Of a DNA stretch of 35,360 bases, positions 1-35,360 are shown in pieces. Location of the stretch: the NCBI GenBank assembly GCA_049970635.1, contig JBMFMO010000002.1, positions 1 through 35,360 on the forward strand, in the 5' to 3' direction. The notes under the pieces were generated by a model, which saw only the letters and a program-made list of their open reading frames with translations, was not told the DNA's origin and ran no database searches. The translations under genes and the position numbers were made by a program. The DNA is from Minisyncoccia bacterium (lineage in GTDB: Bacteria; Patescibacteriota; Minisyncoccia; UBA6257; HR35). Every line of letters begins with the position of its first letter. Position 1 is the stretch's first letter.

Positions 1-71
1 TTTTCTTAATAATTGATTTATTGTTGGCATTATAATATAATTTTAATATAATTTTAAAAAATCTAACTGAA

Positions 72-137
72 CACAGACAGCACAGGCTTACGCAGAAAAC
101 ACAGAAAATATTTCTGCAAATTCTGTTTTAAATGCAG
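72..137. repeat. Phased CRCAG word cluster upstream of tRNA-Phe
   Basis: cacag at 72, 81 and 100 and cgcag at 91, giving 9-10 nt phasing. Inverted ctgc/tctg/tgcag words follow at 113-137. These are GC-containing words in an AT-rich spacer. Confidence 0.35.
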
Positions 138-181
138 GATAAAGATTTTGTTATATAATATTATAAGATAATTATATCATA

Positions 182-253
182 GCCTGGGTAGCTCAGTGGT
201 AGAGCGCTTGCCTGAAGAGCAAGGCGTCGGGGGTTCGATTCCCTCCCCAGGCA
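182..253 (+). tRNA. tRNA-Phe (anticodon GAA)
   Basis: Hand-folded 72-nt cloverleaf. Acceptor GCCTGGG/CCCAGGC, D arm GCTC/GAGC, anticodon stem CTTGC/GCAAG with loop CTGAAGA, T arm GGGGG-TTCGATT-CCCTC, discriminator A. No encoded CCA. Confidence 0.93.
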
Positions 254-255
254 CA

Positions 256-466
256 ACCGCGGATAATTTTATAGCCGCTGATTAACGCGGATTATTTTAG
301 AACCGCGGATTTACGCTGATAGTAATAAGCCGCGGATAGACGCTGATAAATTTATAACCACGGATGAACGCGGATGAATTTAGAACCGCGGACGAACGCT
401 GATAAATAAAAACCGCGGATAAACGCGGATTTATTTTCAGCCGCGGATGAACGCGGATTATTTATT
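256..466. repeat. About 28-bp tandem array, 7.5 units, each with two CGC(G/T)GAT half-sites
   Basis: CGCKGAT words start at 258, 276, 286, 304, 314, 331, 341, 359, 369, 387, 397, 414, 424, 442 and 452. Spacings alternate strictly between 10 and 17-18 nt. The array starts 3 nt after the tRNA-Phe 3' end. In several units CCGCG..CGCGG can form a 5-bp hairpin. Confidence 0.9.
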
Positions 467-510
467 CGTGATCCATTCGTGTAATCTATTCGTGAATAAT
501 TCGTGTAATA
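464..510. repeat. ATTCGTG word array, 4 copies as 2 x 24 bp
   Basis: attcgtg occurs with its cgtg core at 467, 478, 491 and 502 (spacing 11, 13, 11). It continues directly from the 28-bp array and ends just before the rpmG stop codon. Confidence 0.8.
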
Positions 511-516
511 TAAATT

Positions 517-678
517 TTATCTTCTTGATTCTTTATGTTTTGTGTGTTTTTTGCACCACTTACAAAATTTTTTTAATTCAAGTTTTTTTTCACTTCCCTT
601 TTTCTTCCAAATAAAATAATTTACATGATTGCATTCACTACACTTTAATCTTATTAAATTTCTTTTTTTAACTGCCAT
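517..678 (-). CDS. rpmG: 50S ribosomal protein L33, C4 zinc-ribbon form
   Basis: Hand translation gives 53 aa: MAVKKRNLIRLKCSECNHVNYFIWKKKGSEKKLELKKFCKWCKKHTKHKESRR. This shows the typical L33 pattern with CxxC...CxxC. It is below the size cut-off of the supplied ORF track. Confidence 0.88.
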   Translation of the reverse strand: MAVKKRNLIRLKCSECNHVNYFIWKKKGSEKKLELKKFCKWCKKHTKHKESRR

Positions 679-693
679 TTTTTAATTTTAATC
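642..693. repeat. Direct repeat copy A, the functional rpmG 5' end plus upstream spacer
   Basis: The 52 nt at 642-693 match 916-966 except for one T in a homopolymer (7 T versus 6 T). Confidence 0.95.
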
Positions 694-915
694 TTATTAA
701 TATATTCTATTTAAAAAAATGATTTAAAAATCTTTGTTTTTGAATAAATTTTCATTTTAACAAGGGCCAGAAGATCAATTCATTATCTGCTGTTAATTGA
801 AGCCTTCCCCAGGGTTTGTGTTGAAAAATAATAGGTAAATCTAGATATCAAAAAATGCTTATAAAATCTTGTTTTTGTTAATTCCGACGTTTTTATTTAA
901 AATTTTTATTACAAA

Positions 916-966
916 ACTTTAATCTTATTAAATTTCTTTTTTAACTGCCATTTTTTAATTTTAATC
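916..966. repeat. Direct repeat copy B, abutting and overlapping the murA stop
   Basis: These 51 nt match 642-693. They include the last murA codon plus stop (gat taa on the minus strand), a 9-nt spacer and the first codons of rpmG. Confidence 0.95.
928..951 (-). pseudogene. Truncated, frameshifted duplicate of the rpmG start (MAVKKEI*)
   Basis: ATG at 951-949 is followed by the same codons as rpmG. One fewer A in the A-run shifts the frame into a TAA at 930-928. Confidence 0.8.
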
Positions 967-2211
967 AAATCTTTGGATTTTTGCTCCTAATTTTTTTAAT
1001 CTTTCTTCAATTTTTTCATAACCCCTATCAATTTTTTCTGCTTCTTGGATAATTGTTTCACCACTTGCAACTAATCCTGCAATTATTAATGCTATTCCAC
1101 TTCTTATATCTAAAGATTTTACCTCCTTTCCTTTTAATGGTGTTGGTCCTATAAATATTGCTCTATGTGGGTCTAAAATCTCTGCATTTGCTCCCATATA
1201 TATAAGCTCATTAACATAAGAAAATCTATTTTCATATAACCAATCATGAATTAATGTTACTCCTTTTGCTTGTGTTGCTAAAACACCAAATGGTGGCTGC
1301 ATATCTGTTGGGAATTTTGGATGAAGCCCTGTTTGAATCTTTGTACCTACAATATCTGATGGAAAAACTTTTAAAGAATTTTTTCCCAATTCATATTTTA
1401 TTTTCATTTCATCCATTAATATAAAAAGTGCATCTAAATCTTCTTCTTTTATATCTAAAATCTCTATCCTACTTCTTGTTGCTGCTGCTAATGCTACAAA
1501 TGTTCCTGTTTCAATTTGATCTGGTGGGATTTTAAATCTTATATTCCTTTTTATCTTTTCTCTTCCTTCTATTTCTAAAAAATGTGTGCCTATACCTTTT
1601 ATTTTAACTCCTAATAATTTTAAAAACAAGCATAAACTAACAACATGGGGTTCTATTGCTGCAAGCCTTATTTTAACCCTTTTAGGAATCAATGATAAAA
1701 ATAAAAGAAGGGTTTCTGTTGCTGTAACACTTATCTCTTTTAATCTTACTTCATAAGATTTCAATTTTCCAAATCTTCCTTCTAATGCTTCATTTGTTTT
1801 TATCTCGCAGCCTAAATTTTTTAATGTGTTAATGTGAACATCTATCGGCCTTGCCCCTATTATATCTCCTCCTGGTCTAAACATCTTAACTTTCTTAAAT
1901 AATGCTAACATTGGCCCCAAAAATAAAATTGATGCCCTAAGTTTTCTAAATGCATCGATCCTACAATCTTCATAATGAACCTTTTCAGAATTAATAATTA
2001 AACTATTATTTTGCCATTCAATTTCAGCACCTAAATGTTTTAATATCTCTATAATAACAAAGACATCAGCAATTTTAGGTACATTATCTAATATTGTCCT
2101 TCCCTTATTTAAAATTGATCCAACAAGTATAGGAAGTACAGCATTTTTAGAGCCTCCAACCTTTATTTTCCCAGATAATTTTTTACCACCTTCTATTAAA
2201 AAATATCCCAT
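961..2211 (-). CDS. murA: UDP-N-acetylglucosamine 1-carboxyvinyltransferase
   Basis: 416-aa ORF. N-terminal GGSKNAVLPIL, HPKFPTDMQ and IDRGYEKIEERL blocks align with E. coli MurA. The active-site loop reads RPGGDIIGARPIDVH. Confidence 0.93.
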   Translation of the reverse strand: MGYFLIEGGKKLSGKIKVGGSKNAVLPILVGSILNKGRTILDNVPKIADVFVIIEILKHLGAEIEWQNNSLIINSEKVHYEDCRIDAFRKLRASILFLGPMLALFKKVKMFRPGGDIIGARPIDVHINTLKNLGCEIKTNEALEGRFGKLKSYEVRLKEISVTATETLLLFLSLIPKRVKIRLAAIEPHVVSLCLFLKLLGVKIKGIGTHFLEIEGREKIKRNIRFKIPPDQIETGTFVALAAATRSRIEILDIKEEDLDALFILMDEMKIKYELGKNSLKVFPSDIVGTKIQTGLHPKFPTDMQPPFGVLATQAKGVTLIHDWLYENRFSYVNELIYMGANAEILDPHRAIFIGPTPLKGKEVKSLDIRSGIALIIAGLVASGETIIQEAEKIDRGYEKIEERLKKLGAKIQRFD

Positions 2212-2212
2212 C

Positions 2213-3262
2213 TTAAATAAATTTATCTAATATAAAAATTATAATACCCAAAACTGCTCCTGCGATATTCAATATCCAAAATTTAAAAACTATATTTGAT
2301 TCATGCATCCCTAATGCTTCAAAATGATGATGAATAGGTGTTGATAAAAATATCTTCTTTTTAAATATTTTTTTTGATAAAACTTGTAAAATCACAGAGC
2401 CCGATTCTAAAACAAAGATTGGTGCTATTATAGGGATTAAAAAATATGTTCCTTCTAATAAAGAAACAATTGCTATATAACTTCCTAATGCCATAGATCC
2501 TGTATCTCCCATAAAAATCTTTGCTGGATAAACATTGAACCATAAAAAGCATAAGATAGAGCCTATAACTATTGCTGATAAAGCTGTTAAGTTATAATCA
2601 CCATTTAAAAATGAAAAGACCATTAAAGCAAAGATTATTGATATAGAAACTCCAGCTAATAAACCATCAAGGCCATCTGTCTCATTTGCTGAAAAACTTA
2701 CACTTATTATATAAAAGATCAAGAATAATAGAATTAAAAAGAAATTTAAATATGTCCTTCCCAAAAATGGAATATACAAAAATCTAATCCCTAATTTAAC
2801 CATAAACCACCAGCTTACTAAAATAGAAAAAGCAAAATATATTATCAATTTATCTTTAATCCTTAAGCCTTTAAAATTTCTTATCTTTAACATTCCCAAC
2901 AAATCATCAATTAATCCAATTAAGCCACCCAAAATCATAAATCCTAATGGTAAATATGTTTCTCTTTTATTTAAAAAATTTATCCAATTTGCAAATTGTT
3001 TATCAAAAACAGATATTATTATAACCAAAAGTAAAAAGACAATAGGAGTAAGCCAAAATATTATCCCTCCCATTGTTGGTGTTCCCTCCTTCTTTTTGTG
3101 TAAACTTTGAAATATTGGGGATGATTCTTTATTTATTACTTTACTTAAATTTAATTTAAATAACAGACTTAGAAGAAAAGGAAAGATAGATAAGGAAATC
3201 AAAAAACTCACTAGCCCTAAAAAGCAGATTTTTATAATATTTAAAAATATCTCATTCGCCAT
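2213..3262 (-). CDS. mraY: Phospho-N-acetylmuramoyl-pentapeptide transferase
   Basis: 349-aa polytopic membrane ORF with IDDLLG, NETDGLDGL and C-terminal PIHHHFE motifs. Confidence 0.92.
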   Translation of the reverse strand: MANEIFLNIIKICFLGLVSFLISLSIFPFLLSLLFKLNLSKVINKESSPIFQSLHKKKEGTPTMGGIIFWLTPIVFLLLVIIISVFDKQFANWINFLNKRETYLPLGFMILGGLIGLIDDLLGMLKIRNFKGLRIKDKLIIYFAFSILVSWWFMVKLGIRFLYIPFLGRTYLNFFLILLFLIFYIISVSFSANETDGLDGLLAGVSISIIFALMVFSFLNGDYNLTALSAIVIGSILCFLWFNVYPAKIFMGDTGSMALGSYIAIVSLLEGTYFLIPIIAPIFVLESGSVILQVLSKKIFKKKIFLSTPIHHHFEALGMHESNIVFKFWILNIAGAVLGIIIFILDKFI

Positions 3263-4109
3263 AATATTTTTTCAATTTTGATAATAAGTATTCCGCATCT
3301 TTAAATCTATCTTCTGAACCAAGCAATCCTAAAAAAATTATTGGAGATTTTTTAAATTTAAGGATAAGCAAAAGACATTCTTTAGCATCATCAGTAGAAC
3401 CAGTTTTTGAACCAAGTATATAATCTTTATAATATGGAAGAAGGTAGTTCAAGTTATAAACTCTTCTATAATATGATTTTTTAATATCTACATATGGTAA
3501 AATTGAATATTTAAAAATCTCTGGATAGTTTTTTAAAATGTATTCTGAGAGTTCATATAAATCATTTAAATTTGACCTATTATTTTTATCAAGGCCCACA
3601 GGGTCAACAAAATAAGAATTTTTCAATCCTATTTCCTTTGCCCTCTCATTCATTTTATTTACAAAATTCTCAACTCCAATCTTATAAGCCAGTGCATAAC
3701 CAGCTTTATTTGATGATGCTGTTAATAAAATTTTTATCAACTCATCTCTAAAAAATTTTTCTCCTTCTACGAATCCCCCACTTTCTCCATTGTATTTTAA
3801 GATCTCTTTATTTATGATGAAGGTATCATTATCTTTATAATTTTCAAATGATATAATGGCTGTTAATAGCTTTGTCAAAGATGCTATAGGCCTTATTTCC
3901 TCTGAATTTTTTCCAAAAATTTCATCTCCATCTATCTCTTTTATTAAAACACTTTTGGCACTTATAAGATTTTTATCAATATTTAAATTTTCAATTTTCC
4001 TATAATTTAAAATTATTTCTTGATTTTCATTTTTCAAATTAAAATTTAGAATATTTGCTGGTTGGGCTATGCTTTTTAAAAATTCTAAAAATGCAATAAT
4101 TTCAAGCAT
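3252..4109 (-). CDS. D-alanyl-D-alanine carboxypeptidase (S11, PBP5-like)
   Basis: SxxK (SLTK), SxN (SSN) and KTG (KTGS) motifs occur in the correct order and spacing. The ORF overlaps the mraY start by 11 nt. Confidence 0.8.
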   Translation of the reverse strand: MLEIIAFLEFLKSIAQPANILNFNLKNENQEIILNYRKIENLNIDKNLISAKSVLIKEIDGDEIFGKNSEEIRPIASLTKLLTAIISFENYKDNDTFIINKEILKYNGESGGFVEGEKFFRDELIKILLTASSNKAGYALAYKIGVENFVNKMNERAKEIGLKNSYFVDPVGLDKNNRSNLNDLYELSEYILKNYPEIFKYSILPYVDIKKSYYRRVYNLNYLLPYYKDYILGSKTGSTDDAKECLLLILKFKKSPIIFLGLLGSEDRFKDAEYLLSKLKKYYGE

Positions 4110-4134
4110 ATTAGAATAATTTTAAAATATTTTT

Positions 4135-4503
4135 ATGAGAAGAGTAAAAAATAGATCATTAAAAGGAAAAAAATTGGAAAAGGAATTTTCTAGAATAATT
4201 CAGGATTTATTTAAATCAGCAGCAACAGAATTAAAGCCAAGGATAATTAACCTACCCAAAGATTTTTGGGGACTGTTTGATGGATTAACCTTTATCAAAT
4301 CAAAGAAAAAATTTATATTTTGGCAAATAAAAAGTAAAAGATTAACAAAGAAAGAAAGAGAAGATTTTTGGAAAAAGGCAAAAATTTTTGGAAATAAAAA
4401 AATATTAATCTTGCTCATAGAAAAAGCTAACAATGAATGGAAAATCTTTACAAATGAAAAAAGATATTATAACAATCTAAATTCTCTTAAAAATATAATT
4501 TAG
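4135..4503 (+). CDS. Hypothetical protein, possible PD-(D/E)xK nuclease fold (Hjc-like)
   Basis: 122-aa basic ORF. KGKKLEKEF ... FDGLTF ... FWQIKSK resembles the G..E / D / (E/Q)xK arrangement of Hjc-type resolvases. This is weak motif-level evidence only. Confidence 0.4.
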   Translation: MRRVKNRSLKGKKLEKEFSRIIQDLFKSAATELKPRIINLPKDFWGLFDGLTFIKSKKKFIFWQIKSKRLTKKEREDFWKKAKIFGNKKILILLIEKANNEWKIFTNEKRYYNNLNSLKNII

Positions 4504-4504
4504 T

Positions 4505-4774
4505 TTATTTTCCCCCTTTTGTTTGAACCTTCAATGATATAGCAGCACCCAATGCACCACCAATGCTTTTAAGAATCTGTCTTACAGCATTAACAGTTTG
4601 TCCTTTTCTTCCTATAACAAGAGATAAAACTTCCTGCGGTCCGTTAATTTCAACCAAAACACCTCTTTCATCAATCTTTGCATCTATATCAAGCTTATTT
4701 ACTTTTTCCTCATCAATCCACAAAGAGAAAAGTTTCTTTATCCTAGATTTTATTTCTTCTAATTTCTCTGACAT
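4505..4774 (-). CDS. khpA: KH-domain RNA-binding protein (KhpA/YlqC-like)
   Basis: 89 aa with a VIGRKGQTVNAVRQIL GxxG loop, typical of the small UPF0109 KH proteins. Confidence 0.7.
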   Translation of the reverse strand: MSEKLEEIKSRIKKLFSLWIDEEKVNKLDIDAKIDERGVLVEINGPQEVLSLVIGRKGQTVNAVRQILKSIGGALGAAISLKVQTKGGK

Positions 4775-4832
4775 AAAAATAAAAAACTTAATTATCGACC
4801 ATTTCTTTAAATTCTATTATATTTTACCATAA

Positions 4833-7800
4833 TTAATCTATTACTGGATATCTAAAATTACTTCCTATAAATGGCTTTCTACCTAATATTATATTCTCTT
4901 TTAACCCTCTTAATGGATCTTCCTTGCATTCTAAAGCAGATCTTGTGAGAACCCTCGCAACTTCTTGGAAAGATGCAGCAGATAAGAAACTATATGCATT
5001 TAAGGCAACCCTAGTTATTCCTGTCAATAAAACAACCCCCTTTGCTGTTTTTTTATTCATCTCCCTTAATTTTCGATTTTTATATATTAATATATCTTTT
5101 TCAATTATATCACCATAAACAAAATCACTGTCTCCAACTTCTTTTATCTTTGCTAAAGAGAACATCTTTCTAATTATTATCTCTAAATGCTTATCGTGAA
5201 TCTCTGCTCCTTGGAAATTATAAACCTTTTTTATTTCATTTAATATATACTTAAATGCTTCAATTTTCCCAAGGTGCATATATATTTCTTTCGGATCCTT
5301 TGCACCAGTATTTAATGCTTCTCCTTTTGCTACCTTATCTCCTTTTTTCTTTAATAAAGTTAAAGATTTTGGCACATGCTTTGTTATCTTTTTTCTTCCT
5401 CTTATAACTACCTTCCAATATTTTGGTGTTTCTTCAATGTTTTCTATAACTCCATTAATAGGAGATAAAATAGCTTCTAATTTAGGTTTTCTTGCTTCAA
5501 GTAATTCATCAACTCTTGGAACTCCTTGTGTAATATCTGCAGCACCAGCAACACCACCAACATGGAATGTTCTTAATGTTAATTGCGTTGCTGGTTCTCC
5601 TATTGATTGTGCAGCTACTATACCAACTGCTTCTCCAATTTTTATAGGCTTATTATATGCTAAATCAAATCCATAACATTTTGCACACACTCCAAATAAT
5701 GATTTACATGTAAATGGAGATCTTACCCTCAAAGAATCAATTCCCATCTCATCTAATTTTTTAGCAATATCTCTTGTTATATAATCACCCTCCTTAACTA
5801 TAATATTATTATTTTTATCTTTTACTGTTTCTAATGATACTCTTGAAAATATCTTGTTGCTAAATGGTTCATTTGTTTCTTCTGCTTCTTTTCTTGTTAT
5901 AATTATTCCTTCTTTATCACCACAATCTTCTTCTACAACAATTACATCATGAGCAACATCAATCATTCTTCTTGTTAAATATCCTGCTTTTGATGTTTTA
6001 AGAGCAGTATCTGAAGCCCCTTTTCTTGCACCATGAGCACTAATGAAATATTCTAATCCTGTTAAACCTTCTTGATATGAATGAATAATTGGAAGCTCAA
6101 TTGTTTCTCCTTTAGGATTTTCCACTAACCCTTTCATACCGCTCATTTGTATAAGCTGTGTCATTGATCCCCTTGCTCCAGAATCTATCATTAATTTAGC
6201 TGGTTGTTCTTCTTTTAAGTTTTCTTTAACCTTATCAGAAACATTTTTAGTAATCTTCATCCAGTTTTCTACAATAAGCATTTTAAACTCTTCATCACTT
6301 AATAATTCTGATTCATATGCTTTTCTTAATTCCTCATCTTTCTTCCTTGCTTCTTCTATAAATTTCTCTTTTTCTTTTGGAACTTCTAAGTCTGAAAAAC
6401 TCCAAGATATCCCAGAAATTGTAACATACTCAAATCCTAAATCTTTAATCTTATCAAGAATAATTGATGTTCTTTCATCTCCATATTTAACATATATATC
6501 CTCAACAATCTTTGTCATTAGTTTTTTATTTATCCTTTCATTAATATAAGGGTAATCTTTTGGTAAGGCTTCATTAAAGATTATTCTTCCAACAGATGTT
6601 TTTACATCCTTTTCGTTTTTACAATTTTTAACAAGGATCTCTGCTTGTAAATCTATAATACCAAATTCATATAATATTTTTGCCTCTTTTTCATCATAAA
6701 CTACTCTTCCTTCTCCCCTTTTACCTTTTATGATCTGTGTTAAATAATAACAACCTAAAATTATATCTTTTGTAGGAACAGTTATTGCTTCTCCAGTTCC
6801 TGGTTTCAAATGATTTTTACTAGCACTAATAATTTCTCTTGCTTCTTTTTGTGCTTCTTCTGATAAGGGCAAAAATACAGCCATTTGATCACCATCGAAA
6901 TCAGCATTAAATGCTGTGCAAACCAATGGATGTAATCTTATACATAATCCTTCAACTAATTTTGGTTTAAATGCTTGAATACTTAATCTATGTAATGTTG
7001 GTGCCCTATTTAAAAGAACATATTTATCTTTTATTATATTATCTAAAATTTCTATAACTTCTGGTTCTTCTGATTCTATAAGGTAGTTTGCTTGTTTAAC
7101 TGTTGATGCTAATTCTTTCTTTAAAAGCTCGTGGATTATAAATGGTTTAAATATCTCTAATGCTATCCTTTTTGGTAATCCGCATTCATCAATTCTTAAT
7201 TCTGGACCAATTGCTATAACTGCTCTTCCTGAATAATCAACCCTTTTTCCTAAAAGATTTTGCCTAAATCTCCCCTGTTTTCCTCTTAGCATATCAGCAA
7301 GTGATTTCATAACCTTTCTTTGCCCAACAATAAGCCTTTCTTTTCTCAATGTATTATCCAATAGAGCATCAACAGCTTCTTGAAGCATTCTCTTTTCATT
7401 TCTTATTATTATTTCAGGAGCTCTTATTTCTAAAAGTTTTTTTAATCTATTATTTCTATTTATAACTCTTCTATATAAATCATTTAAATCAGAAGATACA
7501 AATTTACCACCTTCCAATTGAACAATGGGTCTTAAATCAGGAGGAATAACAGGTAATATTGTCAAGATCATCCATTCCGGCCTTCTATTATTTTTTATAA
7601 ATGCATCTATAAATTTTAATTTTAAAGATAATCTTTTTTTCTCTATCCCCTTTGCTTTTTTAATCTTTATAGAGATTTCTTTCTTCATCTTTTCCAAATC
7701 AATCTCTTCTAAAAACCTTCTAATAGGCTCTGCCCCTATTCCAACCTCAAATATATTTGGGAACCTTCTTGAAAGCATATAGTATTCAACATCTGATAAA

Positions 7801-8375
7801 ACTTTTTTAGGAGCAATTCCATTTAATTCTTCTTTTATCTTTTTAAATGTTTGACTTATCTCCCTTTTTGTTTCTCTATCCTCTGCTTCCTTTATCTTTT
7901 CTCTATATTCTTTCTCTAAATTTTTTAATAGTTTTTCTTTTTCTTTTTCATTAACTTTTGTTATTATATAAGCTGAATAATAAATTACTTTTTCTAATTG
8001 ATATCTTGGAATATCGAGAATTAAAGAAAGCGGGTATGGATAAACCTTTAAATACCAAATATGTGACATTGGTGCTGCTAAAAATATATGCCCCATTCTT
8101 TCCCTTCTAACAATAGAACGAGTCACTTCAACGCCGCACCTATCACAAATTAAACCTGAAAATTGCTGACCTTTATATTTTCCACAAGAACATTCAAAGT
8201 TTTTTATAGGCCCAAAAATTACCTCAGAAAACAAACCATCTCTATCAGGTTTTCCTGTTCTATAATTAATTGTCTCTGGCTTTGTAACTTCGCCTCTTGA
8301 CCAATTTAAAATCTCTTCAGGAGATGCTAATTTTATAACTATTGATTTAATTTCTTCTTGAGATAATAATTTCAT
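4833..8375 (-). CDS. rpoC: DNA-directed RNA polymerase subunit beta-prime
   Basis: 1180 aa. It has an N-terminal zinc-binding Cys cluster, the NADFDGDQM catalytic motif, and bridge-helix and trigger-loop blocks. Its ATG overlaps the rpoB TGA (ATGA at 8372-8375). Confidence 0.98.
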
Positions 8376-11300
8376 TTTTCTTCTTTTATTGGAGCCAATT
8401 CAGGCTCTTTAATTAATTCTTCTTCTTTCCTTTCTTTTTCTTCTCTATATTTAATTTCTATTGAAAATCCTAAGCTTTGTAATTCTTTAACAAGGAGGTT
8501 AAATGAAGATGGTATGCTTGGGGTTTTAATTGGTTCTCCTTTTATTATATTTGTATAGGTTTTTCCTCTCCCAACAACATCATCAGATTTTATTGTAAGC
8601 ATTTCTTGTAATGTATTAACTGCACTATATCCTTCTAATGCCCATACTTCCATTTCACCAAATCTTTGACCACCAAATTGTGATCTCCCTCCTAATGGTT
8701 GTTGAGTGATTAATGAATATGGTCCTATTGCTCTTGCATGAGCTTTATCTTCTGCCATATGCACTAGCTTCATTAGATACATAATACCTACAGCAATCTT
8801 ATTTTTAAAAGGTTCGCCAGTTCTTCCATCATACAAAACTAATTTACCATCCTCTGGAAGATTAGCTTTTCTTAATTCTTCTCTTATATCTTCATCTGTA
8901 ACACCTGAAACAGATGGTACTATCGCTCTATATCCTAATTTATAAGCAGCGTAACCTAAATGCATTTCAAATATTTGCCCAAGATTCATTCTTGATACTA
9001 CTCCTAATGAACTTAAAACAACATCAACTGGTCTACCATCTTCTAAAAATGGCATATCTTCTTCTTTTAAAATTATTGATATAACCCCCTTATTACCATG
9101 CCTATTTGCTAACTTATCTCCTATTTGTAATTTTTTAAGCTTTGCAATTTCTACAGAAATTCTTTTTAATACACCTGTTTCAGAAATTTCACCCTTTGCT
9201 CTATCCAAAATCTTTACTCTAGCAACTTTACCATATTTTCCTGGTTCTAAATATAATGAAGAGTCTTTAACTTCTTCTACTTTTTCTCCAAATATAGCTT
9301 TTAATAATTTTTCTTCAGGAGTTAATTCAACCTCTTTTCTTGGTGTTATTTTGCCAACCAATATATCTCCAGCTTTAACGCTTGCTCCTATTCTTATAAT
9401 ACCTTCTTCATCTAAATTCCTTAGTTTTGCTTCTGGTACTCCTGGTATATCATTTGTTACCTCTTCTTTGCCAAGTTTTGTATCTCTTACATCAATAGAA
9501 AACTCTTCTAATGAAACAGATGTAAATATATCTTCTTTTAATACCCTTTCAGATATAACAATTGAATCTTCAAATGTATAACCTCGCCAATTTAAAAATG
9601 CAACCAAAAGATTTGCTCCTAATGCCAATACACCATTTTTTGTGCCAGGGCCATCAACCAACAAATCACCCTTTTTAAATTTATCTCCTGGTTTAACTAC
9701 TGGCTTTTGATTTATAACTGTAAAATCATTTGTTCTTTGATATTTCTTTAAAATATATATTTTCTTCTCTTTTTTATTCTTCTTTTTATACAAAACTGTT
9801 ACATGCTCTCCATCTGCTTCTAAAACCTCACCATCTTCTTCTGCATAAATCAAATATCCACTGTCTCTTGCAACATATTCTTCTAAACCAGTGCTTACAA
9901 TAGGAATTTGTGGTTTTAGCAATGGAACAGCCTGTTTTTGCATATTTGATCCCATTTGAGTTCTATTTGCATCATCATTTGTTAAGAATGGAATAAGGTT
10001 TGTACTAACAGAAAATGGTTGAATAGGAGATATATCAATAAATTCTATTTCATCTTTATTCAAAATTGTTGGCTTACCATATTTTCTACCCTCAACAAAT
10101 TCATCTAAAATTTTTCCATTTTTATCTAATCTTACATTTCCGCTTCCTATCTTATATTTTCTCTCTTCATATGCATTAAGATAAATTATCTTATCCATCA
10201 ATACTTTTCCTTTTTCAACTTTATAATAAGGTGTTTGTAAAAACCCATATTCATCTATCTTACTATATAAGGCTTGATAAACTATAAGACCTATATTTTG
10301 GCCTTCTGGAGTTTGGATAGGACAAATTTTACCATAATGAGATTCATGAACATCTCTTACTTCTAATCCTGCTCTTTCTCTTGTTAAACCTCCTGGACCT
10401 GTTGCTGAAAGTCTTCTTTTATGCTCTAATTCAGAAAGAATATTTATTTGTGTAACTATCTGTGATAATGGGTGTACATTGAAAAGCTCAAGGATTGTAT
10501 TTATAAAAATTTTTGGGTATATTATTTGTGATGGGCTAATTATCTCTTCTTTTTTAAATGTTGAAATTTTATCTTTAACAAATTTTGAAAATCTTGTAAG
10601 ACCCAATCTTGTTTGTAGTTTCAAAAATTCTCCAACGCCCCTAACATGTCTATTCCATAATGCATCTATATCATCTGGTTCGGCATTTTTATCCTTTTGT
10701 AATCTTAAAATTTCTTTGATTATAGAAATCAGATCTTCTTTTTCAATTAACAAAGAATTTGATTCCAAATTCAGTCTTCTATTTATAATATACCTACCTA
10801 TTTCTCCTAATGAATATCTATCTAATCTTTTGAATGTTCCCTCAAAAAATTGCAATGCATTATCAAATGTATTTGGCTCATAGCTTTTTAATTTTGCATG
10901 TATCAAAAGAAGGGCCTCTTCAAAATCTTTTGTTTCATCTTTTTTTAATGTATTTTTCAAAATATTTAAATCTTTATCATCCTCCTTAAATAAATCTTCA
11001 ATCTCTTCATTGCTTATACCAAATGCTTTTAAAACAACGGTACCAGCCACTTTTTTCTTTCTATCAATCTTTACACTTAAAATATTGCTTGGTTCTATTT
11101 GAAATTCTAGCCATGCTCCTCTCTCAGGAAGAATTTTTGCACCAAACAATCTTCTTTCTCCGAATAATTCCATATTAAAATAAACACCAGGTGCTCTTAA
11201 TATTTGATTTACAATTAATCTTTCTATTCCATTTATAATAAATGTTCCTCTTTCTGTCATATATGGAATATCGCCAAAATATATCTCTTGTTCTGTAGAC

Positions 11301-11587
11301 TGATTAGTAATAAGATTTGTAAGCCTTAATGTTACCCTAACTGGAACGCTATATGTTAGGTTTTTTCTAAAACATTCTTCTTCAGAAAATTTTGGATGCC
11401 CGATACTTACGTCAACAAAATCTAATTTAATTTCTTTTTCAGAATAATCAAAAATCGGGAAGGATTCTAAAAATACCTTCCTTAATCCTTCACTCAAAAA
11501 TCTTTCATAACTTTCTCTTTGAAAAGAAATAAGATTCTCAGGTTCTATAATATTGTATTTTGAAAAATTTTTTTTAGTAAAAAACAT
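8372..11587 (-). CDS. rpoB: DNA-directed RNA polymerase subunit beta
   Basis: 1071 aa with [29 protein letters not shown] and other universal beta-subunit blocks. Confidence 0.98.
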
Positions 11588-11593
11588 AGTAAC

Positions 11594-11616
11594 TCCTAAA
11601 TTTCTCCGTAGGAGGT
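11594..11616 (-). promoter_or_regulatory. rpoB Shine-Dalgarno (AGGAG) with an upstream complementary CCUCCU box
   Basis: The minus strand reads AACCTCCTACGGAGAAATTTAGGAGTTACT-ATG. CUCCU can pair either with the adjacent GGAG or with the AGGAG SD 12 nt downstream. Confidence 0.45.
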
Positions 11617-11664
11617 TTTAAAAACTATATTTTAAACTAATCTAACATATTTTTTTATATTTTC

Positions 11665-11693
11665 ATTATAATATATAAAAATTTGCTTGTCAA
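11665..11693 (-). promoter_or_regulatory. Consensus sigma-70 promoter for rpoBC
   Basis: Minus strand: TTGACA (11693-11688), a 17-nt spacer, then TATAAT (11670-11665). It lies about 80 nt upstream of the rpoB ATG. Confidence 0.75.
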
Positions 11694-11724
11694 GGGTTAA
11701 AAAATATTTAAAAAAATAGGGTTT

Positions 11725-13785
11725 TTATTGATTGATAAATTTTTTTAATAATTCTAAAGATGATGTATCATTAAATCTTTTTAGATAATCATTAATAAAT
11801 TTTTGTGCTTCATCTTTTTTATTATTCATCATATAAACCCTAATAGTTATTAAATATTGAAGTTGGTTGGATGGATAAAATCCTCTTCTTATTGCTTCAT
11901 TAATATTTTTTAATGCTTCTTCTTTCTCTCCTAATTCTAAATATAAAATTCCTAAATAATAAATTGTTCTTACTGATTCTTTATATTTATTTTTTACATC
12001 CTTTAAAATTTCCAATGCTTTTTCTTTCTCACCCAATCCTTTTAAAAATTGAGAATATTGTATCTCTATATCTGGAAATCTTGGATATAAATTTATAAAA
12101 TTATTGAAAATTTGATTTATTAAATTATATTCATTTGAATAATCTAAACCCATTCTTTTTTTTGCATCTATAATCCTTGAAAGGTGAGTTGTTAACATAT
12201 TGAAAACTCTTGTATCATATGGATCTTTTTTATGTGCTCTTTCAAAAATCTCTAAAAATTTATAAATTTCATCTCCTTTATGTATCTTTGAGATATTTTC
12301 TTCTAAATATTTACTTGTCATAACTGCTATTTCTGGTAAAAATTGTGTATTCAAACTTGAAAGGTAATAGAATTTATCTAAACCACTTGGATAAGGTGAT
12401 TCCAATGCTTTTATTATCTCACTAACCATATAAAAATGAAAGATATTTAGAGAAAACAAAATTAAAAATAATCCAATTGAAAGAGCTTTTATGAAAAAGG
12501 CAGTATTAAATGGCATTTTTTCTTTTGCTCCCTTAACTGGTTGTGATAATAAGGATAAACCAAAAAAGAATAATAAATAGCTTACTTGAACATCAAATAA
12601 AACAAAGTTTTGTAAAATATATCCTGAAAATAAACCTAATAATATTGTTTTATAATATCTATCTTCTTCAAATTTAAATATAGAATAAACAATTGAGATA
12701 AAAAATAGGAGCCAAAATATTGCTCCTAAAATTCCTGTTGTAACTAAAATTTCAATATACTTATTGTGTGGTCTATCAAATATAGCTTCTTCATAATTGA
12801 AAAGATCTGGGTTAAAAAATTTAAAAAACACTATTGGAGAATTTTCTAACCCATAACCTACTAATGGTTTTGTTTTAAATCCTTCAATAAATATATTCCA
12901 AGCAATCCAACGAGCCATATAAGCTTCTGGTTTTTTTAATGTTTCTGCCAATCTTTTAATACCAATTATCTTTGAGGCATAATCAGTTTTTAAAAATTGA
13001 TAAAAAGCAAAAGAGAATATCAATAGAGCTAAAATAAGAGAAATTTTAATAGATAGTTTTGTTTTAGAAGATAAGAAATAATAAATTATTGAAATAGAAA
13101 CTGCTCCTAATAAAGCTAAAATTGCTCCCCTTGATTGAGAGATAAATATTGCTAAAAGATTCAAAATTATTGAAAAATAGATTATATAATGGATAAATTT
13201 ATCTTTAATATATCTTAGAAAATAGATAGATAAAAATATCATTAATAAACCAAAAAAACCCACATATGTTGCATTTCCTAATGTTGCATTTGGCCTTACT
13301 TCTCCTTTAAATCCTTGGTAAATCTCAATTATAGAGATAATATAAGATGTTATTAAAAATGAATAGAATATTGATTTTTTAAAATCTGGATCAATCTTCA
13401 AATAGATATATAAGACCCAAAACCATAATAGAAAATGGAACAATCCCCAAACACCTTCCATTCTTTCAGCATTCCCCCAAAAAGATATATATGGTCTTAT
13501 TGAAAAGATATTTATAATTGCTATAGCTAAAAATAGTAAAATTGATGAATAAAATAGATATTCGTTCTTTTTTGGAATAAATTGTTTATTTGATGTTAAA
13601 AATATTATTAATAAAAGTGCTGATAATTGAATTAATGCTCTAAAAAATATTGCTTTACCAGTTATATATGGAAACAATAGATTAAAACTACAAAAATATC
13701 CAGGGCAAACTAAAATTAATGATAATGGAATTAAAAATAGAAAAACCTTAATAAATAATAAAATTGTTTTTTCTCCCTCACTCAT
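11725..13785 (-). CDS. O-antigen ligase-like (Wzy_C) membrane protein with a C-terminal TPR domain
   Basis: 686 aa with about 12 predicted TM segments. It has a SQSRGAILALLGA block typical of Wzy_C/O-antigen ligase proteins and a soluble TPR-like tail (YYLGILYLELGEKEEALKNINEAIR). Confidence 0.7.
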   Translation of the reverse strand: MSEGEKTILLFIKVFLFLIPLSLILVCPGYFCSFNLLFPYITGKAIFFRALIQLSALLLIIFLTSNKQFIPKKNEYLFYSSILLFLAIAIINIFSIRPYISFWGNAERMEGVWGLFHFLLWFWVLYIYLKIDPDFKKSIFYSFLITSYIISIIEIYQGFKGEVRPNATLGNATYVGFFGLLMIFLSIYFLRYIKDKFIHYIIYFSIILNLLAIFISQSRGAILALLGAVSISIIYYFLSSKTKLSIKISLILALLIFSFAFYQFLKTDYASKIIGIKRLAETLKKPEAYMARWIAWNIFIEGFKTKPLVGYGLENSPIVFFKFFNPDLFNYEEAIFDRPHNKYIEILVTTGILGAIFWLLFFISIVYSIFKFEEDRYYKTILLGLFSGYILQNFVLFDVQVSYLLFFFGLSLLSQPVKGAKEKMPFNTAFFIKALSIGLFLILFSLNIFHFYMVSEIIKALESPYPSGLDKFYYLSSLNTQFLPEIAVMTSKYLEENISKIHKGDEIYKFLEIFERAHKKDPYDTRVFNMLTTHLSRIIDAKKRMGLDYSNEYNLINQIFNNFINLYPRFPDIEIQYSQFLKGLGEKEKALEILKDVKNKYKESVRTIYYLGILYLELGEKEEALKNINEAIRRGFYPSNQLQYLITIRVYMMNNKKDEAQKFINDYLKRFNDTSSLELLKKFINQ

Positions 13786-13821
13786 TATTTAATTATAATA
13801 AAATTTATTCTAAAACAAAAT

Positions 13822-13898
13822 CCAAAATTAAAAGCCCGGCCATATTGGCCGGGCTGCCCGCCTAAGTCTAGGTAAACCCCGCCTATGTCGAGGCGGGG
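13822..13898 (-). terminator. Double GC-rich hairpin terminator after the surface-protein gene
   Basis: Hairpin CCCCGCCT/AGGCGGGG lies at 13877-13898. Hairpin GCCCGGCC/GGCCGGGC lies at 13834-13854 and is followed on the minus strand by TTTTAATTTT. Confidence 0.8.
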
Positions 13899-13923
13899 CA
13901 GGTCTCAACAATTTCTATCTTAA

Positions 13924-15810
13924 CTATTGGATATTAACCCAATCTGTATAGTAAGAGTTTCTTACAAAATTTGCTGAATTCTCTGTTGGCTTAGTTGATG
14001 TAGTACCCCAATTTACACTATTTATCTTCAATCTTGCTAGACCCGCATATTTTGCTTGATTAGTATATACAACAGTGAGCTTAAATGTATATTGATTATC
14101 CTGTGATAAGGTTCCGTTCCATGTACCGGTTATATCATTTCCACCTTGATATACACTCATAACAGCTGATATACCAGTTGTAGTTGTGGTACCATTTGAT
14201 TGTTCCAATACAACTTCAAACAATTGGCTTGCAGTTGTAGGAGCATAAATATCACCACCTTTAGGTGTTACATTTATTTCGAATCTTGCTGTTAAGGTGC
14301 TTGTAAGAACTGCTTGAGAAGGTGCTTGATATTCTACACTTTTGCTTGCAAGACTTAACTGAGGTCCAATAGTTAAGTAGTAAAGATTATTAGAGACTGC
14401 ATTTCCAGTAGAAGTTGCTGGTCCTCCTAATGAATTCTGTCCTTGAACAGCTGTTACTGCTACAGTTACAGTTGCTGGAATAGTTGTTCCTCCTGTTAGA
14501 TCAGCAAGAATATCAAATGTTTGAGTTTGATCTTTGTTTATTGTTATCTGGTTTGGTACTAAGTTGAATGTTACAGTTGTTGTAGTTTGTGGAACAGATT
14601 GCACAGCTATTGGATTTCCACCATGAGGAGCAATATACAATGTGCTTACATTGCTAGTTGCATTAACATTAACAGTAACACCTGTTAGTCTTATATTATC
14701 ATCCTTAGCTTTTACATCAAATGTCAAAAGTGTTTGCTTAGAGGCTTTACCATCTGTAACATTACCAAATATATAACCTTCTTGAGGAGTATTAACATTT
14801 CTTGTTATTACAAATTGTGCTTGTTGAGCTAAGCTTGTTGATAAGGTAGTCTGTACTGGAATTCGGCTTGTAGGCCCAAATCTATCAACTCCTGCTTCAT
14901 CTGTTCCTCTTACATCATTTGGATCAACATATAGTGAAAAGCTTGAAGCACCTGATGGTAATGTTCCTACAATTGTTCCTCTAACAAAGATGGATTTATA
15001 TGAATTCTTTGGAACAACTACATTCAAGCCAGTTACAGGAAGATAATAATTTAGGGTTGTGTCTTGCAAAAATGTTGTAGAATCTACATTCTCAGAGAGT
15101 AAAACATTACCTTGATCATCAACTACTTCTACTTTTGATAAGAGTCTATAAGGAGCATATGTAGCATTCCATCTTAAAATCATTGATTTAACTGTTACAG
15201 CTGCATTATCTGCTCTAAATCTTAAACCAAATACATTTCCTGTTTCATTTTCTCTTAAAGAAGGAGCTGTAACAGTTGGCTCTTGTTCAACAGTTAAGAA
15301 GCCTTCTTGTGGTGCTGTTGGTGCTGTAGGAGCTGCTGGTGCTGTTGGTGCTGTAGGAGTTGCTGTCCCGCTAACTATTGCCATAATAGCAGCAATTTGT
15401 TGGTCTGTTAAACCTAATGCTTTAAGAAGTGCTTCTAGAGCTTGTGTTGAAGGAGCAGTTGTTGGTTTTTCAGGAGCACCTGCACCTGCAACTAATTTCT
15501 TTAATTGAGCAATTCCTTTTGGTCCTACACTTCTACCATTCCATGCTCCATACCATTCAGCATAGAATTTTTTAACAGCAGATACTGTTTGTGATCCATA
15601 GTATCCTGTTGCACCTGCAGGAATATCATATCCTGCTTGGATTAAACAGGCTTGAAGATTTCTAACAGCTTCACTTCTTTGGCCATATCTTACTTGTGTT
15701 AATGTATCTGGATTGCAAGTTGGTTCTGTTTGAGCATATGTTAAAGGAACTCCTAGATATGCAACTGTTGCTAGGGCTACAAAATATGTTAAGATCTTCT
15801 TCTTTTCCAT
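13924..15810 (-). CDS. Secreted cell-surface protein: PG_binding_1 domain, PT/AP linker and a long T/S/V/N/Q-rich beta region
   Basis: 628 aa. Signal peptide MEKKKILTYFVALATVAYLGVPLTYAQ. A peptidoglycan-binding block (RYGQRSEAVRNLQACLIQAGY...GYYGSQTVSAVKKFYAEW) is followed by TPTAPTAPAAPTAPTAP. The gene is visibly more GC-rich than its neighbours. Confidence 0.75.
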   Translation of the reverse strand: MEKKKILTYFVALATVAYLGVPLTYAQTEPTCNPDTLTQVRYGQRSEAVRNLQACLIQAGYDIPAGATGYYGSQTVSAVKKFYAEWYGAWNGRSVGPKGIAQLKKLVAGAGAPEKPTTAPSTQALEALLKALGLTDQQIAAIMAIVSGTATPTAPTAPAAPTAPTAPQEGFLTVEQEPTVTAPSLRENETGNVFGLRFRADNAAVTVKSMILRWNATYAPYRLLSKVEVVDDQGNVLLSENVDSTTFLQDTTLNYYLPVTGLNVVVPKNSYKSIFVRGTIVGTLPSGASSFSLYVDPNDVRGTDEAGVDRFGPTSRIPVQTTLSTSLAQQAQFVITRNVNTPQEGYIFGNVTDGKASKQTLLTFDVKAKDDNIRLTGVTVNVNATSNVSTLYIAPHGGNPIAVQSVPQTTTTVTFNLVPNQITINKDQTQTFDILADLTGGTTIPATVTVAVTAVQGQNSLGGPATSTGNAVSNNLYYLTIGPQLSLASKSVEYQAPSQAVLTSTLTARFEINVTPKGGDIYAPTTASQLFEVVLEQSNGTTTTTGISAVMSVYQGGNDITGTWNGTLSQDNQYTFKLTVVYTNQAKYAGLARLKINSVNWGTTSTKPTENSANFVRNSYYTDWVNIQ

Positions 15811-15815
15811 TTTAG

Positions 15816-15829
15816 ATTAATTACGACTT
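15816..15829 (-). promoter_or_regulatory. Leader motif copy (AAGTCGTAATTAAT), 5 nt before the surface-protein ATG
   Basis: Plus strand attaattacgactt. It has one deletion relative to the 15-mer AAGGTCGTAATTAAT found at 15894, 19160 and 19891. Confidence 0.6.
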
Positions 15830-15893
15830 GCGCCTATGCCACAATATGGGCAATCAGCGCTTGAATATTAATTATTAATGATTATCCTTCTCT

Positions 15894-15908
15894 ATTAATT
15901 ACGACCTT
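15894..15908 (-). promoter_or_regulatory. Leader motif AAGGTCGTAATTAAT, 12 nt downstream of a -10 box
   Basis: Plus strand attaattacgacctt. It is identical to the 15-mer at 19160-19174 and sits at the same 12-nt distance from the -10 hexamer. Confidence 0.65.
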
Positions 15909-15920
15909 TTAATATATTTT

Positions 15921-15949
15921 ATTATAAATTATCTTTTTTTAAAAGTCAA
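15921..15949 (-). promoter_or_regulatory. Sigma-70-like promoter for the surface-protein gene
   Basis: Minus strand: TTGACT (15949-15944), a 17-nt spacer, then TATAAT (15926-15921). Confidence 0.65.
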
Positions 15950-15961
15950 ATTTTTTCTTAT

Positions 15962-16044
15962 TTAATTATATCATAAATTTGCTTGTCAAATATTTTTCAT
16001 CATATCTATATATTATTAATTATATCATAAATTTTGTTTGTCAA
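15962..16044. repeat. Two copies of a 28/29-nt box (ttaattatatcataaattt(t)gyttgtcaa), 54 nt apart, in the divergent region
   Basis: Copies at 15962-15989 and 16016-16044. The 15-mer aaatttgcttgtcaa is also the -35 region of the rpoB promoter (11679-11693). On the minus strand each reads TTGACAAGCAAATTT...TATAAT, but with only a 13-nt spacer. Confidence 0.7.
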
Positions 16045-16065
16045 GTTTTTCTTATTATAATTTTA

Positions 16066-18159
16066 ATGATGGCAAGAAGAAATAATAATGAAAATAATAG
16101 AAAAAAATTGAATTTTTTAGAGGCTATCAAAAAGATAAGAGAGCATTATTTAACTAATGAAATTTTAGGTTGGTTATTTATATTTATCTCTATATTTACT
16201 TTTATTTCAGATTTGGATAAGGGTGGGATAATAGGCGCTCATTTTAAAAATTTTCTCTTAAATATATTTGGTCTTTCTCATTTTGCAATTATTATATTAT
16301 TTTTAATATTAGGGATAGGATATGTTTTTAAGATAAATATTATCTGGAAAATTGATAGCACAATAGCTTTAGTGTTTCTATTTTTTATCTTCAATGGATT
16401 TATAGAGATATTTACAAAAAATGGAGGGAGTTTAGGAAAAGAGATTATAAAGCTAAATAAATTTTTGGGTGATGTTGGTTTAATAATTTTATTTTTAATC
16501 TTAACAATATTATCTTTAACAGTTATCTTTGAGAAACCATTTATTGAAATAATAAGAGGATTTAAAAGAAAGAAAAAGATTGAGGGAGTTGAGGTAAAAG
16601 AATTTATTAAAAAAGAGGAGGTTAAGGAAGAAAAAAAGATGAAGATGCCTGAAATAATAAAATTAAAAAATGATAAAAATAGTGTTAAAGAAGAGATAAG
16701 ATTAAAAAGGCTTCCCATAAAAACAACATGGGAATTGCCACCATTATCTTTATTAGACAAAACAGAGACTGCTCCTGATAGTGGGGATTTAAAGGAAAAT
16801 ATTCAGATAATTAAAAATACTTTTTTAAATTTTGGAATAGATGTTGAAATAGTAGAAGTTACAATTGGACCAACTGTTACAAGATATGCCGTTAAACCTC
16901 CAGAAGGAATAAAGCTTTCTAAAATTTTATCTTTACAAAATGATTTAGCATTAGCATTAGCAGCACAAAATATAAGGATTGAAGCACCAATTCCAGGAAG
17001 GGCATTGATGGGGATAGAGATACCAAATAAGAAAAGGGCTATTGTAAGATTAAGATATCTATTAGAAAACCCGGAGTTTTTAGAAAGTGAAAGCCTTCTT
17101 CTCTTCCCTGTAGGAAGATTAATAACAGGAGAACCCTTTTATAGTGATTTAGCTTTAATGCCACATATTTTAATTGCAGGAACAACTGGTTCTGGAAAAT
17201 CTGTTTTTATTCACTCTTTATTAATATCTTTGCTCTTAAAAAATACTCCTGAAACATTAAATCTTATTTTAATAGATCCTAAAAGAGTTGAGCTTATAAG
17301 ATATGAGGATCTTCCGCATCTTTTGATGGAACCTATAGTAGAGACAAAAAAAGTTGTTCCTGTTATGAATTGGTTAATAAAAGAGATGGAAAAAAGATAT
17401 CTTATTTTGCAAGAAAATAGGGTGAGGGATATTGATTCATTTAATAAAAAACAGATACAGAGAGGAAAGAAAATTCTACCAAGAGTTGTATTTGTTATTG
17501 ATGAGATGGCTGATTTAATGATAAAGCAAGGTCATCTAATTGAAGCTACAATTGTAAGATTAACACAAATGGCGAGGGCAACTGGAATCCATTTAGTATT
17601 AGCAACGCAAAGACCCTCTGTAGATGTTGTAACTGGTTTAATAAAAGCAAATATTCCAAATAGAATATGTTTTAAGGTTGCATCGCAGGTTGATTCAAGG
17701 ACTGTTTTAGATTATGCAGGTGCAGAAAAATTGATTGGGGCTGGAGATATGTTATTTGTTAGTACATTATTTGGTGGCATGAAAAGAATACAAGCTCCTT
17801 TTATAGCTGAAAAGGAGATTGAAAGGGTTATTAATTTCTGGGCAAAACAAGCTGAAGAAAAAGAAGATTTTGAAAAAGAAGAGATATCATTAGAAGAATA
17901 TGAAAAACCAGAATTTTTAATAGAAGAAGATATTGAAGACGATCTTATAAAAGCAGCATGTGAAATAATCTTAGAAACAGGAAAGGCATCAACATCTTTG
18001 TTACAAAGAAAATTAAAGATCGGATATGCAAGAGCTGCGAGAATATTGGATATATTGGAAGAAAAAGGAATCGTTGGACCACAAGAAGGAACAAAACCAA
18101 GAAGGGTTCTTATAGAAAAATTAGAAGATATAAATGAAAATGGAAAAGAAGTTGAGTGA
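16066..18159 (+). CDS. ftsK: DNA translocase FtsK
   Basis: N-terminal TM segments, Walker A GTTGSGKS, Walker B VVFVIDEMADL and a C-terminal gamma winged helix (LLQRKLKIGYARAARILDILEEKGIVGP). I prefer the ATG at 16066 (MMARRNN). The track start at 15979 would run through the promoter-like repeats. Confidence 0.9.
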   Translation: MMARRNNNENNRKKLNFLEAIKKIREHYLTNEILGWLFIFISIFTFISDLDKGGIIGAHFKNFLLNIFGLSHFAIIILFLILGIGYVFKINIIWKIDSTIALVFLFFIFNGFIEIFTKNGGSLGKEIIKLNKFLGDVGLIILFLILTILSLTVIFEKPFIEIIRGFKRKKKIEGVEVKEFIKKEEVKEEKKMKMPEIIKLKNDKNSVKEEIRLKRLPIKTTWELPPLSLLDKTETAPDSGDLKENIQIIKNTFLNFGIDVEIVEVTIGPTVTRYAVKPPEGIKLSKILSLQNDLALALAAQNIRIEAPIPGRALMGIEIPNKKRAIVRLRYLLENPEFLESESLLLFPVGRLITGEPFYSDLALMPHILIAGTTGSGKSVFIHSLLISLLLKNTPETLNLILIDPKRVELIRYEDLPHLLMEPIVETKKVVPVMNWLIKEMEKRYLILQENRVRDIDSFNKKQIQRGKKILPRVVFVIDEMADLMIKQGHLIEATIVRLTQMARATGIHLVLATQRPSVDVVTGLIKANIPNRICFKVASQVDSRTVLDYAGAEKLIGAGDMLFVSTLFGGMKRIQAPFIAEKEIERVINFWAKQAEEKEDFEKEEISLEEYEKPEFLIEEDIEDDLIKAACEIILETGKASTSLLQRKLKIGYARAARILDILEEKGIVGPQEGTKPRRVLIEKLEDINENGKEVE

Positions 18160-18724
18160 AAAGTTAAAAGAATTAAGAGAAAGCAAAAAGTTAAGCAAAG
18201 AAGATTTAGCAAAAATATTAAAGATAACATTAACGCAAATAGAAATATTAGAAAAAGGAGATTTTTATAAGATACCAAAACCTTTATTAAAAAAAATTTT
18301 AGAAAAATATGAGGGGTTTTTTAATTTAAATAAGGGTGAGATTTCATATTTAGAAGATTTTAAAAGTGAAGATATTTCAATAAAACCAAAGAGTTTAAGA
18401 AATTTTCCTTACATTATTATAATAATTATAGGAGCTTTATTTTTTATCTATGAGATAAGTGGGTTAGTTTTGCCTCCAAAAATAAAGATTTTTTATCCAA
18501 AAGATAATTCTTATCTTTTTACAAAAGAGACATATATAAAAGGCTATGTCGATCCAAGAACTATATTTTTTATAAATAATGAAGAGATAGTGCCAGATAA
18601 AAATGGTTATTTTGAAAAGAAAGTGATTTTAAAAAATGGGGTGAATAGATTTTTTTTAGAAGCAAAAAATTATTGGGGAGTTTATAATAGAAAAGAGTTA
18701 AAATTATATTATATGGGCCTGTAG
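18134..18724 (+). CDS. RodZ-like membrane protein: N-terminal HTH, one TM segment, extracytoplasmic beta domain
   Basis: 196 aa. It has an HTH_25/XRE-like block (LSEKLKELRESKKLSKEDLAKILKITLTQIEILEKGD) and a TM segment (YIIIIIIGALFFIYEISGLVL). It overlaps the ftsK end by 26 nt, and its last 10 nt overlap tRNA-Ala. Confidence 0.6.
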   Translation: MKMEKKLSEKLKELRESKKLSKEDLAKILKITLTQIEILEKGDFYKIPKPLLKKILEKYEGFFNLNKGEISYLEDFKSEDISIKPKSLRNFPYIIIIIIGALFFIYEISGLVLPPKIKIFYPKDNSYLFTKETYIKGYVDPRTIFFINNEEIVPDKNGYFEKKVILKNGVNRFFLEAKNYWGVYNRKELKLYYMGL

Positions 18725-18787
18725 TTCAGTTGGCAGAACGTCGGGCTGGCAGTCCGAAGGTCGTGGGTTCGAGTCCCACCAGGTCCA
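18715..18787 (+). tRNA. tRNA-Ala (anticodon GGC)
   Basis: 73-nt cloverleaf. Acceptor GGGCCTG/CAGGTCC contains the G3:U70 alanine identity pair. Anticodon loop CTGGCAG, T arm GTGGG-TTCGAGT-CCCAC. Confidence 0.9.
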
Positions 18788-18790
18788 ATA

Positions 18791-18862
18791 GCCCCCATCG
18801 TCTAGCGGCAAGGACACCACTCTTTCAAGGTGGAAACACCGGTTCGACTCCGGTTGGGGGCA
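18791..18862 (+). tRNA. tRNA-Glu (anticodon UUC)
   Basis: 72-nt cloverleaf. Acceptor GCCCCCA/TGGGGGC, D arm GTCT-AGCGGCAA-GGAC, anticodon loop CTTTCAA, T arm ACCGG-TTCGACT-CCGGT. Confidence 0.9.
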
Positions 18863-18866
18863 AATT

Positions 18867-18900
18867 AAAACCCCCACCATTTTGGTGGGGGTCGTTTATT
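18867..18900. terminator. Bidirectional intrinsic terminator between convergent units
   Basis: Hairpin CCCCCACC-atttt-GGTGGGGG (18871-18891) is flanked by an A-run on one side and a T-rich tract on the other. It lies between tRNA-Glu (+) and the stop of the PT-rich ORF (-). Confidence 0.8.
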
Positions 18901-19146
18901 TTATGGTGTTGGTGGTGTTGGTGTAGCTTCTCCAGGCGCTGGTGGTGTAGGTGGTGTAGGTGGTGTTGGTGGTGTTGGTGGTGTTGGTGGTGTGACTTCT
19001 CCACCTGGAACAGTTGGAGCTGTTGGAGCTGTTGGAGCTGTTACAGCACCTCTTTGTCTAACATAATACCAAGCAATTGCACCTAAAACTATTAAAATAA
19101 TTATGACTATAATTGCAGCTGTTGTATTCTTTTTTTGACCCTCCAT
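18901..19146 (-). CDS. Small membrane-anchored Pro/Thr-rich protein
   Basis: 81 aa. An N-terminal TM anchor (AAIIVIIILIVLGAIAWYYV) is followed by (APT)3 and (PPT)n tracts. These are encoded by 9-bp tandem repeats at 18941-18994 (6 units) and 19013-19039 (3 units). The gene has its own promoter and leader motif. Confidence 0.6.
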   Translation of the reverse strand: MEGQKKNTTAAIIVIIILIVLGAIAWYYVRQRGAVTAPTAPTAPTVPGGEVTPPTPPTPPTPPTPPTPPAPGEATPTPPTP

Positions 19147-19159
19147 TTATGTAAAAAAT

Positions 19160-19174
19160 ATTAATTACGACCTT
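19160..19174 (-). promoter_or_regulatory. Leader motif AAGGTCGTAATTAAT
   Basis: Plus strand attaattacgacctt. It lies 12 nt downstream of the TACAAT -10 box and 13 nt upstream of the ATG at 19146. Confidence 0.65.
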
Positions 19175-19186
19175 GTACATTAATTA

Positions 19187-19215
19187 ATTGTATCATAAAA
19201 ATTTTTAAGATGCAA
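19187..19215 (-). promoter_or_regulatory. Sigma-70-like promoter with extended -10 for the PT-rich ORF
   Basis: Minus strand: TTGCAT (19215-19210), a 17-nt spacer ending in TGA, then TACAAT (19192-19187). Confidence 0.6.
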
Positions 19216-19217
19216 AT

Positions 19218-19289
19218 TAGGCGGGGCAGGACTCGAACCTGCAATCTTCTGCATGTGAAGCAGATATTTTACCCTTAAACTACCCGCCC
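19218..19289 (-). tRNA. tRNA-Val (anticodon CAC)
   Basis: 72-nt cloverleaf on the minus strand. Acceptor GGGCGGG/CCCGCCT (G1:U72), anticodon stem TCTGC/GCAGA with loop TTCACAT, T arm GCAGG-TTCGAGT-CCTGC, discriminator A. The D stem is weak (GTTT/AAAT). Confidence 0.8.
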
Positions 19290-19307
19290 TATTTTAACTC
19301 AACTTTT
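19280..19307. repeat. Direct repeat copy A: tRNA-Val 5' end preceded by a relic of the last rplL codons
   Basis: The 28 nt ctacccgccctattttaactcaactttt are identical to 19493-19520. Confidence 0.95.
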
Positions 19308-19492
19308 TTATCTTTATATAAAAATTATATTAAAACATTATTGATTTTTCCGATTTTTTTATCTAATAGGGCAAGATGAGGAATAGAAAATTTTATCCTC
19401 CGCTCTAAAAGTAAAGTTTGTTCCTTAAATAAAAGTTAAAAAATGCCATTCTAATAATAATTTTTAAATAATATCCTCTATTTAAATCGAAG

Positions 19493-19520
19493 CTACCCGC
19501 CCTATTTTAACTCAACTTTT
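19493..19520. repeat. Direct repeat copy B: the real rplL 3' end followed by a relic of the tRNA-Val 5' end
   Basis: Identical 28-mer. On the minus strand it reads AAA GTT GAG TTA AAA TAG GGCGGGTAG. That is rplL ...KVELK-stop followed by the first 10 nt of tRNA-Val. Confidence 0.95.
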
Positions 19521-19873
19521 CCTCCTGCTTTTTCTATCTTTTCTTTTATCTTTTCTGCCTCACCTTTATCTATATTTTCTTTTATAGTTTGTGGTAAATT
19601 ATCAACAATATCCTTAGCTTCTTTTAGGCCAAGATTTGGATTTATCTCTCTCAGTGCTTTTATAATATTAATCTTATTTTCACCACAATCAGTTAAGATA
19701 ACATTTACTTTTTGAGGTGCTTCTTCAGTAGGAGCTGATACTGGTGCTTGTGGTGCTTGGAATATTGCACTAGAAACACCAAATTCTTTTTCTAATTCCT
19801 TTATCAATTCATTTAATTCAACGACTGTTAGGTTTTTTATCTCTTCTATAATTTTTTGAATCTTTTCGCTCAT
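19502..19873 (-). CDS. rplL: 50S ribosomal protein L7/L12
   Basis: 123 aa with an N-terminal dimerisation helix, an Ala/Pro hinge (QAPQAPVSAPTEEAP) and a C-terminal domain containing GLKEAKDIVD. Confidence 0.95.
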   Translation of the reverse strand: MSEKIQKIIEEIKNLTVVELNELIKELEKEFGVSSAIFQAPQAPVSAPTEEAPQKVNVILTDCGENKINIIKALREINPNLGLKEAKDIVDNLPQTIKENIDKGEAEKIKEKIEKAGGKVELK

Positions 19874-19878
19874 TTTAA

Positions 19879-20379
19879 TTATTTCTTTATATTATTTACG
19901 ACCTTTTCAATTTTTATTATCGGAAACTTTAATGCGAAAATTAATCTGTTAAAAGATGATTTAAATGTTCCGCTAATATTTCTTAATAAATCTTCTTTTG
20001 ATGGCAATGAGCCAATTTCAATAACTTTTTTCTCATCCAAAACTTCATTATCAATCATTCCTTTTAAAACTTCTAAATTAAATTTTTTTGAATAGTCTTT
20101 TATTATCTTGAATGTATCATAATTTTCACTTGTATCAAAAACTATAGCGAAAGGAGTATTTATAGAGTCTAAAATCTTTGAGATATTTGGGTTTGCTAAT
20201 TCTATTAAAGTTTTTTTAACAACTTTTATAAAACTTTCTGCTTTTTTTAAATCTTTTCTTAATGAAAATTGAATTTCGCTATTAATTTTTTTTAAATTTA
20301 AAAAAATTATTCCTTTTGATCTTTTAAAAAGGTCTTTTAATTCCTCAATTATCTTTGCTTTTTCTTCTCTTGTTTTCAT
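19879..20379 (-). CDS. rplJ: 50S ribosomal protein L10
   Basis: 166 aa, located immediately upstream of rplL. Its length and N-terminal K/E-rich pattern are typical of L10. Confidence 0.85.
   Translation of the reverse strand: MKTREEKAKIIEELKDLFKRSKGIIFLNLKKINSEIQFSLRKDLKKAESFIKVVKKTLIELANPNISKILDSINTPFAIVFDTSENYDTFKIIKDYSKKFNLEVLKGMIDNEVLDEKKVIEIGSLPSKEDLLRNISGTFKSSFNRLIFALKFPIIKIEKVVNNIKK
19891..19905 (-). promoter_or_regulatory. Leader motif variant AAGGTCGTAAATAAT inside the rplJ 3' end, upstream of rplL
   Basis: Plus strand attatttacgacctt. It has one mismatch to the 15-mer at 15894 and 19160. It lies 17 nt upstream of the rplL ATG and 10 nt downstream of a GATAAT hexamer (19921-19916). 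Confidence 0.5.
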
Positions 20380-20421
20380 TCCTCGCGAGGTCTTAATTTG
20401 CCTCGTTTCTTCGGATCTTAA

Positions 20422-20451
20422 ATTTTAACATAAATAGATATTTTTTGTCAA
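20422..20451 (-). promoter_or_regulatory. Sigma-70-like promoter for rplJL
   Basis: Minus strand: TTGACA (20451-20446), an 18-nt spacer ending in TGT, then TAAAAT (20427-20422). A roughly 40-nt leader follows, containing CGAGG...CCUCGCGAGGA-AUG. Confidence 0.6.
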
Positions 20452-20460
20452 ATATTATAG

Positions 20461-20533
20461 TCGGGGGACCGGGATTCGAACCCGGGATCTCGTGCTCCCA
20501 AAGCACGCATGTTAGCCGCTACACCATCCCCCG
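20461..20533 (-). tRNA. tRNA-Pro (anticodon UGG)
   Basis: 73-nt cloverleaf. Acceptor CGGGGGA/TCCCCCG, anticodon stem CGTGC/GCACG with loop TTTGGGA, T arm CCGGG-TTCGAAT-CCCGG. Confidence 0.9.
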
Positions 20534-20534
20534 G

Positions 20535-20606
20535 AGGCCGGGGTGGGAATTGAACCCACGTAAAAGGGTTTTGCAGACCCTTGCCTAGCCACTCGGCCAC
20601 CCGGCC
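20535..20606 (-). tRNA. tRNA-Cys (anticodon GCA)
   Basis: 72-nt cloverleaf. Acceptor GGCCGGG/CCCGGCC, anticodon stem AGGGT/ACCCT with loop CTGCAAA, T arm GTGGG-TTCAATT-CCCAC. The discriminator U is typical of tRNA-Cys. Confidence 0.85.
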
Positions 20607-20670
20607 TGCCTCGCTGAGTCAAGGCGGGCCTGCCTCGTCTTGATGCGAGTCAAGGCGGGCCTAATGGCCC
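20604..20670. repeat. Cluster of GC-rich hairpins: two tandem GCCTGCCT...AGGCGGGC units plus GGGCC-taat-GGCCC
   Basis: Unit 1 pairs 20604-20611 with 20622-20629. Unit 2 pairs 20628-20635 with 20653-20660. A third hairpin lies at 20657-20670. The cluster sits between the rbfA stop and the tRNA-Cys 5' end. Confidence 0.7.
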
Positions 20671-20680
20671 TAATTAAATT

Positions 20681-21004
20681 TTAACCTAAATTTTTCAAAA
20701 TCCTATCAATCTCTTCCATATCTTTTAAATCACTTGAATATACAAATTTGATATTTTTTGGTAGATATCTTAAATAAACTCTTTCTTTCAATTCATTTTT
20801 TATCTTATTTTGGTTTTTATTTAATTCTTTAATCAATTCTTTTGCCTTTTTATCAGGGTATATACTTATTAAAACTTTCATTGTCCCTCCTTTTTGTGGA
20901 AGTGATATATTTAAAATTGTAAAAACTGCCTCACCATTTATAATCTCTTCAACGATTTCAGATAACTTTTCAATTATTAAAAATTTTTTCCTTTCGCTTC
21001 TCAT
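20681..21004 (-). CDS. rbfA: Ribosome-binding factor A
   Basis: 107 aa, directly downstream of infB with a 4-nt overlap. LRYLPKNIKFVYSSDL matches the conserved RbfA C-terminal block (LRxxPxLxFxYD). Confidence 0.72.
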   Translation of the reverse strand: MRSERKKFLIIEKLSEIVEEIINGEAVFTILNISLPQKGGTMKVLISIYPDKKAKELIKELNKNQNKIKNELKERVYLRYLPKNIKFVYSSDLKDMEEIDRILKNLG

Positions 21005-22443
21005 ATAACTTCAATAATATCATTTAATTCGAAATCTATATTTGTTTCTACAATTAAACCACAAAGTTCATTTTCTAAAACTTCTTCAACTGGAACTTTA
21101 TTTTTTTCTAAACTTAAAATCTTTCCTCTTCCTATTATTGCTTCTCCTCTTTTTATTAAAACTCTATTATTTAATCTTAACTTGCCAGCCAAAACTTTTC
21201 CTCCTATTGTCTTTTTTGTTGCTGTTTTATTAAATATTCCTAAAACCTCTAATCTTCCCTTAACTATTTCTCCTTCCTTTTCTTCTTTTAAATCTTTCAA
21301 AATATTTTCAATCTCATATATAACATTTGATTCAATTAACTTTAAATTTAAATTTTTTATCTCTTCATATATATTTTTTTGATTTTTTACATTAAATGCA
21401 ACTAAAATAGCTCCACTTTCTTTTGCAAGTTTTATATCATCAGTTGTTATTGGTCCCAAATCAGATTTTATAATTTTTATATTTTTATTTAAATCTTTTG
21501 ATACCTTTTCAAATATTTTACTTAATGCTTCTAATGATCCTAAATGATCTCCTCTTAAAATAATATTTATATCTCCTGTTGGTTCTTGTGTTGAAATTAT
21601 AATCTTTTTCTCATACCCTCTTTCTTTATCTTCCAATTCTTTTTTAATAGTTTCAATCTCATCTTTTTCAACTATTTTAAAATTTTCTCCAGGATTTGGC
21701 AAAGATTCAAAACCACTTATCAAAATAGGCCTTGATGGATAAGCATAATCTAATTTTTTACCAAAGCTATCTTCTAAAAATCTTATCTTCCCATATGAAG
21801 ATGCTGTAACAATATAATCTCCAATAGATACTTTACCATCAACAACAATTCCTCCAACAAGTATTCCTCTTTTAGGGTCTTTTGATGTTTCTAATATATA
21901 ACCTTCTCCCTTTTTATCTTCATCATATTTTAAATCTAAAATATCTGCCATAATTAAAATTATCTCTAATAAATCATCAATACCTTCACCTTTTAAGGCA
22001 GATATATTAACACAAGGAACATTGCCTCCCCATTCTTCTACTATTACTTCATTTTCACTTAATTCTTTTTTAACTTTTTCAGGATTTGCATTTGGTCTAT
22101 CAATTTTATTTATTGCAACTATAAATGGAATATTATAAGATTTTAAATATTTTATAGATTCAATTGTTTGTGGCATAACACCTTCATCTCCTGCTACAAC
22201 TAATATCCCTATATCTGCTATCTTTGCTCCTCTTTCTCTTAATTTTGAAAATGCTTCATGGCCTGGAGTATCAATAAATGTTATTTTTTCTCCTTTAAAT
22301 TCAATTTCATAAGCACTTACCTTTTGGGTAATTCCTCCTGCTTCTTTTTCAACAATCTTTGTATTTTGGATATAATCAAGCAATGTTGACTTTCCATGAT
22401 CTACATGACCTAAAACTACTATTATTGGTGGTCTTTTTTTCAT
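21001..22443 (-). CDS. infB: Translation initiation factor IF-2, short form lacking an N-terminal extension
   Basis: G1 GHVDHGKSTLLD, G3 DTPGH and G4 NKID. I place the start at MKKRPPIIVVLGH (ATG at 22443). The longer track ORF reads through tRNA-Leu. Confidence 0.92.
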   Translation of the reverse strand: MKKRPPIIVVLGHVDHGKSTLLDYIQNTKIVEKEAGGITQKVSAYEIEFKGEKITFIDTPGHEAFSKLRERGAKIADIGILVVAGDEGVMPQTIESIKYLKSYNIPFIVAINKIDRPNANPEKVKKELSENEVIVEEWGGNVPCVNISALKGEGIDDLLEIILIMADILDLKYDEDKKGEGYILETSKDPKRGILVGGIVVDGKVSIGDYIVTASSYGKIRFLEDSFGKKLDYAYPSRPILISGFESLPNPGENFKIVEKDEIETIKKELEDKERGYEKKIIISTQEPTGDINIILRGDHLGSLEALSKIFEKVSKDLNKNIKIIKSDLGPITTDDIKLAKESGAILVAFNVKNQKNIYEEIKNLNLKLIESNVIYEIENILKDLKEEKEGEIVKGRLEVLGIFNKTATKKTIGGKVLAGKLRLNNRVLIKRGEAIIGRGKILSLEKNKVPVEEVLENELCGLIVETNIDFELNDIIEVI

Positions 22444-22463
22444 CTTTGAAAATAAAAATTTTG

Positions 22464-22545
22464 TGTCGGGGGAGGGATTCGAACCCTCAAGCCTTTCGGC
22501 ACTAGGTCCTAAGCCTAGCGCGTCTACCAATTCCGCCACCCCGAC
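22464..22545 (-). tRNA. tRNA-Leu (anticodon UAG)
   Basis: 82-nt class II tRNA. Acceptor GTCGGGG/CCCCGAC, D region GCGGAATTGGTAGACGC, anticodon stem CTAGG/CCTAG with loop CTTAGGA, and a long variable arm (TGCCGAAAGGCTT). Confidence 0.9.
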
Positions 22546-22556
22546 CTTCTTATTTA

Positions 22557-22586
22557 ATTATATTACTTTAATTGTTTTTTTAGTAA
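22557..22586 (-). promoter_or_regulatory. Candidate promoter for tRNA-Leu-infB-rbfA
   Basis: Minus strand: TTACTA, an 18-nt spacer, then TATAAT (22562-22557). The -10 box ends 11 nt before the tRNA 5' end. Confidence 0.4.
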
Positions 22587-22604
22587 TCCGATTATTAAGA
22601 ATTA

Positions 22605-22632
22605 TTTCTTATTAATTATTGAAAGCACAACT
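22605..22632. repeat. Direct repeat copy A, a relic of the MurE-like 3' end
   Basis: ttattaattattgaaagcacaact matches 22845-22868. On the minus strand it still reads ..VVLSIINKK-stop. Confidence 0.85.
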
Positions 22633-22832
22633 ATTTTTAGAGATTTTTTAGATTTTAGATTGTATATTTAAAATAATAATTAAAATAAAGAATTTTTTTC
22701 ATTTAAAAGATTTTTACTTTAAGCTTAGAGTGGATGCTTTAAAAATTTTAATTTAACCTTAAAAGAAAAAAGTTTTATTTATATTATAAAAATATAGTAA
22801 AATTCTATGTTTTTTAAATCTTAACTTTTAAA

Positions 22833-24176
22833 TTATCTCTTTTTATTAATTATTGAAAGCACAACTTCTTTTTCGTTCCATGGAATAGATTCATCTTTCA
22901 TTTCTATTGTTGGCTCTGCTCCTTTCCCAATTAAAACAACAATGTCATTTTTTTGAGCTTGATTTATTAAATATTCTATTGCTTCTTTTCTATCTTCAAT
23001 TATTTTATATGGTTTTTCAAAATCATATTCAGCTATATATTTTTTAATTCCTATTTCAATGTCTTTCATAATTTTTTCAGGATCTTCATCAAATGGATCT
23101 TCATTTGATATAACTATTAAATTACAATATCTTGCTGCTATTTCTCCTATAACAGGTCTTTTCCATTTATCTCTGTGCCCTCCTGCTGAGCCTATTAAAC
23201 ATAAAAGCCTTGATGGTTTAAATATATTCCAAATATTTTTATAAAGTTCTGAAATAGAATCTGGCGTATGTGCATAATCTATAATAACCTTAAAATTTCT
23301 TCCTTGAATTACTTCAAAGTGTCCTGGTAATGGCTCGCACTCTTTCAAAATATCTTTTACACTTTTTATAGGAATATTCAATGCTTTTAAAACACTCAAT
23401 GACGCTAAGATATTATATAAATTTTGTTTACCTATCAATTTTGTCTCATAAACTGTATCATCTTCATTTAAGATAAAATTAGTCTTTTTTTGAAACATCT
23501 TATATTTTGTAATCTGTAAATGATTGTGAATTCCTGGCTTCCCTTCTAACCCAAATGTTATTTTGTTTTCTGCTGGAAAAGATAGGAAATAATCTCCTTC
23601 AAAATCATCATAATTTACTATAATTGTTTTTCTAACATCTTGACCCTTAAAATTTTTTCTCTTAGTTTTTAATAAATTTTTAAAAAGTTTTGCCTTTGCT
23701 TTTTTATAATTTTCGAATCCTTTATGATGCTCTATATGCTCTGGATGTATATTTAAAAAAACTGCTATATCAAAATCTATAAATTTATCTCTATTTTGCA
23801 TCAAGCCCTCTGATGTAACTTCTATAACAGCTACTTCACAATTATTTTCAACTGCTGAATTTAAAAATGATTGCAAAAACCATCTCCCCGGCATTGTTAT
23901 CCTACTTAAGTTTTCTTTTTTTTCTTCTCCTATATAAAAATATTGGGATGAGCTAAGTGCTGTTTTTATTCCTAATTTATTTAATAGATAATAGATTAGA
24001 TAGCAGGTCGTTGTTTTCCCCTTTGTTCCAGTAACCCCTATCACAACAATTTTTCTACTTGGAAATTTATATCTTATTGCTCCTGTTAATGCCCAAAGAT
24101 AATGGTAAAAATTTAAAACTGGATTTGGTATATATCTTCTTATTTTTTTAAAAAAATCAATTATTTTCTCCTTCAT
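22833..24176 (-). CDS. Mur ligase family protein, MurE-like
   Basis: 447 aa. P-loop GVTGTKGKTTT, EVTSEGL, HPEHIEHH, DYAHTPDS and GGHRDKWKRP blocks are collinear with MurE. EDPF replaces the DNPR motif. Confidence 0.8.
   Translation of the reverse strand: MKEKIIDFFKKIRRYIPNPVLNFYHYLWALTGAIRYKFPSRKIVVIGVTGTKGKTTTCYLIYYLLNKLGIKTALSSSQYFYIGEEKKENLSRITMPGRWFLQSFLNSAVENNCEVAVIEVTSEGLMQNRDKFIDFDIAVFLNIHPEHIEHHKGFENYKKAKAKLFKNLLKTKRKNFKGQDVRKTIIVNYDDFEGDYFLSFPAENKITFGLEGKPGIHNHLQITKYKMFQKKTNFILNEDDTVYETKLIGKQNLYNILASLSVLKALNIPIKSVKDILKECEPLPGHFEVIQGRNFKVIIDYAHTPDSISELYKNIWNIFKPSRLLCLIGSAGGHRDKWKRPVIGEIAARYCNLIVISNEDPFDEDPEKIMKDIEIGIKKYIAEYDFEKPYKIIEDRKEAIEYLINQAQKNDIVVLIGKGAEPTIEMKDESIPWNEKEVVLSIINKKR
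22841..22868. repeat. Direct repeat copy B, the real 3' end of the MurE-like gene
   Basis: The same roughly 24-26-nt sequence, 236 nt from copy A. Confidence 0.85.
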
Positions 24177-24354
24177 CTTTTAAATATTTTAAGATAATCT
24201 CATTAATTTTTTCTCTAATCATATCTTCTGGTACCAATTCTTTTCTTAATTCACTCTTCAACCTTCTTATATATCTTTTCAAACTTTTTGGAATCTTAAT
24301 CTTTAATGCTCTCTTTGATCTTTTTTCTGATTGTATAATATTTTCCAATTCCAT
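24157..24354 (-). CDS. Possible small basic protein (hypothetical)
   Basis: 65-aa K/R-rich ORF. It fills an otherwise 119-nt gap in a tightly packed operon. It overlaps the LCP gene end by 59 nt and the MurE-like start by 20 nt. I recognise no homology. Confidence 0.3.
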   Translation of the reverse strand: MELENIIQSEKRSKRALKIKIPKSLKRYIRRLKSELRKELVPEDMIREKINEIILKYLKDEGENN

Positions 24355-25204
24355 CTTTTGGTATCAAACCGTATGCATTGAATTCTTGACCACCTATTTT
24401 TAAATTGAAATAACCATTTTCCCAAACACCAGAATTAAAATCAAAAACTATCTCTTTAATATCACTATTTTTTATATTTTCTATTTTGTTTATATATCCT
24501 AAAATTTTTGCTGGTGGTAAATTTGTATCATAATGAATCCTTAATTTATTAATCAAATTTAAAATTTCAAAAATCTTCTCTTCTGGCATCTTTTCTAATT
24601 GATTTTTAAGTGATTTTAATATTATAAACTGATTTCTCATCCTATAAAAATCTCCTTCAGGATTGTATCTTGATCTTACAACCCATTCTATCCAATCACC
24701 TGAAAGATGATATTTGCCTGGATATAAGGTATAACCACTAACAGCATCAGTAACAGGATACTTCAAATCAACATCTAAACCTCCCATTTTATCTATTATA
24801 GTTTTTAATATATATGAGTCAAAAACTATGTAATATTTTGTCTTTATTCCAGTTAAATTATTTACCTCATCTAATAGTCTATCAATTTTTTTGAAACCAT
24901 ACAAAGAATTAATTTTATATAAATCACCATTAATATTTACTATAAGATCTCTTGGGATATGAATTATATAAACTTTATTATCTTTTATATATACTAAAAA
25001 TATAGCATCTGTGTTTTCTCCTCCATAATAGCCCGGCCCCATTTTTCCTAAAAATAATATACTATCTTCAGGGGAAAGTGTAAATAATTTTTGGAGATTT
25101 TGAAATATATACAATTTTTTTGGTGTTTTAATTATAAAAATTAAGGAATATAAAATTATTAAGAGAAAAATAAAAAATATTAAAAATAAAGATGCTTTTT
25201 TCAT
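24296..25204 (-). CDS. LytR-CpsA-Psr (LCP) family protein
   Basis: 302 aa with an N-terminal TM anchor. ILFLGK...TDAIFLVYI...IHIPRDL matches the LCP core. Confidence 0.75.
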   Translation of the reverse strand: MKKASLFLIFFIFLLIILYSLIFIIKTPKKLYIFQNLQKLFTLSPEDSILFLGKMGPGYYGGENTDAIFLVYIKDNKVYIIHIPRDLIVNINGDLYKINSLYGFKKIDRLLDEVNNLTGIKTKYYIVFDSYILKTIIDKMGGLDVDLKYPVTDAVSGYTLYPGKYHLSGDWIEWVVRSRYNPEGDFYRMRNQFIILKSLKNQLEKMPEEKIFEILNLINKLRIHYDTNLPPAKILGYINKIENIKNSDIKEIVFDFNSGVWENGYFNLKIGGQEFNAYGLIPKDGIGKYYTIRKKIKESIKD

Positions 25205-25205
25205 T

Positions 25206-25622
25206 TTATTCTCCTATTATTTTAAAAAATATTTTTCTTTCCCTTCCTATATTATCAAATTCTACGAGAAATATTCTTTGCCACATCCCCAACAAAACAT
25301 CATTATCTTCAACAATAAATTGAAATATTGGTCTAAATATAAGATTTTTTAAATGTGATGCAGCATTACCTTCTCCTAACCTATTATGATAATAATTTTC
25401 TTTTTCACTTAAAATTTTATCTAAAAAATTTTTAAAATCTTTTATCAAACCACTTTCATCTTCATTAAAATAAAAACCAGCTGTTGTATGTGGCAAAAAG
25501 ATAAAACATACCCCATCTTTAATCTCAGAATTTTTTATAACACCTCTAACTAATTCTGTTATATCAACAAAATCATATCTTCCTTTTGTTTTTATTATTC
25601 TTTTATCTTTAAAAATTTTCAT
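25206..25622 (-). CDS. yjbQ: YjbQ/UPF0047 family protein
   Basis: 138 aa with LPHTTAGFYFNE, NAASHLKN and LLGMWQRIFLVEFD blocks characteristic of YjbQ. Confidence 0.8.
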   Translation of the reverse strand: MKIFKDKRIIKTKGRYDFVDITELVRGVIKNSEIKDGVCFIFLPHTTAGFYFNEDESGLIKDFKNFLDKILSEKENYYHNRLGEGNAASHLKNLIFRPIFQFIVEDNDVLLGMWQRIFLVEFDNIGRERKIFFKIIGE

Positions 25623-28098
25623 CTTCTAATTTTTTAAATATAAACTCTTTATCAAAATCTACTAAAATTTTATCCCCTCTTTTTATCTCCTCTTTAAGTA
25701 TAAGATCGCTTAATCTTGATATAATCTCTCTTTCTATTGCTCTTTTTAATGGCCTTGCACCATAAACAGGGTCATATCCAAGCTCTATAATTTTTTTTAT
25801 AGCCCTATCATTTAAAATTATAGAAAATCCAAATTTTTTTAATAGATCTCCATTTAACTCATCAATCATAATATTTGTAATCTTTAAAAGATCATCTTTT
25901 GATAATGGTTTAAAAAATATTATTCCACTAAATCTATTCAAAAGTTCTATCCTAAAAATTTCTATTAATTTATCCCTTAATATAGGAGCTATATCTTCTA
26001 TACTTTTACCTTTTTCTATCTCTTCTTTTATAAAATCTGAAAAAGCATTTGATGTACATATAATGATAGTATTTGTAAAATCAATCAACCTTCCAAGGCC
26101 ATCTTTTATATAACCTTCATCAAATATTGGTAAAAATAGATTTAATACCTGTTGATTTGCTTTTTCAAATTCATCTAATAGAATCAATGAATATGGTTTT
26201 TTCCTAACTTCTTCTGTTAAAATTCCAAAAATTTTTCCATCTTCGCTTCCTATCAATTTTTTAATATCATCAGGGCTTTGAAACTCTACCATATCAATCC
26301 TTATAATCTCTTCTTCTCCTCCAAAATATACTCTTGCTAATGTTTTTGCAAGTTCTGTTTTACCAACTCCTGTTGGTCCTATAAAAAGGAATGTTCCTAT
26401 TGGTCCCTTTCTCTTTTCTATTCCAGATCTATATAATCTTAAAACCCTTGCAACTTCTTTTACAGCATAATCTTGATCAACCAATCTTTGGTGAATAATA
26501 CTTTCTAAATTTTCTAATAGATATTTTTCTGTCTCTAATGGTGCCTTAATCGGTATTCCTGTTATCCTACTTGCAACATCACCTATCATTTCTTCAGTAA
26601 TAATTTTTTCTTTTAAATTTTTAGCAAATCCTATTGTCTCTTTAATTAAATCTCTTGCTGAACCAGGTAATGGTTTATAACTTAAAAATTTTTTAGCTAA
26701 TAAAACTGCCCTTGAGATAGCTTGAGGTTGTATTAAAACATTATATTCTTTTTCATAAAAGATTGCTTCTAATGTTAATAATGTTATTGCTGAATCTATA
26801 TCTAATTCTTCTACCCTTATAACATCAAAAAACGAACTTATATTGTATAAAGCATTTAATTTTGATAAACCTTCGTCAGTTGTTGTAGATATTATAGAAA
26901 GATTTGTTTCTCTAATATATGTATATAATAGAGGCCAAATCTGAGAAATCTCTGATGATTGATGCAATTCTGGGAAAAATAAGATAACGTTTCTTGCTTT
27001 TATTGCTTCATTTAAAATTAATAGAAAATTTTGACTAAAATATAATGGATCTAAACTATAAACTCTTGCTATATCTAACTCAATAATTCTTTTATCAAAA
27101 TAATATTCTGGAACCTGATCATTAACTATCAGATATGCTAAATGGTATATTAAAGTTGTTCTTCCACTTCCTTCTCTACCAACTAAAATCATCTTTAACC
27201 TCTCTTCTTTTTTTATCTTATCTAATAATTGATTTAATTCATTTTTATGCCCTATTAAAATCCCAAGCTCACCTTTCCTTGCTAAATATGTAAGATCAGT
27301 TCCTATCTTGTCTAAAAATGGTGTTGGCGAGGATGTCCATGTTCTATTAAGCCATCTTCCTCTAAATGGAGAAAATAAAAATGAAGATTGTATCTGGTAT
27401 CTTTTTTTAACCCTTAATTTATATAATTCCATAACTATAGATGAATTTAGGTTTTCTGGAGAAATACTATATTTATTTAAAACCTCTTGAACTAATAAAT
27501 CACCAATTATTCTTAACGCTAAAAAGATAGATTCAGGAGTAATTTTTTTAAGATTTAAATTTTTTGATATCTCATATGATTTAATTAAAATTGGTTCAAT
27601 ATTTTTTAAGATTTTATTAACAATGTTTTCTCTTATATCTATATCTTCAAATCTTTCAACTGTTTTCAATATTTCCTCAAAATCTTTTCTCATCTTTTTA
27701 TTATCAATACCCAATCTTTTTAAGATATTTTCTATATTTTTAAGATTTAAAAGTTTTATAGCTAATAAAACTTGGGCCTTTTTAGGGTCTTCCAAAAACT
27801 CTACTTCTTTTATAAGATCCAAGAGGATTTCTTTTGTTTCGTCATCAAAAAAATCTAAGATATTTTCAGAGTCTTCGTATCTCAAATCTTTTATCGGATC
27901 TTTCTTAAACTTCAAAAAGTAGAACGAATATATAACTAAAATCCAAAATCCTATTATTTCAAAGGTCTTTGTTTTAGAGAACAAAAATGCTACTCCTAAA
28001 AATATTAATAAAATCCTAATAGAGAAAATTAAAATCTTAAACAGAAATTTTTCATTAAAATTAAGTTTTAACAATTTATCTTTTACATATTTAGCCAT
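25609..28098 (-). CDS. Membrane-anchored Clp/Hsp100-family AAA+ ATPase
   Basis: 829 aa. Two N-terminal hydrophobic helices are followed by a Clp_N-like region. NBD1 aligns to ClpB (GREGSGRT, NVILFFPELH). NBD2 is canonical (GPTGVGKT, ILLDEFEKA, GARPLKR). Confidence 0.85.
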   Translation of the reverse strand: MAKYVKDKLLKLNFNEKFLFKILIFSIRILLIFLGVAFLFSKTKTFEIIGFWILVIYSFYFLKFKKDPIKDLRYEDSENILDFFDDETKEILLDLIKEVEFLEDPKKAQVLLAIKLLNLKNIENILKRLGIDNKKMRKDFEEILKTVERFEDIDIRENIVNKILKNIEPILIKSYEISKNLNLKKITPESIFLALRIIGDLLVQEVLNKYSISPENLNSSIVMELYKLRVKKRYQIQSSFLFSPFRGRWLNRTWTSSPTPFLDKIGTDLTYLARKGELGILIGHKNELNQLLDKIKKEERLKMILVGREGSGRTTLIYHLAYLIVNDQVPEYYFDKRIIELDIARVYSLDPLYFSQNFLLILNEAIKARNVILFFPELHQSSEISQIWPLLYTYIRETNLSIISTTTDEGLSKLNALYNISSFFDVIRVEELDIDSAITLLTLEAIFYEKEYNVLIQPQAISRAVLLAKKFLSYKPLPGSARDLIKETIGFAKNLKEKIITEEMIGDVASRITGIPIKAPLETEKYLLENLESIIHQRLVDQDYAVKEVARVLRLYRSGIEKRKGPIGTFLFIGPTGVGKTELAKTLARVYFGGEEEIIRIDMVEFQSPDDIKKLIGSEDGKIFGILTEEVRKKPYSLILLDEFEKANQQVLNLFLPIFDEGYIKDGLGRLIDFTNTIIICTSNAFSDFIKEEIEKGKSIEDIAPILRDKLIEIFRIELLNRFSGIIFFKPLSKDDLLKITNIMIDELNGDLLKKFGFSIILNDRAIKKIIELGYDPVYGARPLKRAIEREIISRLSDLILKEEIKRGDKILVDFDKEFIFKKLEDENF

Positions 28099-28432
28099 TT
28101 TTATAAATAATATAAGTTAAAATTGCTGGAAGAGAAATCCATAATAAAAAAATTATTAAAAAGAAAAGAAGGTTTATTAATTGTAAAAAAAGACCTATTA
28201 AGATTATTGTAAATCTTAATGGTGGTGCATAAACATATGCTGGCAAAGATCTTTCTCCATATAAAGGAGCGAAAAAATTTAAAAGATTTAATCTAATATT
28301 AAAGTTTTTTTCAATAACTAAAATGGAATCAAAAAATTTATTAGATATAAACTTTAAACCATCATAAAACCAAAATTTCAAAAATCTAAATATATCATTT
28401 AAAATTTCTTCTAAAACAAATACTATTACCAT
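28091..28432 (-). CDS. Hypothetical small membrane protein
   Basis: 113 aa with a hydrophobic C-terminal half. Its start overlaps the upstream gene's stop by 1 nt and its stop overlaps the downstream gene's start by 8 nt. Confidence 0.55.
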   Translation of the reverse strand: MVIVFVLEEILNDIFRFLKFWFYDGLKFISNKFFDSILVIEKNFNIRLNLLNFFAPLYGERSLPAYVYAPPLRFTIILIGLFLQLINLLFFLIIFLLWISLPAILTYIIYKNG

Positions 28433-29703
28433 TAGAATAAAAACTTTAATTTTTGCTTCTCTTCTATTTTTTCTTCTCCCCCAAATATTTTTATAACTCC
28501 ATATTCTCCATCATATCCAGGCTCTATATATATTTTATTATCATTAAATCTTTTTATTGCCTCTATAACTTTTTCTGGGGTAATATTTTTAAGCTTTAAA
28601 TAATCCTCATCTTTAAAATTTAGAAAAAATGAAAATTCATTATCAAAAAAACTTAAAACTTTCATATAAATATCTAAGACTTTTTTTGAGGTAGGAGATG
28701 AATTAATTGCTTCACTTATTATCTCTGTAAGAGGAATTATATGTTTAAATGGAGGTCTATTTTTTGCTATATAATCTTTATCTCTATCAGAAAGCTTTTC
28801 AACTCTAGACATAACTCCTATTGTTACAGGCTTTTTACAAACACTACAAATATATCTATTCTCAATTGATTCTTCTGGTGAATATCTAACCTTGCAAATT
28901 CTATGACCATCATAATGATATTTTCCCTCTTCTGGGAAAAATTCTATTGTTAGGATTATCTTGTTTTTTTCATCTGGATCTCTTAAGGATTTTAATAATA
29001 AATCATATGAGTAATCTTCTAATTCAAATAATGTTGCTTCTCTTCCTATTCTATGTGGATATGCTGAATGGGAATCTGAAAAAGATACAATTTGAAAATC
29101 ATCAAGTTGAGAAAGCCTCCAGTTCATCTTAGGATCTGATGATAATCCTGTTTCAACCGCATAAATATATTTTTTATATTCTCCAAATGCTTCATCTATT
29201 GAATCAAATCCAGACATAGAACCAAATAAACTGAACCATGGGGTCCATATGTGTGCTGGAATAATTATTGCTTTCTCATTAATATCTAAAACAATTTTTA
29301 TTAGATCTTTTAAATCCATCCCTATGGTTGGTCTGCCATCAGAACTTAAATTTGTATAAATAGACAATTTTTTATTAAGTTTTTCAACAGATTCTAAATC
29401 AGGATAAAATATTAAAACATGAATTCTTTTTATATTTTTTTGCCTAGAAAATATTAAGCTTATTTCTGTTGTAAGTAAAAAATAGATAGTTGAATTATCA
29501 TCTTTTAATTTAAAAAAACCTTTTCCATTAGAAACTAATTTTTCTTTAATTTCTTTAAACCATAATGGATGAGTAAAATCTCCTGTTCCTATTAAATTTA
29601 ATCCCTTAAATCTTCCCCAATATTCTAAATTTTCTAAATTTAAATCCTTTGAGCATGCTCTTGAATATTTTGAATGTAAATGCAAATCTGCAAAAATTTT
29701 CAT
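28432..29703 (-). CDS. PHP-domain endonuclease Q (EndoQ)-like protein
   Basis: 423 aa. N-terminal DLHLHSKYSRACS...GLNLIGTGDFTHPLW matches the EndoQ/TIGR00375 PHP signature. A C-terminal Cys cluster (CSVCKKPVTIGVMSRV) resembles its zinc finger. Confidence 0.7.
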   Translation of the reverse strand: MKIFADLHLHSKYSRACSKDLNLENLEYWGRFKGLNLIGTGDFTHPLWFKEIKEKLVSNGKGFFKLKDDNSTIYFLLTTEISLIFSRQKNIKRIHVLIFYPDLESVEKLNKKLSIYTNLSSDGRPTIGMDLKDLIKIVLDINEKAIIIPAHIWTPWFSLFGSMSGFDSIDEAFGEYKKYIYAVETGLSSDPKMNWRLSQLDDFQIVSFSDSHSAYPHRIGREATLFELEDYSYDLLLKSLRDPDEKNKIILTIEFFPEEGKYHYDGHRICKVRYSPEESIENRYICSVCKKPVTIGVMSRVEKLSDRDKDYIAKNRPPFKHIIPLTEIISEAINSSPTSKKVLDIYMKVLSFFDNEFSFFLNFKDEDYLKLKNITPEKVIEAIKRFNDNKIYIEPGYDGEYGVIKIFGGEEKIEEKQKLKFLF

Positions 29704-31133
29704 TCTTTAACAAATGGGAAATATATAACATCCCTTAAATATCTTGAGTTTGTTAATATCATTACTAATCTATCTATTCCAATTCCTAAGCCTGCTGTCG
29801 GTGGCATACCATATTCTAATGCTTCTATAAATGTTTCATCATATGGATGAGCATCCTCATCTCCTTTTTTTAATTCCTCTTGTGTCCTTAAAAATCTTTC
29901 TTTTTGATCAATAGGATCATTTAATTCTGCAAAGGCATTTATAATCTCTAATCCTCCTATATATCCTTGAAATCTTAATGTTAATTCTGGATTTTTTGGA
30001 TTTGATTTTGCTAATGGAGATATATCTTTTGGATGATCAGTTAAAAATGTTGGTTGTACCAAGTTTTTTCTTATTAATTTTTTAAATATCTCATCTAAAA
30101 TCTTTGCTTTTGTTATTATCTTTGGATTAAATTCTATATTATTTTTTTCTGCATATTTTAGAAAATCTTCTAATGAATCTTTAAAATAATCTAACCCTGT
30201 ATATTTTTTAATTATCTCAAGATATTTTATCCTCTTCCACTTCTTATTAAAATCTATCTTGTTTCCTTGATATTCTATTATTAAATTTTTTGATCCAAAT
30301 TTTTTATTAAATCTTTTTACAAGTTCTCTTAATAACTCTTCAATAAATTTCATTAATCCTTCTCTATCACAATAGGCATAATAAAGTTCCATCATTGTAA
30401 ATTCTGGATTGTGTTCTCTATCAATCCCTTCATTTCTAAAATTTTTACCTATCTCAAAGATTTTTTCAAATCCACCAACAATCATTTTTTTAAGGTATAT
30501 TTCAGGAGCTATTCTTAAATATAATGGAATACCTAATGCTTCTAAATATGTTCTAAATGGCCTTGCTAATGCTCCTCCATAATGGGTCTGTAAAATCGGT
30601 GTTTCAACTTCAACAAAACCCTTCTCCCATAAAATTTCCCTCAAAAGCCTAATTATATAAAATCTTTTATCAAAAATTTCTTTATCTTCTTCATAAAAAA
30701 TTGTTCTTAAATATGGACACCTAACTAATAATTCTTCATCCCTAATCTTGTAATATTCTTTTGGAAAATTTTTTAATGATTTTGCAAGTAAAATATATTC
30801 TTTTGCTAATATACTTTTTTCTTTGCTTTTTGGTAGAAACAAGCTTCCTTTTATATTTATAAAATCTCCAATTTTAAAAATCTTATTAAATAATTCGAAT
30901 TTCTTTGTCTTACCATTTTGCAAAATAACTTGAATTTTACCACTTTCATCTTTTATATTTAAAAATATGATATTCCCATGATCTCTGATGGCCATAATTC
31001 TCCCGGCAACCCAAAAAACTTTTTTCTCTTTTAAAAATTTATTAAATTTTTCTAAAAGATCAGATATTTTATAATCTCTCTTTGATTTTTCAGGATAAAT
31101 TTCTTTCACTAATTTTTTAATATCCTCTAACAT
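29700..31133 (-). CDS. lysS: Lysine--tRNA ligase, class II
   Basis: 477 aa with an OB-fold N-terminal domain, FVEVETPILQ...GGALARPF, and motif 3 GIGIDRLVM. Confidence 0.93.
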   Translation of the reverse strand: MLEDIKKLVKEIYPEKSKRDYKISDLLEKFNKFLKEKKVFWVAGRIMAIRDHGNIIFLNIKDESGKIQVILQNGKTKKFELFNKIFKIGDFINIKGSLFLPKSKEKSILAKEYILLAKSLKNFPKEYYKIRDEELLVRCPYLRTIFYEEDKEIFDKRFYIIRLLREILWEKGFVEVETPILQTHYGGALARPFRTYLEALGIPLYLRIAPEIYLKKMIVGGFEKIFEIGKNFRNEGIDREHNPEFTMMELYYAYCDREGLMKFIEELLRELVKRFNKKFGSKNLIIEYQGNKIDFNKKWKRIKYLEIIKKYTGLDYFKDSLEDFLKYAEKNNIEFNPKIITKAKILDEIFKKLIRKNLVQPTFLTDHPKDISPLAKSNPKNPELTLRFQGYIGGLEIINAFAELNDPIDQKERFLRTQEELKKGDEDAHPYDETFIEALEYGMPPTAGLGIGIDRLVMILTNSRYLRDVIYFPFVKE

Positions 31134-32378
31134 CTATTTCATTAATTCTCCTGGCCCTTTCATACTTTGTTCTAATTGCGACGAGATTTGTTGGTATATA
31201 GGAACAATTACAGAAACAGCTACAAATCCAACTATTATACCTACACCCAAAATCAAGACTGGTTCTATTATTGTAATTAAATTTTTTATTAAAATTCTAA
31301 TCTCTTCTTCATAATTTTTTTCTAAAATTCTTAATATTTCACTCAAGTTTCCTGTTTGCGATGCTGTTTTTATAATACCAGAAAATATCTTAGGGAAAAT
31401 TGGTTCTTCTGATATTAATTCTCCAAAATCTCCTCCTGTCTGTATCTTTTTATAAATCCTTGTTAGGGCTGTTCTTATCCCTTCATGTTTTATAACAGAG
31501 CTTGTTAAATATAATGACTGTGCTAATGGTATTCCTCCTTCTATCAATGAGCTTAATGTAAAACAAAATGCTCTTAAATTTAATGAAAATAAAAGATTTT
31601 TTATAAAAGGAATTTTCAATCCTAATTTATAAAAAAAATCTCTTCCCCTTTTCGAAATAATAAGAAAGATTAAGATTAGAATTAAGGCTCCTAATATTAA
31701 CAAAATTGATTTAATATTTTTTCCTATAAAAATCCCTACTTTCAATATAATCTCAGAAAATTTTGGCAATTTTGTCCCCATCTCTAAAACCAATTGGGAA
31801 AGCCTTGGCATAACCAATGTACTTGCTAATATAACAACAGCAAATGCTGCTATCAAAACTATTGTTGGATAAATTAATGAAGATAAAATTTCTGATCTAA
31901 TCTCTTTTTCTTTTTCAAGATTTTCTGTCCAATCTTCAAATGTTTTTAATAAATTACCAGACATTTCACCAACCTTTATCATCTCTACCTCTATCTGTGA
32001 AAAATCTTCTGGAAATGCTTGGAATGCTTGATATATAGGATTTCCTTTTTCAACATTCAAAATCAAAAACAATATAAACTCTTTTAACTTACCTCCTTTT
32101 AAATCTTTAACAAAATTTTTTAAGCCTTCAACTGGACTTGCTCCAGATTTTAATATTAAAGAAATTGTCCTTGCTAAAAAAATCTTATTTTTTAAAGAAA
32201 TTTTAAATATGCTTTTAGATAATTTAGAAAATATATTCTCTTTAACAGGGCTAATTTTCAACACTGTTAATCCTAAACTGGATAAATACTCTATAACTTC
32301 TTCTTCTGTGTTTGCCAACAAGGTTCCCTTTTGTGTTTTACCCGAAGTATCTATAGAATTAAATTTGAAAAATTTCAT
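31134..32378 (-). CDS. pilC: Type IV pilus / T2SS platform protein (GspF/PilC family)
   Basis: 414 aa with two GspF-type repeats and 3 TM segments, directly downstream of pilB. Confidence 0.85.
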   Translation of the reverse strand: MKFFKFNSIDTSGKTQKGTLLANTEEEVIEYLSSLGLTVLKISPVKENIFSKLSKSIFKISLKNKIFLARTISLILKSGASPVEGLKNFVKDLKGGKLKEFILFLILNVEKGNPIYQAFQAFPEDFSQIEVEMIKVGEMSGNLLKTFEDWTENLEKEKEIRSEILSSLIYPTIVLIAAFAVVILASTLVMPRLSQLVLEMGTKLPKFSEIILKVGIFIGKNIKSILLILGALILILIFLIISKRGRDFFYKLGLKIPFIKNLLFSLNLRAFCFTLSSLIEGGIPLAQSLYLTSSVIKHEGIRTALTRIYKKIQTGGDFGELISEEPIFPKIFSGIIKTASQTGNLSEILRILEKNYEEEIRILIKNLITIIEPVLILGVGIIVGFVAVSVIVPIYQQISSQLEQSMKGPGELMK

Positions 32379-32379
32379 T

Positions 32380-34086
32380 TTATTCTCTTATTACTCTTAA
32401 AACTTCTTCTAATGTTGTTATTCCTACTGTAACTTTTTCTAAGCCATCCTCAAACATTGTTCTAAAATTTTTTTCCCTTAAGATATTTTTAAATTCAATA
32501 TTATTAAATTGTTTTGTCGCTAAATAATTGCTTAACTCCTCATCAACAAAAAATCCTTCAAATATTCCTGTTCTTCCCTTATAACCACTATAACCACATA
32601 ATTCACATCCTTTTCCCTTATATATAGTTTTTGGTATAGGATAATTTTTTAAATCTTTTTCTGGAACTCCAATATTCTTTAGTTGTTCTATTATAGCTTT
32701 TTCTTGGTGTGGTTTAATTTCTTCTGAATATACACAATTTAAACATATTTTTCTTACTAATCTTTGTGCCAATACCATATTTAATGTAGCTGATATAAGA
32801 TATGGAGGTACATTTAAATCTATTAATCTTGGGATAGCACTTGGTGCATCATTTGTATGCAATGTTGATAATATTAAGTGTCCTGTAAGAGCAGCTTGAA
32901 TAGCTATATCAGCTGTTTCATAATCTCTTATCTCGCCCACCATTATAATATTAGGATCTTGTCTTAAAAGTGCTCTTAAACCAGTGGCAAATGTTAACCC
33001 CAGTTTAGGATTTACCTGCATCTGATTTATTTTAGGAAGCTCATATTCTATAGGATCTTCAATTGTACATATATTTACTTCTGGTCTATTTAAAAGTTGT
33101 AATATTGTATATAATGTAGTTGTTTTACCACATCCCGTAGGGCCAGTAACCAAAATTATTCCATATGTCTTTTTAATTGCTTTTTCAGTAGCTTCTTGTA
33201 TAAATTGGTTCATTCCAAGCTCTTCTAATGATGTTGGCTTAAAAGTTGCTGCTAATAATCTTAATTCAGCTTTTTCTCCATATAAAGTTGGGATTATTGA
33301 AACCCTTATATCAAATTCATAATTTCCAAGCTTTGTTTTAAATCTTCCATCTTGTGGCCTAAAGTGTTCATCTAATTGTAAGCTTGAAAGAATTTTTACT
33401 CTTGCTATTAATGCTGGGTGCAAATATTTTGGTAATCTTAATATCTCTCTTAAAATACCATCAATTCTAAATCTTATAAGAGAAAAGTCTGAAAATATTT
33501 CAATATGAATATCTGAAGCATTCATTCCCATAGCATAAGTTAAAAGATTATCAACTATTCTTGATGCAGATAATAATTGTTCTTCTTCTGTTGTTACTGC
33601 TTTTGAAAGTTGTGATACCTCTTTCTCTAAAAGCTCTCTATATCTTTCTCTAAACAAGGCTTGATAATTTGTTAATCCATATTGAATTTCATCTGGCAGG
33701 CTTAAATATGGTTCAACTTGCATATGCGTTAAATTAGAAATTAAAGTTATGGTTTCCATATCTTTTGGATTTACCATAGCTAAATTTAATCTATCATTTT
33801 CTATCCCAAATGGTATGACTTGCTTTTCAATTGCTATCTGCTCTGGAACCAGTTTTAAGATTGAAGGTTGTATCTGAATCTTTTTTAAATTTACTCTTTT
33901 AACTCCTAAATATTCACTTAAAAGATTAGCATAATATTCTTTATCGAGCAATCTTCTGCTTAATAATAGATCTAAAGGTTCTAAATTTAAAAAGTTTGCT
34001 TCTTTTTTTACTTCTTCCCAAGTAGGTTCATCTAAAATTTGATTTTTTATTAAGAGATTTTTTAATTCTTCTTCTGAAATAATCAT
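32380..34086 (-). CDS. pilB: Type IV pilus assembly ATPase (GspE/PilB family)
   Basis: 568 aa. Walker A GPTGCGKTTT, Asp box, Walker B IIMVGEIRD, His box LSTLHTND and a tetracysteine motif (CLNC...CELC). Confidence 0.9.
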   Translation of the reverse strand: MIISEEELKNLLIKNQILDEPTWEEVKKEANFLNLEPLDLLLSRRLLDKEYYANLLSEYLGVKRVNLKKIQIQPSILKLVPEQIAIEKQVIPFGIENDRLNLAMVNPKDMETITLISNLTHMQVEPYLSLPDEIQYGLTNYQALFRERYRELLEKEVSQLSKAVTTEEEQLLSASRIVDNLLTYAMGMNASDIHIEIFSDFSLIRFRIDGILREILRLPKYLHPALIARVKILSSLQLDEHFRPQDGRFKTKLGNYEFDIRVSIIPTLYGEKAELRLLAATFKPTSLEELGMNQFIQEATEKAIKKTYGIILVTGPTGCGKTTTLYTILQLLNRPEVNICTIEDPIEYELPKINQMQVNPKLGLTFATGLRALLRQDPNIIMVGEIRDYETADIAIQAALTGHLILSTLHTNDAPSAIPRLIDLNVPPYLISATLNMVLAQRLVRKICLNCVYSEEIKPHQEKAIIEQLKNIGVPEKDLKNYPIPKTIYKGKGCELCGYSGYKGRTGIFEGFFVDEELSNYLATKQFNNIEFKNILREKNFRTMFEDGLEKVTVGITTLEEVLRVIRE

Positions 34087-34664
34087 GGCATTAAGGAAAT
34101 AAATAATCCTTTTTCAAATATTACCATATTTAATATTATAAAAAATATTGATATAAAAATCCAATAATCTTTAATTGATATTTTTTCATAAATCTCTTTA
34201 GAAATAATATGTTTAAATAATAAAAAGGAGAGGCCTGAAAAAAATATAAGAAAACTAAATGGAAAATCAACAAGCAATGTAACAGATGGAACTATTATAT
34301 ATTCTTCTTCATAAAATAAAGAGTTTTTAAATATTTTATTTAAAAATAAGATTAAAGATAGAATAAATATCCCTGAAATTATTCTCCAGATAAAATTTTT
34401 ATAAAAATGGTGGTATGAATAAGATAAAAAATAAGAAATTGGTGTATATGGGGGTAGCAAAAATTTTGATAATGGATTGTTTTGCCAGATTTTATATTGA
34501 AAGTATGATAATAAAAATATATGGATGAAAAAAATAGTTAAAAATATTAAAATTGTTAATGGAATGTACTTTTTTTTATGTTTAAGATAAAAATATAGTA
34601 AAATAAAAGATGTAATTAAACTAAGGAAATATGGAAAATATTTGTTTAAAATTATGACCATCAA
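34083..34664 (-). CDS. Hypothetical polytopic membrane protein, translationally coupled to pilB
   Basis: 193 aa with about 5-6 hydrophobic segments. Its TGA overlaps the pilB ATG (ATGA). I see no recognisable motifs. Confidence 0.5.
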   Translation of the reverse strand: MMVIILNKYFPYFLSLITSFILLYFYLKHKKKYIPLTILIFLTIFFIHIFLLSYFQYKIWQNNPLSKFLLPPYTPISYFLSYSYHHFYKNFIWRIISGIFILSLILFLNKIFKNSLFYEEEYIIVPSVTLLVDFPFSFLIFFSGLSFLLFKHIISKEIYEKISIKDYWIFISIFFIILNMVIFEKGLFISLMP

Positions 34665-35136
34665 AAAATATTATAAAGCATTTAAGGGATTTTCAATAAT
34701 AGAGATGATGGTTGTATTATTGTTTTTTGTTGGCCTAACTATTCTTTTAGCATCAAGGCCATTTTCCTTATCTTCTGAATATCAAATTGTGCAACAAGAT
34801 GCAAAAAAAATAAAACAAATTTTAGATACTGCAAGAGAAAAAGCAATAATGAATGAGAAGGGTGTAAACTGGGGAGTTTATCTTGTTGGAAGCTCTTCAA
34901 CATACTATATTTTTGCAGGAGATAATTTTAAAGAAGCTATAGAATATACTCCATATTTTTTAGATTCTTCAAATATATTTTTAGATCCTGCAAGTGGAAC
35001 AGTAAAAGAGATAGTTTTTCAAAGATATAAAGGTTATGCAACAAATACACAAATAGAAATAGGTTTAAAAAATAAAAATATAAAAGCAAAAGTAAAGATA
35101 AATTATTTCGGAAATATTGATTTTGAGATTTATTAG
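34654..35136 (+). CDS. Type IV pilin / pseudopilin with a class III signal peptide
   Basis: KAFKG|FSIIEMMVVLLFFVGLTILLA is the prepilin cleavage/N-methylation motif, with Glu at +5. I prefer the ATG at 34654 to the TTG at 34642 used by the track. Confidence 0.8.
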   Translation: MTIKKYYKAFKGFSIIEMMVVLLFFVGLTILLASRPFSLSSEYQIVQQDAKKIKQILDTAREKAIMNEKGVNWGVYLVGSSSTYYIFAGDNFKEAIEYTPYFLDSSNIFLDPASGTVKEIVFQRYKGYATNTQIEIGLKNKNIKAKVKINYFGNIDFEIY

Positions 35137-35360
35137 TTTATAATTATAAAGATGAAGAAGGTAATAATTTATACAACAAGTTATTGCCCATTTTGCCAAA
35201 TATTGATTTTGAGATTTATTAGTTTATAATTATAAAGATGAAGAAGGTAATAATTTATACAACAAGTTATTGCCCATTTTGCCAAATATTGATTTTGAGA
35301 TTTATTAGTTTATAATTATAAAGATGAAGAAGGTAATAATTTATACAACAAGTTATTGCC
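35112..35360. repeat. Perfect 86-bp tandem repeat, 2.9 or more copies, running off the window edge
   Basis: Units at 35112-35197, 35198-35283 and 35284-35360 (partial) are identical by eye. Each unit holds the last 8 codons (including stop) of the pilin gene, a 15-nt spacer and the first 46 nt of a glutaredoxin-like gene. Confidence 0.95.
35152..35229 (+). pseudogene. Truncated glutaredoxin/NrdH-like start (MKKVIIYTTSYCPFCQ...) created by the tandem repeat
   Basis: The ATG at 35152 gives MKKVIIYTTSYCPFCQ, then runs into the repeated pilin 3' end (ILILRFISL-stop). A second identical copy lies at 35238-35315. A third begins at 35324 and continues beyond the window. Confidence 0.7.

What the first reader, a model, noticed from the sequence alone, without database searches (positions are those of the whole stretch)
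256..510. Phased GC-word array (28-bp unit x 7.5, then ATTCGTG x 4) starting 3 nt after tRNA-Phe
Fifteen CGC(G/T)GAT words share one orientation, with strictly alternating 10 and 17-18 nt spacing. Four ATTCGTG words follow at 11-13 nt spacing. Together they fill the whole convergent spacer between tRNA-Phe (+) and rpmG (-). In a genome this AT-rich, such a dense ordered set of CG-containing words is very unlikely to be neutral. The roughly one-helical-turn pairing of half-sites resembles an iteron or centromere-like protein-binding array. Several units can also fold as CCGCG-loop-CGCGG mini-hairpins, so a REP-like or multi-terminator role is an alternative. Its position at a tRNA 3' end also fits a relic of an integrated element.
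Basis: partly seen in the sequence, partly recalled or inferred. Interest (0 to 1): 0.65.

Follow-up and report, generated by a model that had tools for sequence, protein, structure and literature searches.

The report
Short-word palindromic repeat remnant beside tRNA-Phe
The GC-rich word array between tRNA-Phe and rpmG is real, but it looks like a locally amplified remnant of a widespread selfish repeat family (7-base words about every 10 bases, which elsewhere flank small GxxExxY nuclease genes or sit in-frame inside genes), not a replication or partition site.

Summary
Fifteen same-strand CGCKGAT-type words lie at 258-458 with 18/10-nt alternating spacing, followed by four ATTCGTG words at 464-505. 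They fill the tRNA-Phe/rpmG spacer of a 27% GC Patescibacteria genome.

The iteron/centromere reading is not supported:
- No rep, par or integrase gene lies in the 35 kb.
- The sister genome (MurA 90% identical) has word arrays at both homologous positions, but with different words, number and spacing (10-11 nt).
- More distant relatives have no such array downstream of rpmG.

The unit CCGCGGAT-NN-ACGCGGAT is the terminus of a cross-phylum family of segmented palindromes. These are forward words followed by inverted ATCCGCG words, with a 10-nt period, in contigs of 27-73% GC. Family members occur empty in intergenic DNA, or in-frame inside genes (gatB, lepA, pilM, a metal ATPase). Others enclose a single GxxExxY (PD-(D/E)XK) gene. 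GxxExxY genes picked by protein alone mostly carry inverted arrays of lineage-specific C-R-C-R-G-A-N words.

Best reading: a non-autonomous MITE/REP/RPE-like remnant, expanded by tandem duplication (28-nt unit, 83-nt super-unit), perhaps acting incidentally as a terminator. Mobilisation by GxxExxY is inferred, not shown.

The parts
72..126 (+). Small word palindrome upstream of tRNA-Phe. Forward words CACAGAC (72), CACAGGC (81), CGCAGAA (91), CACAGAA (100), then inverted TTCTGC (112) and TTCTGT (121).
   Evidence: Sequence read. Absent from the sister genome in alignment A1. Same word class (C-R-C-R-G-A-A, 9-11 nt apart) as the flanks of GxxExxY genes in L292 and L287.
182..254 (+). tRNA-Phe (GAA). 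The first array word begins 2-4 nt after its 3' end.
   Evidence: ARAGORN; Rfam tRNA 71.6 bits.
256..459 (+). Solo forward array: 15 CGCKGAT-type words arranged as 7.5 units of 27-28 nt, each unit CCGCGGAT-NN-ACGCKGAT plus a 9-10 nt A/T-rich spacer. The units group into an 83-nt super-unit repeated about 2.5 times.
   Evidence: Its 18-mer CCGCGGATGAACGCGGAT (440-457) is found exactly in 28/120 genome loci, 6/32 viral loci and 25/117 metagenome loci.
413..456 (+). Two mini-hairpins, CCGCG-6 nt-CGCGG, each followed by a T-rich run (413-428 and 441-456). Terminator-like on the + strand; 428-413 is also terminator-like on the - strand.
   Evidence: scan_promoters_terminators: 3 found against a shuffle mean of 1.0.
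464..505 (+). Four ATTCGTG words (reverse complement CACGAAT) 11-13 nt apart, next to the rpmG stop codon. They are homologous to the right arm of a CGAAT/ATTCG word palindrome in the sister genome.
   Evidence: alignment A2; sister sequence. They can pair with forward words 452/442/424/414 through G.U pairs on the + strand RNA (MFE -27.7 kcal/mol, z -1.4).
517..678 (-). rpmG (ribosomal protein L33). Its 3' end faces the array.
   Evidence: ORF. The syntenic sister gene carries the PF00471 Ribosomal_L33 hit, and the window ORF's own homologs are PF00471/50S L33 proteins.

Best explanation
The spacer holds remnants of a widespread class of selfish, hairpin-forming repeats built from 7-base words of the form C-R-C-R-G-A-N, repeated about once per helical turn. 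A complete element is a forward word array followed by the inverted array, making a segmented palindrome. Complete elements are either empty (MITE/REP/RPE-like) or enclose a single GxxExxY PD-(D/E)XK nuclease gene.

In this window, 256-459 is a solo forward arm. Its two-word terminus CCGCGGAT-NN-ACGCGGAT was amplified in place by slippage or unequal recombination: first a 28-nt unit, then an 83-nt triple unit about 2.5 times. This amplification produces the strict 10/18 alternation. Region 464-505 is the right arm of a second palindrome that abuts rpmG.

Shown:
- The anatomy and its non-randomness.
- The homologous but differently built arrays in the sister genome.
- The identical termini in other phyla.
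- The association with GxxExxY genes.
- In-frame insertions elsewhere.

Inferred:
- That the words are binding sites for a GxxExxY-type nuclease that moves or homes the elements.
- That this copy is non-autonomous and essentially neutral.
- That its CCGCG/CGCGG mini-hairpins with T-rich tails, and the G.U-paired arm-to-arm stem, incidentally help end or protect the convergent tRNA-Phe and rpmG transcripts.
For: - Array real and unique in the window.
- Higher-order 83-nt period: 80% match against 74% for the 28-nt period; unit identity highest at lag 3.
- Sister genome L270 (MurA 90% identical): the tRNA-Phe 3' flank starts with the same ACCGCGGATA and then has 14 degenerate C(G/A/T)GAT words 10-15 nt apart. 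The rpmG 3' flank has about 12 ATTCGT(G/T) words preceded by forward CGAAT words. A periplasmic-binding-protein gene lies between the two halves.
- Relatives with 72-79% identical L33 have no array after rpmG.
- Metagenome scan with a 23-base pattern: 117 loci with GC 27-73%, where by my rough estimate well under one match is expected by chance.
- Convergent forward-then-inverted pairs in 24 loci against 5 divergent.
- Same-strand word spacing peaks at 10 nt.
- Near-identical copies between consecutive pil genes of a Patescibacteria MAG.
- 82% identical 330-nt non-coding elements on two separate metagenome contigs.
- In-frame insertions in gatB, pilM and a metal ATPase; an insertion also splits lepA, but there the inserted gene carries an internal stop. 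11 of 37 word clusters in loci below 50% GC lie inside long open frames.
- All four clear free-standing GxxExxY genes in the 1.7 Mb of word-selected DNA are bounded by the arrays; a fifth, weaker match is the GxxExxY domain inserted in-frame in gatB.
- GxxExxY genes chosen by protein alone: 4 of 8 plasmid loci have flanking word inverted repeats reached by at most 1 of 300 shuffles, and 3 more have adjacent word arrays. Three further contigs (Shapirobacteria L287, L288, and the AT-rich L292) show the same.
- The GxxExxY family keeps PD..ExK residues and a confident PD-(D/E)XK fold.
Against: - Only one such locus lies in the 35 kb, and no GxxExxY gene in the window or in 21 kb of the sister genome, so multi-copy status in this genome is untested.
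- The forward array has no matching inverted arm. ATTCGTG differs from ATCCGCG at two positions, and the predicted arm-to-arm stem is not significantly better than shuffles (z -1.4).
- No target-site duplication or empty site was defined.
- A GGAT-word array persists right after tRNA-Phe in both genomes although the surrounding spacer has diverged. This could mean selection for a host function rather than neutrality.
- A 7-nt word shared across phyla could partly be convergence.
- Binding or cleavage by GxxExxY proteins has never been shown. I found no paper on it.
Confidence: 0.6

Rival explanations
1. Selected transcription terminator or RNA 3'-end structure. The array is kept because its hairpins end or stabilise the tRNA-Phe and rpmG transcripts. 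This is compatible with a selfish origin, but here function is the reason for persistence.
For: Terminator-like CCGCG-loop-CGCGG plus T-run at 413-428 and 441-456 (+) and 428-413 (-). The whole 250-520 + strand folds better than shuffles (z -4.95). ATTCGTG pairs with CGCGGAU only through G.U, so only on the + strand RNA. Word arrays persist at both gene ends in the sister genome. MITEs with terminator-like activity are known (PMC10969869).
Against: Stems are only 5 bp. One-base changes (CGCTGAT, CACGGAT) break pairs without compensation in 5 of 7 units (sequence). Only 2 of 7 units have a T-rich tail. Seven tandem terminators are unnecessary. The sister's ACGGAT array after the tRNA has no evident hairpins.
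Confidence: 0.2
2. Host protein-binding array on DNA (iteron, centromere, nucleoid or regulatory protein).
For: The words are same-strand, dense and CG-rich in a 27% GC genome. The 10-nt half-site spacing equals one helical turn. The sister array also has a 10-11 nt period.
Against: No rep, par, Xer or integrase gene in the 35 kb. No GC-skew switch. Successive pairs are 28 nt apart (about 2.7 turns), so they are not on one face. Word sequence, number and phasing differ in the 90%-identity sister. The same termini bound dispersed palindromes in unrelated phyla.
Confidence: 0.08
3. Home-grown minisatellite. A 10-11 nt or 28-nt unit arose and expanded by replication slippage alone. Its likeness to the CGCGGAT elements of other phyla is coincidence.
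For: Clear tandem and higher-order structure. Only one locus in the 35 kb. Rapid turnover between sisters.
Against: An exact 18-nt identity to element termini in dozens of unrelated contigs. A second element with the related CACAGAA word class lies 130 nt away and is absent in the sister. AT-rich contigs L155 and L172 carry the same words in palindromic or in-frame insertions.
Confidence: 0.08
4. Part of a tRNA-Phe read-through RNA that sponges a GGA-binding protein, in the manner of CsrB or RsmZ.
For: 10 of 15 words contain GGAU, and one (CACGGAUGA at 359) matches the CsrA/RsmE consensus CANGGANG as I know it. 11 of the 14 sister words contain GGAU.
Against: Five words are CGCUGAU or CGCGGAC, without GGAU. 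No csrA gene was seen in the 56 kb available. No Rfam hit. The family is palindromic DNA found inside coding regions elsewhere.
Confidence: 0.04

Closest known systems
REP/BIME elements and their RAYT transposases (REPINs) of Proteobacteria (PMC2817692)
   Same: Short GC-rich palindromic units at gene 3' ends and between operon genes. They are often in inverted pairs and composite arrays. A single-copy protein gene is flanked by the inverted units while many non-autonomous copies are dispersed.
   Different: The words here are 7 nt at a 10-nt period rather than 20-40-nt hairpins with a GTAG head. The partner gene is a PD-(D/E)XK GxxExxY protein, not a Y1/HUH RAYT. The same word occurs across phyla, whereas REPs are species-specific.
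Rickettsia palindromic elements (RPEs) and other prokaryotic MITEs (review PMC10969869)
   Same: Palindromic elements of about 100-150 nt that insert in intergenic DNA and, in-frame, within conserved protein genes. Here that is seen in gatB, pilM and a metal ATPase, with a further insertion splitting lepA.
   Different: RPEs are confined to Rickettsia and have no known partner gene. No target-site duplication was found here. The copy in the window is intergenic, and only one arm of each element is left.
Pneumococcal BOX elements (boxA-boxB(n)-boxC) and SPRITE
   Same: Modular intergenic repeats in which an internal module varies in copy number by tandem duplication. They have hairpin and terminator-like potential.
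   Different: Unrelated sequence, a larger module (45 nt), and species-restricted.
23S rRNA intervening sequences carrying small ORFs (for example the Coxiella IVS, PMC4990558)
   Same: A small selfish insertion bounded by inverted repeats that form a stem and enclose one small ORF. From my own recollection, not tested here: GxxExxY and four-helix-bundle proteins are the ORFs usually annotated in such IVSs.
   Different: The window element is not in an rRNA gene and has no ORF. RNase III processing was not tested.
Plasmid iterons and parC/parS-type centromeres
   Same: Same-strand direct repeats with roughly one-turn spacing of half-sites.
   Different: No adjacent rep or par gene. The words are much shorter (7-8 nt). 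The phasing is not conserved in the sister genome. The words occur as dispersed palindromes elsewhere.

Membership tests
   10 of 15 words are CRCRGAT. The others are CGCTGAT (x4) and CGCGGAC. The T variant is also seen in L040, L172 and L005.
   Within pairs the spacing is 10 nt, which is the family mode (10 nt in 260 and 221 neighbour pairs). Between pairs it is 17-18 nt, which is unusual for the family.
   The exact 18-mer of window 440-457 occurs in 59 fetched loci, and in both orientations in L024, L074, L179, L226 and L228.
   No ATCCGCG arm follows the forward array. The neighbouring ATTCGTG words differ at 2 of 7 positions and correspond to a different element in the sister genome. The window copy is therefore a solo arm.
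   Only 35 kb of this genome and 21 kb of the sister genome could be read, and neither has a PF13366 gene. The exact-protein look-ups for the window returned nothing.
MITE | Terminal inverted repeats, target-site duplication, less than about 500 bp, many copies, related autonomous element | tested here: inconclusive
   Size fits. Family members have inverted-repeat arms and near-identical dispersed copies. No target-site duplication or empty site was found. The autonomous partner is only inferred.
REP/RAYT (REPIN) | REP hairpin with a conserved 5' tetranucleotide, and a Y1 HUH RAYT gene flanked by REPs | tested here: not met
   The flanked gene is PF13366/TIGR04256 (E about 1e-41), not a RAYT. 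The words lack the REP architecture.
Iteron-type replication origin | Repeats next to a rep gene or origin features, with sequence and phasing conserved in relatives | tested here: not met
   No rep gene. No skew turn. Phasing not conserved in the sister.
Partition centromere (parS/parC) | Adjacent parA/parB or parR genes, or known parS consensus | tested here: not met
   No Par protein family among the window ORFs.
Intrinsic terminator | GC-rich stem of at least 5 bp followed directly by a U-run | tested here: inconclusive
   Three consensus matches against a shuffle mean of 1.0. The stems are minimal and most units lack the U-run.
CRISPR array | Repeats of 23-50 nt separated by unique spacers of similar length | tested here: not met
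   Words are 7-8 nt, with 2-3-nt and 9-10-nt A/T spacers that are themselves repeated.
Any Rfam family | Covariance-model match | tested here: not met
   Nothing but the tRNA in window 1-1500 at E up to 10. No match on word arrays in 15 family loci.

The most novel reading that the evidence does not exclude
Arrays of C-R-C-R-G-A-N words with a 10-nt period are the recognition ends of a so far undescribed, cross-phylum family of small mobile or homing elements. Their autonomous members encode only a GxxExxY PD-(D/E)XK nuclease. Their empty derivatives spread through intergenic DNA and, in-frame, into essential genes such as gatB, and also into lepA. The tRNA-Phe/rpmG spacer of this Patescibacteria genome holds decayed, locally amplified arms of such elements. 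This would give the large, function-unknown GxxExxY/PDDEXK_3 family its first proposed role.
Probability: 0.35. Interest if true: 0.75.

Novelty: new variant of a known kind. Interest (0 to 1): 0.5.

Why it matters
The array itself changes little for this genome. It is most likely selfish or neutral DNA at a convergent gene junction, and it should not be annotated as an origin, centromere or att site.

The wider pattern it led to is more useful. A recognisable sequence signature consists of 7-base C-R-C-R-G-A-N words about every 10 bases in inverted arrays. This signature:
- marks small insertions from AT-rich candidate-phyla bacteria to 70% GC soil bacteria;
- explains odd in-frame inserts in conserved proteins;
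- may contribute to contig breaks: one related contig ends inside such an array (L271);
- ties the uncharacterised GxxExxY nuclease family to specific DNA sites, which makes the family's function directly testable.

Tried and rejected
- Exact-protein look-ups of the window's L33 and MurA found no other contig of the same strain. Strain-level copy-number variation could not be checked.
- The first collection scan used a 16-base pattern. Only loci with several words were used.
- Relatives with about 65% identical MurA have murA-hsp20 instead of murA-rpmG and were uninformative. L33 relatives at 72-79% identity have other gene contexts and no array.
- Literature searches for the words, GxxExxY, PDDEXK_3, PF13366 and TIGR04256 gave nothing on flanking repeats.
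- Rfam gave no family for the arrays.
- GxxExxY has no phage tblastn hit and no PDB sequence relative. The fold search gave only generic PD-(D/E)XK nucleases with TM about 0.49, so it does not distinguish a DNA from an RNA substrate.
- A general link to tRNA 3' ends was rejected.
- The DnaA-box reading was rejected by inspection: ATCCGCG against ATCCACA differs at two positions that are critical by my knowledge of the DnaA-box consensus, and the words are dispersed palindromes.
- A DNA uptake sequence was rejected because the same word occurs in unrelated phyla.
- The arm-to-arm RNA stem in the window is not significant on its own (z -1.4). Its G.U pattern is best explained by duplication of one already mutated word, not by covariation.

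Full report
**1. Observation**

The region reads ...GGCACA-ACCGCGGATAATTTTATAG-CCGCTGATTAACGCGGAT....
- CGCKGAT occurs 13 times between 258 and 458, always on the + strand. There are also CACGGAT at 359 and CGCGGAC at 387.
- Start-to-start spacings are 18,10,18,10,17,10,18,10,18,10,17,10,18,10.
- The rest of the 35,360-base window has one further match. Shuffles give 0.5 on average and at most 3.
- ATTCGTG occurs four times, only at 464-505.
- tRNA-Phe is at 182-254 on the + strand. rpmG is at 517-678 on the - strand.
- TRF finds a 28-nt period at 74% match and a better 83-nt period at 80% match. The repeat finder shows the same 83-nt pair.
- Unit-by-unit identity is highest at lag 3.

The array is therefore about 2.5 copies of a triple unit, each unit being CCGCGGAT-NN-ACGCKGAT plus a 9-10-nt A/T spacer. 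This duplication history is enough to explain the strict alternation. A k-mer scan finds no other non-coding word array in the window.

**2. Context**

The window is core chromosome of a Patescibacteria (Parcubacteria-like) bacterium at about 27% GC (homolog names).
- Genes include murA, mraY, a D-Ala-D-Ala carboxypeptidase, khpA, rpoC, rpoB, ftsK, L7/L12, L10, rbfA, infB, clpB, a class II aminoacyl-tRNA synthetase and type IV pilus genes.
- There is no rep, par, integrase or GxxExxY gene.
- There is no GC-skew turn at the locus.
- Rfam finds only the tRNA.

**3. Relatives**

The closest relative found is L270, a 246-kb JGI contig with MurA 90% identical and the same gene order.
- Immediately after its tRNA-Phe the same ACCGCGGATA is followed by 14 degenerate words (mostly ACGGAT or GCGGAT). 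Their spacing is mostly 10-12 nt (range 10-15), with no inverted arm.
- Immediately after its rpmG stop there are about 12 ATTCGT(G/T) words 10-11 nt apart. These are preceded by forward CGAAT/CACGAAT words, giving a complete palindrome of a related word.
- A periplasmic-binding-protein gene lies between the two halves.

The two sub-arrays of the finding therefore have separate homologs. Their positions are conserved. Word sequence, number and phasing are not.
- A Logan contig of the same species breaks inside the ATTCGTG array.
- Relatives with 72-79% identical L33 have other neighbours and no array.
- Those with about 65% identical MurA lack the murA-rpmG junction.
- The window also has a small palindrome of CACAGA/CGCAGA words upstream of the tRNA (72-126) that the sister lacks.

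**4. The same words elsewhere**

A metagenome scan used a 23-base pattern (pair plus third word). By my rough estimate well under one match is expected by chance, yet it returned 117 contigs with GC from 27% to 73%. The genome scan added Acidobacteriota, Planctomycetota, Gemmatimonadota, Verrucomicrobiota, Treponema and Patescibacteria.

The usual architecture is a forward array followed 35-260 nt later by the inverted array. The outermost word lies in (G/C)CCGCGGAT and the spacers are often complementary too.
- Same-strand spacing peaks sharply at 10 nt.
- The exact 18-mer of window 440-457 is present in 59 fetched loci.
- A Patescibacteria MAG has three near-identical copies between consecutive pilM/N/O-like genes and a fourth inside pilM.
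- Two different metagenome contigs share an 82% identical 330-nt non-coding element bounded by the arrays.
- AT-rich contigs (27-28% GC) carry the same words, and related CGAAT- and CCGAAT-type word palindromes.

**5. Insertions in genes**

- In L172, three word palindromes lie in one open frame of a heavy-metal-binding-domain protein that reads like a P-type ATPase.
- In L194, gatB carries two in-frame inserts. One is an empty palindrome. The other is a whole PDDEXK_3 domain with its arrays.
- In L292 (28% GC), lepA is interrupted by CGCGGAA/CACGGAA/CACAGAA/CGCAGAA words, a GxxExxY gene, and TTCCGCG/TCTGTG words.
- Among contigs below 50% GC, 11 of 37 word clusters lie inside long open frames.

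This is the behaviour described for Rickettsia palindromic elements (PMC10969869).

**6. The GxxExxY link**

An HMM search of all 1.7 Mb of fetched DNA found four clear free-standing GxxExxY genes, each bounded by the arrays, plus the gatB-embedded domain as a fifth, weaker match. To avoid ascertainment by words, I then picked GxxExxY genes by protein.

Eight plasmid loci show single-gene insertions between housekeeping genes such as fabD|fabG and radA|FAD-protein. Their flanks are:
- Bacteroides and Bernardetia: inverted CACAGAG/CTCTGTG arrays.
- Sphingomonas: CGCGAAG/CTTCGCG.
- Treponema: CACGGATTCG/CGAATCCGTG.
- For these four loci, at most 1 of 300 shuffles reached the observed inverted repeat.
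- Gemmatirosa: a complete CGCGGAT palindrome just downstream.
- Fusobacteria and Prevotella: other word arrays.
- One locus is unclear.

Three further contigs found through protein homologs behave the same way, including a Candidatus Shapirobacteria gene with CACAGAA x3 | gene | TTCTGTG x3.

The family keeps G..GxxExxY..PD..ExK residues. It folds confidently (pLDDT 89.6) into a PD-(D/E)XK nuclease fold whose nearest solved structures are only generic: lambda exonuclease, Cas4 and splicing endonucleases, with TM about 0.49. The one classification paper that lists the family gives its function as unknown, with multiple transfers between divisions (PMC3424549). I found no paper describing the word flanks and no Rfam family for them.

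**7. Interpretation**

Shown:
- The array is real.
- It is a tandemly amplified two-word unit.
- The unit equals the terminus of a cross-phylum family of segmented palindromes.
- These palindromes occur empty, in-frame in genes, or around a GxxExxY gene.
- The sister genome keeps word arrays at both gene ends but not their design.

Inferred:
- The words are binding sites of GxxExxY-type nucleases that move or home the elements.
- The window copy is a non-autonomous, largely neutral remnant.
- Its mini-hairpins with T-rich tails, and the G.U-paired stem between the last four forward words and the four ATTCGTG words (not significant, z -1.4), may help end the convergent tRNA-Phe and rpmG transcripts.

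The main caveat is the persistence of a GGAT-word array flush with the tRNA 3' end in both genomes. This could reflect selection for a local function. I give the terminator or RNA-end rival 0.2, and a DNA-binding host function 0.08.

**8. Comparison and novelty**

Functionally the closest known systems are:
- REP/BIME with RAYT: inverted units flanking a single gene, plus many empty copies.
- RPEs: in-frame insertions.
- BOX elements: variable internal module number.
- rRNA intervening sequences: a stem enclosing one small ORF.

Membership in REP/RAYT, iteron, centromere, CRISPR or any Rfam family was tested and not met. Membership in the word-array family is met for the word, the dyad terminus and the within-pair spacing, but not for the inverted arm. 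It cannot be tested for copy number or a partner gene in this genome.

I rate the local feature as ordinary selfish DNA. I rate the family it belongs to as a new variant of a known kind, with a 0.35 chance that it is a new nuclease-driven mobile element family.

Noticed in passing
window 72-126: Second small word palindrome upstream of tRNA-Phe: CACAGAC, CACAGGC, CGCAGAA, CACAGAA, then TTCTGC, TTCTGT. It is absent from the sister genome. It uses the same word class as the flanks of GxxExxY genes in L292 and L287.
   Followed up: partly
window 679-960: A 282-nt insert lies between rpmG and murA, bounded by a roughly 50-nt direct duplication of the rpmG start region (637-688 and 911-962). In the sister genome the murA stop abuts the rpmG start. 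The nature of the insert is unknown, and there is no Rfam hit.
   Followed up: partly
window 35112-35360: An 86-bp unit is repeated 2.9 times at 100% identity at the very end of the contig. It contains the start of a glutaredoxin-like ORF (MKKVIIYTTSYCPFC). Most likely an assembly artefact.
   Followed up: partly
L194 3753-5945 (- strand): A gatB gene carries two in-frame inserts: a 48-aa word palindrome, and a complete PDDEXK_3/GxxExxY domain flanked by word arrays. A second long ORF on the same contig (3-2423) has two more word inserts.
   Followed up: partly
L292 1632-2768: In a 28% GC contig, lepA is split by a GxxExxY gene with CGCGGAA/CACAGAA-type word flanks. The inserted gene has an internal stop, so either lepA is disrupted or the assembly has an error.
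   Followed up: no
L215 4240-4600 and L255 4600-4960: A 330-nt non-coding element, 82% identical between two separate metagenome contigs, is bounded by CGCGGAT/ATCCGCG arrays. It has internal hairpins and no Rfam match.
   Followed up: partly
window 208-222 compared with L270 tRNA-Phe: The anticodon stem of tRNA-Phe differs from the sister by two fully compensated base pairs (TTG..CAA against GGG..CCC).
   Followed up: no
window 18904-19042: 9-nt coding-like repeats (TGGTGGTGT x6, GTTGGAGCT x3) lie between tRNA-Glu and tRNA-Val. The - strand ORF 18901-19146 would encode a Thr/Pro-rich 81-aa peptide and has no Pfam hit.
   Followed up: no
L270 12005-13171: The sister genome has a periplasmic-binding-protein gene (Peripla_BP_6) exactly between the tRNA-side and rpmG-side word arrays. 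The window lacks it. This is a gene gain or loss located between the two repeat arms.
   Followed up: partly

Follow-up and report, generated by a model that had tools for sequence, protein, structure and literature searches.

Short AT-rich insertions flanked by long duplications of gene junctions in a Patescibacteria contig

A class of genomic change termed 'insertion with long target duplication' was reportedly described in 2000, by Nobusato et al. in Gene 259:99. Members of this class are bounded by variable duplications of 30–420 bp, carry no other mobility genes, and have repeats that overlap gene 3' ends (Furuta 2010, NAR, PMC2853133). For short DNAs, long target duplication was 'not yet' recognised, except for a single 21-nt case between 270-nt repeats (Lim 2012, MBE, PMC3457768). 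The mechanism behind the class is unsolved; its authors suggest double-strand breaks (Furuta 2010, PMC2853133; Lim 2012, PMC3457768). Long, variable target duplications are also documented for some insertion sequences: 8–514 bp for IS1634/IS1549, and 19–26 bp for IS1630 (PMC2266710; PMC2853133).

The DNA analysed here (the window) is one whole contig of 35,360 nt from a Parcubacteria/Patescibacteria MAG, in which genes abut and the coding share is ~92%. A preliminary description had claimed that the sequence spanning a gene junction occurs repeatedly at four places: murA-rpmG (L1), rplL-tRNA-Val (L2), the MurE-like 3' end (L3), and pilin-glutaredoxin (L4). All four were located (Table 1), and they lie far beyond chance: exact direct repeats of at least 20 nt within 30–700 nt number nine in the real window (from the four loci and from a single coding repeat of low complexity), against 0.01 in third-order Markov simulations of it. 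The gene content was as claimed, with MurA, L33, L7/L12 and a Mur ligase identified near the repeats by Pfam, and tRNA-Val and tRNA-Leu found near the duplicated junctions in ARAGORN/Rfam searches. The three largest same-strand intergenic gaps of the window are the L1–L3 events with their relics. We put at roughly 55% the probability that the events are real, independent, one-off insertions, in which about 140–215 bp of AT-rich, non-coding DNA entered a tight gene junction and about 30–70 bp of target, variable in length, was duplicated.

Table 1. Positions of the duplicated junctions, inserts and neighbouring genes in the window.
Feature	Position	Strand	Basis
rpmG (ribosomal protein L33), intact	517..678	-	gene call + Pfam
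L1 rpmG-side repeat: relic of murA last ~10 nt (GATTAA + spacer), then live rpmG start	633..693	-	
L1 insert: 214 nt, 23% GC, unique, non-coding, central GC-richer core (~764-826)	694..907	-	
L1 murA-side repeat: live murA stop, then frameshifted rpmG-start relic	908..966	-	
murA (EPSP_synthase family), intact	961..2211	-	gene call + Pfam
tRNA-Val(CAC), intact	19218..19289	-	tRNA search
L2 tRNA-side repeat: relic of rplL last ~19 nt, then live tRNA-Val 5' end	19277..19307	-	
L2 insert: 182 nt, 21% GC, unique, non-coding	19308..19489	-	
L2 rplL-side repeat: live rplL end + TAG stop, then tRNA-Val 5'-end relic	19490..19520	-	
rplL (L7/L12), intact	19502..19873	-	Pfam
tRNA-Leu(TAG), downstream neighbour of L3 relic	22463..22545	-	tRNA search
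L3 relic of MurE-like 3' end (VVLSIINKK-stop), ~55 nt upstream of tRNA-Leu	22600..22638	-	
L3 insert: 192 nt, 13.5% GC, not alignable with relatives' insert at same place	22639..22830	-	
L3 live copy: MurE-like ligase 3' end + stop (...VVLSIINKKR-stop)	22831..22873	-	
L4: exact 86-nt tandem unit, 2.9 copies, reaching contig end	35112..35360	+	

The duplications run to about 30 bp or more at each locus: 59–61 nt at L1, 31 nt at L2 (a borderline case, since 28 nt match exactly and one mismatch must be allowed to reach 31 nt), 39–43 nt at L3, and 86 nt at L4. After each event, the first copy serves the upstream gene and the second serves the downstream gene or tRNA, while the other halves are dead relics, as had been claimed. 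At L1 (period 273–274 nt), the copies match exactly over 27 and over 30 nt on either side of a 1-nt indel in a T/A run, and the distal end holds two mismatches and one more indel; the rpmG start at the murA side reads MAVKKEI-stop-stop, against the live rpmG start MAVKKRNLIRLKCSE. An 8-nt microduplication is also present within the window's murA-rpmG junction. At L2 (period 213 nt), the relic of the tRNA-Val 5' end is 9–12 nt long and carries one T>C change. Mismatches between copies gather at the repeat edges adjoining the insert. The DNA between the copies has sharp edges and is foreign to the junction; its size in L1–L3, first given as 185–222 bp, is 182–214 nt by measurement.

Empty counterparts of these junctions are found in relatives. 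When the window is aligned to a collinear relative (~85% nucleotide identity), the HSPs break cleanly at the L1 and L2 insertions, and their subject coordinates overlap there. The L1 insert is missing in two related loci (L009 and L023), where a single murA TAA-A-ATG rpmG junction is found. By alignment, the rplL TAG abuts tRNA-Val in L001 and L002; L010 and L011 fit the same empty arrangement, with tRNA-Val directly after rplL and a single-copy tRNA 5' end. A comparison with relatives for just these two empty arrangements had been suggested in the preliminary description. At L4, the repeated unit consists of the last 25 nt of a pilin-like gene with its stop, a 15-nt spacer, and the first 46 nt of the glutaredoxin gene (grx). 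Two full copies plus 77 nt are 100% identical, and the novel joint (TGCC joined to AAATATTG) has ~2 nt of microhomology only. The sequence of L017 is a single-copy pilin-12 nt-grx arrangement, and gene calls place pilin and grx 12–13 nt apart in L018, L019, L021 and L022. L4 is probably an event of the L1–L3 type without filler DNA; the copy number of its 86-nt tandem is doubtful, a doubt that affects L4 only. Because collinear relatives have single abutting junctions, the events at murA-rpmG, rplL-tRNA-Val and pilin-grx are lineage-specific insertions or duplications.

A fifth event was found in the relatives themselves. In L009/L020, the rpsG-fusA junction (R1) is duplicated over 31–50 nt, with one fuzzy boundary, around an insert of 141 nt; L023 has the empty site. 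In two other samples, the contigs break inside the rpsG-fusA repeat, which shows that such repeats do disturb assemblers.

The L3 event is older, and is common to several independent assemblies. Five loci, drawn from four separate samples in JGI and Logan assemblies, show its architecture with ordinary divergence, which includes base substitutions, one frameshift and one secondary deletion; a metagenome scan with MurE as the query returned four loci only. Empty sites were found at L1, L2, L4 and R1, and none at L3 among the related loci compared. Within the window, the L3 copies share a 24-nt exact core and differ by two indels and two mismatches (period 234 nt), so that the repeat is both longer and more degenerate than the approximately 26 nt first reported. 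In relatives, it reaches about 70 nt. The left repeat boundary is nearly equal in the window and in the L001 clade (period 234 versus 232 nt), yet the inserts are unrelated and the repeat sequences lineage-specific. This boundary match points either to a hotspot that was hit twice, or to gene conversion combined with insert replacement. Among the relatives compared, L3 relics decay over time: the relic is deleted in L011, and loss of the stop lets the relic extend the protein, giving 466-aa rather than 453-aa MurE forms. The relics have probably also been homogenised against the live copy through gene conversion. L014 shows local block replacement within its L3 insert. Between L001 and L011, the L3 insert is 96% identical; mobility and selection were rejected as reasons for this, since the high-identity tract is longer, running from the MurE 3' half to infB, and recombination between lineages explains it better. 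The idea that the L3 insert is inverted in one lineage relative to another was also discarded, the match being one of low complexity only.

Two properties of the inserts stand out. Firstly, their sizes are narrow (141–214 nt), and each of the L1–L3 inserts has, as first reported, one GC-richer core, placed centrally (relative position 0.47–0.58; nominal P of 0.016, 0.03 and 0.12, respectively). Together, narrow size and central core hint at a source more specific than random filler. Secondly, all five inserts contain at least two stops in each of the six frames; they are not random genome fragments, because any 200-nt piece of a 92%-coding genome has an open frame.

The preliminary description could not align the inserts to each other by eye, and indeed no similarity beyond AT-rich noise was detected in either orientation. 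A search for terminal inverted repeats returned weak AT-rich pairs only. The preliminary description had also raised the possibility that the inserts are repeated elements; sensitive BLAST of the window inserts against the window and 15 related loci (L001–L015; ~190 kb) gave no significant second copy, and the repeat sequences have no further copies in the window and related loci. The absence of transposase, integrase and reverse transcriptase genes noted for the window was borne out among its called genes, and extends to those of the fetched related loci. Of the proposal that a recurrent insertion or duplication mechanism is at work, the recurrence stands, given lineage-specific events, empty sites and the fifth event; one suggested agent, a small non-autonomous element, is not supported, in view of the lack of shared sequence, of terminal inverted repeats and of a second copy in the sequences searched. 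Searches for a donor gave one chance Mycobacterium match in genome_contigs (a collection without this MAG), zero matches for two patterns in viral_contigs, none by BLAST of the inserts against phages and plasmids, and none for peptides from open stretches within the L1 and L2 inserts. The protein collection holds no relative of the window closer than ~90% amino acid identity.

Several candidate origins were tried and set aside. Patchwork templating from the window was rejected on the grounds that simulated inserts give exact matches at least as long. The inserts match no RNA gene in Rfam or ARAGORN (folding z-scores –1.4 to +2.1), and counts of promoter and terminator motifs do not rise above those of shuffles. 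A larger tandem duplication, since decayed, would leave similarity outside the repeats, where in-register identity is ~30–40%, equal to background. Four-fold sites of the window and a relative are 65% identical, versus 44% by chance, and a duplicate made after their split should thus still be at least ~75% identical. Finally, the differences between copies are indels and T/C or G/T changes rather than adenine-specific ones, which, with no reverse transcriptase, argues against a diversity-generating retroelement (TR/VR).

The best-fitting class is 'insertion with long target duplication'. One way in which such an event could arise is as follows: (i) the two ends of a DNA piece, or a template-switched nascent strand on its return, would be joined to the target at two staggered positions, (ii) these positions would lie on the two sister copies at a fork, or on a break with long overhangs that are filled in, and (iii) the stretch between the two joining points would end up on both sides of the insert. 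The insert itself would come from filler capture or a template switch. Selection would then favour duplications that span a gene boundary, the only ones to leave both genes whole; because the genome is ~92% coding and its genes abut, survivors would be expected at gene junctions. Several observations weigh against this reading: the searches found no donor, the inserts are rich in stops and narrow in size, with a central core in L1–L3, the left repeat edges favour A-runs, the L3 boundary match needs an explanation of its own, and L1 and L2 are each known from a single assembly.

An unlikely alternative splits the event in two: a short tandem duplication of the junction first creates a neutral spot in a dense genome, into which unrelated DNA is inserted, or grows, later. 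L4 provides an example of the filler-free tandem duplication that the first step calls for, and the murA-rpmG microduplication and the block replacement in L014 also speak for it. Set against these, two rare events are required at each of four loci, no short-filler intermediate was seen among the loci compared, and the L1 and L2 relics are nearly perfect, yet 182–214 nt of unrelated DNA is already present.

We think it still less probable that the inserts are MITE-like non-autonomous elements, mobilised in trans by a transposase whose target duplications are long and variable, like those of IS1634/IS1549 and IS1630. The target duplications documented for those elements, the narrow sizes and central core of the inserts, and the occurrence of several events within one small region all agree with this idea. 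The inserts, however, show no significant similarity to each other and have inverted repeats neither in common nor at their ends; the ~190 kb of window and related loci contain no second copy, the called genes of the fetched loci include no transposase, and viral contigs, phages and plasmids gave no match.

The repeat edges bear on a further proposal. In four or five of six events, an A-run on the coding strand begins at the left edge (P about 0.003, allowing slack; a post hoc figure), with a polarity that follows gene direction, including at L4, on the other strand. Such edges would be expected of RNA-templated insertion (target-primed reverse transcription or similar), in which the template strand is nicked at a T-run that primes on the A-rich 3' end of an RNA, and the duplication results from a second nick made some variable distance away; variable target duplication length is typical of LINE-type target-primed reverse transcription. 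This too we regard as very unlikely. Neither the window nor the called genes of related loci include a reverse transcriptase, and the inserts lack an A-tail and match neither RNA genes nor transcript-like sequence; in addition, one R1 boundary is fuzzy and the edge statistic is post hoc.

A systematic assembly artefact had been offered as the other general explanation. In the form of strain chimeras or loops in the de Bruijn graph, it has slightly less in its favour again. The perfect repeat at the contig end (L4) and the rpsG-fusA contigs broken inside the repeat in two other samples are what it would produce. For L1–L3 it is rejected: the copies differ by indels and mismatches, the unique inserts must come from reads, and the L3 structure is reproduced across samples and assemblies. 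Even at L4, a joint with ~2 nt of microhomology offers too little for a k-mer mis-join. Least probable of all are remnants of site-specific integrative elements with since-deleted interiors, whose attL/attR cores restored the gene ends; although repeats of 30–70 nt beside tRNA genes or gene 3' ends resemble att duplications (PMC2853133), five targets would require five different elements, no integrase is present in the window or related loci, tRNA-Val is duplicated at its 5' rather than its 3' end, and the nearly perfect L1 and L2 repeats leave no time for kilobases to erode to ~200 nt.

The A-run bias at the left edges is not predicted by random staggered joining. It is conceivable, if improbable, that a dedicated insertion process operates in Patescibacteria, RNA-templated or nuclease-driven, which places AT-rich modules of ~150–200 bp, GC-richer at their core and without conserved sequence, at A-run-initiated sites, duplicating 30–70 bp of target. 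If so, it would be one of the main routes by which these streamlined genomes gain intergenic DNA and, possibly, new promoters. CPR/Patescibacteria have almost no intergenic DNA, and the origin of new spacers between abutting essential genes is not known. On the practical side, such repeats break metagenome assemblies at gene junctions and can give spurious protein tails, as in the 466-aa MurE forms.

Returning to our preferred reading, of one-off insertions with long target duplication, four described systems invite comparison. The IS1634/IS1549 and IS1630 elements likewise duplicate their targets as long, variable direct repeats, but they measure 1–2 kb, carry a transposase, have conserved ends and are present in many copies; nothing of this is seen in the window or related loci. 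Att duplications at tRNA genes and gene 3' ends are also direct repeats of tens of nucleotides that rebuild an interrupted gene; the lack of an integrase, the ~200 bp inserts, the different target each time and the tRNA 5' end set the present cases apart. Template switching at replication forks (FoSTeS/MMBIR) gives head-to-tail tandem duplications with filler DNA at the novel joint. The present events likewise repeat a short segment in tandem and have unrelated DNA at the joint, with L4 as the filler-free form, and their mismatches gather at the repeat edges beside the insert; templated filler should, however, match a donor, and none was found in the 35-kb window and related loci (~190 kb). 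The closest likeness is to the class of Nobusato and Furuta: an insert lies between variable direct repeats of at least 30 bp that both correspond to the same single-copy sequence of a related genome (here at L1, L2, L4 and R1); the repeats are unique and often lie over a gene 3' end; and transposase, integrase and inverted repeats are absent (here, from the window and related loci). Published cargo consists of kilobase-sized restriction-modification or other genes, whereas the present inserts hold no gene set and are 141–214 bp of non-coding DNA, which rules out a role for cargo-encoded enzymes such as restriction enzymes. A further difference is that several gene junctions within 35 kb have been hit, in a Patescibacteria lineage. 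The pattern is a rarely described kind of insertion, here with short non-coding cargo and recurrence at gene junctions.

The preliminary description reported four gene junctions that occur as long direct repeats, and all four of these repeats were found in the window, flanked by the genes it had named (see table). By third-order Markov simulations, 0.01 comparable repeats are expected per window by chance. At L1 (murA/rpmG), L2 (rplL/tRNA-Val) and L3 (the MurE-like 3' end upstream of tRNA-Leu), the first copy holds the end of the upstream gene, the second copy holds the start of the downstream gene or tRNA, and the remaining half of each copy is dead. The relic of the rpmG start on the murA side of L1 is frameshifted and reads MAVKKEI followed by two stops; the MurE relic at L3 reads VVLSIINKK-stop, and the live gene now ends VVLSIINKKR-stop. 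Mismatches between copies concentrate at the edge adjacent to the insert (i.e., the AT-rich segment between the two copies). The 35,360-nt window is an entire contig of an NCBI MAG; it has a GC content of 27% and is ~92% coding, with genes packed end to end, mostly on the minus strand, and its proteins have their closest named relatives in Parcubacteria/Patescibacteria.

Coordinates of duplicated junctions and neighbouring features in the window and in related loci (three-digit handles)
Feature	Locus	Positions	Description
L1, murA/rpmG	window	633-693 vs 908-966	exact blocks of 27 and 30 nt with a 1-nt run-length difference between; few far-end changes
L2, rplL/tRNA-Val	window	19277-19307 vs 19490-19520	31 nt, one mismatch
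L3, MurE-like 3' end	window	22600-22638 vs 22831-22873	exact core of 24 nt; ~40 nt with two indels
L4, pilin/glutaredoxin	window	35112-35360	exact 86-nt unit, 2.9 copies, up to contig end
Extra 8 nt in L1	window	683-690, 956-963	AATTAAAA; relatives GATTAAAATG
MurE tail	L001 vs L014	11306-11401 vs 1520-1576	466 aa with the tail vs 453 aa without
rpsG/fusA repeat at contig start	L024	1-10
rpsG/fusA repeat at contig start	L025	1-20
rpmG/tRNA-Phe word arrays	window	255-463, 466-510, 61-120
rpmG/tRNA-Phe word arrays	L009	17575-17850
rpmG/tRNA-Phe word arrays	L020	16910-17100
rpmG/tRNA-Phe word arrays	L023	7915-8030, 8860-8930
Toxin-like gene pair	L023	8157-8507
Hairpins around toxin-like pair	L023	8040-8058, 8570-8589	AACGACATCGAATGTCGT, AACGACATCTGATGTCGTT
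Leader-like word	window, minus strand	15899-15908, 19165-19174, 19896-19905	AAGGTCGTAA
9-nt periodic repeats	window	15301-15363, 18904-19050	TGGTGCTGT / TGGTGGTGT
PG-binding/Wzy_C interval	L009	2718-4582	with NTP_transf_2 gene
PG-binding/Wzy_C interval	L015	10779-11494	with NTP_transf_2 and HEPN genes
PG-binding/Wzy_C interval	window	13786-15211	without NTP_transf_2 and HEPN genes
Aspartyl-tRNA synthetase	L017	5084-6509	five short ORFs

The window was compared with a 246-kb JGI contig (loci L001, L009, L020 and L021) and with several other assemblies; the relatives are collinear with it at ~85% nucleotide and ~90% amino-acid identity. Both in the 246-kb relative and in L023, the murA TAA is followed by a single base and then the rpmG ATG. 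The first base of tRNA-Val abuts the rplL TAG in L001 and L002, and tRNA-Val directly follows rplL in L010 and L011. Between the pilin-like and glutaredoxin genes, relatives have a single-copy gap of 12-13 nt. The BLAST alignment of window and relative is interrupted precisely at L1 and L2, where the subject coordinates overlap by 31-43 nt; such an overlap reads as the signature of a target duplication. From the single junctions of the relatives and the BLAST breaks, it follows that L1, L2 and L4 arose in the lineage of the window. Compared with relatives, both L1 copies are 8 nt longer in the spacer that separates the end of murA from the rpmG ATG; this microduplication is older than the L1 event.

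L3 is older than L1, L2 and L4. The MurE 3'-end duplication measures ~67-70 nt in five loci (L001, L002, L010, L014 and L015) from four samples; its period in relatives is 232 nt (237 nt in L010), and the copies differ by substitutions. In most of the five loci, an A-run within the duplicated end of MurE is 1 nt shorter, a loss that removes the stop and so alters the annotated protein by adding a 13-residue low-complexity tail. The relic has disappeared from L011 through a ~84-nt deletion. The window L3 has nearly the same left boundary as the relatives and a period of 234 nt, carries window-specific bases in both copies of the repeat, and encloses an insert unrelated to theirs. This state requires either (i) a hotspot that was struck twice, or (ii) gene conversion between the copies together with replacement of the insert.

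One further event of the same architecture emerged from a scan of the fetched loci: in the 246-kb relative, a 141-nt insert lies between two copies of the junction formed by the rpsG stop and the fusA start, which match exactly over 31 nt and, if mismatches are allowed, over ~50 nt. The rpsG-fusA gap in L023 is 3 nt. Contigs from two other samples (L024 and L025) start within this junction repeat, suggesting that the junction is also repeated or polymorphic in those assemblies, and that the repeat causes assembly breaks there.

The inserts show no similarity to each other in either orientation, and they contain no terminal inverted repeats, no significant RNA structure and no Rfam or tRNA matches; promoter- and terminator-like sites are not enriched in them. 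Every reading frame of each insert is interrupted by two or more stops, whereas any 200-nt stretch of coding DNA from this genome contains an open frame. No counterpart of the examined inserts was detected in the window or related loci (~190 kb), among viral contigs and phage/plasmid records, or in a protein collection searched at the peptide level. Insert lengths fall in a narrow range (141-214 nt), and each of the three inserts in the window is richer in GC in a central core. Read on the coding strand, an A-run usually begins at the left edge of the repeat (a post hoc observation). The inserts are not what is left of the centre of a larger, since decayed tandem duplication: beyond the repeat edges, in-register identity is no higher than background. 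Window and relative are 65% identical at 4-fold sites, vs 44% by chance, and a duplicate formed after their split should therefore remain ~75% identical or more.

The data show that DNA foreign to each site was inserted there and that the target was duplicated in the process. We infer that these events could have been produced by joining at two staggered positions, on sister copies or across a break whose overhangs were long; template switching out and back would be an alternative to such joining. Where 92% of the genome is coding, selection would subsequently retain only insertions with a duplication that reaches across a gene boundary. Three other models, namely a two-step origin, a trans-mobilised element and an RNA-templated process, are less probable than staggered joining or template switching. 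Purely random filler as the source of the inserts is disfavoured by their non-coding nature, narrow size range and central core, and by the bias in repeat boundaries. The systematic assembly artefact entertained in the preliminary description is rejected for L1-L3, the doubt at L4 concerning copy number only.

Several neighbouring features were also recorded. Arrays of short GC-containing words fill the rpmG/tRNA-Phe spacer. In the window, nine exact copies of CGCGGAT (0.1 expected) and variants occur on one strand only, in an array with an 83-nt super-period that begins right at the tRNA-Phe 3' end and is followed by four ATTCGTG; relatives carry other words in the same spacer (CACGAAT; CCGAATA/CCGGATA; ATCCGCG/ATCTGCG). 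The cargo at this spacer is a periplasmic-binding-protein gene in L009 and a YafQ-like toxin pair in L023, and the window has none. The L023 pair lies between near-identical hairpins, which look like a cassette boundary. Elsewhere in the window, three copies of AAGGTCGTAA (0 expected) precede start codons, namely those of a 628-aa PG-binding ORF, an 81-aa ORF and rplL. Two of the three lie within a 60-nt conserved block downstream of a TTGCAT-17-TACAAT-like promoter, and the word may belong to a leader or operator that these genes share. Within the 628-aa ORF and the 81-aa ORF are 9-nt periodic repeats that differ in length from those of relatives and appear to encode low-complexity (proline/threonine-type) stretches. 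An NTP_transf_2 nucleotidyltransferase gene lies between the PG-binding and Wzy_C genes of L009 and L015, joined in L015 by a HEPN gene; the window lacks both, and the C-terminal part of its PG-binding protein differs. The aspartyl-tRNA synthetase gene of L017 is broken up, reflecting either a pseudogene or assembly frameshift errors.

Among known systems, IS1634/IS1549 are true insertion sequences that generate long, variable duplications of 8-514 bp (PMC2266710), and IS1630 generates duplications of 19-26 bp (PMC2853133); the defining features of these elements are missing from the window events. The class termed 'insertion with long target duplication' is recognised by repeats that are longer than about 30 bp, variable in length, unique in the genome and alignable to a single stretch in a related genome, with frequent overlap of a gene 3' end and without further mobility functions (PMC2853133). 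This class was defined on restriction-modification gene cargo; according to a 2012 paper, one 21-nt case aside, its recognition among short DNAs was still to come (PMC3457768). Because the architecture seen in the window and fetched loci agrees with the published description, we place the window events in this class. They differ from its published members in carrying short, non-coding cargo, in recurring at gene junctions and in their Patescibacteria host, and are a short-cargo variant of it.

Follow-up and report, generated by a model that had tools for sequence, protein, structure and literature searches.

Integrative elements that target tRNA genes encode an integrase, insert at a single specific site and, as a rule, duplicate the 3′ part of the tRNA. 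In MITEs the ends are terminal inverted repeats and the duplications are short and of fixed length (2-10 bp), while the ectopic integration of CRISPR spacers by Cas1-Cas2 duplicates a target of ~28-30 bp, also of fixed length, upon the insertion of ~33-38 bp of DNA. Variable direct repeats, ranging from 8 to 514 bp, have been described for IS1549 and IS1634 (PMC2266710), which belong to the IS1634 family and are related to IS4. According to that 2008 review, the long and variable duplications of the IS1634 type have no mechanistic model (PMC2266710). In another context, protein-mediated looping has a known signature, a helical periodicity in how far apart the boundaries of an element lie, which arises when a complex must hold both ends on one face of a short and stiff DNA; it is seen in the helical-twist experiments with transposon ends and in the sizes of Paramecium IESs (PMC3464196).

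The locus considered here lies in a window of 35,360 nt (the whole stretch of DNA that was analysed), which is the entire contig C2 of a genome of 730 kb with 27.6% GC, assembled in 164 contigs and 97.7% complete. In it, the junction between rplL and tRNA-Val is present on both sides of a short AT-rich stretch. The locus belongs to a set of small insertions, specific to this genome, that are accompanied by long duplications of the target, and no described family accommodates it.

The duplicated rplL/tRNA-Val junction

The features of the locus are the following.

19218-19289, minus strand: tRNA-Val(CAC), intact (ARAGORN; Rfam RF00005, 68.6 bits)
19280-19307, minus strand: tRNA-side copy of the repeat, in which a non-functional duplicate of the rplL end with its stop codon (19290-19307) precedes the real first 10 nt of tRNA-Val
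19308-19492, no strand: insert of 185 bp, 21% GC, non-coding
19493-19520, minus strand: rplL-side copy of the repeat, in which the genuine end and stop of rplL precede a non-functional duplicate, 10 nt long, of the 5′ end of tRNA-Val (19493-19502)
19502-19873, minus strand: rplL (bL12), 123 aa, intact, with its TAG stop at 19502-19504 (from the list of open reading frames)

All genes at the locus are on the minus strand and, read in their direction, the end of rplL and its TAG are followed by nine tRNA bases, 185 unrelated bases, the end of rplL with its stop once more and, finally, the complete tRNA. The two copies are identical over 28 nt (19280-19307 and 19493-19520) and can be extended to 31 nt with one mismatch (19277-19307 and 19490-19520); their starts are 213 nt apart, which leaves the 185-nt insert between them. 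The first G of tRNA-Val is the G of the rplL TAG stop, so that gene and tRNA overlap by 1 nt, and the 18 nt that precede the real tRNA-Val correspond to the five final sense codons of rplL and the TA of its stop. The assignment of the rplL product to the bL12 family comes from Atlas features and structure, and its identity with the rplL of 17 relatives ranges from 45 to 69%. The neighbours are rplL, an rplJ-like gene and a small membrane-protein ORF, with no integrase near 19218-19873.

When ten third-order Markov versions were generated from the 59 contigs of at least 3 kb, each contained only 0-1 pairs of 20-mers or longer at spacings of 100-800 nt, and a chance origin of the 28-nt repeat is therefore excluded. 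The preliminary description of this DNA had reported the junction as duplicated in the form of an identical 28-mer around a 185-bp insert, and the exact 28 nt, their spacing of 213 and the comparison with chance bear it out. It had also placed the first 10 nt of the tRNA after the rplL stop; the 10-nt copy is indeed present, but only nine of its bases follow the stop, the G being shared.

Downstream of tRNA-Val, at 18901-19146 on the minus strand, there is an 81-aa ORF with one hydrophobic N-terminal segment and a Pro/Thr/Ala-rich tail encoded by 9-nt tandem repeats. A small ORF resembling it is found directly after rplL in at least six relatives.

The junction in other genera

The region was matched in 19 of 40 relatives, and the rplL loci of 17 of them, all from genera other than that of the host, were inspected. 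In one (G001), tRNA-Val(CAC) begins at the G of the rplL TAG (offset -1), with nearly identical last codons, and in three others (G003, G012 and G031) it lies 9, 23 and 27 nt past the rplL stop. In G036 the distance is 927 nt, and in the remaining 12 of the 17 no tRNA-Val was called within 1.2 kb downstream of rplL, one of them running off its contig inside a tRNA-like start. As the uninterrupted junction occurs in G001, the 185 bp are an insertion and the derived state. The comparison of sequences thus supports the interpretation of the 185-bp stretch as an insertion flanked by the duplicated junction. The proposal that the tRNA ancestrally started at the rplL stop is likewise upheld by the abutting junction of G001 and by the gaps of 9-27 nt in three more relatives; for rplL/tRNA-Val, the test of comparative synteny that had been suggested along with it found the uninterrupted junction in G001 among the 17 relatives. 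At a second duplicated junction of the window, murA and rpmG were non-adjacent in all five relatives searched.

The 185-bp insert

The insert contains no ORF of at least 20 aa, no Rfam match at E <= 1 beyond two chance-level rows and no fold signal (z -0.95). Two weak quasi-palindromes of A-tracts and T-tracts, similar to the motif described below, are located near 19329-19359 and 19432-19472. A consensus scan around rplL/tRNA-Val found six promoter-like sites, against 4.1 +/- 2.2 in shuffled sequences, and a scan for terminators found no terminator-like site within the insert. With promoter-like sites at the level of shuffles and an insert free of terminators, tRNA-Val may be reached by read-through from rplL. 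Within the genome the insert is single-copy, its next-best match being 36 AT-rich nt (E 1e-4). No match was obtained by blastn against phage and plasmid records, nor among the 40 relatives, where matches fell on rplL and the tRNA only.

Nineteen duplications at gene boundaries

A scan of the genome for two-copy direct repeats returned 19 cases of the same build, including that of rplL/tRNA-Val. The repeats are 24-134 nt long (24-69 nt in 17 of the 19), 12 of the 19 pairs are 100% identical, and the inserts measure 185-271 bp with a GC content of 13-23%. Attempts to lengthen the repeats by gapped alignment gave ambiguous results in this AT-rich DNA, with credible extensions in a few cases only (C16, C23 and C4). 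Three cases are in the window (copies starting at 642/916, 19280/19493 and 22609/22843), the two further ones being as follows.

642-967, minus strand: junction of the murA stop and the rpmG start, ~52 nt with one 1-nt indel, duplicated around a 222-bp insert (694-915); spacing 273-274
22599-22872, minus strand: 3′ end of a gene of 447 aa, duplicated exactly over 24 nt (or over ~42 nt if a 2-nt indel is allowed) around an insert of ~200 bp upstream of tRNA-Leu; spacing 234

Empty sites were reconstructed in silico by deleting the insert and one copy of the repeat, after which genes were called again; the 19th locus, at a contig start, was left out. In 18 of the 18 reconstructed sites, the end of a gene or tRNA falls inside the repeat or at most 27 nt away from it. 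The boundaries are of every type: they lie between genes in tandem or in convergent orientation, between a gene and a tRNA that diverge, between a gene and the tRNA that follows it, and at two tRNA-Thr genes. Both neighbours are intact at nearly all loci, the C-terminus being altered at two (C5:6531 and C23:5018). At tRNA-Thr TGT and CGT (C1:33994-34364 and C13:4608-4981), the duplicated part consists of the 22-26 nt upstream and the first 33 nt of the tRNA, up to the anticodon loop, and the inserts, of 256-261 bp, are related to each other (spacings of 316 and 315).

These results do not support the earlier view of the locus as an integrative element at the 5′ end of a tRNA. What is duplicated is a gene junction, made of 18 nt of rplL and 10 nt of tRNA, and a tRNA-targeting element does not agree with 18 more duplications at protein-protein, convergent, divergent and gene-tRNA boundaries, with the lack of an adjacent integrase or with an insert of only 185 bp. 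The presence of ~19 insertions in one tiny genome points instead to a kind of small mobile element that has not been described.

Kinship among the inserts

Some inserts are clearly related. Those at C1:11600, C4:6669, C16:4396 and C22:6198 are 77-86% identical over ~200 nt, the pair at the tRNA-Thr genes is 70% identical over 216 nt, and those at C5:23704 and C15:6948 are 81% identical over 165 nt. Comparison of the family-3 inserts for circular permutation revealed just a core of 165 nt that they have in common in a shifted position. None of the 19 inserts was found to have conserved or inverted ends. Many of them have in common a quasi-palindrome of A-tracts and T-tracts of ~40 nt; a profile of this motif, built from 17 instances, finds ~20 sites in the whole genome, nearly all within the inserts, and reaches E < 0.01 in 13-14 of the 19, often twice. 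The match is weak (9.5 bits) in the insert before tRNA-Leu. The motif is also seen in two ordinary-looking intergenic regions without flanking repeats (C10:11266-11403 and C23:3213-3299), which may be old insertions with decayed duplications, or else the motif may have a function for the host.

In the rplL/tRNA-Val insert the profile scores 5.0 bits (E 0.2). This insert aligns over ~160 nt with that of C15:6948-7162 (z 5.3) and over ~50 nt with that of C11:9647-9869 (z 5.2), both values from 40 dinucleotide shuffles. As the motif match is not significant, its membership of the family rests on the architecture and on a z of ~5 from 40 shuffles, and we regard it as a probable, diverged member of the class.

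Inserts of the same family have diverged from each other by 15-22%, whereas the two repeats around each of them are 97-100% identical. Given these values, and unless the repeats have been homogenised, the copies of a family are not recent copies of one another. Additionally, the C16 copy contains a segment resembling the start of dnaK, from the flank of another copy, and the target at C16 shares ~14 nt with that segment. This flank segment and the divergence of families relative to the identity of repeats are easier to reconcile with recombination, or with read-through into a flank, than with clean cut-and-paste transposition.

Searches for the class elsewhere gave the following results. In a closed genome of the same family (G007), no comparable class was seen by eye among the 35 pairs listed, three short pairs (10185, 244014 and 443042) being set aside. 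The motif pattern had no match in 185,579 species-representative genomes, and the exact 28-mer had none in JGI metagenome contigs, where a degenerate pattern of the junction gave two chance matches with neither tRNA nor rplL. The family-1 element, compared with 24 genomes of the host's family, produced short AT-rich matches only.

Open frames fused to duplicated gene starts

Where inserts lie just inside the starts of genes (dnaK and two mreB-like genes), the duplicated start and the first 11-13 codons continue, in the same reading frame, into ~70 open codons within the insert. These start-sharing frames are C1:11618-11884 (minus strand), C4:6637-6900 (plus strand) and C22:6158-6403 (plus strand), to which C5:23713-23934 (minus strand) can be added. 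The frame of ~70 codons is open in all four copies of the family despite a GC content of 18%. Substitutions in the family-1 frame are evenly spread across codon positions; consequently, coding constraint was dropped as an explanation, and selection on the protein is not demonstrated. A profile of the insert ORF, when run against two large protein libraries, matched the genome's own proteins only, and the ORF corresponds to no Pfam family and has no match in viral contigs.

Periodicity of the spacing

The distances from copy to copy at the 19 loci are 210, 213, 234, 251 (twice), 253, 254, 273 (three times), 274 (twice), 275 (twice), 292, 315, 316, 379 and 390. This spacing, which is the sum of insert and repeat, is periodic at ~20.5-21 bp with a resultant length of 0.84, and its harmonic at 10.5 bp reaches 0.73. 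Neither insert lengths nor repeat lengths have such a periodicity when taken alone, and the inserts have no internal periodicity of 21 nt. Random re-pairing of insert and repeat lengths reached the observed periodicity in 0 of 2000 trials, and uniform draws did so in 0.05% of cases, a value that takes 15 events as independent and scans periods of 8-60. The two lengths are correlated (Spearman 0.54, p 0.018), and even numbers of helical turns dominate, with seven of the eight size classes. Five exact 77-nt repeats at contig ends, with spacings of 138, 172, 177, 457 and 594, are off this lattice.

The quantised length is either the closed path of a two-ended joining to staggered target cuts or the circumference of a circle that carries one copy of the repeat. 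A lattice of ~10.5/21 bp is what would be predicted for DNA that has to be looped by a protein complex.

Proposed mechanism and candidate enzymes

On balance, we favour a family of small non-autonomous elements, specific to this genome, whose integration duplicates long stretches of the target, represented at rplL/tRNA-Val by an AT-rich element of 185 bp; our confidence in this reading is moderate. According to it, a short, non-coding, AT-rich element would integrate where tRNA-Val abuts the rplL stop, the two target strands would be cut ~28 nt apart, and filling of the overhangs would duplicate the junction, as a result of which both rplL and tRNA-Val would stay whole. Integration would probably be concerted and two-ended, carried out by a protein complex that loops the element together with a segment of the target. 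Such a loop would also explain why insert plus repeat, and not either of them alone, falls on the helical lattice. Gene boundaries, at which a long duplication spares both neighbours, would presumably be the only places where copies persist. Recombination between the copies of the repeat would be expected to lead to precise loss, so the insertions would be short-lived.

A more specific version of this proposal is tentative, and we consider it possible without giving it the same credit. It postulates an undescribed class of elements of 185-271 bp, with no inverted ends and no mobility gene, that integrate at gene boundaries with duplications of 24-134 bp and that pass through a torsionally constrained mini-loop, which would set the spacing in steps of one to two turns. 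Some copies would, in addition, capture the ribosome-binding region of a gene and its first 11-13 codons to translate an orphan frame of ~70 codons.

Regarding the enzymes, an IS1634-family insertion sequence is found at C55:1570-3220, beside the gene for an AMP-binding enzyme, with a 476-aa transposase and inverted ends of 29 bp. Its transposase is the only complete one of the IS1634 family in the genome bin (NF033559, 152 bits, cut-off 100). DDE fragments were also observed on C138 and C101, contigs of higher GC that are possibly mis-binned. The C55 element itself has no long direct repeat, and the inserts lack its 29-bp inverted ends. As the C55 copy is without a long repeat and its ends are not common to the inserts, we take its transposase as a lead. 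No match to a reverse transcriptase or to a Y1 HUH transposase was obtained in the genome, which leaves retro-type and IS200-type routes without a candidate enzyme. The genome also contains six tyrosine-recombinase matches, CRISPR arrays with repeats of 30-31 nt and Cas1, the latter on contig C17 together with Cas2.

Alternative explanations

The periodicity bears on more than one model. In a Campbell-type alternative, which we find unlikely, a circle of 213 bp carrying a 28-bp copy of the junction would enter the chromosome by a single crossover, and the spacing would be its circumference. Ring closure of short DNA predicts precisely that insert plus repeat is quantised and the insert alone is not; the spacing is held at 273-274 within one insert family, the inserts have no defined ends, and the C16 copy bears a piece of donor flank with which its target shares ~14 nt, all of which would suit such circles. 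However, looped two-ended integration gives the same periodicity, and nothing is at hand that would supply circles each already carrying the boundary of its own target. Furthermore, the repeats are specific to each locus and exact over up to 108 nt, and the assembly contains no circle or tandem form. The remnant of a larger, site-specific integrative element, most of it deleted, with the 28-mers as attL/attR cores, is still less probable. Identity blocks of this length do flank integrated elements, tRNA genes are common targets, and the genome has six tyrosine-recombinase matches. By contrast, a site-specific enzyme would not duplicate nineteen different boundary sequences, and random internal deletions would erase the helical quantisation of the spacing and the range of 185-271 bp in which all inserts fall. 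Neither is there an integrase near 19218-19873, and the duplication covers the tRNA 5′ end and the sequence upstream of it, not the usual 3′ part.

A different kind of objection is that the insert, or one of the junctions, is absent from the cell and arose during assembly. The class comes from one draft genome in 164 contigs, with graph artefacts at contig ends (the exact 77-nt repeats), and it is absent from every other record searched. Nevertheless, the repeats at 17 of the 19 loci, being 24-69 nt long, are shorter than the apparent assembly word of 77 nt, and each of these junctions would therefore need words that were really contained in reads. The inserts are unique sequences in diverged families, not mosaics of the genome; all are located at gene boundaries, with the neighbouring genes spared; and their spacing has a helical period, for which we can conceive of no computational cause, whereas the 77-nt repeats of contig ends do not lie on that lattice. 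We consequently give an artefact only a small chance. The evolutionary fluidity of the junction, where four of the 17 relatives have short rplL/tRNA-Val spacers and 12 have other arrangements, could be taken to suggest that the 185 bp are an old native spacer and that the 28-mer was generated later by local gene conversion or slippage. This is very improbable, as none of the 17 relatives has a comparable spacer, the insert is unmatched in the 40 relatives searched, and 18 other loci of the genome are built in the same way. A small insertion with a long target duplication thus remains our preferred reading of the locus.

Other repeats and boundaries

At the end of the contig, positions 35112-35360 are occupied by three identical units of 86 nt, which may be a genuine tandem repeat or result from a loop in the assembly; exact repeats of 77 nt are present at the ends of other contigs. 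Directly 3′ of tRNA-Phe, at 255-463, there is an array of ~28-nt units built on a CCGCGGAT-like core, and similar arrays are found on C6, C9, C12, C19, C26, C96 and C131. At 20460-20606, on the minus strand, tRNA-Pro and tRNA-Cys share base 20533 according to ARAGORN and are one base apart according to Rfam. This contact is a further sign of the extreme compaction of gene boundaries.

Implications and comparison with known systems

If the insertions are real, DNA has entered a genome with almost no intergenic space while sparing its genes, the long target duplication rebuilding both neighbours. That the sum of insert and duplication is helically quantised would then amount to a natural helical-twist experiment that constrains the integration machinery. 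The duplications of junctions also give rise to false starts and ends of genes and to tRNA fragments, by which gene calling and the analysis of synteny in reduced genomes will be misled.

As in integrative elements that target tRNAs, a piece of tRNA is duplicated on either side of the inserted DNA and the tRNA stays functional; here, however, the 5′ end and upstream sequence are duplicated, there is no integrase, and 19 unrelated sites are involved. Ectopic integration by Cas1-Cas2 also duplicates a target of ~28-30 bp, and the host genome has both Cas1 and CRISPR arrays, but the inserts are of 185-271 bp and the duplications of 24-134 bp. Spacer integration was in fact rejected for the rplL/tRNA-Val locus, as an insert of 185 bp does not correspond to array periods of 65-72 nt on repeats of 30-31 nt. 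The inserts resemble MITEs in measuring a few hundred bp, in being (nearly) non-coding, intergenic and present in many copies, and in having target duplications. They differ from them in the lack of inverted ends and in duplications of 24-134 bp. An identity as MITEs was discarded, the 19 inserts having neither conserved or inverted ends nor any similarity to the ends of the C55 insertion sequence.

With the IESs of Paramecium, the loci share a short insert bounded by a direct repeat and a helical-repeat periodicity between boundaries, which in Paramecium is interpreted as looping of the DNA within a transposase-like complex (PMC3464196). Those elements are eukaryotic, mostly intragenic, flanked by a 2-bp TA repeat and subject to programmed excision, whereas those described here are bacterial, have long repeats and are located at gene boundaries.

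The IS1634-type elements are 1.5-2 kb long and have their own transposase and inverted ends, in contrast to the inserts of 185-271 bp without inverted ends. An element of that family was rejected as the identity of the rplL/tRNA-Val insert, which has 185 bp and no ORF of at least 20 aa, in a genome whose only full transposase gene is on C55. In any case, IS1634 and IS1549 are the only bacterial insertion sequences that we found documented with long, variable direct repeats, the property that is observed here at 19 loci with repeats of 24-134 nt, and the loci, if real, offer a handle on why elements of the IS1634 type make long and variable duplications.
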